Positions 1-64,000 of a DNA stretch of 64,000 bases are shown here, in pieces (position 1 is the stretch's first letter; each line of letters opens with the position of its first letter). The stretch is from the NCBI GenBank assembly GCA_947176915.1, contig CAMWSM010000003.1, positions 5,566 to 69,565 of the forward strand, in the 5' to 3' direction. Both the position numbers and the translations under genes were made by a program. This DNA is from an uncultured Porphyromonadaceae bacterium (GTDB lineage: Bacteria > Bacteroidota > Bacteroidia > Bacteroidales > Muribaculaceae). The notes under the pieces were generated by a model that did no database searches, was not told the DNA's origin, and saw only the letters and a program-made list of their open reading frames with translations.

Positions 1-2
1 CA

Positions 3-731
3 AAGGTTGTCAACCTGCTGAATGCCGGAATTAACGTTTATCTTTACGGCTCTGCCGGAACTGGTAAAACCCACTTGTGCAAACAAGCTGCTGCCGCTTT
101 GGGTGTTCCGTTCTTCTCGGATCAGAAAATTTGCAATGAGTTTCAGATCACCGGCTTTGTCGATGCTTCCGGCAAGTATCAGGAAACGGAATTCTATCGG
201 GCTTTCACCCGTGGCGGGCTTTACATGCTCGACGAGTTCGACGCCTCCGATCCTTGTGCGGCTGTTGTGCTCAATCTTGCACTTGCTAATGGTTATTTCA
301 CTTTTCCGGGCGTTGGTCGTGTCGATGCACACGAAAATTTTAGAGTGATCGCCGCCGGGAATACGATTGGCCACGGTGCAACAATGGAATATGAGGGGCG
401 CAACTGCCTTGACGGTGCAACCCTGGATCGCTTCGCTGTGCTTCCGGTAGGTTACGATCCGGAAATTGAGCTTGCTAAAGCAAATAACGATCAGGATCTA
501 ATTAACTTTATTCACGAAGTCCGCCGGGCCGCTTCCGCTTGCGGTGTTCAGGTGATCGCGTCTTATCGTGCTATCGCCAACATTACAAAAATGCGCGGTA
601 TATTCTCCGCCGCTGAATGTCTGTCAATGCTCTTAATTAAGGGTATTGAAAAGGATCAGATTAAAATACTTGCTTCCGAATGTCGCGGGCGTGGCGTATG
701 GTTTGACGCTCTTAATGAAATAGCTGCTTAA
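3..731 (+). CDS. MoxR/CbbQ-type AAA+ ATPase, 5'-truncated by the window edge
   Basis: Frame is open upstream of the ORF-track start and reads KVVNLLNAGINVYLYGSAGTGKT (Walker A at 48-71). Walker B LYMLDEFD, sensor IAAGNT and Arg finger LDRF follow. Confidence 0.9.
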   Translation, partial: KVVNLLNAGINVYLYGSAGTGKTHLCKQAAAALGVPFFSDQKICNEFQITGFVDASGKYQETEFYRAFTRGGLYMLDEFDASDPCAAVVLNLALANGYFTFPGVGRVDAHENFRVIAAGNTIGHGATMEYEGRNCLDGATLDRFAVLPVGYDPEIELAKANNDQDLINFIHEVRRAASACGVQVIASYRAIANITKMRGIFSAAECLSMLLIKGIEKDQIKILASECRGRGVWFDALNEIAA

Positions 732-786
732 TAATCACTATCGCCGGGGGTGCCTCTCCTGCTCCCGGCCTTAAAAAGATAAGACA

Positions 787-1581
787 ATGAAACAAGTTAT
801 AAAGAAATTCGATTCACTGGGGGCGCTCTCTTCCTTCATTGCCTCAACTCCTGTAAACGGTGTTTTTAAAGATCAGTCCTTTTTATCTTCTCGTGATCGC
901 GGGATCTCCTTTAACGGCTCTGAATCCTTTGAGGCTGCTAATAACATGATGCTTCAGGGCTGGGCTGAAGGGGCGGCGCGTGTGCGAAAATATATGAATG
1001 CCGATGTAACTGCTACGGCTCCGAAAAGAGTTATTTATAACTCCGTTGTCGGTTTCGCTCCTAATGTACCTAATTATCTTTCCGGCAATCCTCGTAATAT
1101 GTATAATCAAAAACGCGTGAAAACTCCTAAAAAAGTAGTTACGGTTATTTATGACTGTTGCGTTGGCAGCGGTGTTGATACTAAAGATCTTGAGACAGCT
1201 GCGGCGGCTCTGTTTAATGTGATTTCTGGGCTTGAGTCTTCCGGGGTGCGTGTTGAATTGTGGGTTACAATGTTTAATCACTATGGCACAGATAAATTAG
1301 ATATGGCCGTAAAAATCAAATCAGCCGGACAGCCTTTCAACCTGCTGAAAATGATTTACCCGGTTGTACACCCTTCATTTTTGCGCCGGCATGGTTTCGC
1401 GGTAATTGAGAGATCAGAAATTAATGAAAAAGAATGGCTCAACGGTTACGGCCGGATTGTTAGCGACAGAAACGAAAAAACTAAAGCCTGTCAAGCTCTC
1501 CGGATCCCTTCCGACAATGTTTTCAGTTACTACGACATTTGCGGAAAAACAGAAGCACAGATTGCAAAGATGATCAAATAA
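787..1581 (+). CDS. vWA-like partner of the MoxR ATPase (degenerate MIDAS)
   Basis: Directly downstream of the ATPase. VVTVIYDCCVGS...LESSGVRVELW strand/helix pattern is typical of phage vWA-like proteins. Confidence 0.6.
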   Translation: MKQVIKKFDSLGALSSFIASTPVNGVFKDQSFLSSRDRGISFNGSESFEAANNMMLQGWAEGAARVRKYMNADVTATAPKRVIYNSVVGFAPNVPNYLSGNPRNMYNQKRVKTPKKVVTVIYDCCVGSGVDTKDLETAAAALFNVISGLESSGVRVELWVTMFNHYGTDKLDMAVKIKSAGQPFNLLKMIYPVVHPSFLRRHGFAVIERSEINEKEWLNGYGRIVSDRNEKTKACQALRIPSDNVFSYYDICGKTEAQIAKMIK

Positions 1582-1646
1582 CAACAAATCAGGATCGGGG
1601 CGGCCTCCGGGCTGCTCCTGGATCCCTTCAAGACTCAAAAAAAATC

Positions 1647-2539
1647 ATGGCTACAATTAAACTGACACCCATGCAGGAATATTTGTATAAAGTCTATCAG
1701 GCTTTAAATTCCGGTGTTTCTGAGGCTGAATTAATGCAATTACTTATGGCGCGCCCCTGCACGCTTAAAAGCGCAATTTCAGCGGCTTTTTATAAGTCCG
1801 TAGGCATAAGCGCAAATAAGCTTATTCCGGTATGACCCGCAAAACAAAAAACCTGGCGGCGTGTGTCGGCTTCATCGTCGCCGGGGTGATCCTTCCGGAC
1901 CTGGCAGTTAAAGCCGCTTGTTATATCCTTCTTTTCTTATTCACTCTTTAAATCCTTTCATAGCATGACAACTTTTGATTACACCGCCGCCCTCGCTTCT
2001 GCTCTCGATCGCGTCAATGAATCCACCTCGCGCCGTGTTTCCGCCCTCCGTGGTTGTATCCGTTCACGCGCTTTCGCTAATCTCTATAATATGTGTATGG
2101 CGAATTATACGCCGTCCCGCCTGGATCGCCTTGAGGCAGCCGAAACATATAAAGCATTTGAATAACCTTAAAACACTACCGCAATGAACGCAACCGAATC
2201 ACAGAAAGAAATAATAAAGTACCTCAACGCTCTTGTAAACGACTTTTTCGGGTCCATATGGGTCCCTGTCTGGGCCGCCGATCATATGAGGCGGGCCGCC
2301 GCTGCAATCGGGTTGAGGGTAACAGCAAGCATCTACCACGAGAAAAACGGCGAAATCTTGATCCAACTTGTATAATATCCACCAATATGAAAACAATATG
2401 CATTGACCGCTCCGGGGCTGTCCTCTACGGCTTTCAGGGCGTTAACCATCAAGCCGCTGAAACCATGCTTATGAATGATTTGTGCGTATGGACATATAAA
2501 GTAATTAACGCCTCCGGGGCGTGTGTATTCACCCGTTAA
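1647..2539 (+). CDS. Four small hypothetical ORFs (1647-1835, 1965-2165, 2184-2375, 2387-2539)
   Basis: Co-oriented, closely spaced ATG ORFs with A-rich leaders; no recognisable motifs. Confidence 0.55.
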
Positions 2540-2611
2540 CACTTCATCCCCGGCCCGTTTTAGACGTATGCCGCAAGTGTCAAGCCGGGGAACAAATAAA
2601 CATTTTGAGAC

Positions 2612-3478
2612 ATGGAAGCAGATATTAAATTAATCGACTACTCAGAAAAGGCCGTCGCAATCAAGGCTGAATATGATTGCGCCCTGCAAGACGAGTTCAA
2701 GATGATCGGCGGCCGGTTTAATTCCCGGCTTTCGTTCGGAGCCGGCTGGATCTTCAGCCGGAAGAAACACGAATCAGGTTTGCGCGGCCTGTTTAATAAT
2801 TACGGGTTAAGCGTGGCAAGTGTCCCGTTGTCCGACATGGGTGTTAACAGCGACAAGACAGACACAGACAGCGACGGAAAGACGCAAACACCGGATTATA
2901 TCCTAACCGACAAGGAGCGCAAAGAATGGGCGCAAAATATTGGTTATGACTATAAAAATTATAACGTCGCAATCAGGCTCTCGGGCGGTGAAATCGTGGC
3001 AATTCAAAAGCCGGATCTAAGAACGGAGTTCTGGCATCATGACGAGGGACCCGGATATGACGAGCATTGCAGAATAACAGAAACGGCGCAATCAAAGCGG
3101 GATTATTTCATCGGCGAGAACACTGACAGTTTCAGAGAAATGATTGCAGACTTTATCAGCCCCGGCACAGGAGATAATTATTATAAATATCTATGGCTCG
3201 GCAACTGGCACAAGGACGGGAGCAATCAATGGAGTTTGAAATGGCTGAATATCTCACCGGATTCAACAAACTGCCGTGAGGCTCTCGGATGGCATGACAG
3301 CGAATTGCAATCAATGTATGACGAAGGACGCTTCAAGCCACTCAGCGACGACGACAGGGCGAGATTGTTAGCTGGGTATAGAATTGCACTGGAAGCGATA
3401 GAAAAGCGCTGCAACGCCTACTTGAAACGATATGGAGAAGACAAGTTAAGTTTTAGAACCTATTGGGCTGACCGCTGA
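2612..3478 (+). CDS. Two-domain hypothetical protein with a DYSEKA...GGRFN...GWIF N-terminal module
   Basis: N-terminus IDYSEKAVAIK...IGGRFNSRLSFGAGWIFS resembles a module recalled from polyvalent proteins of Bacteroidetes mobile elements. Confidence 0.65.
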   Translation: MEADIKLIDYSEKAVAIKAEYDCALQDEFKMIGGRFNSRLSFGAGWIFSRKKHESGLRGLFNNYGLSVASVPLSDMGVNSDKTDTDSDGKTQTPDYILTDKERKEWAQNIGYDYKNYNVAIRLSGGEIVAIQKPDLRTEFWHHDEGPGYDEHCRITETAQSKRDYFIGENTDSFREMIADFISPGTGDNYYKYLWLGNWHKDGSNQWSLKWLNISPDSTNCREALGWHDSELQSMYDEGRFKPLSDDDRARLLAGYRIALEAIEKRCNAYLKRYGEDKLSFRTYWADR

Positions 3479-3566
3479 AAGCCTCCTCTCTCCTCTTATT
3501 TTATCCCAGACAAATAAACTATCAACCGACGGACAAAACGCCGTCACAACGCAAATAACAAGCCTT

Positions 3567-3968
3567 ATGGAAATACATGTAATTGACATGACCGGCGACC
3601 AGCCGAAAGAAACCACAATCAAAATGCCGAAACTCCCCGAATGGAGTATGGCAAGAGAGATAGGCTACGAGCCAAAGACAACATTCTGGAATGATTTCTG
3701 CATCGCGGATCTATACGGACCGGAAGCAATCATCGACACATTCAGGCGAGCTTTCCGCGAATGGTACAAGAACATTGAGTACCTGACAGAACTTGCGCTT
3801 GTGCTCAATCACAAGGGGACTTTCTTCTATCGCGAGGAAGAGCCGGAGAACAGCCCGCTCAACATGATCAGCCGCCTATATTTCATGATGTGGGAGCAGG
3901 TTGACAACTACGCGCACGATCATCTTGACGGCGAGGAATACGAGTATTATTTCAGAATCACCGACTGA
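3567..3968 (+). CDS. Conserved phage hypothetical protein (TTFWxDF...YLTELxLVLNHK family)
   Basis: ORF track; motif recognised from gut phages. Confidence 0.7.
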   Translation: MEIHVIDMTGDQPKETTIKMPKLPEWSMAREIGYEPKTTFWNDFCIADLYGPEAIIDTFRRAFREWYKNIEYLTELALVLNHKGTFFYREEEPENSPLNMISRLYFMMWEQVDNYAHDHLDGEEYEYYFRITD

Positions 3969-4387
3969 CGACAATGACCATGAAAGAAAACTGTTTCAAC
4001 TGCAAGCACATGAAGTGCGCCGGGTATCAGTGCTACATTTGCACTAAGCATGATTGCCAGGTCTCCAACGGAGAATCTTGCAGATACTACGAAGACGAAG
4101 ACTAACCGCCCCACGGCACAAAAGCAAGAGAGATGAACAATATAATAGATTTTGTGGAAATGTTCAACATACTTTTTAACGGTGGAAATTATAGAATCCC
4201 CGTAAAAAGGTTGGTAACTGTCAAGCAAGCAGTAAAAGCAAAATGGGGCTTTTACCCTACCGTAGTAATGGACGATGGCGAATTTGCAATTATCAAACTT
4301 TAACCCCACTCACCCCGCTTCCGGCGAACTTGCGAGGGTCGGCACCTCGGCGGGGAACCAACAATCAACCAATAAATACAAATAACT

Positions 4388-5584
4388 ATGGCACAGATAG
4401 CACAGACACCCCTCATGAAGCAGTATGAGGAAATGAAGAAGAAACACCCCGACGCAATCCTTTTATTCCGCGTCGGCGACTTCTACGAATCTTTCAGCGA
4501 CGACGCGATCGCTACAAGCGAAATACTTGGCATTACGCTTACAAGACGCGCAAACGGATCGGCAAGGTCAATAGAACTTGCAGGGTTTCCTCATCATGCG
4601 CTTGACACGTATCTTCCGAAACTTATCAGAGCCGGCAAGCGTGTGGCTATATACGAACAACTAAAAGACGGAGAGGGCAAATATGATTGCGTTGAGGAAG
4701 TAACACCCGGCAAGCAGGAGTCGGAGAAATCCACCGAAGGAATAAAGATCAAGGAAATAAACTGCATCTGCGATATAGAGCAGATGCGCGAGAAAGGCGA
4801 GCCGATCGCTTACTTCACAATCGACATACCGAAGGAGGCGAAGAATATCGGCAACTGCGCAGACAAGAATTTTTCGCGTCCTCAATTCATGGGAGTCTGC
4901 ATAGAGCCGGGCAACAACAAGATGATTGTGTGCAACACCAAGATCCTCCACGTCATTGACGCGAAATGCGAAGGCGTATGGCCGGAGGGAAAGAACGGCA
5001 AGCCATTCCAGTGCAATATTGACCCTAAAGCGATCAGCGTGCTTGCAGGTAAACTTGTTGACGTGGCGGTATGGGAGAAAAACGGCAAACTCGACATCAC
5101 GGCTTGCGAAGCAAACGGAGTACGCTCACAGTATCAAGAACGCAACATAGCATATCCCGACTATGGACGCGTGATACCGCAGAACTGCGACGCGATAATG
5201 ATGATAGCACAAGACTCCATCCAGCCTTTACGTTCTTATCTGAAGGTGAACAGAGGCAAGACAAAAGCTGAGCGAGAGAACCGCATCGCGATCGTTGAAG
5301 CAAGCGAAAACGGCAACGAGTGCAGAGTGTCAGTGTATGAGGTAAGTAAAAGTTATGGGATTACCAGCAACCGCGTTGGCGAGCCGTTGGTTGTAAAGAT
5401 TGACAGATGCGACACCGACGTGAAGATTGCATACAACGCCCATCTACTTTACTTTGCGGTAGAAGATGATTTCAACGGAGAGATATGGCCGTCTGACAGT
5501 CGCGCCAACAAATTCAACGGAGAGATGCGGCAGACATTACTTATGCCGATGGTTGCCAATTACGAAGAGATAGAGAAACAATAA
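4388..5584 (+). CDS. Fusion of MutS mismatch-recognition domain I with a DnaN (beta-clamp)-like region
   Basis: aa 1-90 TPLMKQY...FRVGDFYE...[25 protein letters not shown] match MutS domain I. The C-terminal part has [17 protein letters not shown] and a terminal LLMPM, as in DnaN. No ATPase domain. Confidence 0.85.
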
Positions 5585-5640
5585 ACACAATCATAAACCC
5601 CGAAATACGTTTGTAAAGTAGGGGTACAAAACTAAACGAT

Positions 5641-5826
5641 ATGAGACTGTCAAGAATAAAATGGCTCAACATGCTGCTCAACGTGCTGGCACTCGTCGTG
5701 CTGCCTGGAGTGTTGGGAGCGTTGATGTATCTATACATCGAAGTGCTTTTAGCGGCGATATTCATTGTTCCAGGGGCAATCATGTTCTTTGGGGAAGCGT
5801 TGAAGAACGGAGCGGATATGAAGTAA
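5641..5826 (+). CDS. Small two-TM membrane protein
   Basis: 61 aa with two hydrophobic stretches. Confidence 0.55.
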   Translation: MRLSRIKWLNMLLNVLALVVLPGVLGALMYLYIEVLLAAIFIVPGAIMFFGEALKNGADMK

Positions 5827-5851
5827 TAATGAACCTTATACAGACCTGGAT

Positions 5852-6595
5852 ATGACACAGAACAACAGACCGTATGTGCTTTGGAGGCGCGTATCTACAA
5901 AAGAACAAGGAGACAGCCAGCTCGGATTGGAGGCTCAGTCAGCAATCGCGGAATACTTTATGCGCTGTGAGCCGATAGAGACATTCACAGACGTTTACAG
6001 CGGCACCAAACTTGCGGAGTGCCCCAATTTAAACAAAGCGATGAAATACTGCAAGGAGCATGGCTATCTGCTTGTGATCGCAAAGACAGACCGCTTCCGC
6101 AATGTAAAGGAAGCGTTGGCGATACTTGACGAAATGGGAGAAGGAAACCTTTCATTCTGCGATCTCCCGACAACCGACCGCACGGTGCTTACAATGATGT
6201 TCGCCATGTGGGAGCGTCAGGCGATCATGGGACGCATAAACACAAAGCTTGCCCTTAACGAGCGCAGGAAACAGCGGGATGAGCACGGATATTGGATAAG
6301 CAAGACCGGGAATGTCCGTACACACTTCGGACGCGAGAAGGGATGCGATCTCAGTGCCGCCACTGCCGCCGCCGCAATCAGCCATACGGAGCGCAAGGAA
6401 GCATGGCGCGAGTCCTCCCCAGCCTTCAAATGGGTAATGGATAAGGTTAAGTCCGGAATGCCGAGAAAGGAAATCATCGCGGAGTTCAACCGCCTCCATG
6501 AACTCCAGCCAGATGTCTTCTGCACTCCGAGAGGATCCAGGTTGTCAGCAGGCGTACTCTCCTATTGGATTAAGGATTCAGCGGAAATTGTATAA
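5852..6595 (+). CDS. Serine recombinase (resolvase/invertase family)
   Basis: YVLWRRVSTKEQ...LGLEAQ with the catalytic Ser; DVYSG; LVIAKTDRFRN; ERQAIMGR. Confidence 0.9.
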   Translation: MTQNNRPYVLWRRVSTKEQGDSQLGLEAQSAIAEYFMRCEPIETFTDVYSGTKLAECPNLNKAMKYCKEHGYLLVIAKTDRFRNVKEALAILDEMGEGNLSFCDLPTTDRTVLTMMFAMWERQAIMGRINTKLALNERRKQRDEHGYWISKTGNVRTHFGREKGCDLSAATAAAAISHTERKEAWRESSPAFKWVMDKVKSGMPRKEIIAEFNRLHELQPDVFCTPRGSRLSAGVLSYWIKDSAEIV

Positions 6596-6602
6596 GACAC
6601 AA

Positions 6603-6635
6603 AATCCCCGACACCCACAAAGAATGCCGGGGATT
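6603..6635. terminator. Hairpin between the convergent early operons
   Basis: AATCCCCG (6603-6610) pairs with CGGGGATT (6628-6635) in the short gap between convergent stop codons. Confidence 0.6.
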
Positions 6636-6642
6636 GTATTAT

Positions 6643-6852
6643 TCATTCCTCTGCCTTTACGAAGTAAACATGTTTCTTATCCTCCCGTGTTTTGGCATCA
6701 CACTTCTTCCGGGGACATGGATGATGATAGTCCGCATGAAGGCTGAAGCAACATTCATCGCATGAGTTGTTGAATGAAAACTCCTTTGCCGTCACCCTCA
6801 TTCCGTCAATCACTCCTATTCCTCCGATCGGAATATCCTTGCTCTTTTTCAT
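6643..6852 (-). CDS. Small Cys-rich phage protein
   Basis: CDECC...CPRKKC; overlaps the upstream gene by 4 nt. Confidence 0.6.
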   Translation of the reverse strand: MKKSKDIPIGGIGVIDGMRVTAKEFSFNNSCDECCFSLHADYHHPCPRKKCDAKTREDKKHVYFVKAEE

Positions 6853-7166
6853 TCCTCATACATGATCTTGAAGTCCTTCTTCCCATGCGACTTGAACCGC
6901 ATCGCCACGTCATGCTCGATGCTGCATCCGCAAGACCCTTCCCAACCCTTGCAGAAGAGTATCGCGTCGCAGCCGAGCATGGCGCGTAGGTCGTAGCAGA
7001 TGTGGTCCTCGTAGGTCGGATTGTGTTCGGCGTAGATGTTGAGCGGATTGACGGGGATGTGTCCCTCTTTTGACAGTTTGGTCATGATGGCGTCGGCCTT
7101 CTGCCTCGCCTCGCGTTCCTGTCCCGATACCGGGACGCTGATGTAGATACGTAGTTTCTGTTTCAT
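6849..7166 (-). CDS. DUF4406 / nucleoside deoxyribosyltransferase-like protein
   Basis: IYISVPVSG...PVNP...CDAILFCKGWEGSCGCSIEH pattern. Confidence 0.8.
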   Translation of the reverse strand: MKQKLRIYISVPVSGQEREARQKADAIMTKLSKEGHIPVNPLNIYAEHNPTYEDHICYDLRAMLGCDAILFCKGWEGSCGCSIEHDVAMRFKSHGKKDFKIMYEE

Positions 7167-8429
7167 TGCTCTATCTCGTTAAGTTTTCGTTTATGTGAAA
7201 CAAGGGTCTCAATCATCCTCACCACGGCTTCGATGACGCTTGCATCCTCGGATTCATAAAGTTTGTACAAACCATCCTCTTCATCCATAGGCGCATATAA
7301 TCCGTGCCATTTCACCGGGCCGGGGTATATTATAAGTCCGTAGACGTACTTATCGTAGCCGCCGTCGGGGTCATCGTCTTCATACGGACTACCTGTGATT
7401 ATCGGAGGCAGTAGTGTCAAAAGCCTACCCAACGACCATCCATACCCCACGATGTAGGGGTTGGAGTCCTCAATTATCTCGGTGCGCAGAGCCAGGCGCG
7501 GATTAGGCTTATCCTCCATCCACACGAAGTCCGCGCTCTTCGGGTCAACTCCGCAGGCTATGATTCTCTTGCTCTGCTCGGGAGTTGTTGATATTTGTTG
7601 TTCCATTATTCCATCGGTGTTATAGTTAATTTTACGCGCTTTGGCTCGCTCTCGCAGTCCATATCCAGGAAGAGTTTGCTATCTAATTCATACTTCTCTC
7701 CATCGCTCTCCCATCCAATTTCATAGTCTCCAGTATCGCAGAACTCTCTACTTTCGGCGTGGGGCTTCTGAGTATGGAGGAAGCATCCGCCAATTCCCCA
7801 TTCATCAACTGCCACCCAACCCTCAATCACTTTCTCGGGAGTGTCGGAGAGAAATTCTACTTCATCACGACTATACTCATTTTGAGCGAAAAACTCAGTT
7901 TCATCATTCCGATAAACGGTTACTTTGGAATCGTTGTAATCAACAACCTCAACTATCTCATCCGTAGCCAATACCTTTGCCTTCATTTCTTCTTCTCCTT
8001 TCCTAAAAGTTCAAGAACCTTGTCTATGCCTGCGGAGAGGGCTTGCTCGTAGGATTCAAACTCTCCTCCGTTTTCTTTAAGCCATCCTCCAGTGGGGACT
8101 TGGAACAACTCAAAACTCCAAAAGTAGTTATCTCCGTCACATCTATCATTGCTAATGCTATACGGATTGAGTGAAATATGGATGCCTTTATCTCTCAACC
8201 ACGCCGCTGCTTGGTCGAGTCTCGGGGCAGGAACACCTCGGTAATCATCCTCGTTGTTCTCGTTGATAAAGTACACGATATAAGCGTCTACCAGCTGCCC
8301 TTCGCTGTAGTAATCATTAGGGTCGCCATTGAAGCAAAATGATTCGGTCACATAGTATTTGTCAACGCCGTCGAAGCCTAATTCATGAAGTCGTTTTGCC
8401 TGCTCCATCGAAACATAATGCTCAGTCAT
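7163..8429 (-). CDS. Three coupled hypothetical phage genes (7163-7606, 7606-7986, 7983-8429)
   Basis: Overlapping stop/start junctions. Two carry a TxEQ(S/A)KRLxExG motif and one a GWVAVD...KP...EP motif. Confidence 0.75.
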
Positions 8430-8577
8430 CTCATCCTCCTTTCTTTTCTAAGTTTGTCATAATACTCGTCCCTCTCGCCTATTTCCTTATCCATCCTCTC
8501 GCAGTAGGTCTCGTATTCCTCGTCGGTCATGTCGTCCTCGGGAAAATACGGCTCCTCGTCGGTGCGTTCAATCTGTT

Positions 8578-8874
8578 TCATTTCTCAGCCTCCTCTCTGT
8601 ATTCTTCATCGAAGTTGTCGCATACCCAATCCACCAATTCGTCTATCAAGCCATAGTCGTCACTGTCGCCGTGCTCCAACGTTAGTTTTGTCAACTCACG
8701 CGCTTTCTCCTTCTCCACGATGCAGAACTTCTCCAGCAAGAAGTTGCCGAACGAATTGCAAACCTCCCATACATCGTGATATTCGTCAATATTTTTCGAG
8801 TCCGACATATCGTCATCCCTGAACAACTCGTCGGTGTATTGGGTCGCGAGCTTCCTTATATCTTCGTCTGTCAT
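8578..8874 (-). CDS. Acidic hypothetical protein (probable start MTDED)
   Basis: ORF track 8578-8901; the internal ATG at 8874 follows the stop of the interrupted upstream gene. Confidence 0.6.
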   Translation of the reverse strand: MTDEDIRKLATQYTDELFRDDDMSDSKNIDEYHDVWEVCNSFGNFLLEKFCIVEKEKARELTKLTLEHGDSDDYGLIDELVDWVCDNFDEEYREEAEK

Positions 8875-9164
8875 ATCATTAAATTTTAACGGGTTCATCA
8901 TTCCACGTCAGTTCTCGCCCTATGAGTTTGGCGATTGAGCCGTTAGGAAGTTTATTGAATGAATTTTTATACAAATGTAATAAGCAAATTTTAAATCCCC
9001 AATTTTCGGGAGTGTTAATTCCTCACCCTAAAATAGCTTCAAAAGGTTTATAAATTTGGTCAAAAATACTGTTTTTGAGACTCTGCTGCTCTTCCTCTCT
9101 CCTTCTGGAGGGGGATGCCCGAGCGGCGGGGGCGGCCTAAACCGCCCCCGAGAGCGGATACGGT

Positions 9165-9932
9165 CTATGTCTTTTCCTCAAAGATCGTCTTCCTGTTGCG
9201 CAGCCTGTAGCTTTCCCCGGACAGCTTTATGACCTCGCAGCGGTAGAGAAGACGGTCGAGCAAGGCGGTTGCGATGACCTCGTCATCCAGCGTGGCGGCC
9301 CATTCGGTGGGAGCCTTGTTGGTGGTTATTATGACCGATGTCTTCTCATGCAGGGCGTTTATGAGGTTGAAGAATCCGGCGGCGTCCTGCTTCTTTATCG
9401 GGAAGAGCATGATGTCGTCTATGGCCACCAGATGGGCGCGCAGCAGCTTGTTGTAGGCCGTCATCGCCGACGGGGACAGCTCCTTCATCTTTATTATGCC
9501 CATGATGTCCTCCATGGTCATCATGTATGCCCGCAGCCCGTTGCACACGGCCTGGTGGACGAGTCCGGCGGCTATGAAGGTCTTGCCCGTCCCGGAGGGA
9601 CCCATCAGTATGAGGTTGTAGGCCTGCGCCAGCCAGTTGAGTTCCCTGAGCTCGTCAAGCCGTCCCTTGGGCAGCCCGGACGAGAAGTTGGAGTCGAACA
9701 GCTCCAGGTCATGCCTAGGCGGAAGGTTGGCCGCCCTCAGCCTGCGGGCGAAGTCCTTCTCCCTTTTTGCGTCGATCTCCCTCTGCAGGATGTCGAGCAG
9801 GAACTCGGAGTATCCCGGTCTGTCCTGCTGGGCGCGGTGCAGGGTCGCCTCCAGTCCCGTGCCGATGTTGCACAGCCTCAGTCTTGAGGCGTACGCCTTT
9901 ATTTTTGTTACGGTGTCGTTCTGTTCCATCAT
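9165..9932 (-). CDS. istB: IS21 helper ATPase IstB
   Basis: Walker A GPSGTGKT, Walker B LVAIDD, LLDRLLYR. Start placed at MMEQND just after the istA stop. Confidence 0.95.
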   Translation of the reverse strand: MMEQNDTVTKIKAYASRLRLCNIGTGLEATLHRAQQDRPGYSEFLLDILQREIDAKREKDFARRLRAANLPPRHDLELFDSNFSSGLPKGRLDELRELNWLAQAYNLILMGPSGTGKTFIAAGLVHQAVCNGLRAYMMTMEDIMGIIKMKELSPSAMTAYNKLLRAHLVAIDDIMLFPIKKQDAAGFFNLINALHEKTSVIITTNKAPTEWAATLDDEVIATALLDRLLYRCEVIKLSGESYRLRNRKTIFEEKT

Positions 9933-9937
9933 GTGTG

Positions 9938-11515
9938 TCAGTTGAATAGGTTGCTGTATGAGGACATTGACGTCCTCTCGGGCACAAGCGTGCCGATGTC
10001 CATGCCCGGTGAGCAGAGGGGGACGTATGTGAACACTGTCTCCGGCAGCGAGTCCCTGCGTCCGATCGACCTTGCGGTCTGGAGCATGGCGTTCACCCCC
10101 GGGGATGAGGCCTCCAGATGGAGGGCCATGGCCCTGCGCACCGCCTCCCTGCCTATGGACTCCATGTTGCGGCTGATGGCAAGGAAGTTGTCCCGGACGT
10201 TGCGCGGGAAAGCCTTGCGCACGGCGCACAGATAATCCATGACGGGGGTGTCGTTGCCGAGCCACCCTGTTATGGTCTGCTCGAGGGTCTCTATGCGCTG
10301 GTCGGGATCGCGACGGCAGCTGCCGTTGGTCACGAGCCTCCCTTTCTCCGCACACAGAGGATGCCTCATCAGCAGCTTGCCGGTCTCTGTGGAGTAGATC
10401 TCCACGCCGGAGTCCTTCTCCAGCACGCGGACACTGCTTCCGCGCCCCTTGTAGCTGCCCAGGGGAACGGCGTAGTAGTTGCCTTTGTAGCTGATGGTGT
10501 TGTCCTTGCGGAGCATGTAGGTGGGAAGCTCCTGACGCGGTGGGGTGGGAACCCCCTTGTAGGGAAGCATGTGCTCCTTCTCCTCCTGACAGTACATGGT
10601 GGACGGTATCATGCCTGTCGTGGCGTGCGGCAGACCGTTGGCTGTCGTCTCAAGCCACCTGGCACAGTCGCTGTTGAGTGTCTCCATCCCCCTGAACTCA
10701 TATCCCGCAAGGAAATTGTTTTTCACATACTTGACGACGTTCTCGACCTGCCCCTTGCTCTCGGGATCTGACTTGCGGCAGAACACGGCATGGAAACCGC
10801 ATTCGGCAACAAGCCTGCCGAAGTGGGCTGTCAGTATGTAGTCACCCATGTTCTCGTCACGCAGAAGCACCTTGTCCTGGTCGTACACTATGTTGCGGGG
10901 CACTCCCCCGAAGAAGTCGAACGCCAGCTCGTGTGCGTAGGCGGCAAGCTCGGCTGTGAACGGGGTGTCGCTGAACCACACGAACTTATGGCGCCACCGG
11001 CTCAGGACAAGCACGAAGAAATACACTTTCTTCTTCCCTCCGGTGCCGTCATCTATCCACTTCTCCCCAAAGTCAGCCTGGGCATACTCCGCCGCCGCTG
11101 TCTGCTCCAGCATGCAGTAGGGCCGCCCGTTCCCCTCCGATTCCATCGGTATGTTCTCCTCAAGCCTTATACGCCGGACATAGTTGTACACCGTCTTCGG
11201 GTCGAACTTCCCCAGGTCGCTGAAGCTCATCCGAAGCTGCGTGTGGATGGCGGCGCTGCTCAGAAACGGATATAGTTCCAGCCGCTTCACTATGAAGTCC
11301 CTGTACTTGTCCAGACGGCTGCTGTAATGGCGTACACAGAAGCCCCGGCTCCTGAACTCCTCCTCACTCATCGCAAGATACTTGCGGATGGTCTTGCGGT
11401 CATAGCCCGTCAGCTTTTTTATACGGCTTATGCTATGGCCTTCTCGTTTTAATTCATTGATTTTGCTCCACATGAGATACTTCTTTATCTCAGAAGCCTT
11501 CGGGCGGGCATCCAT
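9938..11515 (-). CDS. istA: IS21 DDE transposase IstA
   Basis: N-terminal HTH; QADFGE, YDQDK and KGQVEN catalytic motifs. Confidence 0.95.
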   Translation of the reverse strand: MDARPKASEIKKYLMWSKINELKREGHSISRIKKLTGYDRKTIRKYLAMSEEEFRSRGFCVRHYSSRLDKYRDFIVKRLELYPFLSSAAIHTQLRMSFSDLGKFDPKTVYNYVRRIRLEENIPMESEGNGRPYCMLEQTAAAEYAQADFGEKWIDDGTGGKKKVYFFVLVLSRWRHKFVWFSDTPFTAELAAYAHELAFDFFGGVPRNIVYDQDKVLLRDENMGDYILTAHFGRLVAECGFHAVFCRKSDPESKGQVENVVKYVKNNFLAGYEFRGMETLNSDCARWLETTANGLPHATTGMIPSTMYCQEEKEHMLPYKGVPTPPRQELPTYMLRKDNTISYKGNYYAVPLGSYKGRGSSVRVLEKDSGVEIYSTETGKLLMRHPLCAEKGRLVTNGSCRRDPDQRIETLEQTITGWLGNDTPVMDYLCAVRKAFPRNVRDNFLAISRNMESIGREAVRRAMALHLEASSPGVNAMLQTARSIGRRDSLPETVFTYVPLCSPGMDIGTLVPERTSMSSYSNLFN

Positions 11516-11725
11516 TCTTTTTTGTGTTTTTAGTTTTCACCCACAAAATTAATGGATGTCTTTTTATTTTTCCCCCTATACTGGGGATTTTACTCTCCCG
11601 ATTTCTGAGGATGCAAAATTACCGATTACAACAAACCGCTTACCCATGCTTTTTCAAATTTACGTATAGGATTGTGGCTAAAAATCCACTCCGTTCCGTC
11701 TTTGTCACACGCTAAATACGCCATA

Positions 11726-14194
11726 TCATTCTCCTTTCTCAAAAAAATCTGAGCCAAAAAGAATATGAAAAGCTGATATTTTAGCACAACCTGCGATAAT
11801 GTCAAACCTTAATTTTCCTTCGGCTTGTAATGTAAATTCTTTATACAATTCTTTTATCGCCTCTCTCTGCTCCTCCGTCAGCGTGGCGGGGTTTATGATT
11901 GGGGTCATATTGTTAATCTTTTAATGCTCGTTCTATATCTTGTATGATGTTTCCCACATCTTCCCACTCTTGCGACCTTACGGCATTCATCAAATCATTT
12001 TTGATGTCTTCAAGAAATTCCTTGTATTCGCTTTCTTGGGTATTCGCGCCCATCGCATAGGCTTCATAAAGCGTGGTCTGCAAAGGCAACGTGATTTCAC
12101 GCCTTGCTCTATCTTCTAATTCTTTGTCTGTCATTTCTCATTGATTTTATCGGTTAACTTCTTCCTCACTCCCCACGCTTCAAGTACTCCGTTGAAGCCC
12201 AAAAGACGCGAAAGAGGATAATGGTCTATCCCGGCATATTCGGGATTCGGGTCATGTACGATATTGCAGTTTGCATCAATTACTACCATGTGCAAACCTT
12301 CATTCAAATTCTGACTATTGAAATTATGAGGTGAAAGAACACTGCCGAATAAGAGACCATCTATTGTATCTTCGGGCATTATGTCGGAGAGCCGGAATCC
12401 TTCGTCTAATTGAAGGAATGGACGGAAACAATCCGTCGGATGCCACAAATCCATTTTCTTTTCATTGAAGAACCTTGTCCCCCACTCATAACCATTGTCG
12501 TTGAGTACTAATTCCATCCTTTGCCACCAGTCTTCATATTCCACGAAATTGCATACAGAATCGTATTCCAATTCAAGGAGTGAGCATAACGTGGCTTTCA
12601 TGCAGTCTCCGTTTCCGGAAGAGATTATCTGTTGATATACCTGTTTCATTTCCCATTGATTTTATCGGTCAGGGATTGGGAGAAGCGGAATCTCTCGCCA
12701 TCGTCAATGACCGAGCATATCCTTCCGACGAGCATCCCGTGACTGCACTCTTGTTTGAGGTCGCAGTCTATGCAAGGTGTCTCAGCCGATTCAATGACAT
12801 ACACTTTTCCGTTGTGGATTATTCCATTGAGTCCGTTCATTTTCTTCTCATTTTAAGTTCCTTTGTATCGTGGTCATAGATTGCCAATATCTTAGCCGAG
12901 CCACGATTAGGGTTATCTTGAAGTTCATTGATTAAAGTGCCTTTACAGAAGTTAATAGCGACACGTTCATCTAATTCGGGAACGGTTGCTTGGAATCTAC
13001 CTGAAAGGCAATCCTCCTCAATATCCGCTTGCGTCACCCACATAGTTTTAGTAACGACTACTTGCACTTTGTAAGATTTCATTTCCTCTTCTTCTTATGG
13101 TGAAACTTATCGAATTTAGCGTAGGGAGAGACGGGGCGTTTGGGTGGCATCGGATTATCCTCAAAATACGGCACGTTGGGTTCGGGAATTTGAACCATGA
13201 ATACGCCGTATTCCTCCGCCATTATCTTTTCGTAGTCGGTCATCATCTCACTTAAGGTTTATGGTAGTCATCCATTTCAGATTCAAAGCAATCAAGACCC
13301 TCCTCCATATAGTCCCAATCGTCATTCTCCATTGCTTTGTCAAAGTATCCTTGTAGGTCTTTGAATGAATATCTCATATTATCCAGCATCCACAACGCAC
13401 CTGCTTCAAATATCTCAGCTATCGTCATGCCGGTGCAGTTGTCCAGTTCCTTTCGGGCTTCTTTCTTAATGTCGGTCATATCTCAACTCCTTTCGCTTCC
13501 ATTTCCTTGATTATCTTTCGCGCTGTCAGCAATTCCGAGTATCGCTTAGTCGCATTATCAACATCAATCTGCGCTTCGCTGTGAAATCTATGTGACTCCA
13601 TGTCAGAGTTTTCAAGAACCGCTATTTTGGCCCTCACAAGTCTTTGATGTGCGTCCTTTAAATCATTGAGAGCCTTAGCCATCATTGACTCCAAGCAGGC
13701 GTGAGCGGTAATCTTCATCTCCCACCTCCTTTTCCGCACTTGCAGTCCGGGTCATGCACGATGGACGCGCCGCCGTAGCCGTAACTGCCGTTACCTAATC
13801 CACCTTTGCCTTTGAATCGGTAGCAGATATAGGTGTGATTTTTATAATGAAGAGTCTCCATTTGTTCTGTGCAAGCTATCTCACCGCCCTCTCTGTTTGA
13901 ATACTTGAAGCCGCACAAGACTACGATGGCGGCGAGGGCGTATAGGTATTTTGATTTGGATTTCATATATCTTCAGTTTTAGTTTAAAGGATATGCGGTG
14001 ATACTTGCTATAGCTTTTTCCCTTGTAGGATATTGTTTCGGCATCTTACATAAGCCAAATCCCGTGTATTCCATTTCAAGGTATCTCCATTTTCGTTGCC
14101 ACCATTTCTTGTAGGTGATAGTCCACGCTGTGCCGACCAATTCTCCGTAGTAAATCGGTTGCACTCTGTATCGTGTTCTGAATGGATTCTTCAT
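11726..14194 (-). CDS. Array of about ten small coupled accessory ORFs
   Basis: ORFs 11726-11908, 11913-12134, 12646-12840, 12837-13082, 13252-13479, 13476-13739, 13715-13966 and 13979-14194, several with ATGA overlaps. Confidence 0.65.
12131..12649 (-). CDS. Putative papain-fold (C39-like) cysteine peptidase
   Basis: GNGDCMKATLCSLL (Cys), GLHMVV (His), IVHDPNP (Asp). Confidence 0.55.
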   Translation of the reverse strand: MKQVYQQIISSGNGDCMKATLCSLLELEYDSVCNFVEYEDWWQRMELVLNDNGYEWGTRFFNEKKMDLWHPTDCFRPFLQLDEGFRLSDIMPEDTIDGLLFGSVLSPHNFNSQNLNEGLHMVVIDANCNIVHDPNPEYAGIDHYPLSRLLGFNGVLEAWGVRKKLTDKINEK

Positions 14195-14565
14195 TTCTTC
14201 TCATTCTTTAAATGTCCGTTCTCCAAGCACCAAATTAAAAGCTGATAGAGCGCGTCTATGAGTTCGGGAGCAAACGATGACCCCATAAAGAAAGTCCTAT
14301 CCTCAATGCTATCCCATAACTCATAATCAACATCGTATCCTTTGTTTGATACTTCTATACTTAGATGATAGTCGTCAATCTCTTTCGGTAGGATTGAGAG
14401 CAAATCCGAAAGACTGAATATCGGCTCACCGCCACCTACCTTGTGATATACATTAGGAATATCGGTCGGTGTCTGCACTCCTAAAGTATGCTTGCTCGCC
14501 AACTTCGCATCAACGCCAAGTTCAATGAGGTGGGCGGACTCTTCTACTGTTAATTGGGTTTTCAT
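14191..14565 (-). CDS. Hypothetical protein, paralogue of 7163-7606
   Basis: LTVEESAHLIELG...FSLSDLLSILP...LIDALYQLL motif. Confidence 0.7.
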   Translation of the reverse strand: MKTQLTVEESAHLIELGVDAKLASKHTLGVQTPTDIPNVYHKVGGGEPIFSLSDLLSILPKEIDDYHLSIEVSNKGYDVDYELWDSIEDRTFFMGSSFAPELIDALYQLLIWCLENGHLKNEKK

Positions 14566-14722
14566 TTCTTATCGTTTTTAGGGGTGAAATAGGGACAAGG
14601 CAATGTCGGGTCATATATCAAAGGACACGTTCCACAACGCCCGATTATCTGTATAGTCTTAGAACTGCAGCACTTGCCGTTACTAAACAGCTTGCACTCT
14701 CGTGGGTCTTGGGTGGTATTTA

Positions 14723-15358
14723 TCATTTCACAAGTTCAAATTCGTATGCGAATACATAGGGATTGGATTCCCATGTGTCTTTGCCTGACACTTGATCAAT
14801 GAGAGACGCAAAGGCTTCGCGGGGTGTATCTCCGAGCCATATTCGCGTCCCATTGTCATTACTCACATAAAATCTCTGTGCCTTGTGACTAAACTCTATA
14901 CCCTCCTTTATGCAATCTTCATCGGAAATATCCTGGAGCTTCTCTATTCGGACGTTTGTAATTCGGATTTGGTGGGGCATCAAATAGGCGCGGACAAACA
15001 TCTTGTTAGACCATCCATTTGTCTGCTCAGCTGGAAAATCATAGCATCCGAACTCATCATCCTCTTCAGGGAGTGAACTGATTCCTGCTTTCTTATAACT
15101 TTGCGCTATCGCTACGATTTCGCCAATCTTATACTTAGGGAGTACATACCCTCCTTCAATCGTTGACTCGTCTGCATCATACAGACTCGGCCATTCAAGC
15201 ATTGCACCATCTGACTGACGTTTGTAGACGTGGAATCCTGCAACCCATTCACCCCTGAACGATTTAGGGCAAGTGATAATACGTCTTGTCTGTGTCTTGC
15301 GTACGCTCAATACGGCTTGGGTGAGTCCGTATTTATCGTTGAACATTATCTTTTTCAT
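14723..15358 (-). CDS. ASCH/PUA-like phage protein
   Basis: IMFN...AVLSVRKTQTRR, ITNVRIEKLQDISDEDCIKEG and WESNPYVFAYEF. Confidence 0.8.
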   Translation of the reverse strand: MKKIMFNDKYGLTQAVLSVRKTQTRRIITCPKSFRGEWVAGFHVYKRQSDGAMLEWPSLYDADESTIEGGYVLPKYKIGEIVAIAQSYKKAGISSLPEEDDEFGCYDFPAEQTNGWSNKMFVRAYLMPHQIRITNVRIEKLQDISDEDCIKEGIEFSHKAQRFYVSNDNGTRIWLGDTPREAFASLIDQVSGKDTWESNPYVFAYEFELVK

Positions 15359-15392
15359 GTTTGTTACTTATAAAGATAATAAGTAATTTAAA

Positions 15393-15647
15393 ATGGGAAA
15401 TATTATTGATTGGAATAACGAGTTAATAAATAGAGGGTATTTGAAGAATGGTCATCAGTGGGGAAAAGAGTTTAACGGTTATCACTATCGAGTGCGCCAA
15501 AATGGCAATGGAATCTTGATTGATTGCCCAGACTACAAACTACCCAATATGCCTGATGAACATATTCATTATAGGCAATTAGACACTATAGATGATCTTG
15601 ATGAATTTGAAAGTAGAGCATTGAATGGATCACCATTGGAAATCTAA
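15393..15647 (+). CDS. AT-rich antisense-oriented accessory gene
   Basis: 84-aa ORF filling the gap between two minus-strand genes. Confidence 0.55.
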   Translation: MGNIIDWNNELINRGYLKNGHQWGKEFNGYHYRVRQNGNGILIDCPDYKLPNMPDEHIHYRQLDTIDDLDEFESRALNGSPLEI

Positions 15648-17601
15648 TTCAAGTTGCACAGCCGGCTCCTTATATTCCGGATGGGAGGAAAGGTAACTCT
15701 CACGGAGCTTCTTCCTCATCGTCTCCCTTTCCTCCTCCGTAACATTGTTCTTATCAGCTTCAAAGTTCCACTTCAATGCAAGCTCAAGACTTCCATGAAA
15801 TCGTTTCTCCTCAAGGAATACTGAATACTCGGTGAACATTCTCACAGCCCCCTTGGCACCTTCCTTCTCGCCATCCGTCTGGTCGCGGACATAAACGACA
15901 TCCATCATCCTGTTGATGAACTTCATCGTCCTTTCCTCCCGCTGACATTCATTCTCAAAGATTACGGAAACATCCTCCTTCTTCCGGATCTTGTTGACCT
16001 TGCTCCATCCGTAGAAGACACGGAGATGCTTGGGGGTAGGCTTGCGCTTGCATTTGGCATCAAGGGCTTTGAGCTGGTTCTGAAGTATCGGATTCATTCG
16101 CTTATGTCTATCGGTTTAAGTGTCAATGATGCAGGATAAGCGGTATAAAATCCGTCAAACTTCTCCTCCTCGTGTCCGAAGTCAATGTCATAGAGGATAC
16201 CGTCTATCTCGATGTAGACTTCATCCTCACTTTCTGAGAATAGCCGTTCTATCAAATCTGATTTTTTTCATAAGGCCATCGCATTATTTCCTGAATTTCT
16301 GACTGGTAATATTGCCGTTGTTATGCTCCATATAGAGAAAGTACATATCGTGATAACTCATTGTCCGATTAGGGTCAGCAAGTTCATCATCGGTCAGATG
16401 TTTGTTTATCATGTGTACTTTTGCACTTGTACCTTTTCCTGAAACTCTTCCGATAGTCTCCATGAAGTGAGGCTTTTCGCCGAATCGCTTCATGCAAAAA
16501 TCATTGAGGTTCTGTTCGCCCTCTATCCAGATATAGCTATACATGGCTTTCGTCTTTAGGAAGTACGGGAATCGGCATCCAATGTGTCACTCTCAGGCTG
16601 ACACCGACAACAAAGTCGTTTTTATCCTTTACGATGTAATCGTCGGCCTCCCTGAATGTCAGTCTGAATTCGGGGCACTTACGTCTCTCCCTGCTGTTGA
16701 GCCTGCTTCTGTCGACCCTTACAAGCACGGTCTCATAATAAGGCGGAAGCGCGTCTGCGGGAGATAACCACTGTCCTGCGAGTGCTTCGGCGGCTCCTGC
16801 GAGGTAGGCGTCCTCAATTTCCTTAGAAGACATAAGCCTATGCGAGTTCTTCTTGCTGAATTGCTTGAAGTATTCTTTCACTTTTTCTTCCATTGTATTC
16901 ATGATCGTAAATAATCCCCGGACGCAAAGGTGCTAATTTTATAATTAAATCTTATGGATTATTTGGTGCATCCGGGGAATTTGTGTTATCGGTTCTTTTC
17001 TTTTGCTGATTTAAACCCGCCTGAGTATAACCCCGTACTTGGAGAAAGAATGACGGTGCCACGAACGAGCTCCATTCCTGGGTTCTTCTCCATGAACTCC
17101 CTGAGCTCTTCGTATGTCATGTGGTACACATTGATTCCTCTTGCTGAAACAAAGCTTTTGGAGGCGAACCCTCCCTCCAGCAGGAAACCGTCACATTCTG
17201 GCATGTATGAAAGTTGACTGAGGAACTTCGCACCGTCGGGATAAGCTTCCTCAATCATCTCTCGGGTTGACTTGGGATTGCATTTGAGGAATCCCGTCTC
17301 GGTAGCGTTGCTCATCGTTACCCATTCTCTACTCGGCTTTCTACGAAACAACTTCTTAATCTTTCTTAGAATCTTTTTCATCTTGCTTCTGATTTTGCTC
17401 ATGGAACTTCATTAGGGTCTCCCTGACGGCTTCGACGGTTTGCTCGGCTTCTTCTTCCGATGAATACACCGCCCCGAATGTCTTTGTCTGACGGTTATCG
17501 TAGTTGTCTCGCCAATATTCAATTTTGACCTTTACGTTGTATTTCGGCTTCCTCTCGCTCGCCCATTCGCTCCATATCAGATCTTGCATTGCTTTATCCA
17601 T
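15630..17601 (-). CDS. Hypothetical genes 15630-16097, 16284-16544, 16537-16902 (DUF551-like), 16986-17402, 17356-17601
   Basis: ORF track; 16537-16902 has QWLSPADALP...THWMPIP. Confidence 0.65.
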
Positions 17602-17687
17602 AACTCACTTCCCCTTTCTCCAATGAAGGTAGCCGATCAACGCCACGAGTATCGCGGCTGTCACTATGATTGCTGTCTGTGCCGGTG

Positions 17688-17963
17688 TCATGATTGTTCG
17701 GTGTTAAGTAAAATCTCTACATAGTCTGCGAGTTGCTGAATTGTGAACTTGTCTTTGTCAATGCCAGGAGGGGCGTAGATGTATTTCGATGGCTTCATCG
17801 GTATGTCAACTGAAAATTCGGATGCTATATCGCTCATAAGCTCGTCAAATTCGTCTTGATCGAAATCTCGTTCTTTGGTGAGCTCCTTTGCATCAAAATC
17901 CTTTGTCTCGGGATGCCTGAAGAACACGTCAAGCATCTTTTGGGCTGTTTCGGATTGTGTCAT
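17688..17963 (-). CDS. Acyl-carrier-protein-like acidic protein lacking the phosphopantetheine Ser
   Basis: DFDQDEFDELMSDIASEFSVDIP...FTIQQLADYVE aligns by eye with ACP DSLDxxELxxxxExxFxIxIP...TVxxxxxY. Confidence 0.55.
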   Translation of the reverse strand: MTQSETAQKMLDVFFRHPETKDFDAKELTKERDFDQDEFDELMSDIASEFSVDIPMKPSKYIYAPPGIDKDKFTIQQLADYVEILLNTEQS

Positions 17964-18983
17964 GATTGATGGGGGTTAAGTTGGTTGATAAGGGCATCGG
18001 CGATTCCGACCGCAGTTCTCGCGACAAATTCCTTGGAGCAGCTTGCTGTTCCGTGCGCCAGCATCCCTTGCATCGCCGCGATAGCAGCTCGCTCCCTCAG
18101 CTCACGCTCATGCCTGTACTTCTCCGTATTTCTCTCCTCCACGGCCTTCATGGCCGCGTGCCATCCGTCATGGAAGCCGCCCTTGTAGTCGCGCTCCATG
18201 TATTCCGACATGTCCGGGTTGTCCTCCCGGTACTCCTTCCAGCACCCGTCGCGTGCCGTCCTGTAATCTTTAGGTAATTCTGTGTTCATCTTTGATTCTT
18301 GTTTAATGGTCTCTGTGCCGGGCAGGTACGGTAGCCCCTGCCCCTTATCCTCAGCATCCCGAGTGCGCACCAGCTTACGGAGCGGTGGTCGAGGATGGTG
18401 ATGGTGGCGAAATAGACGCAGTCATCGCACGCTCGTTTCATCGTCATCCATCTGTTTGATTGTCATGGGGTCTATGAAATACCCGGTCCCCGCCTCGTCA
18501 CGTATCATCCAGTTGCCGAGAGACGTAGGATGCGGCCATCCGCAAACACAGCGCCCGTCAAACGTCATGGCTCTTGATTTCGGCGGTATCATTTCCTCCC
18601 TCCTTTCCTCCGCGTCACCTGCCAGGCTATATAGCCCAGCAGGAGTGTGTCGATCGCGCTGAAAAACGTCAGCACGTCCAATGAAAGCATGTTGATTATC
18701 ATTCGTTGTAGTATTCCACGGCGCGGTCGGCGATCACCCGACGGTCCGCGCGCTTCAGTCCTTCGTAAAACCATGAAGGAGCCCCGATCGAGCCGAAGTC
18801 CTCGAGATCGCGCTCCCATGCCCTGTATATCTCGTCACTGCGCTCGGCGAAGAGCGCGTCGCATTCCTTCCTGCTCCATGCGTTCCACATGTAGAAGAAG
18901 AAGCAGTCCACCGCTGATTCCTTATCCATGACCGTATTGTTTATTCGTAAGATTTGATTCCAAAATAGCGGTATGCGAGGCAT
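17960..18983 (-). CDS. Hypothetical phage genes (17960-18370; 56-aa ORF 18422-18592; 18699-18983)
   Basis: AAIAAMQGMLA and FFFYMWNAW motifs are recurrent in phage proteins; the short ORF was translated by hand. Confidence 0.6.
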
Positions 18984-19061
18984 TCCAACTTTCTCGCTTC
19001 ATCGGAGACTATGCGGGTATCCTCCTCGCTGCAGTCTTTATCAAAATATATGTCGTTCATA

Positions 19062-19971
19062 TTATTTCGGTTCTATTCCCTTTGATTTCAAATACTCCCG
19101 GCGAAACCTCTGAAAGTCCGCCTCCTTCTCCCTCATCTCATCCTCCGTAGGCCGCGGCCTCGCCACCGCCCGTCCGTTCGCCAGATAGTTCAGCTCCTTC
19201 GGAGTCCGCGCGCACCACTCCTCGAATGTGATTGCATTCCCGGAAGGCGACGTCTCCCGCCACTCCTCGTCAAGCCGCCTCTGCCGGGCCGCGATGCACT
19301 CCGCCTTGTAGTCCGCTATCCAACCCATAATGTCGGAGCCGTCAAGTTTGCCGAAGAGTTTCGCTGTCTGCTTCTTCTCCTCGAAGACAGCCTTGATGTC
19401 ATTCAGCGACAGGTCCCAGTGTACCTTCACGATCATGTCCGCCACCATCGCGATCTGCCGGTCGGTAAGGTTCTTCTGCACGTTGAACCACTCGCTCAGC
19501 TCCAGCAAAGCCACGGAGACTGCCAGCCTCGCGCCTGGGGCTCCGAGACCCTGCTGGATCCTTGCAAGCGTAGGTGTCGCGTCCGTCAGCGGCTCATCGG
19601 CCTTGGCAGGGGTCAGAGCGTCGTAGTATCTCTCCGGCGATTCCCTTAAGGCGTTCAGAACATCCTGCGTCCTGGCGGGGAGCATGGGCCCCTTGCCTTT
19701 GGATATTTCGTTTTGCATTCTTCTTGATCCTCATGTGGTGTATCATGTGCCTCACCGCGTCGTTAAGGTCGCGGTGGCGTTCCTCCTTCAGCTCCCACTC
19801 CGTCAGCACCTCGCCGACGAGCTGCGGAAGCGCCTCTGCGTCTATCCCCTCGTTCATGCAGAAGGCCTCGAGAGTGATCCGTTTGGATTCAAGGAACCAC
19901 CGTCCGAAGCGGTCAGGCGAATAGCCGGAACAGACCTCGTATGTCTGAACCGCTTGTGCTGTGGGTATCAT
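19062..19971 (-). CDS. Probable replication-module pair (19062-19718 and 19594-19971)
   Basis: KLFGKLDGSDIMGWIADY motif of Bacteroidales phage replisome-associated proteins; position downstream of recombination genes. Confidence 0.5.
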
Positions 19972-20172
19972 AGTTATATATCAAGCTCTTCCCTTACTTC
20001 GGCCATCAGCTCTTCGCTCAGCAGACCCTCCAGCCCGTTGACTATGCGCTCCCTCTCGTATTCGACTCCATCGTCGAAGCAGGATTTAAGCGTATCGTCA
20101 AGCTCGTCACGTCTGTTGCGAGCTACGCGGTCGGCCTCCTGCCGTTGGTCATAATCTCTTGTGTATCCCATG

Positions 20173-20742
20173 TCAATATTCCGGTTTATAAAGACAGATG
20201 ATGATACCGACACTGCTTACGTCGGCCTCCATGCTGTCGAATATCATAGGCTGATTGACACCTTTGAACCTTGCCGTGCATCTGTCGCTCCTGTAGAGCG
20301 CCTTGTTGAGCCGTTGAATAAGTTTCATGTCGAAACTGACCTCGGGCATCGGCACAGACGGCAGGCTCAACGCCCTTGACAGCACCTTCTCCGCATCAGG
20401 AAATTTCTCAAACTTGGAGAAATAGAAGAAAGCCTTGTTGTCACCCTTCGTGCATTCTATGCCGTCTTCCGCAATCATGATGCTGTCATATTTCAGCATT
20501 TCCCTGTAGAAATCAGCATGAAGGAATTTGCCGTTTAGAGCCTCTATCTCGTGAGGTTCCAGCCCGCATATCTCGTCTATTCGGTTCTTGACAAGAATCT
20601 GCTGGTTTGTCGCGTAGGCGAATCCGTTGTTGAAATACACGCACTCCAAATCCTTGCGCTGGTCGTTCCCTTTCAGGCAGGCGAGATGCATCTGCGCTTT
20701 CTTATTGAAGTTGTTCTTTGTTTCTGCCATATCTTCAATCAT
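20173..20742 (-). CDS. Two-domain beta-clamp (DnaN)-like protein
   Basis: RKDLECVYFNNGFAYATNQQIL, KFPDAEKVL and FDMKLIQRL echo DnaN motifs RPxLxGV...ATDGHRL, FPDYxxVI and FNxxYL. Confidence 0.65.
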   Translation of the reverse strand: MIEDMAETKNNFNKKAQMHLACLKGNDQRKDLECVYFNNGFAYATNQQILVKNRIDEICGLEPHEIEALNGKFLHADFYREMLKYDSIMIAEDGIECTKGDNKAFFYFSKFEKFPDAEKVLSRALSLPSVPMPEVSFDMKLIQRLNKALYRSDRCTARFKGVNQPMIFDSMEADVSSVGIIICLYKPEY

Positions 20743-21398
20743 TTAAATAATCAAATATCGAATACTGCTTCAAGTGGGGTCTCTTCCCCGATTCCTCCGC
20801 GATTATGCGGTCGAGTTCGGCTTCCATCTTGGGGTTCTTTGCCTTTAGGAAACTGAGGGAAGTCTTGATTCCTTTGGCACACGCCACTATTGCTTTCGAG
20901 CGCGATGGAAACAGATTAGGCTTATCCAAAGCGCAAGGTCCACCACCTCCCATGCAATCAAAGTGCCAATCGTAGCCGTAAGACCATCCATTCGGAGTTT
21001 CGGAGACCTCTATCTCAAAGTAAGTGTAATGGTCATTACCAAACTGATAAGGCTTGTCGGGGTTAGTGCACACTCCAAACTTGTTATACTCGTAGCCGTT
21101 GAAGGTAGTCATCGCTCAATCCTCCTTGCTTTGTCAAGCGCATCCTCAGCACCTTTCGCACTCCCCAATCTCTCTCGGAAGCGGTCTATGGTCTTGCGCT
21201 CGGGATGCTTCGCCGCGTCACGCTTGATGTAGTAGTCAAGTTGCGCCCTCTCGGTCTTGACCTGCACTGCAACCAACTTCCGCAGCCATTGCAGTTGGGA
21301 GCGCGTTATCCTGACCTCAAACATATCCGATGGAAGCAGTCTTGCATCCATATCCTTCGCGTACTGCGTAAGGTTGTTGATTGATACCTTGCTCATTG

Positions 21399-21725
21399 CT
21401 ATCTGTTGTCTCCGCATCCGTGAATCACATCCCTCTCCATCCGGTCCTCCACCTTGCTGTTGTTCATGCAGGCAATCTCGGAGAGCGGATAGCCGATCGC
21501 GGATGCAAGGTTGGCTATATACCAGAGGCAATCTCCCAACTCAAAAGCGATTGCATGTCTCACACCCGCATCAAACTCCCCTCCCTTATCGCGGAGGACT
21601 TTCTTCACCTTGTCGGCCACCTCTCCCGCCTCTCCGCAGAGACCGAGCGCAAGGAAGGGAATCTCGCCGTCATGCTCGTAGATGGCGGTCGATACCGCCT
21701 TTTCCTGATATGCGTCTATATCCAT
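21399..21725 (-). CDS. MazG-like nucleotide pyrophosphohydrolase
   Basis: LGLCGEAGEVADKVKK...ELGDCLWYIANLA. Confidence 0.92.
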   Translation of the reverse strand: MDIDAYQEKAVSTAIYEHDGEIPFLALGLCGEAGEVADKVKKVLRDKGGEFDAGVRHAIAFELGDCLWYIANLASAIGYPLSEIACMNNSKVEDRMERDVIHGCGDNR

Positions 21726-22015
21726 AATCCGTTTCTCTCTTACCGCCGCGGAGCTTCAGCTCCGCCCTCTTTTGTCCTTATGTGCTTCTGTCTTTGATCA
21801 AAAGCCTCAGTATCCTCTCGTTCTCCGAAGGCCGGTAGCCGAGGTTGTCGGCCACATCCTCCGGCCTGATGATCATTATATGCCCGCTCGGATGCTGCAC
21901 CTTCAGCCGTCCGCTCGCGTACAGCCGCATCACGACCGCCTCCGCCAGCCCTCCCGCCGAACGTATCAGCACCGTGTCCCACGGCCTTATTCCATTCTCT
22001 TCCATATTGTCTGTC

Positions 22016-22282
22016 TTATTTCGGCGGCGTGAACTCGAAGGCGATGTCGTTCAGCGTAGGATGGTATGTCAGCAGCCTCGACCTCACGAGGCTGTTCAGC
22101 GCATCCTTGACGCGGACCGGCGACAGCCTCTCCAGGATCTCGGAGGTCGTGGCGTACGGCGGCGCCGTTCCCCTGCGTTCCTTGTCCCCGATTATCTCCG
22201 CCACGACCGCCGCAAGGCATTCCTCCAGCGGCGGCGTCTGTTCAAGCTCCTCCTTGCTCATGTCAGTCCCAGTATATGTCAA
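22016..22282 (-). CDS. Winged-helix-like small protein
   Basis: ATTSEILERL...VKDALNSLVRSRLL...TLND pattern. Confidence 0.5.
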   Translation of the reverse strand: MTYTGTDMSKEELEQTPPLEECLAAVVAEIIGDKERRGTAPPYATTSEILERLSPVRVKDALNSLVRSRLLTYHPTLNDIAFEFTPPK

Positions 22283-22934
22283 TGTCAGTTTTTGAAAGCT
22301 CGTTTATCAGTATTCCCGCGGTCAGCTTCCGCGCCGGAAGCTTGGCGTCGTAGCAGTCTCCGGCAAACTGAGGGATAAGGCCGTAGAGCTTCATGAACTC
22401 ACCCTGCACCATGCACATGTCCGGAACGTCCACCCTGTATCTCTCCCTTATCTCACGGTCGCAACTGCGGGCGTAGGCCTTCACCGCGTCAAGGATGGTC
22501 ATCGCCTGCTGCACCGCGATCACCAATGTGGCGTAGTCCTTTCGGATGTCCTGCTTCATGGTCTCGAACTCCAGCGCGTTGAAGAGCCGCGAGAGGTGCT
22601 TCTGCACGAAATCCTCGAACGCCTCCGCGCACTCCCTTTCGTTGCGCTCCGCCTTCCCGTCTATCGCCCGTGAGCGAAATTGCTCATACTCTCGTTTCAG
22701 CTGACGGACACGCCTCACGAGCGGCTTCGTTTCCGACAGCCGCATCTGAATCACCACGTCCAGCACCGTCTCCACATAGTCCCATCCCATGTTCATCAGC
22801 GTATAGAGGTTGGCCGCCCAATGGAGCAGCACGTCCTGCGGGACGGCGTCTGCGATCTCCACGAACCGCGGCCTCTTCGGAACGGAGACCGCCGTCACGT
22901 CAAGTCTTATCGGGGGGGGGGTATTTCGCATCAT
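22263..22934 (-). CDS. Hypothetical protein with a C10 homopolymer near the start
   Basis: 223-aa ORF; G10 on the plus strand at 22912-22921. Confidence 0.7.
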   Translation of the reverse strand: MMRNTPPPIRLDVTAVSVPKRPRFVEIADAVPQDVLLHWAANLYTLMNMGWDYVETVLDVVIQMRLSETKPLVRRVRQLKREYEQFRSRAIDGKAERNERECAEAFEDFVQKHLSRLFNALEFETMKQDIRKDYATLVIAVQQAMTILDAVKAYARSCDREIRERYRVDVPDMCMVQGEFMKLYGLIPQFAGDCYDAKLPARKLTAGILINELSKTDIDIYWD

Positions 22935-23051
22935 GTCCCATCTGATATTTAATCTTTAATATTTAATATTTTACAATTACCGCCCCTATCCATCGCGGAC
23001 AGGAGCGGCCGAAACTAACCTATAAATCTATACCATGAAACGATCAAGTAC

Positions 23052-23747
23052 TTATCTTTTAATCTGCGCTTCCGTCAGATACCTGACAAGCCCCCGGCTC
23101 TCGGCGAAGTCCATGAACTCGTTCAAGAGCGCGAGGTTATCGGCCTCCATGTCCGGATAGCGGTAACATGTTATCGGCGGAGCGTGCCGGGTCAGTTCAA
23201 GACCTCTCACGTCGTAACCATGCTTCTCCGGCCTGTAGCCATGAAATCTGAACAGGTCGAAATGAAACACATCCGCACTGAATATGTCGAGATAATATCT
23301 CCATTGGCAGGAATCCATGTACTCCTTGTCGCTACGGCTGGAATATATCGTCTTGATGTCACGTAACTCTATGCCGTCTATCATATCGGCACATCCGGTC
23401 ACTACCGCACGTCCGTAATCCTTGTACCGCCGTATCTCATGGAACGCACCGGGATGCTCGCCCCGGTAGTCAAGAGCGACTTGAAGCTGTTGGGCGTTGA
23501 ACATTACGGCGTGTCCGTCAACATCTATCCGGCATCCGTCCTTCGGGTCGGCGTATCGCGGCTCTCCGGTCTCAATAATTGAGTGGAACGCCGTGCCGAT
23601 CCGTGTGTATTCATTACCCTTGAAATCCCCCTTTATGGTCTCGATGACCCTCTTCTCGGGAATCTCGTAGTAGTCGCGCTCGATGCTGTTGGTGATGAAC
23701 CGCCGGAAAGCCTCAAGCGTCGTGACCCTTACTGTCGGTTTGCACAT
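23052..23747 (-). CDS. PD-(D/E)XK exonuclease-like recombination protein
   Basis: IGTAFHSIIE, GCADMIDGIELRDIKT and QWRYY motifs; coupled to the ATPase gene. Confidence 0.8.
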   Translation of the reverse strand: MCKPTVRVTTLEAFRRFITNSIERDYYEIPEKRVIETIKGDFKGNEYTRIGTAFHSIIETGEPRYADPKDGCRIDVDGHAVMFNAQQLQVALDYRGEHPGAFHEIRRYKDYGRAVVTGCADMIDGIELRDIKTIYSSRSDKEYMDSCQWRYYLDIFSADVFHFDLFRFHGYRPEKHGYDVRGLELTRHAPPITCYRYPDMEADNLALLNEFMDFAESRGLVRYLTEAQIKR

Positions 23748-24630
23748 CCCTGATGAATTTTTTGGAATCCTTGTCGTAGGAGAATCCCTTCTCCGTGAGC
23801 GCGGCTTTCAGTTCGGTGAAGAACGGACGTTTCAGTATGTCGGGGAGCTCCTTTGAGTCGGCGAGGATCGCGTCTGCATCCTCCGTGGTCTCGACTCCGG
23901 CTGTCTTTGCCCGCAGGTCGGCGAGCAGTTCCTGGGCCCTGCGCTGCGCCTCCGACTTGGACCGGATGGCGGCCTTCACCTGCCTGATGATGTCGGCCAT
24001 GCACGTATCGAACTCCTTCGACGGAGCGTTCGGGATAGCTATCGTGCCGAGCTCCGCCACATTCTTGCCCACGAAATTGTCAAGGGGCTCGAACGTGATC
24101 ACGCGCTGCCTGTTCTGGATCCATACATAGCCCACCTGGTCCGCGATCCTGACCAGGAGGTCTTTGCTCTGCCCCGTGCAGTCCGGTGAATGCTTGATCG
24201 TGTCGCCGTCCTTCTCCTCCTTGTCGTGGCATATGAAGATGATGTCCTTGCCCTTGGCGCGAAGCCGGTTCACAAACGCCTTGAACTGGTCTGCGATCTC
24301 TCCGAAACGCTTCAGGGAATTGGTCTTCAGCTTGTAGTTCTGACGGCACACGTATTCCACGAGATAGTCGTCGAGGGTAGCCTTGGCCGTATCGACCACC
24401 ACGGTGTCGTATGCGTCGAAAGAAGGCTCGTCACTGAGGATGTCCTCCCATTTGGTAGCGACCGAAGTGTCGACGATCCGCACCGCACGGTCATAGCCCC
24501 GGTCGGTGTCCACGAGGATCGGATTGTTGGCCGTTGTGGCCACGCTTGTCTTCCCGCTGCCCGGAACGCCGTACAGCACCATGATGATGCTTCGTTCCGG
24601 AAGAATGGTGTCTTTCTTGATTATAGCCAT
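23713..24630 (-). CDS. Sak4/AAA_24-type ATPase (single-strand annealing)
   Basis: YGVPGSGKT Walker A, VDTDRG, VVVDT, IIFICHDKEE. Confidence 0.88.
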   Translation of the reverse strand: MAIIKKDTILPERSIIMVLYGVPGSGKTSVATTANNPILVDTDRGYDRAVRIVDTSVATKWEDILSDEPSFDAYDTVVVDTAKATLDDYLVEYVCRQNYKLKTNSLKRFGEIADQFKAFVNRLRAKGKDIIFICHDKEEKDGDTIKHSPDCTGQSKDLLVRIADQVGYVWIQNRQRVITFEPLDNFVGKNVAELGTIAIPNAPSKEFDTCMADIIRQVKAAIRSKSEAQRRAQELLADLRAKTAGVETTEDADAILADSKELPDILKRPFFTELKAALTEKGFSYDKDSKKFIRDVQTDSKGHDA

Positions 24631-25362
24631 TAATGTTTATATTTTTGTAATGATGAATGTTTCAGTCTATCCCGCACATATACTCCTCCCGCCTGAGAGC
24701 CCTGCGCGACATCTCCTCCGCCTCCCTGCGTCCCGTCTCCGACACGCACAGCTCCGGACGGATGCTCCCGTAGTCCATGTCCTCGAAACGGTGGAGCAGC
24801 TCCCTGTCCCCCTCCGGGATGTCCAGCGAGTCAATGTAGTCACTCCATACTCCCATACACCCTCCATTCCTTGTTGATTTCAACTGCGAGCCCGAACACG
24901 AGCACCCCGAGCATCTTGAACACTATCAGCCTTGCTGCGGTCGCCCATAGCGAAAGCGACTCCGGCGGGATGTCGCCCAGCATCAGGAGCGCAAGCCCTA
25001 TCAGCGCGCCTATCACGCACTGTCTGATGAATCTTTCCATATGTTTGTTGATTTATATATAAAGTTTTATTCCGTACCGCTCCTTGAAAATCCTCTCCGC
25101 CCATTTCGGGACTTCCGTAGCCTTTTCAAGTTCGGCGATATATTCCTTCAAAGGTTCTATTATCTCGGAACCGGGGACCTCGCCGCCGGCGATGCCGAAG
25201 CGTTTCTGAATGTATTCCAGATCAGCCTTACACTTGGGCGACATCACGATGTTCTCATTGTTGCCGAGAGTGTGGACTACCGCAAGGATTCTTGCGGATG
25301 TATCGGTGCTGATTGCCGGAATCCCCATAGTCAGGCAGTCCTGAAGCCAGCGCCTGTAATCG

Positions 25363-25689
25363 TCAATCGTCAGCATACCTCGTTTCGTCCTCCAAATGCT
25401 GATAGCCGTGGATGTGCGGTTTCTTCTCCAGCTCGTGCCAGCACTCCCCGCACATCACCCTGATGTTCTCCGCGTTGTTGCGGCCCTCGGAGCCCTCGGG
25501 AAGCGTCCGGTGAATGTGGCAGCTCTTGTCGATCGGTTTGCCGCACACCTCGCATCGGTTGTCCGCCATTTCAAGACGGAGGTTGCGCTGTGAACTGCGG
25601 TAGGCGTTTCTGAGCCTGTCCTTCTTCCTGAGCCTCAGCGGCTCGCGGCTTATCCATATGTGGAAGCCGAAAATCTTGAATTTCTTCAT
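25363..25689 (-). CDS. Small HNH endonuclease-like protein with degenerate His positions
   Basis: CEVCG...HIHR...NNAENIRVMCGECW. Confidence 0.7.
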   Translation of the reverse strand: MKKFKIFGFHIWISREPLRLRKKDRLRNAYRSSQRNLRLEMADNRCEVCGKPIDKSCHIHRTLPEGSEGRNNAENIRVMCGECWHELEKKPHIHGYQHLEDETRYADD

Positions 25690-25779
25690 ATATGCTGATG
25701 TTTTAAAGGATTTTTAAATAAACCGGACTATCTTCACAGACCGTCCGGGCAAGATTCTTATGAATATAAATGTGGAAAG

Positions 25780-25878
25780 TGCAAGCGGAGGGAGTCGAAC
25801 CCTCATGCGGTGGTAGGCTGCCGACAGCCACATCAATATCGGCATCCCCTGCGGCTCCGAATCGCAGGCTTCGCTTGC
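25780..25878 (-). ncRNA. tRNA-like RNA 1 (99 nt), non-canonical D and anticodon arms
   Basis: Acceptor GCAAGCG/CGCTTGC plus A; T-arm GAGGG-TTCGACT-CCCTC; internal hairpins CCTGCG/CGCAGG and TGCCGA/TCGGCA (14-nt loop). Confidence 0.7.
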
Positions 25879-26238
25879 TTGTGAAAACCGGACTATCCTC
25901 ACGGACTGCCCGGAACTAACCTTAAAATCAGATTAAAACACAATTTCTCTTGCTGTGTGCCTACAAGATGTGTCACGACCTCATAGGCTTATGTCTTGCA
26001 CCGGACGTCCTCCCGGATTGCCCTACGGGGAACAGATAATTCCAAAATATCCTAATACTTTACTTGTTTCGGCACGTCGTCGCGACGTTCCTTTTTTCCA
26101 TTTATGAAAAATGCTTGCTTTGCTTTATCCCATACTTACATCATGCGGGTGCCCGCGGGGGTTCCCATGGTGCCCCGGGGGCTTGGCGTTTCCGCCGTTT
26201 TTCATTATCTTTGCAGTCGGAAAACAAAATAATGAAAT

Positions 26239-26562
26239 ATGGATAAATTTATCGAAAGGGCGAATGAACTGATCGCCCGTTTGGAATCCTTTGGCAATAC
26301 ATCAAGGCTTGACACCATCGTTGCTCTGTCTTACGCCTCGGAAGATGGTGGCGAATCATACAGAACAAAGAAACACAATAGAGATGCGTTGGAAGACTGT
26401 CTGCTTGATGCAAGGATCCTTCTCTACGAGTTTAACTGCCCACCGCTTTATGACGAAGCGATGAAGGCTATTGGGCCACAAGATCCCGAAGGTCCTGAGC
26501 TTTGTCGCCTTCTTCGGAAACTGATTGAGACCGCTGAGCTCCGTAGACAAGGCTGCGACTGA
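26239..26562 (+). CDS. Independently promoted antisense accessory gene
   Basis: TATCTTTG -7 element about 25 nt upstream; 3' end overlaps the minus-strand ORF 26468-26782. Confidence 0.65.
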   Translation: MDKFIERANELIARLESFGNTSRLDTIVALSYASEDGGESYRTKKHNRDALEDCLLDARILLYEFNCPPLYDEAMKAIGPQDPEGPELCRLLRKLIETAELRRQGCD

Positions 26563-26775
26563 TTTCCTCAGCCTGCCCCTCTTTATTATATCCGTGACAT
26601 CGCAGGATTGATTCCAACTGCGATCTTACCATCTCCCTTATCTCATCGGCATTGAGAGAGGGAAGTCCGTCTATGCCCATTCCCGTTATATGAAGGTCGC
26701 ACTCAAAAGACAACTGTATGCCCTTGTTGAGCCTTGTGTTTACTGATATTTCCATACTCATTGAATTTTGGTTAG

Positions 26776-26905
26776 CAGCCATAGAAGGACTCGAACCTCC
26801 GACCTGCTCAATGTCTTGGATTCCCGTACTCTGTTTTCAAACCGGGTGTCTATTACCGTTACTACCAAGCCTATGTGTCGCTCTGACCAACTGAGCTATA
26901 TGGCT
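26776..26905 (-). ncRNA. tRNA-like RNA 2 (130 nt), anticodon arm replaced by a longer insert
   Basis: Acceptor AGCCATA/TATGGCT; D-arm GCTC-AGTTGGTCA-GAGC; AGGTC variable loop; T-arm GGAGG-TTCGAGT-CCTTC; about 57 nt longer than a CCA-less tRNA. Confidence 0.75.
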
Positions 26906-27399
26906 TCCGTTATATATAGTTGACCAATCAAGTAGTCATCCATGCTGCCTTATACCGGGTGCGCCGTCATACGCGCTCACTGCCACCCCTAAGGCTTCCG
27001 TTATCGTGTCCTTGGTTAATGACCTTACCTGTACTCGGCTTTTTACGACCTTTCCTTTTTTTTTCATCGGTTCAGGTACAAGGACTAAATGTTAAAGGGT
27101 TAATCACTGTGCATCATGTTTTCCTGCTCTCGGTTGATGCGATATAAACCTCACGCCTCGTTTATCGGTCAGACGCCACCTCCAGCTATTTCTCGTCTTG
27201 GCTTGCATAGCCATGTGCCTCATCCTATACGCCGTTTGCGTACAAGGGAACTCCTTGCCGACGTATAGGAACCGCTATGTCATTGTGCTCTCTTATGGGT
27301 GGGAGCTTTCCCAAGCTCCCGCATCGTCGGAGTCTCCACCCGCCCCGCCCCGGTTTTCTCTCTTACCGCCGCGGAGCTTCAGCTCCGCCCTCTCAAGCC

Positions 27400-27609
27400 T
27401 CAATAGCTCCTCCAGAACCGCTTCACCTCCTTGCCGGTGAACATCCTCCGGCCATTGCGACCCGGAATCCAATCAATCCCGCCGTTTCGCTTTCCTTTGT
27501 CGGCGGCTCTGCTGATGGTGATCCGGCTTAATCCGAGAACTTCTGCCACCTTGCCGACCCCGCCTTTCCAACCATCCGGAATATCCGGACATTCATTCAC
27601 CAAATTCAT
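27400..27609 (-). CDS. Excisionase-like HTH protein
   Basis: VGKVAEVLGLSRITISR...GRRMFTGKEVKRF. Confidence 0.65.
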   Translation of the reverse strand: MNLVNECPDIPDGWKGGVGKVAEVLGLSRITISRAADKGKRNGGIDWIPGRNGRRMFTGKEVKRFWRSY

Positions 27610-27768
27610 CGCCGCCTTTCGTTTCGCGTTCGCGTTTCAGGAAGACCCGGTAGTTGTCGCCGTTCTCGTGGACACCTGCGACCTCCCATCCGCCCTGTCC
27701 CCACATGTCGGTGGTCAGCACATACTTGTCGCGGGGGACGTTGTGGAGAACGTGGTTGTAGAACTTCC

Positions 27769-28530
27769 TCATGCCTTCTGCTCGATCAAGGGAATGATGC
27801 CGTTCTTCTTCAGCTCGTTGTAGAGGAATAGCCTCCCCTTCTGGAGCCACTTAGTGTTCATCACCACCCGTCCGGTCTTCGAGGCTTCCGGAACGAACGT
27901 CTCGGAGTGGACATAACCCATGGTATTGTATGGAGCGTAGAGGATCCACTGTCCTCCCACCTTCCGCTGAATCCGGAGATTGCGCAGTATGATGTTGAAC
28001 TTCTTCGCGCTCATCCCGTAGTCGGCCGCGATCTGGGTAGTGGTGACGGTCGACTTGCTCTGAAGTATCTGGTCAAGATAGCTCGTCCTCTCATGCAGCG
28101 ACGCTATCGCCCGGTCCTTCTGCTCTATCTGCTCCCCCTGCGCCAGCAGCAGCGTGTTCTGACGTTCGATCTCCCTCTGCTGCTCCTCGATCCTCCCCTG
28201 CTGCTCTGCCGCAAGAAGAAGGGCCTCGCGGAACGATGTCGGCACCTTCGGCTGGTTCGCCATCTCAAGCTCAATCCAGCGGTTGATGATTTTCTCACGG
28301 AGTAAAGCGTTGTAGCCGCTTGCAAGAATTAGGCATCCGGTTTTGGTAAGATTGAAGCAAGGCCTTTTCTCGCCTTTTGCATCGATATATTCAACCTCCA
28401 CAAAATTGTGGGCGTTGACTCCCTGCTTCAATAAGTTTCTTACATCCCGCAAGATAGCATCGTGTCGTTTGCCTGTTATCTCCGCTATCTGGAGCGAAGA
28501 CATCGTCTCGGTGTTCATCAGCTCATTCAT
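27769..28530 (-). CDS. Antirepressor (Rha N-terminus plus ANT/KilAC C-terminus)
   Basis: MSSLQIAEITGKRHDAILRDVR...RPCFNL; TTTQIAADYGMSAKKFN...KWLQKGRLFLY. Confidence 0.92.
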   Translation of the reverse strand: MNELMNTETMSSLQIAEITGKRHDAILRDVRNLLKQGVNAHNFVEVEYIDAKGEKRPCFNLTKTGCLILASGYNALLREKIINRWIELEMANQPKVPTSFREALLLAAEQQGRIEEQQREIERQNTLLLAQGEQIEQKDRAIASLHERTSYLDQILQSKSTVTTTQIAADYGMSAKKFNIILRNLRIQRKVGGQWILYAPYNTMGYVHSETFVPEASKTGRVVMNTKWLQKGRLFLYNELKKNGIIPLIEQKA

Positions 28531-28736
28531 CTTTCGCCTCCTCCTTTCCTATAATCCACCACCACCATATTCTGTGTGCCGAGCCGTGATATGACCATCA
28601 CATCCTTCGGTATCCCCAGCTCCTTGCGGACTTGGTACGCGGTCTGGTATGTTGAGTCAAGGTCAGCGGCGCCGGAACACTCAATAGTGAGCTTATATCC
28701 GGGTTTCAGATTTCTGATAGTGTCTCGCGTTACCAT
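28527..28736 (-). CDS. First gene of the leftward early operon (possible Cro-analogue)
   Basis: Position divergent from the repressor; no HTH recognised. Confidence 0.55.
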   Translation of the reverse strand: MVTRDTIRNLKPGYKLTIECSGAADLDSTYQTAYQVRKELGIPKDVMVISRLGTQNMVVVDYRKGGGER

Positions 28737-28761
28737 ATTTATTAAATTTACTCTTAAAAAA

Positions 28762-28920
28762 TTTGCATAAATAAAGGCGAATCACTATCTTTGCATTGTG
28801 ATTATGTAGAAGTTGCTCCGACGAGCGACCCGCCTTTGTATTGTCTTAATTGTGGTTCTTTATTAAAGACAGTGCAAAATTAATATAAACTTTCTGAAAT
28901 ATCAAGTTTACTTGATATTT
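28762..28920. promoter_or_regulatory. Lysis/lysogeny switch: convergent promoters and a palindromic operator
   Basis: Plus strand TTTG (28762-65), 20 nt, TATCTTTG (28786-93); minus strand TAATTTTG (28882-75); perfect inverted repeat AAATATCAAG-TTTA-CTTGATATTT (28897-28920). Confidence 0.75.
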
Positions 28921-28948
28921 TTAACTTTTATTAACCTTTGCGCAACAT

Positions 28949-29272
28949 ATGAATGTAAGTAAACTTAAATCGGCCATCGAAACGTCAAGTCTTACTAAAA
29001 AGCAGATAGCAGCAGACAGCGGCATATCTCCGCAGGCTCTCCATGGTATTCTGGAACAGAAAGTTGATCCCAAAGTCTCCACCCTTGAAGCCATTGCAAA
29101 TGTGGTAGGAATAAAAATGGGTTCGCTTTTTGAGGACAGCAATATTGAGATTAAAGACAATAAGCGCAGTTTCAACTCCAATGCCGATGAGATCATCAAG
29201 GAACTTACTTCTATCATCAAATCGCAGGAGGAACGTATAAGACAGCTGACTGATAGGTTGCTTGGGTTATAA
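28949..29272 (+). CDS. XRE-family HTH repressor (CI-like, no peptidase domain)
   Basis: LTKKQIAADSGISPQALHGILE...PKVSTLEAIANVVG and a C-terminal coiled coil. Confidence 0.9.
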   Translation: MNVSKLKSAIETSSLTKKQIAADSGISPQALHGILEQKVDPKVSTLEAIANVVGIKMGSLFEDSNIEIKDNKRSFNSNADEIIKELTSIIKSQEERIRQLTDRLLGL

Positions 29273-29292
29273 ATGATTTTCAAATTTATATT

Positions 29293-30404
29293 ATGAATGA
29301 TAAAGTATTTATAGTTTGTGTGGAAATCAATCGCCAGATTCTTCGCGAAAGATTTGAGCACACCATGATAGGAAACGGGACTCCTAAGAAAATTATGGAC
29401 AATGTCTATGCATTGACAACTCCATTTTCTTTCAAAAGCGAACAGATCCGAGATCGTATTAATGCGATCTTCAGTAACGAATGCGAGGTGTTTGTTATGA
29501 AAGCAAGCGTCGACGCATCGTGGAGATTGGATGTGTCAATAGGGAACTGGTTGCGCTCAAACATCTAAGGTATGGCATCTGGTACGACTCGTGCAAATGG
29601 CACTACGCGATCCACTCAAACACGGGAAAATGTAAGGAATGTGAGAAGTGGAGGACTCATAACATACACTCTCACTGAGCATCAATTTGAGACTATGTAT
29701 AATGGGAGACATGGAGATATAAAGCTCAACATAGGGCTAAGTTGCATTTCATTCCTTATTGGACTTTGGATCGAAGACCTTCTTATTACAGAAAGAACAG
29801 ATGCCTATGTCGCGACATTCTGGTGTCTTAATGTTATTCTTTCCGTAGTGGGCATTATATGTATTGCCATGCACCTCCGAACAAGACAGAAGATAGATCA
29901 TCTTTATTCTACTTTGAAAGAGGAGGCTGAAAATGTCAATCCAAACTAATGAAAATATATTTTATGAAACAACTGTTATATCTGCCATTGCTTTTAATAT
30001 TGCTTATTGCTTGTCGAGAAACGCCAACCGTAATGAATGTAAAAATTGGCGATTCGCGAGAAGTTGCATTATCAGCATTGGAAAGAAATGGATATAAACT
30101 TCAATTTGGTGTAAGTCCTGAAGCAGGAGAAATTGCTACATACAATCCGGATGGCATTTTATGGGGCGAAGACTGGAAATATCTGACCCTTAATTTCGGC
30201 CCCGACAACAAGGTGATTCGAATCACTCTTGAAAAGTTTGGCAGGATTGAAAACAAACAACACCTGGACCTAATCTTTTCATATGTTGAAGACTGGTATG
30301 GCAAGCCTGAATACCTTGATGGCAATACAGTGAAATTTGGCAAAGACAAAAGCCGCTATGCTTTCTTTGTAATGAATAATAACGCAGTACTTGTCTTGCG
30401 ATGA
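29293..30404 (+). CDS. Immunity-region cassette: ferredoxin/Cas2-fold-like protein (29293-29568), two-TM protein (29572-29949), lipoprotein (29949-30404)
   Basis: AT-rich and co-oriented with the repressor; lipobox LLIAC; two hydrophobic helices in the middle gene. Confidence 0.65.
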
Positions 30405-30847
30405 TTCCGACTACTAAATCCTTCTACCGCCCCGGCGAGGTCTCATCCATGCTCGGCGTGGCCCCGTCCACCCTCCGGTATTGGGAAGATGTGTTTCCTC
30501 AACTCAATCCGGAACGATCGCCGGCCGGAACCCGCAGATACGCCCAGAAGGACATCGACACATGCCGCGACATCATGTTCCTGATCCGCGACAAGGGTCT
30601 CTCCATCGAATACGCCCAGAAGGAAATGGCCCGGCAACGCAAATACCCTCCGAGACAGCCACGCAAATGCACGTCAGTTGCCGAAGCTGTCTCCCTGCTC
30701 AACGAGGTCAGAGAGTCCACAGAAGACCCCCACATGGCTTCTGCCGTTGACTCGGTGATAAAATACCTCGAAGCTATTCAAGCGGATAATCAGTCAACCG
30801 ATTCTCAGCATGCTTCAAACCGAAGGTCAGACGCTGATTTCATCTGA
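30401..30847 (+). CDS. MerR-family HTH protein
   Basis: YRPGEVSSMLGVAPSTLRYWE...P.RSPAGTRRY. Confidence 0.88.
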   Translation: MIPTTKSFYRPGEVSSMLGVAPSTLRYWEDVFPQLNPERSPAGTRRYAQKDIDTCRDIMFLIRDKGLSIEYAQKEMARQRKYPPRQPRKCTSVAEAVSLLNEVRESTEDPHMASAVDSVIKYLEAIQADNQSTDSQHASNRRSDADFI

Positions 30848-31309
30848 ATTTGTTGAGAACTGCATAAATATACAATTATCCATCAAGTTTTATTCAAGCG
30901 CAATTTACCCATACAGTATAATGATCCATCAAACACCATATCATCATAATCATGAACACAAACGGATTGAGGGAGTGAAGCGAAGTGAGGGTATAGTCTG
31001 CCTCTTGAGGGCGACGCACCCCCGGCAGGCAACCCTCCGAACACAATCGGCCTATCGGTCGTTCGCTTCGTTTCGGGGCGGGGTCGCGGATGATCGTTCC
31101 CGCTTGGGTGTTTGCTCCATCATCGAGCCGTCCCTGCATCACCCTTTCGCCTTGCAGTGCGATTTGGACGTTCCCACAGTATCGCCATACGATCACGCCC
31201 TGCCGTTGACTATCCCGTCCAGCGTGAAAGCGGCTTTCGCCTTTATGACCTCTACCCCCGCCTCCTATGCCTGCCGTACTTCAGTTCCGGCAGGTCTTAC
31301 GACTGAGAC

Positions 31310-31426
31310 AAAAAAAGAAGAGCCGCATCTTGTGGGGAGACTATGCGGCTCTTCGGATTCAGGAATCAGCACGTGACTCCCGTGATATTTTCAGCCATCG
31401 TCTCCCCTTGATGCACTGCAAAATTA
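31310..31426 (-). ncRNA. Promoter-driven ~100-nt leader RNA with intrinsic terminator
   Basis: TAATTTTG (31426-19); hairpin GAAGAGCCGCAT/ATGCGGCTCTTC (31317-31354) followed by U7. Confidence 0.6.
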
Positions 31427-31506
31427 CAACGATAAATCAGAATATGCAATACCCCGAAATAACCGAGTTTTTGTATTTGTTAAAACTTTTAACAATCACC
31501 TCCGCT

Positions 31507-31781
31507 TGTTTGAACGATGTTTGAACGATGTTTGAACATAAAATCAAGAGCTTGGCAAATCATTTAAAATTAACAAATTACTCTTGGTTGTAAGTTTGCA
31601 CAAAAAATTTGAAGTAACTCAAAATTCACATGTCTAACAAATCATAGTTAACAAAATGAAGCACAATATCAATAAGTTAAATATCAATAAATTATTATAT
31701 ATATTCTTATAAAGAGGCTTTCTGTTTCTTTTCGTATAAATGTGTTACATTATGTATCTTTTGTTTGAACACGTTCAAGCA
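31507..31781. other. Probable attP with integrase arm-type sites
   Basis: TGTTTGAAC at 31507, 31518 and 31529 (11-bp period) and at 31762, plus an inverted TGCTTGAAC at 31773-81, flanking an AT-rich core just upstream of the integrase. Confidence 0.65.
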
Positions 31782-31839
31782 GAAAACGAGTAAAATCTTT
31801 AATATTAATTAACATATAAGTTAATATAATTTAACAATT

Positions 31840-33090
31840 ATGACCTATAAGTTTGTAGTCCGCAAGGAGAGAAACAATGCTGTGATGCTCCGTCTGACGG
31901 CCAACAGGAAGAGTTCGGAGCTTTCCCTCGGTGTATCCGTCGCTCCCGAAACCCTCGAAGAAATACTCCATGGTGAAACTCCAAAGGGGTACAAGGAACA
32001 GTCTATGGTGATACGGCATTACCAGTATGTTTTGGAAGATCTGATAGAGCAACTTAAGGATGAAGGAGTAAAGATATTTTCGGCCTCCGAATTCCAGCAG
32101 CGCATCCGCAAGGAGATAGAGGGGAGAAAAAGCCCAAAGACTTCCGAAAGTAAGAGAAGTGACATCTATCCAGTCTTTGAAGAGAAGATAGGGACCTTAC
32201 GTAACCTTAATACACAAGAGACTTATACTAAGGCTCTTGGGTATATAAAATGCTTCTGCGCGGATGAGGAAAATCCACTGCGAAAAGATCAGGAAGCTCT
32301 CATGTTCGCAGACATAACACCCAAATGGCTGACCGCCTTCGATAATTGGATGGCTGAAAAAAGAAACCTTAAGACCAATTCAAGGTGGCTCTATCTTCTG
32401 AAACTCCGCGCAATCGTCAATAAGGCCCTTGACGATGAGATCATAGAAAAGGATCCGTTTCGACGCTTCAAGATACAAAGAGAAAAGACACGTAAGCGCT
32501 CCTTGTCGGTAGACGACCTTCGGCTTCTTTTCAATTACCAGGGCACGAAGATCCAGCAATATTACATTGATATGTTTAAACTGATTTTTATGCTCTGTGG
32601 AATCAACACCAAAGATCTCTACAACCTCAAAAGCATTACCCGCAACGGACGTATCGAATATAGACGCGCCAAAACAGGGCGTCTGTATTCAATCAAGGTT
32701 GAACCGGAAGCGATGGCGTTGATTAATAAATACAAGGGCACGGATTATCTTCTGATCATAGCGGAGAAAACTCCGGCCTTCAGGTCATATACATCACTTT
32801 TCAACGGTATGCTTAAACGAATCGGGAAAAAGATTGATGCACAGTTGGTGGCCGATAAAAAGAAATCCGACAAGGAGGAATCCGACCTATCGCAAATTTC
32901 CCCGTATTGGGCCCGCCACACATGGGCAACGATAGCGCGAAAACTGAAGGTTCCCATCGACGACATAGCACTTGCTCTCGGACACAGCACAGGACACGAT
33001 ACAACCGACATCTATATAGCGGAAGACCATGAAGCGATCGACATAGCCAACCGCCGCGTCCTCGACTATGTGCTGTACGGCAAATCCTAA
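31840..33090 (+). CDS. int: Tyrosine integrase, Bacteroidales type
   Basis: Arm, SAM-like and catalytic domains; YRRAKTG, YWARHTWAT, ALGHS, TTDIY. Confidence 0.95.
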   Translation: MTYKFVVRKERNNAVMLRLTANRKSSELSLGVSVAPETLEEILHGETPKGYKEQSMVIRHYQYVLEDLIEQLKDEGVKIFSASEFQQRIRKEIEGRKSPKTSESKRSDIYPVFEEKIGTLRNLNTQETYTKALGYIKCFCADEENPLRKDQEALMFADITPKWLTAFDNWMAEKRNLKTNSRWLYLLKLRAIVNKALDDEIIEKDPFRRFKIQREKTRKRSLSVDDLRLLFNYQGTKIQQYYIDMFKLIFMLCGINTKDLYNLKSITRNGRIEYRRAKTGRLYSIKVEPEAMALINKYKGTDYLLIIAEKTPAFRSYTSLFNGMLKRIGKKIDAQLVADKKKSDKEESDLSQISPYWARHTWATIARKLKVPIDDIALALGHSTGHDTTDIYIAEDHEAIDIANRRVLDYVLYGKS

Positions 33091-36000
33091 CCCTTCAGGG
33101 AAGAGTTGACAACAAACCTCCCCTTCTCGTACACCACTACCCTGTTGAGAAGCGTGTAGATGTCCGACAGGTGCCGCTCCATCCTCGGAAGGCTTGCAAG
33201 ATGCTGGTTGGCGGCGGTCAGCAGGTCGGTGTAGTCTATGGTCTTCGCCGGGCCTGCGCTTCCGCCGGAGACCGTAGCCGACCCTCCCTGCAGGATCATC
33301 CTGATCGCCGCCACGTTCTCGCCGATGGCCGGGACGTGGCTGAGATAGTAGTTCTGCGTATTGAGCGCGGCGGTGTTGGCGTTTATCTCCTCGCTTGTCG
33401 CGCCCGCCACGTTCTTCGCGATTCCGGTGTAGCTTTCGTCTGCCTCGCCGATAAGCTGCTTCATGTCGTAGCCACGCGCCTCCAATGCTTTCCACAGCAC
33501 CTCCATACCGTTGTTGGCGGCGTTGAGCGCATCATCCATGCCGCCGACAAGGGAATCAATTGCTCCGTCAATGTTGTTGTCTTTCAGCATCGCGTCCATC
33601 TTGTCCCACATCGGAGTCAGGGCGTTCTCTATGACCCTCGCGGCGGCTCCCTCCACGAGCATGTTCTTAATCATCTCGGAGTAGTCGCCCTTGATTGCGG
33701 CGAAGGTGTCCGACATCGAAACCCTTGCGTCAATCCACGACTGCGCCATCTGCCGGGCTACATCCTGGCGGTTGGTGCCGGTGAACTTCTCGACAAGCTG
33801 GGTCTGCATGTCGGCGATCTCGTCCATCGTGTCCCGGTATGAGTTCTCATACTCCTTCAGTTTCTCCTTGTCGGTCTTCTTCCCTTTGCTCTTCTCTGCT
33901 TCAGCCTGTTTCTGATAAGCCTCCGCCTGTGCTTCAAGATTCTGCAACTCCTGATTGTAGTTGCGGATATAGTCTGCGCCGAAAGCTTTCTCAGCCGCCT
34001 TCTGTACCCGTGAGTAGGTGTATTCAAGCTGCTCCAGGAGTTCCTGCTGACGGCGTATCTCCTTGTTCGCCTTGCGGATTCTGTTGGCGTTGAAGAGATT
34101 CACAAACCCTACAAACATCTTAGGGATGGCGGTCAGCGTCGAGCTTATGACACCCACCACATTACCGCTCATGGCCGCGCTGACGATGTCCTGTATTCCT
34201 CCCGAAATCTCTCCGAGAGCCGAAGCCACATCGTTCCAGTACTGCACGTCCTCCTCGTCCGCGCCGAGGGCTTCGGAAATATCAGCCACCGCTCCGGCTA
34301 TGTCGCCGGCCCAGTTGAGCATCTGCATAAGCTCATTGGAGGAAAGACCGATTGCATCCTTGACTTTCTTCCAGTTCTCAAGAGCCTTCGCCGCTGCGTC
34401 CTCATTTGCCGCCGCATTGTCAAACTTCAGTTTGGCCGCCGCTATCTCCTCCTGCGTGGACTTCTCATCGTCAAGCACCGCAAGGTATTCCCTCTCGGCT
34501 TCCAGACGCGCCTTTGCCGCTGCGTCAAGTGCCTTTTCCGCGCCCTTCTCGCTCTTATTGCCAAGACCGTCCCCCGCTTTGCCCAGCCCCCGGTAATCCC
34601 GGATGCCGTCAGCAATCGTCTTGAACGGATTGCGACGGGCAAGCTGAGTATCTATCTCGTTGAGACGCCCCTGCAACTCCTTCAACTGCGTAGGATCGAG
34701 GTTCTTCCACTCCCCCTGCATGGCGATGAGGCGGTTCCTCATGTTCCCCAGCATCCGCGTGGAAGCATTGTCGAGATCATCAAACATTTGCACATACATC
34801 GGAGAGTCCTTGAACGCCTCGTATTGCAGTTTCGCCACCTCCTCCGCTTCCTTGCGCTTGAATCCAGCGATAAGGTCGGAACCAATGCCCTTATCGAGCT
34901 GTCCGCTATCCATCTTCTTCTGAATAGCCTCTATCTCAGTTGCTGTCTTCCGGTACACGTCAGCGAGCTTGTCGCCGTAGGTCTTCGCCTTCTCAGTCGC
35001 TTTCATCCAGCCCTCTATGGTCTTCGCAAAGTCTTTCTCGGCGTTGTCTGATAGCTTTATAAGTTCCTGATACGCCTTACTCTCCATTCCTCCGAGTGCA
35101 TCCTTTTGAGCTTCAGCAAACTCCCGTAGCTTCTTCGGGTCAAGAGAGTCGTCAGGGAAGAACACGCCCATGTCGAGAGTGGCCGACGTTGAGCCGACAA
35201 TCGCCCTGATCTGCTCCTGTATCTGTTTGTCAAGGCTTTCCCCGTCCTCTCCGTAAATGGAGGTGGTCAGGTTGATTGCGAGCTCCGCGTCTCCCGTCTG
35301 CGAGAGTATCTTGTCGTAAAACTCCTTCGCCATCTTGGTACGGGAGATGCGGTCGGCGAGCTTCTTCAACTCGGCTTCGATGTTCTTCTGCGAATCGTCA
35401 ATACCTACCTTCTCGATAGTCCAGCGGAGTTCTTCCAAATCCTTGTCAAGCGAAGGGAATGCCTTGCGCGGCAACTGCTCCATCTTTCCATAGAGGATTT
35501 CAAGAGCCGACACAACGTCATTGGCGGTCTTAGGAAGTCCTATGCCGTACTTCTTGGAGAGCATGGCGATTGTGTCCTTTGCCATACGGTTCATGTCGGC
35601 GGTGGCTTTCGTCGCGCCCTCCTGCTTATCCAGTTGCTTGTACTCCTGATAGAGTTTCTGCACAAGCGAGATTTCCTCTTTGAGGTTCTGGAGACGTGGG
35701 TCGGACTTACGGCCACCACTCTTCTTCTTCTTTTGCACTGTATATCCCTCAGTAAACGGCACAAGCTTGTCAAGAGCCTCAATCTCTTTTTTCATCTGCT
35801 CGACTTCTGCTTCAATATCCTTGCCGAGAAGTTTGTTCCACCACTTACTGATAACCCCCATGTTGAGCAATGTCTGCTCTTTCTCCTTGAGTCTTGCTTT
35901 GAGTGTTTCCTGCTGTTCTTTGAGCTTTTTGAGATAATCGTCCACGCTTCCGCTTCCATCCCAAAGATATTTCTTCATCTTGTCAATGGAAACCCCGAAA

Positions 36001-39000
36001 GAATCCGCCACATCAAGCAACTTCTGACGAATCTGGACGGCAGTGGGATTGGTAGGCGCGACATTGCCCCATTCTTTCTGGATTTGACGTATCTTGTCAG
36101 CAATTTGTGGATATTTGGCATTGAGGGCCTTGATTATGGCATCGAAGTTAACGGTGGTGATCTCCATCAGGTTATCCGGATCGACACTCGCTACCAGATG
36201 GATCCAGTCTTCATTCCATTCCGTTTCCTTGTCCTTGATCGCATTTTCGATGGAAGTGTCGCTTTTTATCATATCCGCAACAACCTTCATCGTCTCGTTT
36301 GCCTTTACCTGCTGGCCCAGAAGGGTGTTTTCGTTTATAGCGGAACCGTCAGGATTGGTCAGTGTAAGGTCACTGATTTTCTTTTTAGTTTCTTCAATCG
36401 CCTTCTGAAATTCATACGAGGCTCCGGCCATTCCTTTCATCCGGTTTTCAAAATCAGCAGATTCCCTGTCCAGATCGCCGAGCGCGTTGTAAAATTCCAC
36501 AAGATACTTATCGCTCGCCCAGATAAGGTCATACCATGGGCTTCCGGCGTTTGCGGCCTGAAGGTTAGACATCTCGACCCCATACTTCCTGGCGGCAGCA
36601 ATCATCCGCTGGGTTATGGTGCGGGTGTCCCTTTCTCCTTTTTCAAGCTTCTCTTGAAAATCCCTCTGCATTTCGCCGACGATGTTTGCGGCGACATCAC
36701 GCCCTATCTTCATTTCAGAAACAAGTCCATCAATCAGTTTCTTCGATGATTTATTGATTTCCGCACCATAATTCTCCGAAATCTCACTTAGACCCTTCTG
36801 CATCTGCTGGGTGGCGATATACTCCCTCAGAGTCGCCGTAAGCTCACCATAGCTATGATTCATCTGGCGCAGGTTTTCAAGCTTCAATGCGTCCTGAGGC
36901 AGAATCTCACCGTAGGTCCTGCTCAGTTCGGCGAGTGCGTCACGTTGCTTCCTGCTTCCGTCAGCCGCATTTACGGCTGCCTCGGCAAGATGCTCAAATC
37001 TTCCGACAGACTGGGTCTGCAATCTGATTGTTTCGGCCTCAATCTCATTCAATGCGCGTTTGAGTCTCGTAGCCTTTTCCACCGCTCCGGCAATCGCTAC
37101 TCCGATAGCAGCAGCAGCCGTTATGAGGATTGTCATCCAGTTGCCCATAAACGCGGCTTTAAGTTTCTCAACAGATCGTGTCCAGAACCCGGTTGCGTTT
37201 GCGGCGGTACGTTCCGCTATCGCCGCATCCAAAGCGGCTTTTGCATTCGCTTTCCTTGCGGCTACTGATTGAAGCTGGGCGGCTGTCCCGACTTTCAACA
37301 GCTTGGCTTCCTCGGCAAGAATGGCATTGTATGCCATACCCGCGTTGCGAACTTTATTCAATGCGGCAGCCTGTAATGAGGTTGTGGTGGCGTTTATCTG
37401 ATTTCTTCTAACCACAATGCCGATTGCGGTTCCGACGACAAAGAGTTCCGCAGCGACCAATCCCCAGTTCTTCATCAGGTCAGTTGCAAGCTGTATCAAC
37501 CCTTTCATGACCGAGTTTACAGCACCGGTACGCCCTATCTCGTCATACATCACCGACGCGGCATCCCCCAACTTCGCCCACAAGCCGTAAAGGGTATTGC
37601 CCTGCTTCTCCTGCATGTTGTAGAATATACCTCCGGCGGAAGTCATATCGTCGAACACTTCCTTCACCATGTCGAAGCCGATGGCGCGCTTGGAGACCAT
37701 GTCCATAACGTCTGCGGCCGTCACCAACTCTCCGTTCATCTTCGAGAGTTTCGCCGCAAGCTCCTCCACGATCGGCACACCCATTTCAGTGAACTGCCTG
37801 ATTTCCGAGGCGCGAAGGTGTCCGGTTGCGCGGACCTGGCCGTAGGCAAGCACCACGCGGTCCATAGACACACCGAGACCGACCGACACGTCAGTCAGTT
37901 TCTTTGTGGTCTCAAACAGCTCGTCATAGCCTATTTTGTATGCGGCCAACTGCTTGGTGTATTTCGTGAGGTCAAGGATGGAGACCGGGGATTTGAGGGC
38001 GAAAGACTTGATTTCGGAGAAGAGCTGATTGGCTTTCGTCTGATCCTGCAATATCGCGCCGAGCGACACACGTTGAAGCTCGAACTGAGCCGTAACCTCG
38101 CGTACGTTTCTGACGAAATTTCCAAGCATGCCTATGGAACCGTAGACGGCCATACGGCGCACGAGGCGGTCAAGATATGTCAGTTGCTTAGCGTATTCCT
38201 GATTGACGTTTTGAATGTTTCTTGTCCGTGTCTTTGCGCTTGAAGAAGATTGCCCGGTCAGTTCCGCCACTTTACGTTGTGCGTTTTCAAGTTTCCTTGT
38301 CAGACGCTCCACCTCCGCCGCTATCTTCTTGAACTTCGCCGAATCCATATTGGCGTTGTTCAGACGCTGTCTTTGAAGCTGTAGTTTCGCGGAAATCTCG
38401 GAGATCGTCTTTTCCTGATTCTTAAGGATCCGATATTGTTCAAGCCCTGCCTGTCTTGCCTTGTTGTAAGCCGCCTGCTGTTCCTTGTTCTTGGCGTTTC
38501 TTCTTTCGATCAGACGGTTTATCTCCTTCTCGCGTTCAAGCTGAGCGTCTGCGGCGGTCTTCATCATCCTGTTGATTTCCTCGGTCAGACGCATACGCTC
38601 TTTCAGCATGGCGTTCACGCTGTCTGTATACGTTCCGTCGGCTTTCGTGGCGCGTCCGCTCTGATAGAGCCTGTTGAACTGCTTGTCAATATCGTCTATC
38701 TGTCTGCGGAGATTCTGCACAGCCTCGGTCTGCTGTGCCGTGAAGTTGGTGGATAGTCCTCTGAAAGCCTTGCTTTGAAAGTCGTTGAGATACTGATTGG
38801 CGCGTTGCAGTTCCTCGGAAAGACGGCGCACCTCCATAGCTGTCTTATTCCAAGCCTCCGAGCCTACTTGCTGTTTCTGAATGAGTGACTGGTAAAATTG
38901 CAGCTTGGCATTCAGGTTTACAAGGCGTTCTTCATTCGACTGAAGCATCTGTCTTGTAGCTTTCCATTGTTCCAATGCTTTCCGGGCAGCCTCTGTAGCC

Positions 39001-40541
39001 TTTTTATGTTCTTCCTCATATCTGCGAAGATCCTCGTTGTGCTGCTTCTGTGCATCATCAGCAGTACGTAGGGTGTCTGAGAGTTTTTTTGTCTCTTCGG
39101 CACGCTGAGTCAAGATGTTTTTGGCACTGTCGGTCAGATTCCCTTTTTTATCGTATGCCAATCCCTGCGCATTGAGAGAGTTGAATTGCTCGGAAAGAAG
39201 TCTGATCTGCTCCCTGTAGCGTTGCACTTCCTCGACTTTGCTTTTAGTCCAGCTTTCCCCTAATCCCTGAAAGGATTTCTGCTGGAAGTCTTGCATATAT
39301 TGCGTCGCGATTTCCAGTTCACGGTTATATTTGGCAATCATATTGGCTGCGACATTCCATCCGTCAGATCCGATTTTTTCAGTCTGAATCTTAGACTGCC
39401 AAGCAGAAAGACGGGTATTCAGACCTTCCAAGGTATCAGATGCGGCTTTCAATGCCTCTCTGAACAGACGAAGCTTCTCGGTCTTTGCGACCTCTGCATT
39501 CATCTGCTCCAATTTTGTGGTCAGACTGCTTGCGGCATTCATTGCATCCCTGAACTCCTTACTTCCGAAATCAGACCTTCGCATCAAATCCTGATATGCC
39601 TGAATCTTAGCCGTTAAGTCGGTAAGGGTGGATTCGGGCATGATCGATATTGGCTTGGAAGTTATTTCCATCTGCTTGCGTTTGAGATTGTCAAGCTTTT
39701 CTTCAAGCCTAACTATCTCCTTGGCGGCATACGCGAACTGACCGCTTCCTTCCACGGAACGGTTCATGATGCCGTGCCAGATCTTCAGTTTGGCGTTTAC
39801 TCGGTCAATGGAGTTTTCCTCCTGAAGGAGAGCGGACTTTATGCGGGCGCGCTCCTGAAGGCGTTTCTCGGTAACCTTCACGTCATTGTCTGTGACTTTC
39901 TTCTGAGAAAGATTAAGCTTATCAAGCTGCTCCCTGAGCTGCTGTACCATCTGTGAGTTGTAGGCCCATTTCTTGCTCCCCTTGTCAGCGGAGTTCATCT
40001 GCTTTGTGTAGAAATTGAGCCGTGCGGTCAGACTCGTCACGCTGTTCTCCTCGTTTTTCAGCATGTCTACAAGTGCCTGACTCTTTGCCTTTCGCTTTTC
40101 AAGTTCCGCCTGAGCCTTCTGATTGGTTCGTATCTCCGCGTCCGCCGCCTTCTTCGCCGCCGACGCTATCTGCTCCAGACTGCGGGCATAACTCTCGCTC
40201 GCCGTCACAAGTTGGCTGTAACGGTTGATAATCTTCATGGCATCTGCCGTGAACGCACCGCTCTTCTGGTCCGTTATGCGCTGTGCCTCGCTGAGCTTGT
40301 TCCACTGCTCGATAAGTTTCGCCATCTCCTTGCGCATGGCGTTGATACTGCCCTTGCCGTAGTCTCCGAGTTTCTTGTCCCATCCACCCTTAGGCTGTTC
40401 TATCTCTATGCCAAGCTTAAGCGGACGCGAGTTAATCATCGTGCCGAGTCTTTTCAGCACTCTGTCCGCGTCTCCGCTTGCCTCCTTTACTGCCGCCTCC
40501 AGGTCGAACTTGACCGGGAAAACCAATTTGCCGTCTGCCAT
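33087..40541 (-). CDS. Tape measure protein, 2484 aa
   Basis: Long helical Ala/Lys/Glu-rich ORF with a tape-measure core (LGVSMDRVVLAYGQVRATGHLRASEIRQF); late-gene context. Confidence 0.93.
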   Translation of the reverse strand: MADGKLVFPVKFDLEAAVKEASGDADRVLKRLGTMINSRPLKLGIEIEQPKGGWDKKLGDYGKGSINAMRKEMAKLIEQWNKLSEAQRITDQKSGAFTADAMKIINRYSQLVTASESYARSLEQIASAAKKAADAEIRTNQKAQAELEKRKAKSQALVDMLKNEENSVTSLTARLNFYTKQMNSADKGSKKWAYNSQMVQQLREQLDKLNLSQKKVTDNDVKVTEKRLQERARIKSALLQEENSIDRVNAKLKIWHGIMNRSVEGSGQFAYAAKEIVRLEEKLDNLKRKQMEITSKPISIMPESTLTDLTAKIQAYQDLMRRSDFGSKEFRDAMNAASSLTTKLEQMNAEVAKTEKLRLFREALKAASDTLEGLNTRLSAWQSKIQTEKIGSDGWNVAANMIAKYNRELEIATQYMQDFQQKSFQGLGESWTKSKVEEVQRYREQIRLLSEQFNSLNAQGLAYDKKGNLTDSAKNILTQRAEETKKLSDTLRTADDAQKQHNEDLRRYEEEHKKATEAARKALEQWKATRQMLQSNEERLVNLNAKLQFYQSLIQKQQVGSEAWNKTAMEVRRLSEELQRANQYLNDFQSKAFRGLSTNFTAQQTEAVQNLRRQIDDIDKQFNRLYQSGRATKADGTYTDSVNAMLKERMRLTEEINRMMKTAADAQLEREKEINRLIERRNAKNKEQQAAYNKARQAGLEQYRILKNQEKTISEISAKLQLQRQRLNNANMDSAKFKKIAAEVERLTRKLENAQRKVAELTGQSSSSAKTRTRNIQNVNQEYAKQLTYLDRLVRRMAVYGSIGMLGNFVRNVREVTAQFELQRVSLGAILQDQTKANQLFSEIKSFALKSPVSILDLTKYTKQLAAYKIGYDELFETTKKLTDVSVGLGVSMDRVVLAYGQVRATGHLRASEIRQFTEMGVPIVEELAAKLSKMNGELVTAADVMDMVSKRAIGFDMVKEVFDDMTSAGGIFYNMQEKQGNTLYGLWAKLGDAASVMYDEIGRTGAVNSVMKGLIQLATDLMKNWGLVAAELFVVGTAIGIVVRRNQINATTTSLQAAALNKVRNAGMAYNAILAEEAKLLKVGTAAQLQSVAARKANAKAALDAAIAERTAANATGFWTRSVEKLKAAFMGNWMTILITAAAAIGVAIAGAVEKATRLKRALNEIEAETIRLQTQSVGRFEHLAEAAVNAADGSRKQRDALAELSRTYGEILPQDALKLENLRQMNHSYGELTATLREYIATQQMQKGLSEISENYGAEINKSSKKLIDGLVSEMKIGRDVAANIVGEMQRDFQEKLEKGERDTRTITQRMIAAARKYGVEMSNLQAANAGSPWYDLIWASDKYLVEFYNALGDLDRESADFENRMKGMAGASYEFQKAIEETKKKISDLTLTNPDGSAINENTLLGQQVKANETMKVVADMIKSDTSIENAIKDKETEWNEDWIHLVASVDPDNLMEITTVNFDAIIKALNAKYPQIADKIRQIQKEWGNVAPTNPTAVQIRQKLLDVADSFGVSIDKMKKYLWDGSGSVDDYLKKLKEQQETLKARLKEKEQTLLNMGVISKWWNKLLGKDIEAEVEQMKKEIEALDKLVPFTEGYTVQKKKKSGGRKSDPRLQNLKEEISLVQKLYQEYKQLDKQEGATKATADMNRMAKDTIAMLSKKYGIGLPKTANDVVSALEILYGKMEQLPRKAFPSLDKDLEELRWTIEKVGIDDSQKNIEAELKKLADRISRTKMAKEFYDKILSQTGDAELAINLTTSIYGEDGESLDKQIQEQIRAIVGSTSATLDMGVFFPDDSLDPKKLREFAEAQKDALGGMESKAYQELIKLSDNAEKDFAKTIEGWMKATEKAKTYGDKLADVYRKTATEIEAIQKKMDSGQLDKGIGSDLIAGFKRKEAEEVAKLQYEAFKDSPMYVQMFDDLDNASTRMLGNMRNRLIAMQGEWKNLDPTQLKELQGRLNEIDTQLARRNPFKTIADGIRDYRGLGKAGDGLGNKSEKGAEKALDAAAKARLEAEREYLAVLDDEKSTQEEIAAAKLKFDNAAANEDAAAKALENWKKVKDAIGLSSNELMQMLNWAGDIAGAVADISEALGADEEDVQYWNDVASALGEISGGIQDIVSAAMSGNVVGVISSTLTAIPKMFVGFVNLFNANRIRKANKEIRRQQELLEQLEYTYSRVQKAAEKAFGADYIRNYNQELQNLEAQAEAYQKQAEAEKSKGKKTDKEKLKEYENSYRDTMDEIADMQTQLVEKFTGTNRQDVARQMAQSWIDARVSMSDTFAAIKGDYSEMIKNMLVEGAAARVIENALTPMWDKMDAMLKDNNIDGAIDSLVGGMDDALNAANNGMEVLWKALEARGYDMKQLIGEADESYTGIAKNVAGATSEEINANTAALNTQNYYLSHVPAIGENVAAIRMILQGGSATVSGGSAGPAKTIDYTDLLTAANQHLASLPRMERHLSDIYTLLNRVVVYEKGRFVVNSSLKG

Positions 40542-40615
40542 CTTGTATAAGAATTATGAGCCGACCACTTCTGTGATGCGGCTCATAGGCTCTGGCTCGG
40601 TTATGAATACGGATA

Positions 40616-40687
40616 CAAAGATAATAAAAATATTTAAAGTTTCATTAGCGATTTACTTGCATATATCATTTTTATTTGGTAACTTTG
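40616..40687. promoter_or_regulatory. Divergent promoters around a 24-bp box
   Basis: Minus strand TATCTTTG (40623-16) upstream of the tape measure gene; box 40632-40655; plus strand CTTG, 20 nt, TAACTTTG (40680-87). Confidence 0.7.
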
Positions 40688-40846
40688 CGTCGTGAAATTA
40701 AATCGTGTCGGGCAGGACATCGGTAAAAACATATTCAGAAGCTCAAATGAGTAAGTACACACTGCCCTGTGTATTGAAAATTTGAGCTTTCTTTTTTTTA
40801 AGAACTCCGGCAATATTGCCACAAAACCATAAATACTGAATGCCTA

Positions 40847-40977
40847 TGGCGAACAAGAAAACAATCACCGTGGAGTTAAACCGCGATTCGGTCAACGGAA
40901 GATTCGTGACCGCTGAATATGCGAAGAAACACCCGAGGACTACGCAGACCGAGCACCGGAAGAAAAAGATAAAGTGA
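40847..40977 (+). pseudogene. Small RDSxxGRF...HPxTT peptide, out of frame with its ATG (or GTG start at 40870)
   Basis: ATG 40847 reads MANKK then stops after 10 codons; the -1 frame reads TITVELNRDSVNGRFVTAEYAKKHPRTTQTEHRKKKIK*. Confidence 0.55.
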
Positions 40978-41332
40978 ACTCTTCCAGGATCCGCTTAGTC
41001 AAGAACTGAATGAGGTAGGAATATGCCTCGTCGCTTTTCTCACAGAGGACTATTCCTGCCTTTTCAAGAATGAAAAATGTAGCATGGAAGATCTCATGCT
41101 GAAGCACGGCGTAATCGCTGACGGTAGACGGCATCTGTGGTATAAACAGAATTATCTGCCCTCCATCAAGTATGATCGTCCTTCCGAGTGAAACATCGGC
41201 GAAATGTCCGGAAATCTCCTTTGCGGTCTCCTTGTCAAACATTCTGCCAAGTTCCTTCCGCAGTTCCTTCCTGCTTCCGAAGTGCACCATCACGTCCCGG
41301 TCATACAGCTCTATTGTGATAATCTTGTTCAT
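40940..41332 (-). CDS. HExxH zinc metallopeptidase-like protein, probably leaderless
   Basis: LQHEIFH...DEAYSY; TAACTTTG at 41344-37 ends 5 nt before the ATG. Confidence 0.75.
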   Translation of the reverse strand: MNKIITIELYDRDVMVHFGSRKELRKELGRMFDKETAKEISGHFADVSLGRTIILDGGQIILFIPQMPSTVSDYAVLQHEIFHATFFILEKAGIVLCEKSDEAYSYLIQFLTKRILEEFTLSFSSGARSA

Positions 41333-41472
41333 ATCGCAAAGTTAATAAATATTTATCTCCTATGCAATAGTCTCTTACAATATATGATTTAAAGCAATAT
41401 TAGCGATTTTATGCGATATAATATTAATATTTAACAATAATATTCTAAGAATCAAAAATTTATCACAGAATA

Positions 41473-41714
41473 TTTGGAGATTACAAAGTTTTAACTTAAT
41501 TTTGCAGTGCCAACACTCATAATGGTTAGACCATTCCGCTGAAGCCTCGGTTAACGGCTCGGACATACTACGGGCTATTTTTATGCCCATACATAAACGG
41601 CTACGGCTGTCATATCCAACGTGACTTTTAGGCTCTGCGGAGCTAACTGTTATGAGTGTTTGGCGACACGGATATGACAGCCGTTTTTCTGTCTTAACGC
41701 CAAACACTCATAAC
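41473..41714 (+). ncRNA. c4-like antisense/attenuator leader
   Basis: Promoter TTTG-N20-TAATTTTG; GCCAACACTCATAA (41509-22) and CGCCAAACACTCATAAC (41698-714) are complementary to GTTATGAGTGTTTGGCG (41649-65); terminator ACGGCTGTCATATCC/GGATATGACAGCCGT plus T-run. Confidence 0.75.
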
Positions 41715-41716
41715 AA

Positions 41717-42347
41717 ATGAAAGAACCAAACCTGAGCCTTATGGCTTCCGACCTGCTTCATGCGGCCACTGCCCTTGCAGGAATCCTCGACCAACCAATC
41801 GAGGGAAATCTCATTACAGTAAATTTCCGACACGCAGCCGAACTGATACGCGACGTGCAGATCTCGGCGAATCTTGCGGCCAACGAGCTTCTTCTGACCC
41901 ACTACGAGAAGGGAGGTGAACAATGAAAACGTCAAACAGAATCCTCGCGCCTATTGTGGCTTTCCTCGCCGCTCCATTCGTCATGAGGCTTTTGGTATTT
42001 ATAGTTGACAAATACGGGTGGATACCATTTGCTTGCATTCTTATCGGCACGGTGTTTCTAATCTTTCGCGCATGCGGTCTTTTCAAAAAGAAAGGAGGCA
42101 ACCAATGACCCGCTACGACTTCACGGACGCTTCCGACTTCCTTGTCGCGGTAGGAATCACACCCGAAGAACTTTACAGCGAAGTGGTGGACTCTATGGGC
42201 GAGGTGGATCCGAAGACTCCGCTCTGGCACACCCTGCTCACGCTCGCCGACTTCATTGAGTGCATCGTTCCTGCTCCTCCATCGCGATCCTCTGCATCTC
42301 CTCGGCGGTCAAAGGCTTCTTCTCGCCGTCATGAAGCTTCGTCATGA
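41717..42347 (+). CDS. Three small coupled ORFs under the c4-like leader (41717-41926, 41923-42108, about 42105-42347)
   Basis: ATGA overlaps; the second is a two-TM peptide; antisense to the late genes. Confidence 0.65.
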
Positions 42348-43151
42348 AGCCGAACCGGGCGAGCACGTCGCCCACCTCCCGCGTGCTCTTCGGTCTGAGC
42401 GGCGCCTTCGGTTTCGGTGGCTCGGAGAAGTCATAGTCGTAGTAACCCTTGTCGATAAGTAGGATATTCACGTAGTCCGCGCTGTCAAGGTGCCAGTAAC
42501 GGAGCCACGACCACAGATTGTAGTCGCCGTAGAGTCCCTTTATCTTCTCGTTGTCGGAAGAGAAAAGGAACGCGCTCCCTACCTGCTGTCCTCCTTTGCC
42601 TCCGAACCGTCCTTCTCTACCATGTTCGCCGCGCTCTCCCCACGACGCATCCTTTGCCTGACGGCTTCGCCAACCTGAGTCATAGAGAGAACGAGTGCTT
42701 GCTTTGAGCTTCCCAAGTTGGCCAAATAAAAAACCTTGTTCTCGCCTATGGCCTCGGTGGCGTTGATTGTGGCCGACACCGCCTCAGACGAGTTGTAGAT
42801 GCGTCGCCACATGAACGCGAAGAGAAGCGGAACCCACCTCAGCCACATCCCGAGCACCTGGTGAGCCGCCTTCTTAGCGTATGCCTTCCGTATCCTCGTG
42901 CTGACGCGCTTCGCCTTCCTCCGGCTCAGATTCCCCTCCTTGAGCGTCTTCTGCCAATACATCACGTCGAAGTCAAGGTTGGCCATTATCTGGTTCTGCG
43001 CCTGGCTTGTCGGGCGCAGATGCCACTTCTTACCCTTGATTTCGACAATCACGTTCCGTCCTCGCCTCACGAACTCGGCCTCCGTCAGCAACCGCTCCAT
43101 CGCCGCCTCGTCCATCGTGAAGCCCTTCTCTTCCTGCTTCTCCTCCGCCAT
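42253..43151 (-). CDS. Tail assembly chaperone (42579-43151) with a probable -1 frameshift extension to 42253
   Basis: Follows the major tail gene; the -1 frame is stop-free from at least 42738 to 42253. Confidence 0.75.
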
Positions 43152-43219
43152 GTTTTTTTTGATTAAAAAGCGGCGATTGAGCATCGTGCCAATCGCCGCC
43201 CGATCCGGTTATGTCTTCC

Positions 43220-43807
43220 TTACGCCGCCGGCGCGTCGCTCTCATACGTCGGCTTGGCGTCAAACATCATCGCCGTCTTAAGGGTCGGCAGATTGATGTA
43301 TTCGGCTGTGGCCGTGGAGTTGATCGTAAACTTCTTGCCGTCGCAGCCGATGCTCGACACGATCTTCGCCTTCGGGAAGAAGAGCGCGCGGTTGGCCTCG
43401 TCGTTGAACCATCCGAGAGGTCTCGTGATGACCGGGAGGTCGATGTGGAAGCCCACGGCGTTCTTGATGTTCTGAAGCACGGTCGAAGTCAGCCCTTCGA
43501 GCTTAACGCCCTTCAGGAACTTCACGATGTTGTCTACCGAAAGGTCCGCCATGTTGAACTTGACGGCAGCGGTGCCGTCCTTCACGATCGAGGTGATCAG
43601 CTTGCCCTGCTCGTCCTTCCAGTTATCCACTTCGGCGTCCTCGCCCACCCATTCCGACGAGTCGCCGGAAACCTGTCCGGCCGATTCCCCCGCGGCGGTG
43701 ATTTTGGTGAAGGTGGCGGTCTTGTAGTCTTCCACCTCATCGAATATCACGAGGTCGCTCTGCCCTACGAATACGGTGGACATCGCCTGTTTCTTGATTC
43801 CTGCCAT
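43220..43807 (-). CDS. Major tail (tube) protein
   Basis: Size, beta-rich composition and position between the tail terminator and the chaperone. Confidence 0.75.
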   Translation of the reverse strand: MAGIKKQAMSTVFVGQSDLVIFDEVEDYKTATFTKITAAGESAGQVSGDSSEWVGEDAEVDNWKDEQGKLITSIVKDGTAAVKFNMADLSVDNIVKFLKGVKLEGLTSTVLQNIKNAVGFHIDLPVITRPLGWFNDEANRALFFPKAKIVSSIGCDGKKFTINSTATAEYINLPTLKTAMMFDAKPTYESDAPAA

Positions 43808-43833
43808 ATTGATTGTGAATTATGAATTATACA

Positions 43834-45592
43834 TTATGAATTGTTCGAAGTGTGCCACGCCACATTCAAAGCCGTTGTCGCGTAGCCTGTTGTATAGTCG
43901 GGGGTCGGGGGAGTAATCACGTTGGTTGGATCGAGCTTGAAAAAGAATCCCTGTGAGCTCTTGCGGTCCACAAGCTCCACGCACTGCGCCACGATCCTGC
44001 TCATATGCGGCTGTTTGATTGTGCCGTTGGAGTTCATCCTGCAGGTGATCATCAGTGCCAGATTTCCCTCAAACTCCCCTATCGGATTCGTCCACGAACT
44101 CACCGCGCCGTTATAGAGAATCGTGATGAAGTCCGTGCCGACACCGCTGTTGGGTTGCATACCCTGGGCATAGACCTCGAGAATCCTCGCGTCCGGGCCA
44201 ACTTTCACCTTGCCGTCAAGCAAGGATTTCAAGGCTATGTCCGGGTTAAGTTCCGATACGTTCATCTTACAAAACTTGTTATGGGTCCGCTCATGCCTAC
44301 GATTGCCGTTCCGAACTGCTCTTTGATGTCCATTCCGAGCCATTCGCAAAGGGCAGTGAAGAAGCCCTCTCCTCGGTCTTTTGGCGAACCGATGTCTTCT
44401 ATCTGCTCAGCATAGTCAACCGCCGAGAACATCACCAGCCACAATCCTTTGGCAAAGGTGGTTGAAGCATTCGAGAGGGCTTCCGAGAGTTCTCTTGTGC
44501 CCCATATTTGCTCCCCCGACGCTGATTCCTGCGGAGTGTCAGCCCTCTGCACGGGCATATACTTGTCAAGGTGTCCGTCAACATAGATGCCTATTCCGGT
44601 AGCGTCATGGAGATTGGCGGTCCATTCGGGAAACTGCCAGCTTTTCGGATAGAAGCCCCGCTCGATAAGGTCAAGCATCTTTCCGGCTATGACGCGCATC
44701 CGGCGCACCACTTCCTTCTTCGCTTCCTTCTCTGCGAAATCCCTCAATCCGACCTTTATCACCGATAGGTTATGTGCCGTGTAGTCACTCATCGCCTTAT
44801 CCTTTCTTACCGCCCGGGAGCTTCAGCTCCCGATCAATTCCCGATCATACTCCATCTCCAGCCGCGTGAACCGCTCTCCCGTAATCGGCATTTTCACGTT
44901 CCTCACGGTCTTGACCCGACACTCCTTCCTCACGCCGTTGCCCTGCGTGACGATCGCCAAGTCGTTCTCGCGGATCCTCACGTCCCCGGGGAGAATCACC
45001 ACGCTGTTGCGCTGCCTCCACTCCCGGTACGTCTGCACCCCCTGCTGGTAGCTGCACCTGTCGCTGTAGACCTCCTTCAAGGCCTCGCCGCCGTCCTCGT
45101 CGTAGCCGTCGGCACGGCTTATCACGCACGAATCCTCAAACCTTATCAGTTCCATGGCCGTCTGCGCTTAAGTGAAGTAAGTGAAGGCTTCCGGAGATTG
45201 CTCGCGTCAAACATCCCGCCGCTGTCGGCCTGCGTCTCCTCGATGTCCGCGCCCACCAGGCCACGGAGCTTGTCGCCCATGGCCCGGTAGTAGTCGCGGT
45301 CACGCTGGGTAATGATGAAGCCCGACATGGAGGCGCTGATGTCGCCCACCTGCTCGTGCCGCGAACCGCCGCTGAACGCCCCCGCCGCGGAGTAATAGAG
45401 GGTAGAAGTCGCGTAAGTGAGACTCCGCACAAAATCCTCGTCAGTGGCGTTGTCCTCCACCACGTCTTCAAGCGAGATGGGCTTCATTGCCGTGGGCGTG
45501 GCGAATATGGGCGACAACGCCGCCTTCTTCAGCACGTTATCCGCGAAGGGATAGCCGGGTATCTCGCCCCTCAGATGTTCCTCTACCGTCAT
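43834..45592 (-). CDS. Neck/tail-completion genes (43834-44265, 44262-44792, 44823-45155, 45146-45592)
   Basis: Four 110-180 aa coupled ORFs between capsid and tail tube genes; 44262-44792 has a gp10-like AVDYAEQIE motif. Confidence 0.7.
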
Positions 45593-45611
45593 GCTCCGTC
45601 AGTGTCAGTGG

Positions 45612-46907
45612 TTATTCGGTGCCTCCACCGCCCTGTACGGGTCGTGTCGCAACAGTCTTTGCAGCCTTGCCGATCACGATACGGTGAAGCTTCTTCGGAC
45701 GGTTAGGCACCGCAAGCACCGTAAGCTCCGATTCCCAGTGCTGGGTCTTGGTCTTCGGGTCATACCAGTAGTCCATGATGCCGCGCTTCTCGAACATCCA
45801 GCTATACAGATAGGAGGAGTCGGGACGCATCGGTGTCACGTTCTTCATTGTGCCTATGTTGCCTGTCGGACGGAAGAGCATCACATGCTCGTTGAAGGCC
45901 CTGAGAAGCGGGTACTCGAACTTCTTGGTGGTCTCGTTGAGCGTTGCAACCGCTACCATCTCGTTGTGGAGCTTCACTTCGGAGATTTTCTTGAAAATGC
46001 GCTTGAAGAAGCCGATCATGATCGCGGTGTCGTTGCCGTCAACCGCTAAGATGTGCGCTCCGGCTTCTGACGCGCGTGCGTCAGCCTCGTCGTTGTCTTT
46101 AGCCGAGATGAAGAGACCCTTGATTTCAAGATAACCGATTGCCCTCACGATGTCGGGGTGTCCCATGAAGGTCAGGAACGACCACTCGTCAGCTTCCACT
46201 TCCACCGCGCCGTAGGTGCCGTCGAAGAGAAGTTTGTTGAGGAACTTGTTGTAGTCCTGAATCGGGCGCTTGGTGGTGTCATAGGTGACGTTGCCGTCCG
46301 CATCCACGGTGTAGTACTCACCCATGATTGTGTTCTCGGCCGGCGCTTTTGCCTTGAAGGACACTCCCACGATACCGTTGGGGTTGTTCACGTCCGTGAG
46401 GTCGAGCGAGAAGTTTGACTTCATCTGGCCCACCTGATAAGTGATTGACTGCGCGTGCGAGGCGGGGAAGTCTCCGGCGAACTCAAGGAGGTTCTTTGAG
46501 AAATAGTCCTTGATGTCTCTGTAAGGCGACTCGCCGCGTAGTTCCGCCACGCCCGCGAGTTTCTGCGCCTGGACCGCCTCTGTGCGGTAGTCGTTCTCGT
46601 CCTTGGTCTCGTAGCGTTTCTGGCGCGGGATGTAACCGGCGATCGTGCGCATCGGGATTTCACGACCCCTTGCGACTGCCTGAGAGTAGATGTCAAGGTA
46701 GGTCGCCATCGCGGTCACGGTGTCGGTCACTTCGGCGAACTCGTAGTCGAAGCCGATCTGAGCGTCGTCCCACGTGAAGCCGTCCATGTTGAAGTTCATG
46801 TTCTCACGCCCCTGAAGGTATTTCTCATACCAGCACTCGAATTTCTTCTGCGTGCCGATGCCGAGGGCCTTCATCACGTCGATGTATGAATTGATTGATC
46901 TATCCAT
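45612..46907 (-). CDS. Major capsid protein
   Basis: 431 aa, downstream of scaffold and decoration genes; terminal ESELTVLAVPNRP pattern. Confidence 0.8.
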   Translation of the reverse strand: MDRSINSYIDVMKALGIGTQKKFECWYEKYLQGRENMNFNMDGFTWDDAQIGFDYEFAEVTDTVTAMATYLDIYSQAVARGREIPMRTIAGYIPRQKRYETKDENDYRTEAVQAQKLAGVAELRGESPYRDIKDYFSKNLLEFAGDFPASHAQSITYQVGQMKSNFSLDLTDVNNPNGIVGVSFKAKAPAENTIMGEYYTVDADGNVTYDTTKRPIQDYNKFLNKLLFDGTYGAVEVEADEWSFLTFMGHPDIVRAIGYLEIKGLFISAKDNDEADARASEAGAHILAVDGNDTAIMIGFFKRIFKKISEVKLHNEMVAVATLNETTKKFEYPLLRAFNEHVMLFRPTGNIGTMKNVTPMRPDSSYLYSWMFEKRGIMDYWYDPKTKTQHWESELTVLAVPNRPKKLHRIVIGKAAKTVATRPVQGGGGTE

Positions 46908-46919
46908 GTCTGTTGTGCT

Positions 46920-47303
46920 TTAGGCGTTGATGAATCCGATGCTCCCTTTGAGGTATGCCTTCTGCGCCGCTGTGATTGTGGCAAGGGTGCGTTTTTCGTA
47001 GATCTGTCCTTTTGTCACCACGGTAATGGTGCATCCGTCGCTTCCCATCCAGCGGTCGTCTTTGCTGAGTCCGGTCGGTGTCGCTCCGTTGAGCGTTCCT
47101 GCGCCGCCGGGCACATTGTCCTTCACGGTCACGGGGGTGCCGCCGGGGATTTTCGTGCCTACGGGGCAATCGTCCGAGGGGAGAAGTGTCGCACCCCCGG
47201 GGAATGTCTCCTCTACGTCGTGCCAGAGCTTGATGCGGCCGAACCCGGTCGGATCGCTTTGGGTGGCGTTGAACGTACCTCCGTAATTTTCAATGTCTGC
47301 CAT
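46920..47303 (-). CDS. Head decoration protein (probable)
   Basis: 127-aa Gly/Thr-rich ORF between scaffold and capsid genes. Confidence 0.65.
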   Translation of the reverse strand: MADIENYGGTFNATQSDPTGFGRIKLWHDVEETFPGGATLLPSDDCPVGTKIPGGTPVTVKDNVPGGAGTLNGATPTGLSKDDRWMGSDGCTITVVTKGQIYEKRTLATITAAQKAYLKGSIGFINA

Positions 47304-47336
47304 ATGAAATCTGGGGTTTGGGGTTAATGAATAGGG

Positions 47337-48020
47337 TTATTTCTTCGGCTCGGTCCACCCGAGTTTCTGCGAGGCCCTGTCAAACGACGAGAAGTCCGCA
47401 TCCTCCTCTCCGCTCCCTCCGTCGCTGTCGAAAGGCTTCGTGAAGTCCGTCACGCCCTTGGCCTTGACCGCCGGATCGAACTCCTCACGGAATGCCGCGA
47501 TAAGCTGTTCCCCGGTCATGGCCTCGCCTCCGGCCTTGTAGACCTTCAGCGCGATACGCTTTGCCAGCTCGCTTTCCGAAGGAAATCCTTTGGCGTAGTC
47601 CCATTCGCTCACGAATTTGTCAAGCGCGGCCACTGCCGTCTCCTTGGCTTTAGCGGCCTTAAGGGAAGCAAGTTCCTCTTTAAGCGGATTGATTGCCTCA
47701 GCGAGTGCTTCCGCAAACATCGCCTTGAAGTCCGGCTTTTCGTCCGCAGGCTTCGGAAGCTCAGGGTTTGGTTTGGGTGGCTGATTGCCGTCATCAGAGG
47801 GTTTCGGAGGCTCGTTCTTCTTTTCCAAAGTACGGAGCTTATCGTTCACACTCTGATATTGTTTGAGAAGAGGCTCAACCCCTGCCACGATGTCAGGTAT
47901 CTGCTCCTCGCTCGTGATGAGATTTCCGTAGGCAGTTACGACCTTCTCGTAGATTTCATTCTTTGACCCAAGTGCACCGCCGTACCTTTGTTCCAAAGCT
48001 GCCAAAAGTTTCTGCTTCAT
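47337..48020 (-). CDS. Head scaffolding protein (probable)
   Basis: Helical, charged, with a Pro-rich linker; upstream of the capsid genes. Confidence 0.65.
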   Translation of the reverse strand: MKQKLLAALEQRYGGALGSKNEIYEKVVTAYGNLITSEEQIPDIVAGVEPLLKQYQSVNDKLRTLEKKNEPPKPSDDGNQPPKPNPELPKPADEKPDFKAMFAEALAEAINPLKEELASLKAAKAKETAVAALDKFVSEWDYAKGFPSESELAKRIALKVYKAGGEAMTGEQLIAAFREEFDPAVKAKGVTDFTKPFDSDGGSGEEDADFSSFDRASQKLGWTEPKK

Positions 48021-48103
48021 ATTGAAGTGTTTGCGTTAATAAAAAGAAAGAGCCACACCCCATTGCTGGGATATGGCTCTTGGCTCTTTGATTGAATATG
48101 TAA

Positions 48104-48178
48104 TGGAGACACAGGGCGGATTTGAACCGCCGTAGCCGGTTTTGCGGACCGGTGCCTGACCGTCTCGGCCACTATGTC
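48104..48178 (-). tRNA. tRNA-Cys(GCA), encoded CCA, C at position 33
   Basis: GACATAG/CTGTGTC, U73, CCA; anticodon arm CCGGT-CCGCAAA-ACCGG; T-arm GGCGG-TTCAAAT-CCGCC. Confidence 0.9.
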
Positions 48179-48185
48179 ATTATTG

Positions 48186-48260
48186 TAACCCCAACGGGAT
48201 TCGAACCCGTATTACCCAGAATGAAAATCTGGTGTCCTATTCCAATTAGACGATAGGGCC
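48186..48260 (-). tRNA. tRNA-Glu(TTC)
   Basis: CCAGA-TTTTCAT-TCTGG anticodon arm; ACGGG-TTCGAAT-CCCGT. Confidence 0.9.
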
Positions 48261-48266
48261 GTTTTG

Positions 48267-48338
<72 letters not shown>

Positions 48339-48346
48339 ATGTTTAG

Positions 48347-48419
48347 CAGGACATGAAGGACTTGAACCTCCGACTTTCGGTTTTGGAGACCGACGCTCTA
48401 CCAACTGAGCCAATGTCCT
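48347..48419 (-). tRNA. tRNA-Trp(CCA)
   Basis: AGGACAT/ATGTCCT, G73; TCGGT-CTCCAAA-ACCGA. Confidence 0.92.
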
Positions 48420-48423
48420 GTTT

Positions 48424-48520
48424 GATATTACCCAACGCTCAGGTCTTCAACCTGCCTCTTGCTTCGACGCAACCGAATAAAGCAAATCTATCGGAGCGCA
48501 TGGTCGCTTTGGATAATATC
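48424..48520 (-). ncRNA. tRNA-like RNA 3 (97 nt), five-way junction inside the tRNA cluster
   Basis: 12-bp closing stem GATATTATCCAA/TTGGGTAATATC enclosing hairpins AGCG/CGCT, CCGA/TCGG, TTGC/GCAA and CAGG-TTGAAGA-CCTG. Confidence 0.6.
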
Positions 48521-48576
48521 GGTCGTTCTTTCACACGGGATGGTATGACCATATTCCCATCCCTCATTTGGGTTTG

Positions 48577-48650
48577 TGGAATCACGGGGACTCGAACCCC
48601 GAACCCTCTGCTTGCAAAGCAGACGCTCTCGCCGATTGAGCTATGATCCC
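48577..48650 (-). tRNA. tRNA-Ala(TGC)
   Basis: GGGATCA/TGATTCC with G3-U70; TCTGC-TTTGCAA-GCAGA. Confidence 0.93.
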
Positions 48651-48669
48651 ATCACGTATTATCGTTCTC

Positions 48670-48834
48670 TCATCTGTCAAGACTTATGTCTTCCATCTTT
48701 ATGTGAACTTCCCTCTTGCAGACTTTGCAGAAAAGATAAAGGTCTCCCCTGCCGTTCATATCCTCGCATTTGGCGAGAATCTTGCCTTTACGTCCGGCTC
48801 TTCTGCATTCAGGACACAATATCTCACGCTTCAT
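48670..48834 (-). CDS. 54-aa Zn-ribbon (Com-like) protein, probably leaderless; absent from the ORF track
   Basis: MKREILCPECRRAGRKGKILAKCEDMNGRGDLYLFCKVCKREVHIKMEDISLDR; two CxxC pairs. Confidence 0.8.
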   Translation of the reverse strand: MKREILCPECRRAGRKGKILAKCEDMNGRGDLYLFCKVCKREVHIKMEDISLDR

Positions 48835-48838
48835 ACGG

Positions 48839-48894
48839 CAAAGTTATTAAATTATTTTTAAATATCCAAATAAATCGCTAATGAAACTTTAAAT
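48839..48894 (-). promoter_or_regulatory. Head-operon promoter with the 24-bp upstream box
   Basis: ATTTAAAGTTTCATTAGCGATTTA-TTTG-N20-TAACTTTG. Confidence 0.8.
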
Positions 48895-48896
48895 TT

Positions 48897-49457
48897 TTAT
48901 TTCTTTCTCTTCCTTGCCAGCCAAGCCAGCAAGGCAATGATAATAACAGAAACCCCCAATCCCCCGAAAGCAATCCCTCCAAAGTCCATCTTAGTCCTCT
49001 CCCACTTCGTCAGCTTTCGCTCCACCGGATAGGGCACAGGAATAGAATCCTGCTTGACGGATTCAAGCCTTGCGTTAAGGATGCCGATCGAATCCCTCTG
49101 CTCCTCGATCATCCTTTCGTATTCCTTCTCCTTATATGAAGACAGATAGATGTACTCCACACGGTCGTGCCTTGTGGTGTCTCCCTGCTCATTGAGGGTG
49201 GTGGTCTCCCTGAGGAAATGGGTCAGCGAATCCGAAGACATCTGATTGCTCCTCACCGACTCCCGCATCATCCTGAGTATGGCGTTGTAGATGGCCGTGT
49301 CAGTCTTCAGCGTCTCAGCGTGGTATTCCGGCGCCGGAACGCACCGCGTCCTGCACCCGCACATCACGCACGCCAGCAGAAGTAGCGCGGTCATGACCGT
49401 CACCGAAGCGGCCGCCCTGCCCCACTCCGCGAATATTTTTTTGTCAAAGTCCTTCAT
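48897..49457 (-). CDS. Probable unimolecular spanin
   Basis: N-terminal lipoprotein-like signal (LLLLACVMCGC), C-terminal TM helix plus basic tail; last gene of the lysis cassette. Confidence 0.7.
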   Translation of the reverse strand: MKDFDKKIFAEWGRAAASVTVMTALLLLACVMCGCRTRCVPAPEYHAETLKTDTAIYNAILRMMRESVRSNQMSSDSLTHFLRETTTLNEQGDTTRHDRVEYIYLSSYKEKEYERMIEEQRDSIGILNARLESVKQDSIPVPYPVERKLTKWERTKMDFGGIAFGGLGVSVIIIALLAWLARKRKK

Positions 49458-49500
49458 GATGAATTTTCTTTCTTACTGCCAGGGAGCTTCAGCTCCCGTC

Positions 49501-50118
49501 CTACTTCTTCCCGTACTTACCCACATAAGCCTTTATCCCCTCCACATGCAGCCTCACGACCGCGTCCCGTCCGCAAAGCGAGAGGAGCCACTCCACATCC
49601 TCCCGGTTGTCCTGGAAAAGGTTCTCGGTAAGGCAGGCCGGACACTTCGACCACCGCAGTATCGCGAAGTTGCTCTCCTTGTCCCGGTCCCCGTCCGTCG
49701 TATCGACGCGCAGCCGCAGGTCCGGAATCAGCGGCCTCAGCACCCTCTCCGCCGCGTCATACAGGCAATCGGCAAGCTTGTCGCCCTGCGTCTGCCCGAC
49801 GGAGGTCCACGCCTCCCATCCTCTCGCGTTGTGCCACCTTCCGTCATCCGGAGGCGCCGCGTTGCAGTGTATGCTCACGAGGCAGACGTTCTTTGTCCCG
49901 AGCCGGTCGCACACCGCATTCACTCGATTGCAACGCTCGCCGAGGCTTATGTCGGCGTCCTCCGGCACGAGCAGTTCCGCGTCGTACCCCTCCGCTTTCA
50001 GTCTCTTCACTACCTCGCGCGCTATCTCTCGCGCATACTTCCACTCCTTGAGCCGTCCGTCGGGAGAGCCTTTCAGCGACTTGATTCCGTGGCCGTTGTC
50101 GATTTCTATCTTAATCAT
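49501..50118 (-). CDS. Endolysin, N-acetylmuramoyl-L-alanine amidase (Amidase_3)
   Basis: IDNGHG, LKEW, VSIHCNA, CLTENLF zinc-amidase motifs. Confidence 0.95.
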   Translation of the reverse strand: MIKIEIDNGHGIKSLKGSPDGRLKEWKYAREIAREVVKRLKAEGYDAELLVPEDADISLGERCNRVNAVCDRLGTKNVCLVSIHCNAAPPDDGRWHNARGWEAWTSVGQTQGDKLADCLYDAAERVLRPLIPDLRLRVDTTDGDRDKESNFAILRWSKCPACLTENLFQDNREDVEWLLSLCGRDAVVRLHVEGIKAYVGKYGKK

Positions 50119-50705
50119 ATTTTGTAGTTGGCTATTGATCGTTTACCGTTTGTTTCGGTGTCGGAGCCTCCGGCTCCGTCCCTTGCCGCATGCCACTCGT
50201 CCCTCGCCATATCCGGCATAGGAGGCGTATCAGCCGTAGGAGGCCTGCGGAAAGGGCACTCCGTATCCTCGCATTTCTTCCTGGCGAGCTCAAGCTTCAG
50301 TTCGCCGATCTGCTCCACCAGCGCCACCTTGTCGTTGGCGAGCTGCTCGCGTTCACGCTGCACTTCCCTCGTCCGGTCCGTTGCGCGGTCGAAGCGGTCC
50401 TGCCAGTCCTTGATGTCCTGCTGATGGCGATCCTCCTTCTCGGCGTTCATCTGCACGAGCTTCTCGTTGCGTTCGGTCAGCTTGTCGATGGTGCCCTGCT
50501 GATGGTCGATCTGCGCGAGCAGCCGGTCGGTTTCCTGCTTCTTCGCCTCGATCCGTCCTTTATCGACACTGACTTCGGCAAGCTTCGTCTCGGCCTCCTT
50601 CAGCCGCTTGTTCTGCTTGCGGTAAAACCATGCGCCCGCGCCTCCCAAAGGAGTCAGCACGCCCAGCAGGGTCCCCAGCATCGTCGTTATCTCCGATAGA
50701 TCCAT
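50115..50705 (-). CDS. Holin-like protein (N-terminal TM plus coiled coil)
   Basis: Single TM segment then a long coiled coil; coupled to the endolysin. Confidence 0.6.
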   Translation of the reverse strand: MDLSEITTMLGTLLGVLTPLGGAGAWFYRKQNKRLKEAETKLAEVSVDKGRIEAKKQETDRLLAQIDHQQGTIDKLTERNEKLVQMNAEKEDRHQQDIKDWQDRFDRATDRTREVQREREQLANDKVALVEQIGELKLELARKKCEDTECPFRRPPTADTPPMPDMARDEWHAARDGAGGSDTETNGKRSIANYKI

Positions 50706-50763
50706 TTCCGTAGCGTCTTTAATGCCGCAGGGCCCACGTCGCGACCCTGCGGCCCATGGTTGA

Positions 50764-51504
50764 TTACTCCGTGATTCCGAGCACCTCCCTCAGCCTCGCC
50801 TCACCCTCGGCCACGCTTCCGAAATCAGAGACGCTGATGTTGGCCGAGGCATACCCGATGCCCACGTTGGCGTTTCCCACCGTGCTGCCGCCGTCGATGA
50901 TCTCGAAATTCGCGCTCTCCACGCGCTCCTGAGCGTTTCCCTCCGCATCGAATGTGCGGCTCACGCTCTCGCTTGTCTTTCTCAGTTCCATATACATGTA
51001 TTGTTAAGTGATTGTGATTACGCCAGCACCTCCTGCAGCAGCATTATCGACCGCACGTCCAGCAGGTGCCCGTTGTCCCTGACGAGCCTTCCGAAGGCCT
51101 CCTCGGAAAGTCGCTCGTAAGCGTCCAGCTCCTTCTCCTTCTCCAGCTCGGTGGCCACGCACTCGTTCACGCGGTCGTTGTACTCCATGGCGGCGCGGTT
51201 TATCTCGGCCTTCTCATCCTCCGTGGCCTCGGCGAACCTCTCCACCTTCGCGTCCCAGCCTTCCGGCTTCAGGCGTTCCTGCGCGTCCTTCTGGAAATCC
51301 TCGAACGCCACCGCCACGGGCTTCAGCGCGTTGGCGGCGCGGAGCACCGTGAATATGTCCTTCGTGTCGAGTCCGGAGAGCTTCATGCCGTCGCGCTCCT
51401 GCGTCTTCGGTGTGGTGAGCAGCCTGTAGGCCGCGATGGCGGTGTCTGCCTTCACTGTTGTCTTAACTGCGGCCTTGGCCGTCTTCTCTTTCTTCTCTCT
51501 CATG
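50764..51504 (-). CDS. Two small tail-associated hypothetical genes (50764-50997; 51018 to about 51504)
   Basis: ORF track; the second gene probably starts at MREKKEK. Confidence 0.55.
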
Positions 51505-51544
51505 TCTTTTGAAAATTTATGGTTTATGGTTTGTTGATTGATTG

Positions 51545-53011
51545 TCACTGCACGAGGAACGCACCCGAAAATCTGCCCGTGATCACCCATGTGGCTCCGT
51601 TGTCGGTCGAGACGCGGAACGTGAATCCGGACGACCGGCCGATCGGCATTATGCCCGCGCATTTGAAGTATACGTTCGCCGACGCGTTGGAGGCGATCGC
51701 TATCTGCCCCGAAGCGGTACAGGCCGCGTCCGTACACATCACGACATCATGCCACTTTCCTTCCACCGGAGAGAGGCACATCGCGGAATATGAAGGGTCG
51801 GACGTATCGAACGCGCCAGTCGCCTGAATCTGGATCTTAGGCGGAAATGCTCCGCTTCCGGAATAACCGCCGTTGAGCGTGACAGAGGAAGTGCCCTTGT
51901 TCTGCACCGTCACCTGCAGGCGGAAGCCGTCCTGTCCGTAGGCGGTGGTAGCCGATGTCGGGAGGTCCTTGTATGTGTCGGATGTCGGAGTGAGCTTAGC
52001 GTACTTGACAACCTGCAATGCAAGCTTGCTGTATGCCTGCAGCCTTATGTCGCAGATGAACGGTTTGTTGTTGGTCGTCCACGGTGGTATGGAGCCTTCG
52101 CCTTCCACGATCTTCGCATAATCGGCTGATTTCAGAACGGCGCATCCCATACCGGTGTTGTTTGTCCTCTTTTCCTCGGTGAGGGTTGGATTGGAAGAGA
52201 ACCGCACTACACCCGCGACAGCGTAGAGTTTCTTCTCGCCGTCACCGCTGAAACCGAAAAGCGTGTTTATGCGGCTTATGAGGATCGAGAACGTAGTGCC
52301 GAAGCTCATGGAGGCTATGTCGGTCATGGCCACGAGCACGGCCACGGGAGCAGTGGAGTCGGTGGGGAAAGACTGGTCGTTTTTGTAAAGCTCTACGATG
52401 AACCTGTACCCCTGGATGTTGTAAAGGTCCTTGAAGGATATGTCAGCGTCGGAGGGCATACCTATGTAGAAGCCTATCTCGGCGGTATCGAATGAATCCG
52501 CCTGCAGAAGCATACCCGGACTTCCCGTCCATGTGGAGGAACCGGCGATCGCTGTCGCTCCCTGCACGCCACAGGTCCATGCCTCAGGAGCGTTGTCATT
52601 GTAGCCGACATAATCCCCAAGCCGGCAGAAGTCGGTGCCGACGACGGGCTGCGCGTATTCGTAGGCCCTGACGTTCGCGCTCTCTGACTCGCTTTTCAAG
52701 TGAGCGGCCCTCATCGCCAGCGGTTTCAGCCATCTGTGAGCCGCCGACAGCTTCAATTGCAGGGCGGTGTTGAACGGCAGTGTCATTCCCCACACGATCG
52801 GATAGCCGACGGTCGCCCGGACATTTCCGGTGTTGCGGTCCCAGGTGTCGTAATCCGCGGGAGATTCGCCGCGAACCGGCTTATGCTTCGACCACTTGTT
52901 GTTCCTTTCGCTCGTGCAGAGCGTCGCCACGTCATGGCTCGCCACGCCCAGCACCGCGCTCACGTCGTCCGTATTCACCGGAGCCGTTATCACTCCGTTC
53001 GCATGTCCCAT
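51545..53011 (-). CDS. Adhesin / receptor-binding-like tail protein
   Basis: N-terminus GVITAPVNTDDVSAVLG...NKWSKHKPVR typical of Bacteroidales phage fibre-associated proteins; beta-rich body. Confidence 0.65.
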   Translation of the reverse strand: MGHANGVITAPVNTDDVSAVLGVASHDVATLCTSERNNKWSKHKPVRGESPADYDTWDRNTGNVRATVGYPIVWGMTLPFNTALQLKLSAAHRWLKPLAMRAAHLKSESESANVRAYEYAQPVVGTDFCRLGDYVGYNDNAPEAWTCGVQGATAIAGSSTWTGSPGMLLQADSFDTAEIGFYIGMPSDADISFKDLYNIQGYRFIVELYKNDQSFPTDSTAPVAVLVAMTDIASMSFGTTFSILISRINTLFGFSGDGEKKLYAVAGVVRFSSNPTLTEEKRTNNTGMGCAVLKSADYAKIVEGEGSIPPWTTNNKPFICDIRLQAYSKLALQVVKYAKLTPTSDTYKDLPTSATTAYGQDGFRLQVTVQNKGTSSVTLNGGYSGSGAFPPKIQIQATGAFDTSDPSYSAMCLSPVEGKWHDVVMCTDAACTASGQIAIASNASANVYFKCAGIMPIGRSSGFTFRVSTDNGATWVITGRFSGAFLVQ

Positions 53012-53058
53012 AACTAATGTCTCCTTTCTTTATTATTCTTTATCTATATCCGGTCTCT

Positions 53059-53160
53059 ATGGGCAGCCGGTTTCCCAACCGCCCGCAGTCTGCGCCATGG
53101 GCAGCCGGTTTCCCAACCGCCCCCAGTCTGCGCTATGGGTGGGCGGTTTCCTAACCGCCC
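53059..53160. repeat. Tandem 38-bp REP-like repeat, about 2.7 copies
   Basis: Units start at 53059, 53097 and 53135; the third contains the palindrome GGGCGGTT-TCCT-AACCGCCC. Confidence 0.9.
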
Positions 53161-56100
53161 TGTACCCTCCCCGATTCCAGAACCTCAATCTTACGTTTAA
53201 GTTCCTCATTCTCCCTCTCCAGCCGGGCGATGCGCTCCTCATGACTCATCACCCTCCTCGCTATGGTAATGGAAGCCAGCAGCGCCGTCTTCCCGTACTG
53301 CAGCGTCAGGTACCCGTCCGGCCCCTCCGGAGTCAGCAGCGGGCAGACTCCCCGCCAGTACTGCGCGACCGACCCCACGTCGCGGCTCCCGTCAAGCCAC
53401 TCGAACCCCACCGACGGAGCCTCCGCGATCTTGCCCAGCTCGATCTCAAACGGAGTCAGGCCCCGCTTCAGCCGCGCGTCCGAGCTCGTGTTCTGCCCCC
53501 GCGCCGACACGTACCCGTCCGAATACATCCCCGTCACCACCCTCAGCGTACCGGTCACCTTCAGCCGTCCGCTCGCCTCCGCGATGATCCGGCTCGTGTA
53601 CGTTGCGGAGTTACCGAAGTAGAAGTCTATGTATGGCGTGGCGTGGTGCAGATCAAAGTATCCTCCCCCTATCTTGGTCGCCGACGCCAGCGCCGACTTG
53701 TCCACCTTGTCGGCCGTGCACACATAAGCCCATTGGCAGTACGCCTCGTTCCACCTCTTCTCGGCGCTCCCGAGGTTCTTGGTCCTCCCGTTGACGGGCA
53801 GCAGGTGTCCGAGCACGCTGACGTTCCCCGTATTGTAGCTGAGCGTCATGCAGCTGAAGTAGTCACCCGCCTTGTCCGTGTAGTTGCTCTGGATCTTCAG
53901 GTCGCCCGAAGTGTTCAGTATCCTCCACGACGCGTTCGTCCCCCGCCACAGCTCCAGGTATGTGTCGCCCCCCTGTCCCGACGTGGAGGAGGAGAGGCGC
54001 ATGCTGCAGGCCGTCACCTTCTTCCAGCGCGCCGCGTCCGTGCCCAGCTCGATGGCCCCGTCAGCCGCCGCGAACGGCTTGAACGCCGTCGAGTTGAGCA
54101 CCACCGACCTCTCGTCCGTGTTGTTGAACTTCAGCTGCACCTCGCTCACTCCGACGAGCTTCAGGATGGTCTGGCTGTACACCTGCGGCGTCTTCACCGC
54201 TGACGACACGTTGGCGTTGACCGAATACATGTTGCTCCAGCGCCGTGACGACGTTCCCATCGTCACGAGATTGGTAGTGCCGGGCAATATCTCGTTTGCC
54301 TTTATCTGCAGATCGGAATTGGCATCACCCACAGCCTTGCCGTCTGCCACGAAACAGAAGAATCCGCTTGCAGGAGCGGTGAGGTAGTTGTAGCCCGCCC
54401 GTGAGAAGGCGACGTGAGCCTTACCCTCGGTGTTGCTGATTGTCAGCGTCGGTACGGTCAGCGCCCCCGTCATCGTGTCTCCCTCTTTCTTGACGTAAGT
54501 GGAGGCGGCCGCCGAAACCGAGAGGTACGCCGTCGCGTCCACGCTGCCGTCCGCCTTCAGGAACTGCGCCGACGTCCCTCCCGACCTTATGAACTTGGCT
54601 GCCGTCAAGGCCCCTGTCGAAGACAGGATTATCTGAGAGGTGGCCGTGTTTGATTTGGCGTCATGGTCAACATCGGTTATATATGAAAACCTCAGGCTGT
54701 TGCTCGTATAGGTGCCGCACTCCCAGGAGCCCGCACGGGTCTTCGCCGACCACAGGGGAGCGTAGATGTCCTGGTCGTCAGGCACGCCGGTATTGCGCAG
54801 AAGCGCGTGGTCGCGCCCGTCATACCATGAGGAGCTGACAGCCGCGCCACGGTACCTGCTCATCGTCGCCACCCCCGATCCGCTGACCGAGCCGACGTTT
54901 GAGTAGGTCCCGTCCGATGCCTTGTGGCGGAACACCCATCCGCGTGTCGCCGCGCCGTTCATCGTGAGGTATGTCGCCCAGTCGCCCGTCACCGAGCCGT
55001 GCGTGCCGTGCGTGTCCGTCTTGCCGAAGAAGAGGCCGTAGGTCTGGCTGTTCTCCGTGCCGTTGTAGAGCGATATCCCGATGCCCCTCCCGTCTGTCTG
55101 GGCTACCCCGATCGAGTAGCTGAACGACTTCTTGCCCGATATGGTCTGTGCCGTGTCGGTCGTCACGTAGCTCCCCTTCGCCTGGTACTCCGCATCCCCC
55201 TTCCCCTTGATGTAGTTCCAGAGTTTTGTCGCGGGCCTGCGGTAGAAGAGGCTGTTGGTGTCCGACGGGGCGTTGTGGCTGGTGACGAACATCGTCGTGT
55301 CCGCCACGTCTCCCGACGCCTCCGTCAGCTTGCGAATCAGCGCCGATGCCCCCGCCTGCGTCCCGTTGCTGCCGTCCGTCTTCAGGAACGTCGCCCCCTT
55401 CGTCGCCGTTATCGCCGTGCCGCTCTTGCTGATCGCCGTAACGGCGTTTCCCGTCCCCGTGGTCGCGACGGAGAGTGCCGACCCTCCCTCAAGCGAGGCC
55501 ACGCGGTCATGGATCTTGTTTATCGCGAAGGCGTTGAAGGTGTCCGTCAGCGTCGTGTCAGAGAACGTCTTGCCTAAGTCCTTGCTGCCGTAGACCGTCT
55601 GTATCAGTCCGCCTTCCGAACCCCCGTCCGCGTTCGCTCCCCGTGCGCTGACGAAGTCATCGGAATATATCCCCTTGTCGAAGTGCAGTCCCTTTCCGGC
55701 CACCCACGTCACCGTGCAGTCCCCGATCTTCAGCTCGTTCACCGTAAGTCCGTTGCCGATCTGCACGCGCCCGGTCGCATTGTCGATGCGGAGGGGCCGC
55801 AGGGCGTTGTAGGAGCCGTACGCGTCGTCCTTGGCCGTGAGAAGGAAATATGTCCCCGAGTTGTCGTTGCGTATGATGAAGCCGTAGCTCTTGTTCACCG
55901 CCCGGAACGCGTCCGCGGTGTTGCCTATGACCCCCGAGTTCGCCCTTACCGCCCCGTTGACGTCGAGCCGGTAGGCAGGGGCCGTCGTGCCCAGGCCGAG
56001 GTATCCGTTCGGCTGCAGCAGACGCGCCACCTCCGTCGTCCCGATCCGGAAGATGACGCTCGTCGTCGCCGTCCCGCTCGAGAGGTAGGCCGTCGTGTCG

Positions 56101-59100
56101 CTCGTGTAGTTGCGCGAGTAGACGTTGCTCCACACCGCCGACGCCGAGCCCAGCGTCAGGTTGTTGGTCGCCGCGTCAAACGGCTTGAACGCCGTCCCGT
56201 TCAGTATCACCGACTTCGAGTCCGTGTTGCCGAACTTCAGGTCAAGCCCCGTCGCAGCCCCGTTCAGCGTCAGCCGTCCGTTGGTGGAGCTCACCGTCAT
56301 CGCCCCGCTCCCCGTGATGTTCCCCACCGAACTGAGGCTGCCGCTCACCGTCTTCGGCACACCGTTCTCGAAGAAGGTCTGACCCCATGCCTTGAATGCG
56401 GTGTTGTCCGCGAGTTTTGAAGCCGATGTGGCTTTTCCATAGAGGACGAAGCCCGTGTTGAGCTGACCGAGGTTTCCAAGGGTCGTGGTGGGCTCGACCT
56501 TATAGGAGGTGCTTCCGGATGTTCCAAGCGTGTGTTCCGTGAGCGATACGGTTACTGTGAAAGCGTTTGTGCAGGAAACGTAATATTGACACCCTCCTCC
56601 CCTGAGCCAGACGATGAGGCCGCCATGCACATTGGCGTTGTTCTCTGTCTTTGCACAAAGATTGGCGTATGGCATTGAACGGTACAGCGTCTGATAGTGG
56701 CCTCCGTTTCCATCCCATGAGGATCTGCGTCCTCTGTATAGGAGCCACATCGAGGACGTGCCGTTTGTGTGATTGCCCGAATACGAGGATGGTGTCTTCG
56801 AGCCTAAGTTTTTCCACACCGATACCGTGGTCGGGAGCTTCTTGTCATCCGAGACCGTTATTATTACCGGGTAATATGTGTTGGCGTCTCCGGCTACTTC
56901 GATTGACTGCGAAAGGTCCGTCGTGCCGCCCATCCAGGCAGATGTGCCGTTGAAAAGATTGTTTCTGTGGTAACCGTCCAGCATGTCCGCGTTCAGGTTC
57001 GTGTTCACCGTCCCGTTGCTGACCGGCGCGTTCCCGCTTCCGTTGCCGAACGTATAGGTTCCCGCGGTGACCGTGCCTCCGCTGAGATACACCGGCCGCG
57101 TGGCGCTCCCCACAGTCGCAGTGCCTATCTTTTTGATATGGTCCGTATAGTTGCCGGTGGTGATGAAACGCTCCCAGTCCTTGGCCGTGCCGCTTATCAC
57201 GGAGCGGTGCCACACGTCGTTGTAGTTCGGCGAGGTGAATATCTCATGGAAATATGTCGTCCCCCATGAGAAGCGGAGCACCTGCACGTTGGCGACGTTG
57301 CCCGACGACACGCTTGTCCCCCCGTCCGGGAAGCTCCACAGCGTGTGGGTCGCCGACGATCCCTTGAAGGCGTTGCCGCTGTCCGTGCCGATTGTCGGCT
57401 GTCCGCTGAAATACGCCAGGACTTGTCCCGTTGCCGGAATGGGTGACGTGGAGGCCACATACGATGACTTGGTCGCGAAGGGGACCGTGAGTGTGCGCGT
57501 CTGTCCCGCCACCGTCATGGAGATGGCGTTGTTCGACGTCGTCAGCGACGAGAAGAGCGACGAGGCCGTGCACGCCGTAGGCGTTCCCGCGTTGATGTAC
57601 ACCGGAAGCGACGCCGACCCCTTTGTCGCCGTCCCCACCTTCGTCACCGTTCCGTTCGTCAGCCTCGTGTCGGTCTCGCCCTTCGTGTAGTAGGAGCCGA
57701 GCGCCGTCTTGTCCGCCTTCTCGGTCCAGATCTTGTTTATCGTGAATGCGTTGAAGGTGTCCGTCAGCGTCGTGTCCGAGAACGTCTTGCCTAAGTCCTT
57801 GCTGCCGTAGACCGTCTGTATCAGTCCGCCTTCCGAACCCCCGTCCGCGTTCGCCCCCCGCGCGCTGACGTGCCCGTCCGAATAGATCCCCCTGTCGAAG
57901 TGCAGCCCCTTGCCGGCCACCCACGTCACCGTGCAGTCCCCGATCTTCATCGAGGACGCCACCGTAAGCAGCCCCGAGAAGTTCCCCAGCACGGAGTAAA
58001 CGTTGCTCCACCTTGCCGACGATGTGCCCAGGCTCAGTTTGTTGTTGGCCGCATCCCACGGCTTGAAAGCCGTATCCTTGAGGAAGAGGGCCTTCGTGTC
58101 GTCGTTGTTGTATTTCAGGTAGATCCCCGAGGTCCCGTTGAGCGTGAGGATGGCCGTGTTCGTGACAAGCGGGGTTATCACCTGCGTTGTGGCGCGGACG
58201 GAGCCGACGACGTGAAGCTTATAGCCTGGATCAGTCGTACCTATGCCGACGTTCTTGTTCGGAAGAACGGCGATCGCAGGGTCGGTGTAGCTTCCGCCGT
58301 AGAAGAACCATTTGAGCGCATCGTTCACTGCGTATGACGCGGCGACCGTACCGAGCGAGGTTGTCCCGTCCGACGCATACGCCGTCATGCCGAATGCCGA
58401 CGAATTATCGTGGATGAGTTTGACCCCATTGCCCGTGTATTGGGTTTTCCTTGAACCTGACCCTGTTGCCTCGGCGTATGAACTGCCGAGCGAGAGGACC
58501 CCCGTGACGTTCGCGGTTCCGTTGAAGCTCTGTCCCCAGATGGTGCGTGCCGTCTGAAGCTTGGTGGCCGAGGCGACGTTGTCTGTGGTGAAGGCTATCT
58601 TATTCCACGCTCCCCATGTTGAACTATTATAATACCGCGTATATGGTCGGTCATACTGAATTGCAAGCTGAGCCATATATCCGTCTGCGACACGGAGATT
58701 GAAAACTCCGAACGGATTGGCTGTCGTAGGTCGGTTTGCGTTGGTGGAGCCGCCCCCCGCATAATAATATGTAATTTTGTCCGATTTCGCCCCAAGAGTA
58801 TTGAGGTCGGTGGTCCCATCATTGATGGCGACAAGATATTTTGCCGTCAAATCCCCGTTATGCACCCCATCCAGCAAATCCGCGTCCAGACCCGAACCCG
58901 TGCCGTCCACCGTCAGCAGCTTGGCCAGCACGTTCGAGGCTGTATACGACGACGATGCCAGGTATGCCGTGGAGTCCACCGAGCCGTCAGCCTTGAGGAA
59001 CTGCGCCGACGTCCCACCGCGCATCACGAACGACCCCGCCTTCAGCGCCCCCGTGACGGGATTGAACGTCAGTCCCTTGCCCCCGTCGTCGCTGTAATAG

Positions 59101-62100
59101 CGTATCACCGACATGTCGTCGTACTGCGAGAACGGGATCACCCTGTCTCCCGATGTCCACGATGTGGCCGTGTTGAGCTTGAACCCGTTGCTGAACGTCT
59201 TCACCCCGCTTATCGTCTGAGCCGTGTTCAGCGTCACGTAGTTGGCGAGCGACTGATGGCTCGTCAGGAAGGTCGTGCCCTTCGTGAACGTAAGCGTCTT
59301 CCTGTCGGCGCTCTGAGTTACGGCCGTCACGGCGTTGCCCGAGCCGCTGACCACCACCGCGAGGTCATTGAGGTAGTTCTTCCCCTCCAAAGACACAATG
59401 CGGTCAAGCAGTCCCTTGCCGAGCGTAGCCGACAGCGCGTCGGTGCCCTTGGCGTTGTAGTTGCTCCAATCATCAAGACGCCCGAAGGACGTGCCGCTAC
59501 CGCCTGCCGAGTTCGCTCCCCTCGCCGAGATGTATGTCTCGGAATACAGGCCGCCGCCGCTGATCTTCAATCCTTTCTGGGCGGAGTCATAGGTGATGGT
59601 CACGTCGCCTATCTTTATTCCGGCGGACGCGGTTATCAGTCCGGAGAAATTGCCCAATACCGAATAGATGTTCGCCCAACGGTATGATGACGCACCGAAC
59701 GAGAACACGTTGTTGTATGAGCTTCCCGGCCTGACGACTGCTGAGGCATTGTCTATCACCAACTGCGTCCTGCCTCCGACGTTGAAGTAGACGTTTGTTG
59801 CACTGTCCGCCGTAAGATAGGCGGACGACGATGCCGAACCTGCAATGTTCAGGCGTGGAAGAGTCAGCGCCCCCGTCATCGTGTCGCCCGTGACGTTGAC
59901 GTAACGGTCGTCGGCCTCCGTCTTCGTATACGCGTTCGTGATTCCGAACCCGCCCAGCGTCGTGGGGTTGCTTCCAGCCGTCACGCGCCCGTACTTATCC
60001 ACCGTCGTCTTGAAATACGTCCCGGCGGTCACTCCGCTTGCGGCCAGCGACAGGGTGCGGTCAGCCGCGAGCGTGCCGCCGCCCGTGAGTCCGGTTCCCG
60101 CGATGACCTGCACGCTCTTGTCGGCTTTGTTGCCGAGAAGGTTCGCCAGCGTGTCGGCTTCGGTGTAGGTGTCGAGGAACGCCACTATCTCGTCCCACTT
60201 GTCGATGACCCCGCTCGCATCGGAGCCGAGGATTGTGTCAAGGTTTGAAGATGCGGTGTTCCACTTCGTACGCTCAGCCGCCGTGATGTGGACGGTGCCG
60301 TTCCCGGTATGCGCCGAGAGGGTGGCCGCCGAAGCCACGTCCGTCAGGTTGATCGTGGCGTCGGCGTTCGGCTTGAACGTCCCCGCCTGAGTCCCGTTCT
60401 TCTGAATCGTCAGCGTGTGGAGCGTCTGATGCGCCGTGAGGAACGTGCTTCCCTTGGTGAAGGTCAGCGTCTTCTTATCCGCTGACTGGGATACGGACGT
60501 GACGGCGTTGCCGCTTCCCGTGGTGGATATGGCGAGGGCGTCAAGATAGTTCTTACCCTCCAATGCCGTCACTCTGCCCTTCAGGCCGTCGATGTCAGTC
60601 TTCAATCCCCACCCGAGGTTCGCGCCCAGGGCGTCGGTCGTCGTGTTGGCAGGTGCCGTAGCGGGCCACGAGCGCATGAGGCCGAACGCCGAACCCGCAG
60701 CCGCGTCGGAATTGAGGCCCTTCGCCGACACGAAATCCACCGAATAGAAACCATGCTTCGCCTTTATCCTCTTCACGCCGTTCACCTCCTCCAACTCCAG
60801 GTATTCATTGAAAAGCGTCATGAAGTCATTGAATACCGAGGCGTTCAGCTTCGAGTCCAACGCCGCCTGCAGTCCCGTTATCTTGCTGATCGCGAGCGTC
60901 GGGATGTCCGCCGCCGCAAGCGTCTTGGATGAAACAGACGTGACGTGCCCCTGCGCGTTGACCGTGATCGCAGACAGCACCCTGCCGTTGGCCGCGCTTA
61001 TGGTGGTGTTCGCACCGTTGGTCGGATGCACGTACTTGTTGGCGCCATCCTCGATGCCGTTCAGCTTCGTCAGGAGAGCGTCCGTGAAGTCATTTGAGGA
61101 AAGATCCTTGCCGTCAATAGCCGCTACGGCGTCCGTGATGCCGTAGCCCGCGAGCGTGGTGGGATGCGAGCTCAGCTCCGAGAATGCGTAGCTTGGCTTG
61201 CTTGCGCCTATCCACGACGGTCTGCCGCTCGCCGTGTCAGCCCATCCGATTGTGATGTTGGCGGTCACTGCCGACGAGCCGTCATAGGTCTTGACCGTAG
61301 TGCCGTTCTTCTGAATGGTGAGCGCATAAGGATTCACTGAGGTCGTGGGCAGGTTGTCAATGCGCGTGTTCACGTCAGCTATCGCCTGTTTAAGACCCCA
61401 ACCCAAGTATGCGCTCAAAGCATCCGTGCCGTTTTTGTCGGGAGCGGATGAAGGCCAGTCCTTCATCAATCCGAAATTACCCCCGCCACCGCCTGCCGAG
61501 TTAAGCCCGCGAGCGGAGATAAACGAATCGGAATACAAACCGAAAAGAGCCTTTATCTTGCGAGTCGCGTCGGTAGTGCCCTGCAGTTCAAAGTATAGGT
61601 TGAACTCGCTGATGAATGCGTCTACCGTAGACTTCCATGTGTCATACCCTGCCTTGAAAGTGTCATAGACCGACTTGTCAAGCTTCGCGTTCCATGCCGT
61701 GCGCTCCGCCGCCGTGATGTGCACCGTCGTGTCCCCCGTATGCCCCGAGAGCGCCGACTGCGCCCTCGCCTCCGTGAAGTAGAGCCGCGTCCCCTCCGTG
61801 ATGTGCGAGGTGGTCGTCGGTATGTAGACCGTCGCCGCCCCCGAGTTGGGGGTGTACGTCTTGGCCGAGAACGTCCCCGAAGCGAACGTCAGCCTGTAGA
61901 TGTCCTGATGCTCCGTAAGGTAGTCGCCGACCGGCTGGTATAGCGTGGCCGCGTCCGTCTTGCTCAGGTATGTGTCAGCCGCGACCGCCGACTTCAGGTA
62001 GGCCGCCAGCGACTGGTGGCTCGTGAGGTAATTTCCCTTCGGCTGGTAGGTGGCCGCCGCGTCCGTCTTCGTAAGGTAAGTGCTTGCCGCCTCCGTCTTG

Positions 62101-63983
62101 CTCAGCTTGTTCGCATGGAGGTCGTAGCCCAGCTTCGCCGAGAGCACGTATCCGGCCTTGTCTGTGGAGTAGTCGCCCCAGGCGTCCAGCCTGTCGTACG
62201 GTGTCCCCGGGCCCGTGCCTCCGTCGGCGTTCTTGCCCCGTGCCGATACGAACGAATTGGTCCAAAGGCCTCTCAGCGCCTTGATGTTCCAGTCCGTGCC
62301 CGTGCCGTCCTTCTCAAACATCAAGTCGAAAAGCGCCTTGAAGTCGTCGATCGTGTCTTTCCATGCGTCATAGGAAGCCGCGAACGTATTGAACGCCGCC
62401 TGCGTCAGATAAGTGCTCGCCGCCGTGGACTTCGCCAGGTAGACGGAAGCCGCGTCGGTCTTTGTAAGGTAGACCGTGGCCGCGTCGGCTGATTTGAGGT
62501 AAGGCGACAGGGCCGAGGCCGTGATGTATCCCTTGTTGTTGACCCATGTCTCGGTGGCGTAGCCCGTCAGCGAAGGAATGTCGCTCTTCTTGGCGTAATC
62601 ACTCAAAGATGGAATGTCGCTCTTCTTCGCGTAGTCGTTGGTCGTGAGGTAATTCGCAAGCTCGGTGGTGTTCAGCCCCGTGTTGATTGTCTGATTGACC
62701 CACTTGGTGCCGTTGTAGACAAGAGCCTGGCCGCTCGCGGGATTGGAGAGGGCGACATCGTTCAGGTCCTTCAACGCCGACGCTCCCACGGGCCCGCTGT
62801 CCTGCCAGGGATTCCTTCCGCGTGCCGACACGAACGACTCCGACCACAGGCCGACGTTCGCCTTCAGCGACTTCGCCCTGATGCCCCCTGCCCCGTCGCT
62901 TTTCGTCGCATCGGCCCAAGGGATCGGATTGCCGTTTGCGTCGCAGGGGGTCAGCAGCCCCGTAAGCCCCGCGTTGAAGTTCAGAAGACTCTCCAAGGTC
63001 TCCTTAAGACTCTTGTCAGAGCCGTTGAGCGCGACCTTGATGCCCGACCCGAACGTCATCGTCCCGAGCGCGTCGAAACGTATGCCGTTGTCGTGGTTGC
63101 CGAGCCATCCGCTTCCGTCGGCCTCGAAACCGATGTTCCCCTTCGCGAAATAGGCCGAGCCGTCCATGCGCACCAAAGAGGCCGCATAGCCGGAGACCGA
63201 CGGAGAGGAGAGTGTGTTGCCGTCCTCGTCATAGAACCTATCCACCATCGGACCACCCCAGAACGACGCGATCGACTTCGGATTGTTGTAGAGGCCGCTG
63301 TGTCCGGCCCAAGTCTCCCTCTCGCCCGCCGCGTTGGTGGTGCCGAGCAGGATCGCCGACGTCAGCACAAGCCCGTTGATCACCTTCGTCGACTGATTCA
63401 GTGCCTTCCGCAGATACTTCGTGGCATCAAACGACTCAATCAAGTCACCCAACTTAGTGTCGCCGATACGGCTCCCGACAGAGAGAGCCACGTTGTGAAG
63501 GTTGAACTCCTTGTCCTTGTACTCGATGAAGGAACCGTCACTCTTCCCGCTTCCGGCCTCCTTGTCGCGGTTGCCGATGAACCATCTCGGAGTATCGCCG
63601 ATCTGTCTTCCGACAAAATAGTATTCCTCACCTTCCGCGTCTACTGAGTCAAGCCCCTCGATATATCTCTCATAGCCGCCCCCCACAACGTCACGAACCT
63701 TGATGTACTGACGCTGTTTGTCCGTGTAGTTGCCGTGATGCACAATCACGTCGCCCTCTGCCGGAACACCCGTGCCGTTCACGTCGGTATCGGACAGCAC
63801 CACATAGTCGGCTCCCACCTCAGTAACCCTGCGGCGGTAGAATTTCAGCGGGTCGTTTTCAGGCGTATAACGGTTGTTCCACGCCACATCGTCAACGTGG
63901 AAGAGATTCGCGACCGTACCCTCGTGCTGGTCGAAGTAACACTTATAGCCATTGTCAAGCTCTTCTACACGCGTGATCTCCAT
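53151..63983 (-). CDS. Giant modular tail fibre with C-terminal S74-type intramolecular chaperone; 5' end outside the window
   Basis: Over 3610 aa, Thr/Ala/Gly/Ser-rich with many internal repeats; SSDARLKR and a terminal coiled coil; frame remains open to the window edge. Confidence 0.9.
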   Translation of the reverse strand: MEITRVEELDNGYKCYFDQHEGTVANLFHVDDVAWNNRYTPENDPLKFYRRRVTEVGADYVVLSDTDVNGTGVPAEGDVIVHHGNYTDKQRQYIKVRDVVGGGYERYIEGLDSVDAEGEEYYFVGRQIGDTPRWFIGNRDKEAGSGKSDGSFIEYKDKEFNLHNVALSVGSRIGDTKLGDLIESFDATKYLRKALNQSTKVINGLVLTSAILLGTTNAAGERETWAGHSGLYNNPKSIASFWGGPMVDRFYDEDGNTLSSPSVSGYAASLVRMDGSAYFAKGNIGFEADGSGWLGNHDNGIRFDALGTMTFGSGIKVALNGSDKSLKETLESLLNFNAGLTGLLTPCDANGNPIPWADATKSDGAGGIRAKSLKANVGLWSESFVSARGRNPWQDSGPVGASALKDLNDVALSNPASGQALVYNGTKWVNQTINTGLNTTELANYLTTNDYAKKSDIPSLSDYAKKSDIPSLTGYATETWVNNKGYITASALSPYLKSADAATVYLTKTDAASVYLAKSTAASTYLTQAAFNTFAASYDAWKDTIDDFKALFDLMFEKDGTGTDWNIKALRGLWTNSFVSARGKNADGGTGPGTPYDRLDAWGDYSTDKAGYVLSAKLGYDLHANKLSKTEAASTYLTKTDAAATYQPKGNYLTSHQSLAAYLKSAVAADTYLSKTDAATLYQPVGDYLTEHQDIYRLTFASGTFSAKTYTPNSGAATVYIPTTTSHITEGTRLYFTEARAQSALSGHTGDTTVHITAAERTAWNAKLDKSVYDTFKAGYDTWKSTVDAFISEFNLYFELQGTTDATRKIKALFGLYSDSFISARGLNSAGGGGGNFGLMKDWPSSAPDKNGTDALSAYLGWGLKQAIADVNTRIDNLPTTSVNPYALTIQKNGTTVKTYDGSSAVTANITIGWADTASGRPSWIGASKPSYAFSELSSHPTTLAGYGITDAVAAIDGKDLSSNDFTDALLTKLNGIEDGANKYVHPTNGANTTISAANGRVLSAITVNAQGHVTSVSSKTLAAADIPTLAISKITGLQAALDSKLNASVFNDFMTLFNEYLELEEVNGVKRIKAKHGFYSVDFVSAKGLNSDAAAGSAFGLMRSWPATAPANTTTDALGANLGWGLKTDIDGLKGRVTALEGKNYLDALAISTTGSGNAVTSVSQSADKKTLTFTKGSTFLTAHQTLHTLTIQKNGTQAGTFKPNADATINLTDVASAATLSAHTGNGTVHITAAERTKWNTASSNLDTILGSDASGVIDKWDEIVAFLDTYTEADTLANLLGNKADKSVQVIAGTGLTGGGTLAADRTLSLAASGVTAGTYFKTTVDKYGRVTAGSNPTTLGGFGITNAYTKTEADDRYVNVTGDTMTGALTLPRLNIAGSASSSAYLTADSATNVYFNVGGRTQLVIDNASAVVRPGSSYNNVFSFGASSYRWANIYSVLGNFSGLITASAGIKIGDVTITYDSAQKGLKISGGGLYSETYISARGANSAGGSGTSFGRLDDWSNYNAKGTDALSATLGKGLLDRIVSLEGKNYLNDLAVVVSGSGNAVTAVTQSADRKTLTFTKGTTFLTSHQSLANYVTLNTAQTISGVKTFSNGFKLNTATSWTSGDRVIPFSQYDDMSVIRYYSDDGGKGLTFNPVTGALKAGSFVMRGGTSAQFLKADGSVDSTAYLASSSYTASNVLAKLLTVDGTGSGLDADLLDGVHNGDLTAKYLVAINDGTTDLNTLGAKSDKITYYYAGGGSTNANRPTTANPFGVFNLRVADGYMAQLAIQYDRPYTRYYNSSTWGAWNKIAFTTDNVASATKLQTARTIWGQSFNGTANVTGVLSLGSSYAEATGSGSRKTQYTGNGVKLIHDNSSAFGMTAYASDGTTSLGTVAASYAVNDALKWFFYGGSYTDPAIAVLPNKNVGIGTTDPGYKLHVVGSVRATTQVITPLVTNTAILTLNGTSGIYLKYNNDDTKALFLKDTAFKPWDAANNKLSLGTSSARWSNVYSVLGNFSGLLTVASSMKIGDCTVTWVAGKGLHFDRGIYSDGHVSARGANADGGSEGGLIQTVYGSKDLGKTFSDTTLTDTFNAFTINKIWTEKADKTALGSYYTKGETDTRLTNGTVTKVGTATKGSASLPVYINAGTPTACTASSLFSSLTTSNNAISMTVAGQTRTLTVPFATKSSYVASTSPIPATGQVLAYFSGQPTIGTDSGNAFKGSSATHTLWSFPDGGTSVSSGNVANVQVLRFSWGTTYFHEIFTSPNYNDVWHRSVISGTAKDWERFITTGNYTDHIKKIGTATVGSATRPVYLSGGTVTAGTYTFGNGSGNAPVSNGTVNTNLNADMLDGYHRNNLFNGTSAWMGGTTDLSQSIEVAGDANTYYPVIITVSDDKKLPTTVSVWKNLGSKTPSSYSGNHTNGTSSMWLLYRGRRSSWDGNGGHYQTLYRSMPYANLCAKTENNANVHGGLIVWLRGGGCQYYVSCTNAFTVTVSLTEHTLGTSGSTSYKVEPTTTLGNLGQLNTGFVLYGKATSASKLADNTAFKAWGQTFFENGVPKTVSGSLSSVGNITGSGAMTVSSTNGRLTLNGAATGLDLKFGNTDSKSVILNGTAFKPFDAATNNLTLGSASAVWSNVYSRNYTSDTTAYLSSGTATTSVIFRIGTTEVARLLQPNGYLGLGTTAPAYRLDVNGAVRANSGVIGNTADAFRAVNKSYGFIIRNDNSGTYFLLTAKDDAYGSYNALRPLRIDNATGRVQIGNGLTVNELKIGDCTVTWVAGKGLHFDKGIYSDDFVSARGANADGGSEGGLIQTVYGSKDLGKTFSDTTLTDTFNAFAINKIHDRVASLEGGSALSVATTGTGNAVTAISKSGTAITATKGATFLKTDGSNGTQAGASALIRKLTEASGDVADTTMFVTSHNAPSDTNSLFYRRPATKLWNYIKGKGDAEYQAKGSYVTTDTAQTISGKKSFSYSIGVAQTDGRGIGISLYNGTENSQTYGLFFGKTDTHGTHGSVTGDWATYLTMNGAATRGWVFRHKASDGTYSNVGSVSGSGVATMSRYRGAAVSSSWYDGRDHALLRNTGVPDDQDIYAPLWSAKTRAGSWECGTYTSNSLRFSYITDVDHDAKSNTATSQIILSSTGALTAAKFIRSGGTSAQFLKADGSVDATAYLSVSAAASTYVKKEGDTMTGALTVPTLTISNTEGKAHVAFSRAGYNYLTAPASGFFCFVADGKAVGDANSDLQIKANEILPGTTNLVTMGTSSRRWSNMYSVNANVSSAVKTPQVYSQTILKLVGVSEVQLKFNNTDERSVVLNSTAFKPFAAADGAIELGTDAARWKKVTACSMRLSSSTSGQGGDTYLELWRGTNASWRILNTSGDLKIQSNYTDKAGDYFSCMTLSYNTGNVSVLGHLLPVNGRTKNLGSAEKRWNEAYCQWAYVCTADKVDKSALASATKIGGGYFDLHHATPYIDFYFGNSATYTSRIIAEASGRLKVTGTLRVVTGMYSDGYVSARGQNTSSDARLKRGLTPFEIELGKIAEAPSVGFEWLDGSRDVGSVAQYWRGVCPLLTPEGPDGYLTLQYGKTALLASITIARRVMSHEERIARLERENEELKRKIEVLESGRVQGG
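55512..57949. repeat. 221-bp near-identical direct repeat inside the tail fibre (55512-55732 and 57729-57949)
   Basis: Both copies encode IGDCTVTWVAGKGLHFD.GIYSD..VSARGANADGGSEGGLIQTVYGSKDLGKTFSDTTLTDTFNAF; offset 2217 bp. Confidence 0.92.
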
Positions 63984-64000
63984 CTGTGCGGCGGATTCAA

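Follow-up and report, generated by a model that had tools for sequence, protein, structure and literature searches.

A repeated hairpin at four gene junctions

The window, that is the whole stretch of 64,000 nucleotides that was analysed, lies on a phage contig and carries four copies of the motif GGAGCTGAAGCTCC-NN-GGCRGTAAGARAG on its coding (minus) strand. The palindromic part, GGAGCTGAAGCTCC, is found in exact form on that strand at 21750-21763, 27373-27386, 44817-44830 and 49483-49496. Shuffled sequences gave 0.45 occurrences on average, and none of 100 shuffles reached four. The tail GGCRGTAAGA occurs exactly four times, each time 2 nt past the hairpin, which was equalled by none of 100 shuffles. 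The four-copy palindrome described by the sequence-only reading is thus real, while its coordinates were one base off and the spacer it gave as 2-3 nt is 2 nt in every copy. The hairpin has the size of a REP element, with a stem of 6-8 bp and a 4-nt loop TGAA (or a 2-nt GA loop).

Copies 1 and 2 (subtype A) have Ant/Rha, Sak4, exonuclease and MazG genes as neighbours. Copy 1 (21729..21768, minus strand; AGGGC-GGAGCTGAAGCTCC-GC-GGCGGTAAGAGAGAAACGG) is located 14 nt past the stop codon of a 75-aa gene. From the end of its tail it is 12 nt to the ATG (21725) of a MazG-like pyrophosphatase gene (21399..21725, minus strand), and the copy stands at the 5' edge of that gene. Relative to a sister phage in the same MAG, the MazG gene and copy 1 were inserted together: in the sister the stop of the 75-aa gene is followed by 1 nt and then the next ATG. 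Copy 2 (27352..27391, minus strand) matches copy 1 exactly along 39 bp (21732-21770 = 27355-27393), as had been claimed. It lies 13 nt past the stop of a 69-aa HTH_17-like gene, where the sister phage has a non-homologous gene. No start codon is found at 12-13 nt past the tail of copy 2; instead of an ATG, a hybrid hairpin and a conserved non-coding RNA-like sequence follow on its 3' side.

Copies 3 and 4 belong to subtype B. Copy 3 (44796..44835, minus strand; CGGGAGCTGAAGCTCCCG-GGCGGTAAGAAAGGA) is flanked by head-tail genes, on the downstream side of the capsid gene, and splits a gene pair (44262..45155, minus strand). The 110-aa gene (44823-45155) stops at the TGA in the loop of copy 3, and 12 nt separate the end of the tail from the ATG (44792) of the 176-aa gene (44262-44792). 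Copy 4 (49462..49501, minus strand; GGGAGCTGAAGCTCCC-T-GGCAGTAAGAAAGAAAA) lies between two genes within 48897..50118 on the minus strand, 3 nt past the TAG stop of an amidase endolysin gene (49501-50118) and with its tail ending 13 nt before the ATG (49457) of a gene for a 186-aa membrane protein (48897-49457). In the sister phage this site is occupied by another endolysin (GH108-type) and by AT-rich DNA. The placement in early and late operons, the single orientation (sense to the local genes in all four copies) and the position at or just after a stop codon were therefore read correctly from the sequence. Copies 1, 3 and 4 do precede an ATG as proposed, though at 12-13 nt rather than 15-25 nt.

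The hybrid hairpin next to copy 2 (27288..27320, minus strand; GGGAGCTT-GGGA-AAGCTCCC-ACCCAT-AAGAGAG) has the stem arms and the AAGAGAG tail of the motif, together with the loop and the ACCCAT flank of a second, related hairpin family. In place of the hybrid, the sister phage carries CCGTCC...GGACGG, an unrelated hairpin. The second family is seen at 53059..53172 (minus strand) as three tandem 38-nt units of GGGMGSTT-RGGA-AASCKCCC-ACCCAT. The giant tail-fibre gene ends directly before this array, with its TAG stop in the first loop. The second family accompanies the motif at copy 2 and also on C125, another phage contig of the same MAG. Counting the four copies, the hybrid and two diverged copies, the sites behind stop codons are few.

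Distribution of the motif and the empty site at copy 3

Is the motif conserved among relatives? A scan of related genomes, which had been proposed as a check, gave no conservation. The pattern is absent from the genomes of 100 relatives and has no match in IMG/VR, and the GTDB species representatives have none save 2 chance hits in coding sequence. Every relative examined is without a match, including the 93%-identical sister phage and related phages with related regulators. In its own genome the motif is confined to phage contigs, with no exact match on the non-phage contigs of the MAG. Abundance in host chromosomes, another suggested check, was thus not found in the own host, while a related species has 15 copies of the family.

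The comparison of orthologous junctions gave a clean empty site for copy 3. Over 5.5 kb this phage and contig C82 align at 93.4% identity, and the only large indel in that block is copy 3, a net insert of 38 nt. C82 and a second relative, L053, read ...TATGA(T/C)AAGGAGGTAA(G/T)CGATGAGTGA at this junction, where the two genes overlap; the overlapping-gene junction of the relatives is ATGAGTGA. Junctions of 1-4 nt are found in five more relatives, and the gene pair overlaps or is 1-3 nt apart in at least seven relatives. As judged from these alignments, copy 3 is shown to be a derived, lineage-specific insertion. On its right side the junction is located in an AAGG microhomology, and at copy 3 only a GAT / AAGG ambiguity is visible; this single clean insertion reveals neither a target-site duplication nor defined ends of the element. 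The other three copies are at the edges of inserted or swapped genes, namely MazG (copy 1), the HTH gene (copy 2) and the endolysin (copy 4). All four copies sit at differences from the sister phage, and the comparison shows the insertions at mosaic joints. Since close relatives do without the motif, it is not possible that it is an ancestral signal which the phage requires.

Diverged members of the family

Diverged members were found with the covariance model R1. They keep the GC-UGAA-GC apex and the tail GGCRGT(A/G)A(G/C)AAA and differ in their stems. Contig C125 carries two of them, GGAAGCTGAAGCTTCC-GC-GCGGTAAAAAAG and CCATGGCTGAAGCCATGG-GGCGGTAAGAAAGAAG, with CCATGGC/GCCATGG as an example of a changed stem. 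One of these two is antisense to its neighbouring genes; five of the six phage-borne copies are sense and adjoin a stop codon. In a genome of the same genus (G039), 15 copies make up the two inverted arms of a dispersed, palindromic MITE/REPIN-like element of ~330 nt, the ends of which are inverted (GTGTGTCAAAA...TTTTGACACAC). In a genome of another genus (G220), at least 13 hairpins form a 1.5-kb array between convergent genes, and some of them carry the tail GG(C/T)C(A/G)GTAAGAAAGG. A tandem pair occurs in a further genome, G334. The members in bacterial chromosomes are located away from start codons. Among 401 genomes, clear significance is reached only by C125, G039 and G220; weaker matches elsewhere have E values of 1e-4 to 1e-3 per genome, at which homology to the phage copies is not secure.

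In the alignment of 25 distinct rows, 97.7% of the cells are paired and five of the seven pairs have changed on both sides, which none of 500 shuffles equalled; the alignment was fitted to the structure and any palindrome would covary in this way, so this count does not tell an RNA from a single-stranded DNA hairpin. The two apical pairs and the loop are invariant. At the level of this alignment, it is shown that the stem covaries while the loop and the tail are kept.

If the family is mobile, what moves it? G039 has four full-length genes of Y1 transposases (PF01797, IS200/RAYT-type), and none of the four has a model match within about 1 kb, in what was a comparison of few genomes. G220 has no match to PF01797. 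No transposase or other mobilising enzyme was found linked to the repeat. Terminal inverted repeats are present in the G039 composite and not in the solo units of the phage.

Origin and possible role of the repeat

We consider the motif to be a small REP/MITE-like hairpin repeat of Muribaculaceae that has recently spread within the phage to four gene junctions, with a probability of roughly 0.55. The sequence-only reading had offered three options, a phage protein operator, an RNA processing or translation-coupling signal, and a miniature mobile element. The last fits best, considering the relatives without the motif, the empty site at copy 3, the positions at module edges and the diverged multi-copy kin in other Muribaculaceae. 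The operator is weakened, and an RNA signal is left only as a possible secondary role.

The closest known systems are the REP, BIME and REPIN elements of the GTAG- and CGTC-tagged superfamilies, palindromic stem-loops of 20-40 bp with a stem of 5-13 bp and a loop of 2-20 nt (PMC3733652). The motif resembles them as a GC-rich stem-loop of 20-40 bp with a stem of 6-9 bp, a short loop and complementary stem changes between subfamilies (PMC3733652). Like them, it is mostly found just downstream of coding regions, where it is probably transcribed and insertions can extend into gene ends; it occurs as single units, in arrays (G220) or in inverted pairs (G039), and its copy number is very uneven among species. 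However, neither GTAG/CTAC nor an unpaired CGTC/GACG stands beside the stem on either strand, the flanks being ...GGC-hairpin-NN-GGCRGTAAGA. The motif has instead the invariant loop C-TGAA-G and a purine-rich 3' tail of ~13 nt. It also differs in being low-copy, on phage DNA and absent from the chromosome contigs of this host, and unlike in a REPtron, no RAYT (Y1 transposase) gene is flanked by the motif in G039 or G220. With MITEs and the hairpin ends of IS200/IS605-type elements it shares the hairpin-plus-tail units that form the inverted arms of the dispersed ~330-nt element in G039, with its terminal inverted repeats. In contrast, the phage copies are solo units without such repeats, no transposase adjoins any of them, and no IS200/IS605-type cleavage tetranucleotide was established for them.

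One alternative is that the motif is a dedicated RNA signal for the phage's own gene expression, such as a processing or stability site, a translation uncoupler or re-initiation leader, or an antitermination (nut-like) site. All four copies are sense and right behind stop codons, the distance from tail to ATG is constant in three of them, and a stable hairpin with an unpaired purine-rich tail is predicted for the RNA. The tail pairs in part with the 16S 3' end ...CCUCCUUUCU (modest complementarity, -10.5, -6.4 and -5.6 kcal/mol), in the same register as the genuine AGAAAGGAGG sites of the phage, with copies 1 and 4 weak as SD sites. But relatives as close as 92-93% identity have overlapping-gene junctions in place of the motif, copy 2 lacks the start codon, one member on C125 is antisense, and the members in bacterial chromosomes keep away from start codons. 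The Rfam 15 covariance models matched tRNAs only, and neither the four sites nor C125 gave a match. We therefore regard a dedicated signal as unlikely, though a secondary, co-opted role might agree with the orientation and spacing. The SAS/ESAS repeats of Cluster K mycobacteriophages are similar to the motif in being phage-specific, asymmetric repeats of one orientation directly upstream of start codons, with an SD-like core, often a preceding inverted repeat, and no copy in the host genome. They are conserved cluster-wide with particular gene families at 3-7 bp from the start codon (PMC3203893), whereas no relative has the motif, its distance to the ATG is 12-13 nt, and its stem covaries while the inverted repeats of SAS do not covary as hairpins.

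Could the duplex be an operator instead, at which a dimer of a phage protein blocks or tunes transcription? Stoperators of Cluster A mycobacteriophages are asymmetric repressor sites of 13-14 bp that also occur at the early promoter. The motif shares with them the short repeated sites in short intergenic gaps and the one orientation relative to transcription, its GGAGCT..AGCTCC part is a near-perfect 14-bp palindrome, and HTH proteins are encoded close by. However, it is a palindrome with a variable stem: the family alters nearly the whole stem and keeps the loop and tail, which is not expected of an operator. The repressor/early promoter region (28737-28948) has no copy, related phages with related regulators lack the motif, and bacterial genomes that lack this phage have the family too, so an operator is very improbable.

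A little less credible still is a mobile regulatory cassette of the PeSL type, with its own promoter for a host or phage sigma factor and a stem-loop driving the downstream gene. PeSLs of T4-type phages are ~100 bp long and contain a strong early promoter of the sigma-70 type; promoter and terminator activity have been demonstrated for them, and they were proposed to mediate module shuffling (PMC2839356, PMC4122927). The motif has the same intergenic layout of stop codon, stem-loop, SD-like leader and start codon, and its copies are tied to insertions or replacements that separate two close phages, as for PeSLs (PMC2839356). The AT-rich region of the sister phage at the place of copy 4 is promoter-like. 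The motif unit has only 35-45 nt, though, and carries no recognisable promoter. The promoter consensus of Bacteroidota is -33 TTTG / -7 TAnnTTTG; no such site was seen by eye at the copies, nor was a sigma-70-type site found there. Moreover, the tail would allow no more than ~12 nt of leader, copy 3 is within a tightly coupled head-tail operon, and no gene for a sigma factor or RNA polymerase of the phage turned up. The sense-strand hairpin is followed by GGCRGUAAGA and not by the U-tract of an intrinsic terminator; only copy 1 is terminator-like, and only on the opposite strand. Slightly more probable than these two, yet improbable, is a neutral by-product, a hairpin-prone sequence that was copied through replication slippage or template switching and has no function and no mobility machinery. 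The few copies, the two near-identical pairs, the AAGG microhomology at the sole resolvable junction and the lack of a linked transposase speak for it. Against it stand the 15 units in the structured element of another species, the loop and tail conserved across genera despite differing stems, and the five of six phage-borne copies that are sense and next to a stop codon.

The preferred reading, a mobile hairpin repeat, gives the following scenario. A unit of ~35-45 nt, with a GC-rich stem of 6-8 bp, G-C and C-G closing pairs around the TGAA loop and the 3' purine-rich tail GGCRGT(A/G)A(G/C)AAA, would be one of a family amplified sporadically among the genomes of Muribaculaceae. In the phage it may have spread by transposition-like or microhomology-driven recombination, and only insertions that respect operon function would have survived, namely those in sense orientation that supply or follow a stop codon. 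On the mRNA, such an insertion would fold into a stable hairpin after the preceding cistron, and 12-13 nt ahead of the following ATG it would leave a leader that is unpaired and weakly resembles a Shine-Dalgarno sequence. The copies might then work as portable cistron boundaries, giving a 3' decay barrier, a translation uncoupler and a leader for the next gene, and possibly also as joints for module exchange. In this model they are tolerated, and perhaps co-opted as a spacer of stop, hairpin and purine-rich leader between cistrons. They may also be merely tolerated and not functional, because copy 2 has no ATG, one copy on C125 is antisense, and copies 1 and 4 are weak SD sites. A bolder scenario, which we hold to be doubtful, is an undescribed family of mobile hairpins in Muribaculaceae, with the invariant C-UGAA-G apex, the purine-rich 3' tail and no GTAG/CGTC tag, that is actively entering phages as a gene-junction adaptor with stop codon, mRNA hairpin and ribosome-loading leader. 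It would split overlapping genes, dock acquired genes (MazG, the new endolysin) without polar damage, and so drive phage mosaicism.

Proteobacterial chromosomes are well known for small palindromic repeats. For Bacteroidales and for the interior of phage genomes, such repeats have hardly been reported, to our knowledge and by literature search. Here a fresh event was caught, in which two co-resident, 93%-identical phages are one clean 38-nt insertion apart. The insertion of copy 3 turns an overlapping, translationally coupled gene pair into one separated by stop, hairpin, leader and start, and three further copies stand exactly where genes were gained or swapped. If mobile, the repeat would add a hairpin class whose signature of loop and tail differs from that of the GTAG/CGTC REPs. 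If the copies are only tolerated junk, they would be a caution against taking repeated intercistronic hairpins of one phage as regulatory signals. If the element is mobile, it would give a concrete, testable route to the mosaic joints of phages in an abundant gut lineage.

Copies of the hairpin and their gene setting

The window is tailed-phage or prophage DNA from a Bacteroidales host, probably a member of the Muribaculaceae to judge by the source of a close homologue. The minus strand is the coding strand in the regions considered here. On this strand the hairpin GGAGCTGAAGCTCC is found in four exact copies, at 21750-21763 (c1), 27373-27386 (c2), 44817-44830 (c3) and 49483-49496 (c4). The shuffled window gave 0.45 matches on average, and the observed number was reached by none of 100 shuffles. 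The tail GGCRGTAAGA lies exactly 2 nt 3' of every copy and occurs nowhere else in the window; a repeat finder returns the same four-member family. The sequence-only reading had described the copies correctly in the main, but its coordinates were one base off and the spacer, put at 2-3 nt, is 2 nt throughout. Its 39-bp identity of c1 and c2 is borne out by the repeat finder, and the four copies do share one orientation, sense to the local genes. Two subtypes can be distinguished: GC-GGAGCT..AGCTCC-GC with the tail GAGAGAAA in c1 and c2 (subtype A), and (C)G-GGAGCT..AGCTCC-C(G) with the tail GAAAGRAWA in c3 and c4 (subtype B).

A 75-aa gene stops 14 nt ahead of c1, and the ATG of a MazG-like gene comes 12 nt behind this copy. 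A 69-aa HTH-like gene stops 13 nt ahead of c2, which is followed by no start codon. In c3 the loop itself contains the TGA that ends a 110-aa head-tail gene; from the end of the c3 tail it is 12 nt to the ATG of a 176-aa gene. The fourth copy is 3 nt after the stop of an amidase endolysin and 13 nt before a gene for a 186-aa membrane protein. Folding prediction for the RNA gives every copy a stable 6-8 bp hairpin, closed by a UGAA loop, and leaves the tail unpaired. Other landmarks of the phage are a very large tail-fibre-like ORF with many internal repeats (53151-63983, minus strand, more than 3,610 aa), a tape-measure protein of 2,484 aa (33087-40541, minus strand), an integrase between the late and early arms (31840-33090, plus strand) and, separating the lysis genes from the head genes (48104-48650, minus strand), five ordinary tRNA genes (Cys, Glu, Met, Trp, Ala). 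The 130-nt stretch at 26776-26905 (minus strand) matches the Rfam tRNA model with 43.8 bits and is not called by ARAGORN, and is thus taken as a tRNA-like RNA with a long insert.

Comparison with a sister phage

Is c3 an old part of this operon, or did it arrive later? A second, closely related phage is found in the same metagenome-assembled genome on contigs C82, C43, C55, C30 and C52, so that there are either two phages in one host or two strains binned together. With contig C125 included, identity between this phage and the window is patchy at 80-94%, and reaches 95% in the capsid protein. Window positions 42265-47817 align with C82; they match at 93.4% identity, and the five indels measure 1, 3, 6, 9 and 38 nt, the last of which is c3. 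The C82 junction reads ...GAGTATGATAAGGAGGTAAGCGATGAGTGAC; here the TGA of the upstream gene overlaps the downstream ATG (ATGAGTGA), with a strong AAGGAGG ahead. The same junction is present in L053, a locus from an independent sample whose protein is 92% identical, and in five further relatives the two genes overlap or are 1-4 nt apart. Because all of these are tight, the tight junction is ancestral and c3 a recent insertion; the check for empty sites at orthologous junctions, proposed from the sequence alone, thus finds the c3 site empty in C82 and L053. In relatives retrieved by the capsid protein (L016-L021), the equivalent junction is just 3-13 nt. Through the insertion the upstream gene has exchanged its final six codons for RELIGS and a stop codon supplied by the insert, and the strong SD has given way to AGAAAGGA; the insertion would also have uncoupled the gene pair. 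The right junction falls within an AAGG microhomology, so the insert can be placed only to within that microhomology at this end.

The other three copies likewise lie at differences from the sister phage. At the c1 site of the sister, the stop of the 75-aa gene is followed by 1 nt and the ATG of the next gene, and in the window c1 and the entire MazG gene lie between those two genes. At the c4 site the endolysin of the sister is a different, GH108-like one, and about 1 kb of AT-rich DNA separates it from the conserved 186-aa gene. The HTH gene upstream of c2 is non-homologous in the sister, and homology (85%) is back about 65 nt downstream. A non-coding stretch downstream of c2 (27188-27293, minus strand), 85% identical to the sister between unrelated flanks, has a long stem CCTATACG...CGTATAGG, and may be a conserved small RNA.

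A wider family of hairpins

The full motif occurs in its own 3-Mb assembly at the four window sites only. Pattern scans with exact and relaxed forms gave no match in 100 related genomes or, with two patterns, in IMG/VR, and in all GTDB species representatives they gave two matches, both in unrelated coding sequence and about the chance number. A BLAST search of 50,697 phage records with the 50-nt unit returned chance matches only. The motif is absent from the capsid-protein relatives L016-L021 (IMG/VR and metagenomes, 83-86% identity), from relatives of the 176-aa protein (L053-L059) and from loci with homologues of the amidase and MazG genes (L031-L052), where unrelated hairpins or no hairpin stand downstream of the amidase homologues. 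No family member is present in about 187 kb of DNA from related phages. The motif scan that the sequence-only reading had called for thus finds no conservation in the relatives examined, and on these comparisons the motif is not a conserved phage signal.

A covariance model (R1) was built from the four copies and used to search 401 host-family genomes. Matches better than 1e-3 were found in about 10 of the 401, and those on C125 and in two other Muribaculaceae genomes, G039 and G220, are the ones clearly beyond chance at this search size. C125, a phage fragment in the same assembly that encodes portal, DUF3127-like, methylase and resolvase-like proteins, carries two diverged copies of 41 bits each. 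One, GGAAGCTGAAGCTTCC-GC-GCGGTAAAAAAG, has a stem with one extra A-T pair; the other, CCATGGCTGAAGCCATGG-GGCGGTAAGAAAGAAG, has an almost wholly different stem with loop and tail unchanged, and shares the upstream GAATTGAT with c3. The fifteen copies in G039, of the same genus, are by alignment the two inverted arms of a dispersed palindromic element of about 330 nt with the ends GTGTGTCAAAA...TTTTGACACAC, and its arm CCGGGGGGC-TGAA-GCCCCCCGG-CTAACAAAGGATAGGCG resembles the ...GGCGGTAAGAAAGGATAAGGCG of c3. G220, of another genus, has eight matches inside a 1.5-kb array between convergent genes, with at least 13 GC-TGAA-GC hairpins, several with the tail GG(C/T)C(A/G)GTAAGAAAGG. This non-coding array (G220:C6:8940-10400, L107) is a BIME-like mosaic that combines four or more types of hairpin (GACGGC-TGAA-GCCGTC, GGGGC-TGAA-GCCCC, GCATGC-CGAA-GGCATGC and GCTGCACC-ATGG-TGCAGC). 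A tandem pair was found in the genome G334, and several GGAGCTGAAGCTCC hairpins in G445.

Among 25 distinct aligned members, 97.7% of stem cells are paired and five of the seven pairs show changes on both sides, values reached by none of 500 shuffles; the alignment was fitted to the model and any palindrome pairs, so this covariation is no proof of RNA function. The two pairs adjoining the loop, and the loop itself, are invariant in the 25 members. This pattern does show a stem free in sequence and a constrained loop and tail.

The phage also carries hairpins of a second family, GGGMGSTT-RGGA-AASCKCCC with ACCCAT after it. Three tandem 38-nt units lie behind the tail-fibre gene (53059-53172), whose TAG stop is in the first loop; one hybrid copy follows c2 (27288-27320), the contig of the window has two further copies upstream of it, and another adjoins a motif copy on C125 (1121-1140). 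Its stem versions GGGAGCTT and GGGCGGTT are complementary variants.

Regulatory site or mobile repeat

Several regulatory readings were weighed. A phage operator had been proposed from the sequence alone; this option is unlikely, since a protein reading the duplex arms would be hard to reconcile with a free stem and constrained loop and tail, and a CI/Cro operator was rejected because the divergent promoter region contains no copy. An intrinsic terminator or a sigma-70 promoter was rejected because the copies have no U-tract behind the hairpin and no sigma-70-type site, and a known RNA family because Rfam gave no match to them. A DGR hairpin, an N4-type hairpin promoter and an integron attC were weighed and dropped; no reverse transcriptase, virion RNA polymerase or integron integrase was seen in the searches run. 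Could the tail be a ribosome-binding site? A 16S gene of the same genus ends in ...CACCTCCTTTCT. A subset of phage genes has strong AGAAAGGAGG sites, which pair with this end at duplex energies of -13 to -17 kcal/mol; for the long sites at gene starts 53011, 28530, 8581, 8429, 7986, 13479, 17601 and 21112 the range is -12 to -17 kcal/mol. Most other phage genes have no SD site. The phylum of the Bacteroidales is generally held to use SD pairing little, so this subset is notable. The tails pair in the same register as the strong sites, 5-6 nt from the ATG, with computed energies of -10.5 (c3), -6.4 (c1) and -5.6 kcal/mol (c4), above the median gene in strength; c3 is moderate and c1 and c4 are weak, so a strong SD is partly supported at most. 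Since an insert in a tight operon must leave the next gene translated, the constant tail-to-ATG spacing of 12-13 nt is suggestive of selection on surviving insertions.

The motif is best read as a real, recently propagated REP/MITE-like hairpin repeat, and probably not as an ancestral phage regulatory site. Sequence comparison establishes a derived insertion, a location at mosaic joints, membership of a family with stem covariation and absence from relatives; the mode of spread and any role as a cistron boundary on the mRNA are inferred. The earlier suggestion of a miniature mobile element holds as far as the REP/MITE-like form, the derived insertion and the related multi-copy family go, but no linked enzyme was found. 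No repeat copy lies within about 1 kb of any of the four full-length Y1 (IS200/RAYT-type) transposase genes of G039, and G220 has no Y1 gene; in the few genomes examined for it, a RAYT/REPtron arrangement was not found. No target duplication is readable at the copies. The phage early region carries an IS21-type element (about 9165-11515, minus strand) with an IstA-like transposase (rve and Mu-transposase C-terminal domain) and an IstB-like ATPase, one 55-nt end of which is 100% identical to contig C107; no similarity to the motif was seen.

Among known systems, REP/BIME/REPIN sequences (PMC3733652) resemble the motif in form and distribution, but have a GTAG/CGTC tag and RAYT linkage that it lacks. 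PeSL cassettes (PMC2839356) are likewise tied to module differences between close phages, but own a promoter, which the motif does not. SAS/ESAS elements (PMC3203893) have a similar position, whereas the motif is not conserved among relatives.

Abundance across the host chromosome had been named as the mark of an ordinary host REP; the restriction of the full motif to the window sites speaks against this, and a host REP in the own genome was rejected, TGAA-loop hairpins with a stem of at least 7 bp lying on phage contigs, bar one unrelated hairpin. The same genome does carry a dispersed host hairpin repeat, GGGGCAG-GGGA-CTGCCCC, in at least 14 copies on many contigs (e.g. C1:81632, C8:40977, C75:7889). 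As this chromosomal repeat shares its GGGA loop with the second hairpin family of the phage, it points to REP-like hairpins as a general trait of the lineage.

Follow-up and report, generated by a model that had tools for sequence, protein, structure and literature searches.

We have identified, in the early operon of a temperate Muribaculaceae phage, a tRNA-shaped gene that, judged from its sequence and that of its relatives, is a non-decoding tRNA-like RNA gene. The gene is 130 nt long and occupies positions 26776–26905, on the minus strand, of the window (the whole 64,000-nt stretch of DNA analysed); RNA position p corresponds to window coordinate 26906 − p. The window lies within a prophage of a 3.0-Mb draft genome (139 contigs, 90% complete), and a near-identical locus is present in one Muribaculaceae metagenome-assembled genome.

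Read on the minus strand from 26905 to 26776, the element consists of AGCCAUA-UA-GCUC-AGUUGGUCA-GAGC-G, an arm of 73 nt, and AGGUC-GGAGG-UUCGAGU-CCUUC-UAUGGCU-G. These are the parts of a cloverleaf body, all on the minus strand: a 7-bp acceptor stem (5′ strand AGCCAUA at 26899–26905, partner strand at 26777–26783), a D arm GCUC/AGUUGGUCA/GAGC with G18 and G19 (26880–26896), a variable loop AGGUC followed by the T arm GGAGG-UUCGAGU-CCUUC (26784–26805), which has a 5-bp stem and a loop of the form UUCRANY, and the acceptor 3′ strand UAUGGCU with discriminator G (26776–26783). CCA is not encoded; among the relatives it is encoded in L151 and L166 only. The Rfam tRNA model RF00005 matches the element end to end (model positions 1–71) with 43.8 bits against a gathering score of 29 (E-value 4.9e-6 for the whole window and 3.9e-8 for a 501-nt slice), and the alignment jumps 69 nt at the anticodon arm. 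Apart from tRNA, the element (searched as 26600–27100) matched nothing in Rfam at E ≤ 1. An earlier note on this DNA had placed a tRNA body at these very coordinates, and it was exact. It had also likened this body to the phage's own tRNA-Trp. The likeness is real for the T arm, which is nearly the same, and among the ARAGORN tRNAs of the genome tRNA-Trp gives the best combined match, mainly on account of that arm. Taken as a whole, however, the body is closest to the host tRNA-Ile(GAU) genes (AGUCCUAUAGCUCAGUUGGUUAGAGCG-CCACA...) when normal tRNAs are scored with a model of the element.

Relatives were collected by using the small protein encoded downstream as a search handle: its own relatives in assemblies from Logan, ENA and NCBI pointed to contigs of related prophages. 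We obtained 13 distinct copies of the element, counting the window copy and one in a second prophage (contig C30) of the same genome; the remaining copies come from metagenomic contigs of related Muribaculaceae-type prophages, and the family is small. DNA and covariance-model searches of 300–400 species genomes of the Muribaculaceae family returned ordinary tRNAs, the sole unusual match being in the window's own genome. The phage GenBank collection yielded no homologue, IMG/VR no relative of this phage family and the JGI metagenomes neither a homologue nor a phage relative. One related contig (L171) has the downstream gene with no tRNA-like element upstream of it.

The acceptor, D and T stems together comprise 16 scaffold pairs, and 98.6% of the corresponding cells in the alignment of the 13 sequences are paired (97.8% for the acceptor pairs; 100% for the D arm, with one covarying pair). 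Compensatory two-sided changes were observed at 12 of the 16 pairs, including all seven acceptor pairs and four of the five T-stem pairs. The acceptor 5′ strands AGCCAUA, AGUCAUA, GCGUCAG, AACCGAG and GACCGGG, for instance, each come with their own matching 3′ strand, and the 7/5 acceptor/T configuration is retained in 13 of 13 loci. None of 500 shuffled controls reached the observed scaffold pairing and covariation, and sliding the partner strand by one to three columns reduced the pairing to 30–50%. By this comparative evidence the tRNA 'top half' (a 7-bp acceptor stem on a 5-bp T stem, a UUCGAGU loop and a GG-containing D arm) is maintained by selection.

The same data bear on the reading that the element has no RNA function and is a decaying tRNA pseudogene or a DNA-level attachment or recombination site. 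Such a reading would be compatible with an insert that is unconserved across the family and folds no better than shuffled sequence, and the tRNA halves could offer homology for recombination. The earlier note had named an unconserved, unstructured insert and the lack of any RNA as signs of a pseudogene, and outside close relatives the insert is indeed unconserved. Still, the compensatory changes at 12 of 16 scaffold pairs in 13 loci are explicable only by selection for RNA pairing, and thus exclude both a pseudogene in decay and a site that works at the DNA level alone. Position and spacing are also fixed, the arms are single-copy with no repeated mobile element among them, and the element is internal to the prophage. 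We consider a functionless locus hardly credible. The covariation in the insert that the note had suggested looking for among homologues was seen, in addition to the 12 body pairs, at three pairs of the arm, which are described below.

The element does not look like a gene that could read codons. A 5-bp anticodon stem closing a 7-nt loop with U33, an anticodon and purine 37 was not found in it; a long helical arm takes the place of the anticodon loop, and the RNA would therefore be incapable of decoding. ARAGORN with default settings passed over the window element, reporting only five ordinary tRNAs in a late-region cluster of the phage (48104–48650), and called none of the 13 copies a normal tRNA; two were reported as 'tRNA-???' with 'anticodons' of 2 or 4 nt. 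When introns were allowed, the window element was forced into a tRNA-Val(tac) model whose intron is 44 nt long, whose anticodon stem is poor and whose variable arm is long. In this mode near-identical copies were called Val(tac), Val(gac) and Leu(tag), and assignments to Ile, Arg, His and Glu appeared elsewhere in the family. The shortest copy (L166, 72 nt) can be folded with a 6-bp stem and an ACCA tetraloop, or with a 7-nt loop UACCAAG that has A33. Second tRNA-like elements likewise have tetraloops at the place of the anticodon loop (CAAA in L166 and AUUA in L155).

The insert also lacks the marks of known introns. We rejected a group I intron (no Rfam Intron_gpI match at E ≤ 1, and an insert of 56–73 nt against the usual 200 nt or more), a bulge-helix-bulge intron (motif absent from the window element), a nested tRNA-shaped intron (a 7-bp outer helix is visible by eye in the insert, but neither a T arm nor CCA) and the tRNA-Val(tac) intron model of ARAGORN (weak stem, not reproduced in near-identical copies). 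A strict hBHBh′ scan for the bulge-helix-bulge motif found none in the window element and none in 10 of 12 relatives; the C30 copy has one hit against a shuffled mean of 1.17, which is shuffle level, and L161 has two overlapping hits against 0.20 in shuffled sequence, a lone case not common to the family. A search for RtcB in the 90%-complete draft genome hit only a fragment, on contig C10, and nothing on either prophage contig.

One may nevertheless imagine a tRNA whose insert is removed by some unnamed pathway, to give for example Val(GAC) with the loop UAGACAU. ARAGORN in intron mode does force tRNA-Val(gac) with a 56–57-nt intron on L031 and L151, and 'enigmatic introns' have been described in tRNAs of Lak megaphages (PMC6784885). 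The predicted loop, however, has A33 instead of U33, the anticodon differs between near-identical copies and across orthologues, relatives have the anticodon stem itself replaced, and the phage already has canonical tRNAs elsewhere. The insert, as noted, is too short for a group I intron and lacks a bulge-helix-bulge motif, and RtcB is matched only by the fragment on another contig. Spurious and changing anticodons, tetraloops, the missing motif and the missing prophage RtcB make splicing to a functional tRNA very improbable. Thus the earlier note was right that the insert is too short for a group I intron and shows no bulge-helix-bulge, as neither was found in the window element; its suggestion of an unknown spliced tRNA does not survive, since the whole anticodon stem is replaced, the anticodon is inconsistent and even the insert-free relative has no anticodon loop.

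The arm of the window copy comprises 73 nt from G26 to AGGUC, and its helix runs on for 14 positions. The 5′ strand ACACAUAGGCUUGG (26865–26878, minus strand) pairs imperfectly, at 10 of 14 positions, with the 3′ strand CCAAGACAUUGAGC (26806–26819, minus strand). Next on the 5′ side comes an 18-nt strand UAGUAACGGUAAUAGACA (26847–26864, minus strand), which is unpaired in the arm model and has a few bases paired in the unconstrained minimum free energy fold. It is followed by an apical hairpin of CCCG, a 16-nt loop and CGGG (26823–26846, minus strand), which shows compensatory changes in relatives. The insert had been described in the earlier note as structured. The helices CUUGG/CCAAG and CCCG/CGGG are present, and the former is invariant among close relatives, but there is no thermodynamic signal: compared with shuffled sequence the whole RNA folds with a z-score of −0.13 and the insert with one of +0.10, no better than chance, so that structure in the insert cannot be claimed from energy alone. 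By eye we also noticed a possible AGUA/GAA loop-E (bulged-G) motif beside CUUGG/CCAAG, which partly conflicts with the CCCG/CGGG helix.

Across the family, positions 27 and 43 are separated by 17 to 138 nucleotides: 17 in L166, 40 in L164, 62–66 in L155, L157 and L161, 73–74 in the window type and L168, 112 in L169 and 138 in C30. In most copies a helix continues from the 27:43 pair for 10–16 positions, with some mismatches. When arm types are compared, scaffold and flanks are 57–100% identical and the arms 15–62%, which is the level of unrelated sequences. The clearest case is that of L116 and C30, which have the same T arm (GCGGA/UCCGC), near-identical 5′ bodies, 87% identity over the downstream 45 nt (leader included) and unrelated arms. 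The break points fall at 26/27 and 43/44, indicating that the stem was swapped along with its contents. The anticodon arm is an exchangeable cassette and not an intron in a loop. No motif common to the arm types was found beyond chance 5- and 6-mers, and none of the arms tested, including the 124-nt insert of the 195-nt C30 paralogue, matched an Rfam family; that insert folds well (z = −2.9). A repeated mobile mini-element was considered as well and rejected, the arms being single-copy in the genome.

Among close relatives the arm is better preserved. In five window-type copies the arm pairs are 96.4% paired and three of them show compensatory changes, a covariation that is thin, coming as it does from five closely related sequences. 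The 27:43 pair is A·C, G-C or A-U in these copies. The basal pair G63-C80 of the apical hairpin becomes C-G in three relatives with a replaced loop (CCCG/CGGG changing to CCCC/GGGG), a loop-internal A-U becomes G-C in L151, and the apical hairpin has been exchanged wholesale between two window-type subtypes. Of the 18 positions of the strand UAGUAACGGUAAUAGACA, 15 do not vary among the five copies, and L161, despite its diverged body, has parts of the strand as well (AGUAAC...GUAAU.GAC). Conservation and recurrence together hint at a candidate binding site.

These features of the arm would suit a scaffolded effector RNA, in which the body serves as a handle for processing and stability and the arm acts as an aptamer or riboregulator, as in the C4 RNA of phages P1 and P7. 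The cassette-like exchange of arms between conserved flanks, the conserved 18-nt strand (unpaired in the arm model) shared in part with the diverged L161, the structured insert of the paralogue, and the presence of different arms in two related prophages of one genome are all in its favour. Against it, no arm tested belongs to an Rfam family, and complementary targets in phage or host reach only chance level (matches of 9–12 nt, duplex z-scores near 0); the search combined blastn-short with duplex energies over flanks of 1.5–8 kb and the whole host genome, the duplexfold energies being crude on long targets. In some relatives, moreover, the arm ends in a tetraloop or a 30-nt loop and thus contains no effector module. 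We regard an effector of this kind as unlikely. An antisense regulator in particular was rejected on the chance-level target matches in the flanks and the host genome.

The place of the element in the genome is as regular as its body. It is part of the leftward early operon of a temperate Muribaculaceae phage. In the order of the transcript, a Rha/Ant antirepressor gene (27769–28530), a gene for an HTH_17 protein (27400–27609) and some 500 nt without an ORF precede the element. It is followed by the gene for a 95-aa protein, a plus-strand ORF (convergent and overlapping), a second tRNA-like RNA and genes for an HNH protein and a Sak4-type recombinase. All 13 copies lie on the coding strand, with the 3′ end 18–22 nt before a start codon. 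In the window this interval is a conserved, A-rich spacer of 20 nt, CUAACCAAAAUUCAAUGAGU (26756–26775, minus strand), and the 45 nt 3′ of the element, spacer included, are 67–96% identical across the family. The next gene (26468–26755, minus strand) encodes the small protein MEISV... of 95 aa and follows the element in 12 of 13 loci. In the remaining locus (L117) a Band_7 gene is inserted between the element and the MEISV gene, and has adopted the same leader and spacing. The MEISV-type protein matched no Pfam or PHROG family, and its AlphaFold model (pLDDT 73) found no fold match in the PDB.

The operon carries a second and sometimes a third tRNA-like element on the same strand. In the window the second one ('RNA 1') lies at 25780–25878 (minus strand) and retains the acceptor stem and T arm, two hairpins replacing the D and anticodon arms. 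It has homologues in L031, L116, L155, L164 and L168, and in some of these the body is Leu-like, of type II. A sigma-70-type promoter scan, a type of scan unsuited to Bacteroidota, gave no site internal to or upstream of the element; neither a promoter nor a terminator was assigned to it. A Bacteroidota −7 box TAATTTTG is present upstream in L031 only; by eye none was seen in the window.

We propose that the element is a non-decoding tRNA-like RNA that would be recognised by RNase P and RNase Z and cut from the early transcript, a proposal drawn from sequence comparison that we judge about evenly balanced between right and wrong. Host RNase P would cut at the 5′ end of the element, and RNase Z or an equivalent enzyme after the discriminator. 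The cuts would release a stable tRNA-shaped RNA of ∼130 nt, probably CCA-tailed, and at the same time part the RNA of the upstream regulator genes from a downstream mRNA that would begin with a short (20-nt) unstructured leader. The arm would project away from the RNase P and RNase Z contacts and so be free to vary; it may have a second role, such as protein binding. We infer transcription of the element, its two cleavages and the absence of splicing.

Such a phage t-element, named after the comparable elements of plant mitochondria, is the most economical reading. Selection has preserved the 12-bp acceptor/T stack and the D/T elbow, exactly what is read by RNase P, RNase Z and the CCA-adding enzyme. 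The constant close spacing to the following ORF and the occurrence of several elements per operon point the same way. The stack of acceptor and T stem with its T loop lies on the coding strand at the 18–22 nt distance from a start codon, and the host genome encodes RNase P RNA (260 bits) as well as an RNase Z-like protein, the gene for which is full-length (271 bits). RNase P is known to mature the phage C4 antisense RNA and M3 RNA and to cut mRNAs (PMC11143913), and the t-elements of plant mitochondria direct RNase P/RNase Z cleavages that form mRNA ends (PMC1920247). What a phage t-element leaves unexplained is the long, helical and partly conserved arm. An arm of 73–138 nt is not needed for processing alone, which speaks against a bare processing signal. 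Some purifying selection acts on it (15 of 18 positions in the conserved strand, the three compensatory pairs and the z-score of −2.9 in the paralogue), so that the arm probably has a further role.

We rank the arm as an effector (a decoy or an aptamer) on a tRNA chassis as the main rival of the t-element. As a decoy or sponge, the processed RNA would work in trans and tie up a host factor with affinity for tRNA bodies; candidates would be a defence effector that cleaves or modifies tRNAs, or an enzyme that handles them. Having no anticodon loop, such a decoy would be immune to inactivation by nucleases that cut there. Documented tRNA-targeting defences do cut the anticodon arm (PMC13056530); the element keeps the elbow and acceptor end and lacks the loop that anticodon nucleases cut, its expression is predicted to be early, and its arms vary among related phages as an arms race predicts. 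A decoy for an anticodon nuclease, however, would be expected to retain the loop that the nuclease recognises, and action in trans leaves the strict 18–22 nt spacing to the start codon without explanation. Neither a defence gene or partner nor a family-wide arm motif was identified. A decoy is, in our estimate, rather improbable.

A broader form of the idea is that the tRNA top half is a natural expression scaffold, and that effector cassettes, decoys or aptamers against host defence or regulatory factors, are recombined into the arm slot. It would explain why related, co-resident prophages have unrelated arms in identical bodies, and we hold it to be a minority possibility. It agrees with what the earlier note had called a tRNA scaffold presenting an RNA module, which fits a selected body with 13 homologues and a swappable arm. 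Of the three interpretations offered in that note, the comparative data from these homologues support the scaffold with a module, the spliced tRNA drops out, and the nuclease-proof decoy is a candidate.

Elements of this architecture may not be confined to one phage. In IMG/VR, a pattern scan picked out 44 distinct phage tRNA bodies in which the D and T arms are 67–97 nt apart; only 12 of them have a recognisable anticodon stem by a crude parse. The annotation issue is therefore wider than the phage described here: tRNA finders overlook such genes or list them as tRNAs that contain an intron and have a spurious anticodon. If our proposal is true, temperate phages of a major gut bacterial family punctuate an early operon with non-decoding tRNA mimics and use host RNase P and RNase Z as their mRNA-processing machinery. 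We found no description of mRNA processing by RNase P and RNase Z at tRNA mimics in phages; it is documented for organelles and eukaryotic long non-coding RNAs. The swappable arm raises the further possibility that a tRNA chassis allows phages to deliver small RNAs of varied kinds.

Several known RNAs resemble the element in part. The mascRNA of MALAT1 and the TMERs of gammaherpesvirus 68 are non-decoding tRNA-like modules that recruit RNase P and RNase Z and make the ends of neighbouring RNAs; unlike the element, they are eukaryotic or animal-virus RNAs, transcribed by polymerase II or III, and are not known to have a variable cassette at the anticodon arm. The elbow and the acceptor/T stack of a tRNA are also imitated by bacterial Y RNAs such as YrlA and by the tRNA-like domain of tmRNA, with no anticodon decoding. 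YrlA binds Rsr and has its termini in the stem equivalent to the anticodon stem (a reverse topology), whereas the termini of the element are in the acceptor stem and it gave no Rfam match of the Y-RNA type at E ≤ 1. tmRNA has G3·U70, a tag ORF and pseudoknots; the element has C3-G70 and no tmRNA match, and hits of the tmRNA model in related loci are fragments of T arms, far below threshold.

The C4 RNA is said to act by antisense pairing to a nearby target, whereas no nearby complementary target was found for the element; C4 and M3 RNAs are, reportedly, not full cloverleaves either. The likeness is that C4 (P1/P7) and the M3 RNA of phi80 are also RNAs from regulatory regions of temperate phages that RNase P cuts by virtue of tRNA-like features (PMC11143913). 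Plant-mitochondrial t-elements (Forner et al. 2007, PMC1920247) come closer: they are non-canonical cloverleaves with a conserved T arm within longer transcripts, adjoin ORFs just upstream or downstream, coincide with 5′ or 3′ ends of mRNAs formed by RNase P and RNase Z cleavage and, once freed, can be stable and can gain C or CCA. They differ in being organellar and in having no long, cassette-like anticodon arm, and cleavage is experimental there and inferred here. Lak megaphages (Devoto et al. 2019, PMC6784885), which are also phages of gut Bacteroidales, have tRNA-shaped genes with short, Rfam-unclassified inserts in the anticodon region, but these are read as introns in otherwise assignable tRNAs (Tyr, Thr) that belong to large tRNA sets. 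In the element the anticodon arm is replaced in its entirety, an isotype cannot be assigned, and the gene stands in an early operon, 20 nt before an ORF and outside any tRNA set.

The 'tRNA scaffold' engineered by Ponchon and Dardel is reported to carry an RNA of interest in place of the anticodon arm, with cellular enzymes processing and stabilising the product. To our knowledge no natural counterpart of it has been described. The architecture is the same as that of the element, the engineered scaffold being artificial. If effector cassettes are indeed recombined into the arm slot, the element would be the natural match to that design and would represent a new class of phage RNA effectors.

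The tRNA body of the element, the 130-nt non-decoding tRNA-like RNA gene whose anticodon arm is replaced, recurs in a second, related prophage co-resident in the same genome (G000), at contig C30:23859–24053 (= L147:6860–7054). This paralogue is 195 nt long in total and has the same tRNA body as the element, with a 124-nt insert that is unrelated to the element's own and is borne on a perfect 12-bp arm. Its fold has a z value of −2.9, and comparison with Rfam returned no family match. Within the arm of the element itself, the strands adjoining the CUUGG/CCAAG helix read, by eye, UAGUA and GAAU (AGUA at 26861–26864 and GAA at 26821–26823, minus strand of the window). These match the loop E/sarcin–ricin (bulged-G) consensus and are regarded as a candidate motif, identified by eye only, that clashes in part with the CCCG/CGGG helix; in the homologue of L161, AGUA is retained opposite GAU.

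Conserved sequence is also found upstream of the element. A hairpin, GGGUG...GACGGC...CACCC followed by GAUAUAAGGCA, lies 40–60 nt 5′ of it (about 26957–26988, minus strand); it is conserved, its stem pairs covary, and it occupies the equivalent position in L031, L116, L117, L147, L166 and L168. A conserved region of a different kind, free of ORFs, is present about 220 nt upstream of the tRNA-like element in L155, L157, L158, L161, L164 and L169. The latter region is apparently structured (for example, CUGACUAUAAA...UUAGUCAG covaries with CUGACUGC...GCAGGCAG), has no match in Rfam and could constitute a larger non-coding RNA with its 3′ end set by the tRNA-like element.

The small gene 3′ of the element (26468–26755, minus strand) is faced by a convergent ORF (26239–26562, plus strand) that overlaps its 3′ end by ∼95 nt. 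The convergent ORF is predicted in all related loci, and its protein is weakly conserved between the two prophages of the genome (23% identity, E-value 4e-4); the two genes may make a real antisense pair.

The same operon carries, 3′ of the small gene, a second family of tRNA-like RNAs (RNA 1), which takes three forms. Form A has a type II, Leu-like body with a ∼46-nt variable arm and 7-nt loops that are unlike one another among orthologues (UUCUUUA, UUUUUUA and CUAAAAC). In form B, which includes the window copy (25780–25878, minus strand), two hairpins substitute for the D and anticodon arms, and in form C the anticodon loop is replaced by a CAAA or AUUA tetraloop. Further members are located at L031:4930–5045, L116:2119–2236, L164:3647–3760, L168:3503–3616 and L166:3513–3582, with two in L155 (3516–3587 and about 4600–4715).

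On the minus strand of the window RNA 1 is bracketed by two copies of one hairpin (about 25723–25748 and 25888–25913; motif at 25729–25740 and 25894–25905), each followed 3′ by a U-run. The stems covary, and the conserved loop, xGUC(C/U)GUGA(G/A)GAUA, contains an inner UCC–GUGA–GGA mini-stem with a GNRA tetraloop. The RNA 1 homologues of L031 and L116 have the same hairpin motif on the 5′ side.

Five ordinary tRNA genes (Cys, Glu, Met, Trp and Ala) are clustered in the late region of the phage (48104–48650, minus strand of the window); thus, the phage carries tRNAs that can decode and, apart from these, tRNA mimics that cannot. Among IMG/VR loci (L032–L111), 44 distinct tRNA bodies from phages combine six or seven of seven acceptor pairs and a fully paired T stem with a stretch of 67–97 nt separating the D arm from the T arm. 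These bodies make up several sequence families, many lie within large tRNA arrays, and by a crude parse the anticodon stem has at least four of its five pairs in only 12 of the 44. Genes that are tRNA-shaped but interrupted or lacking an anticodon seem to be common in phages.
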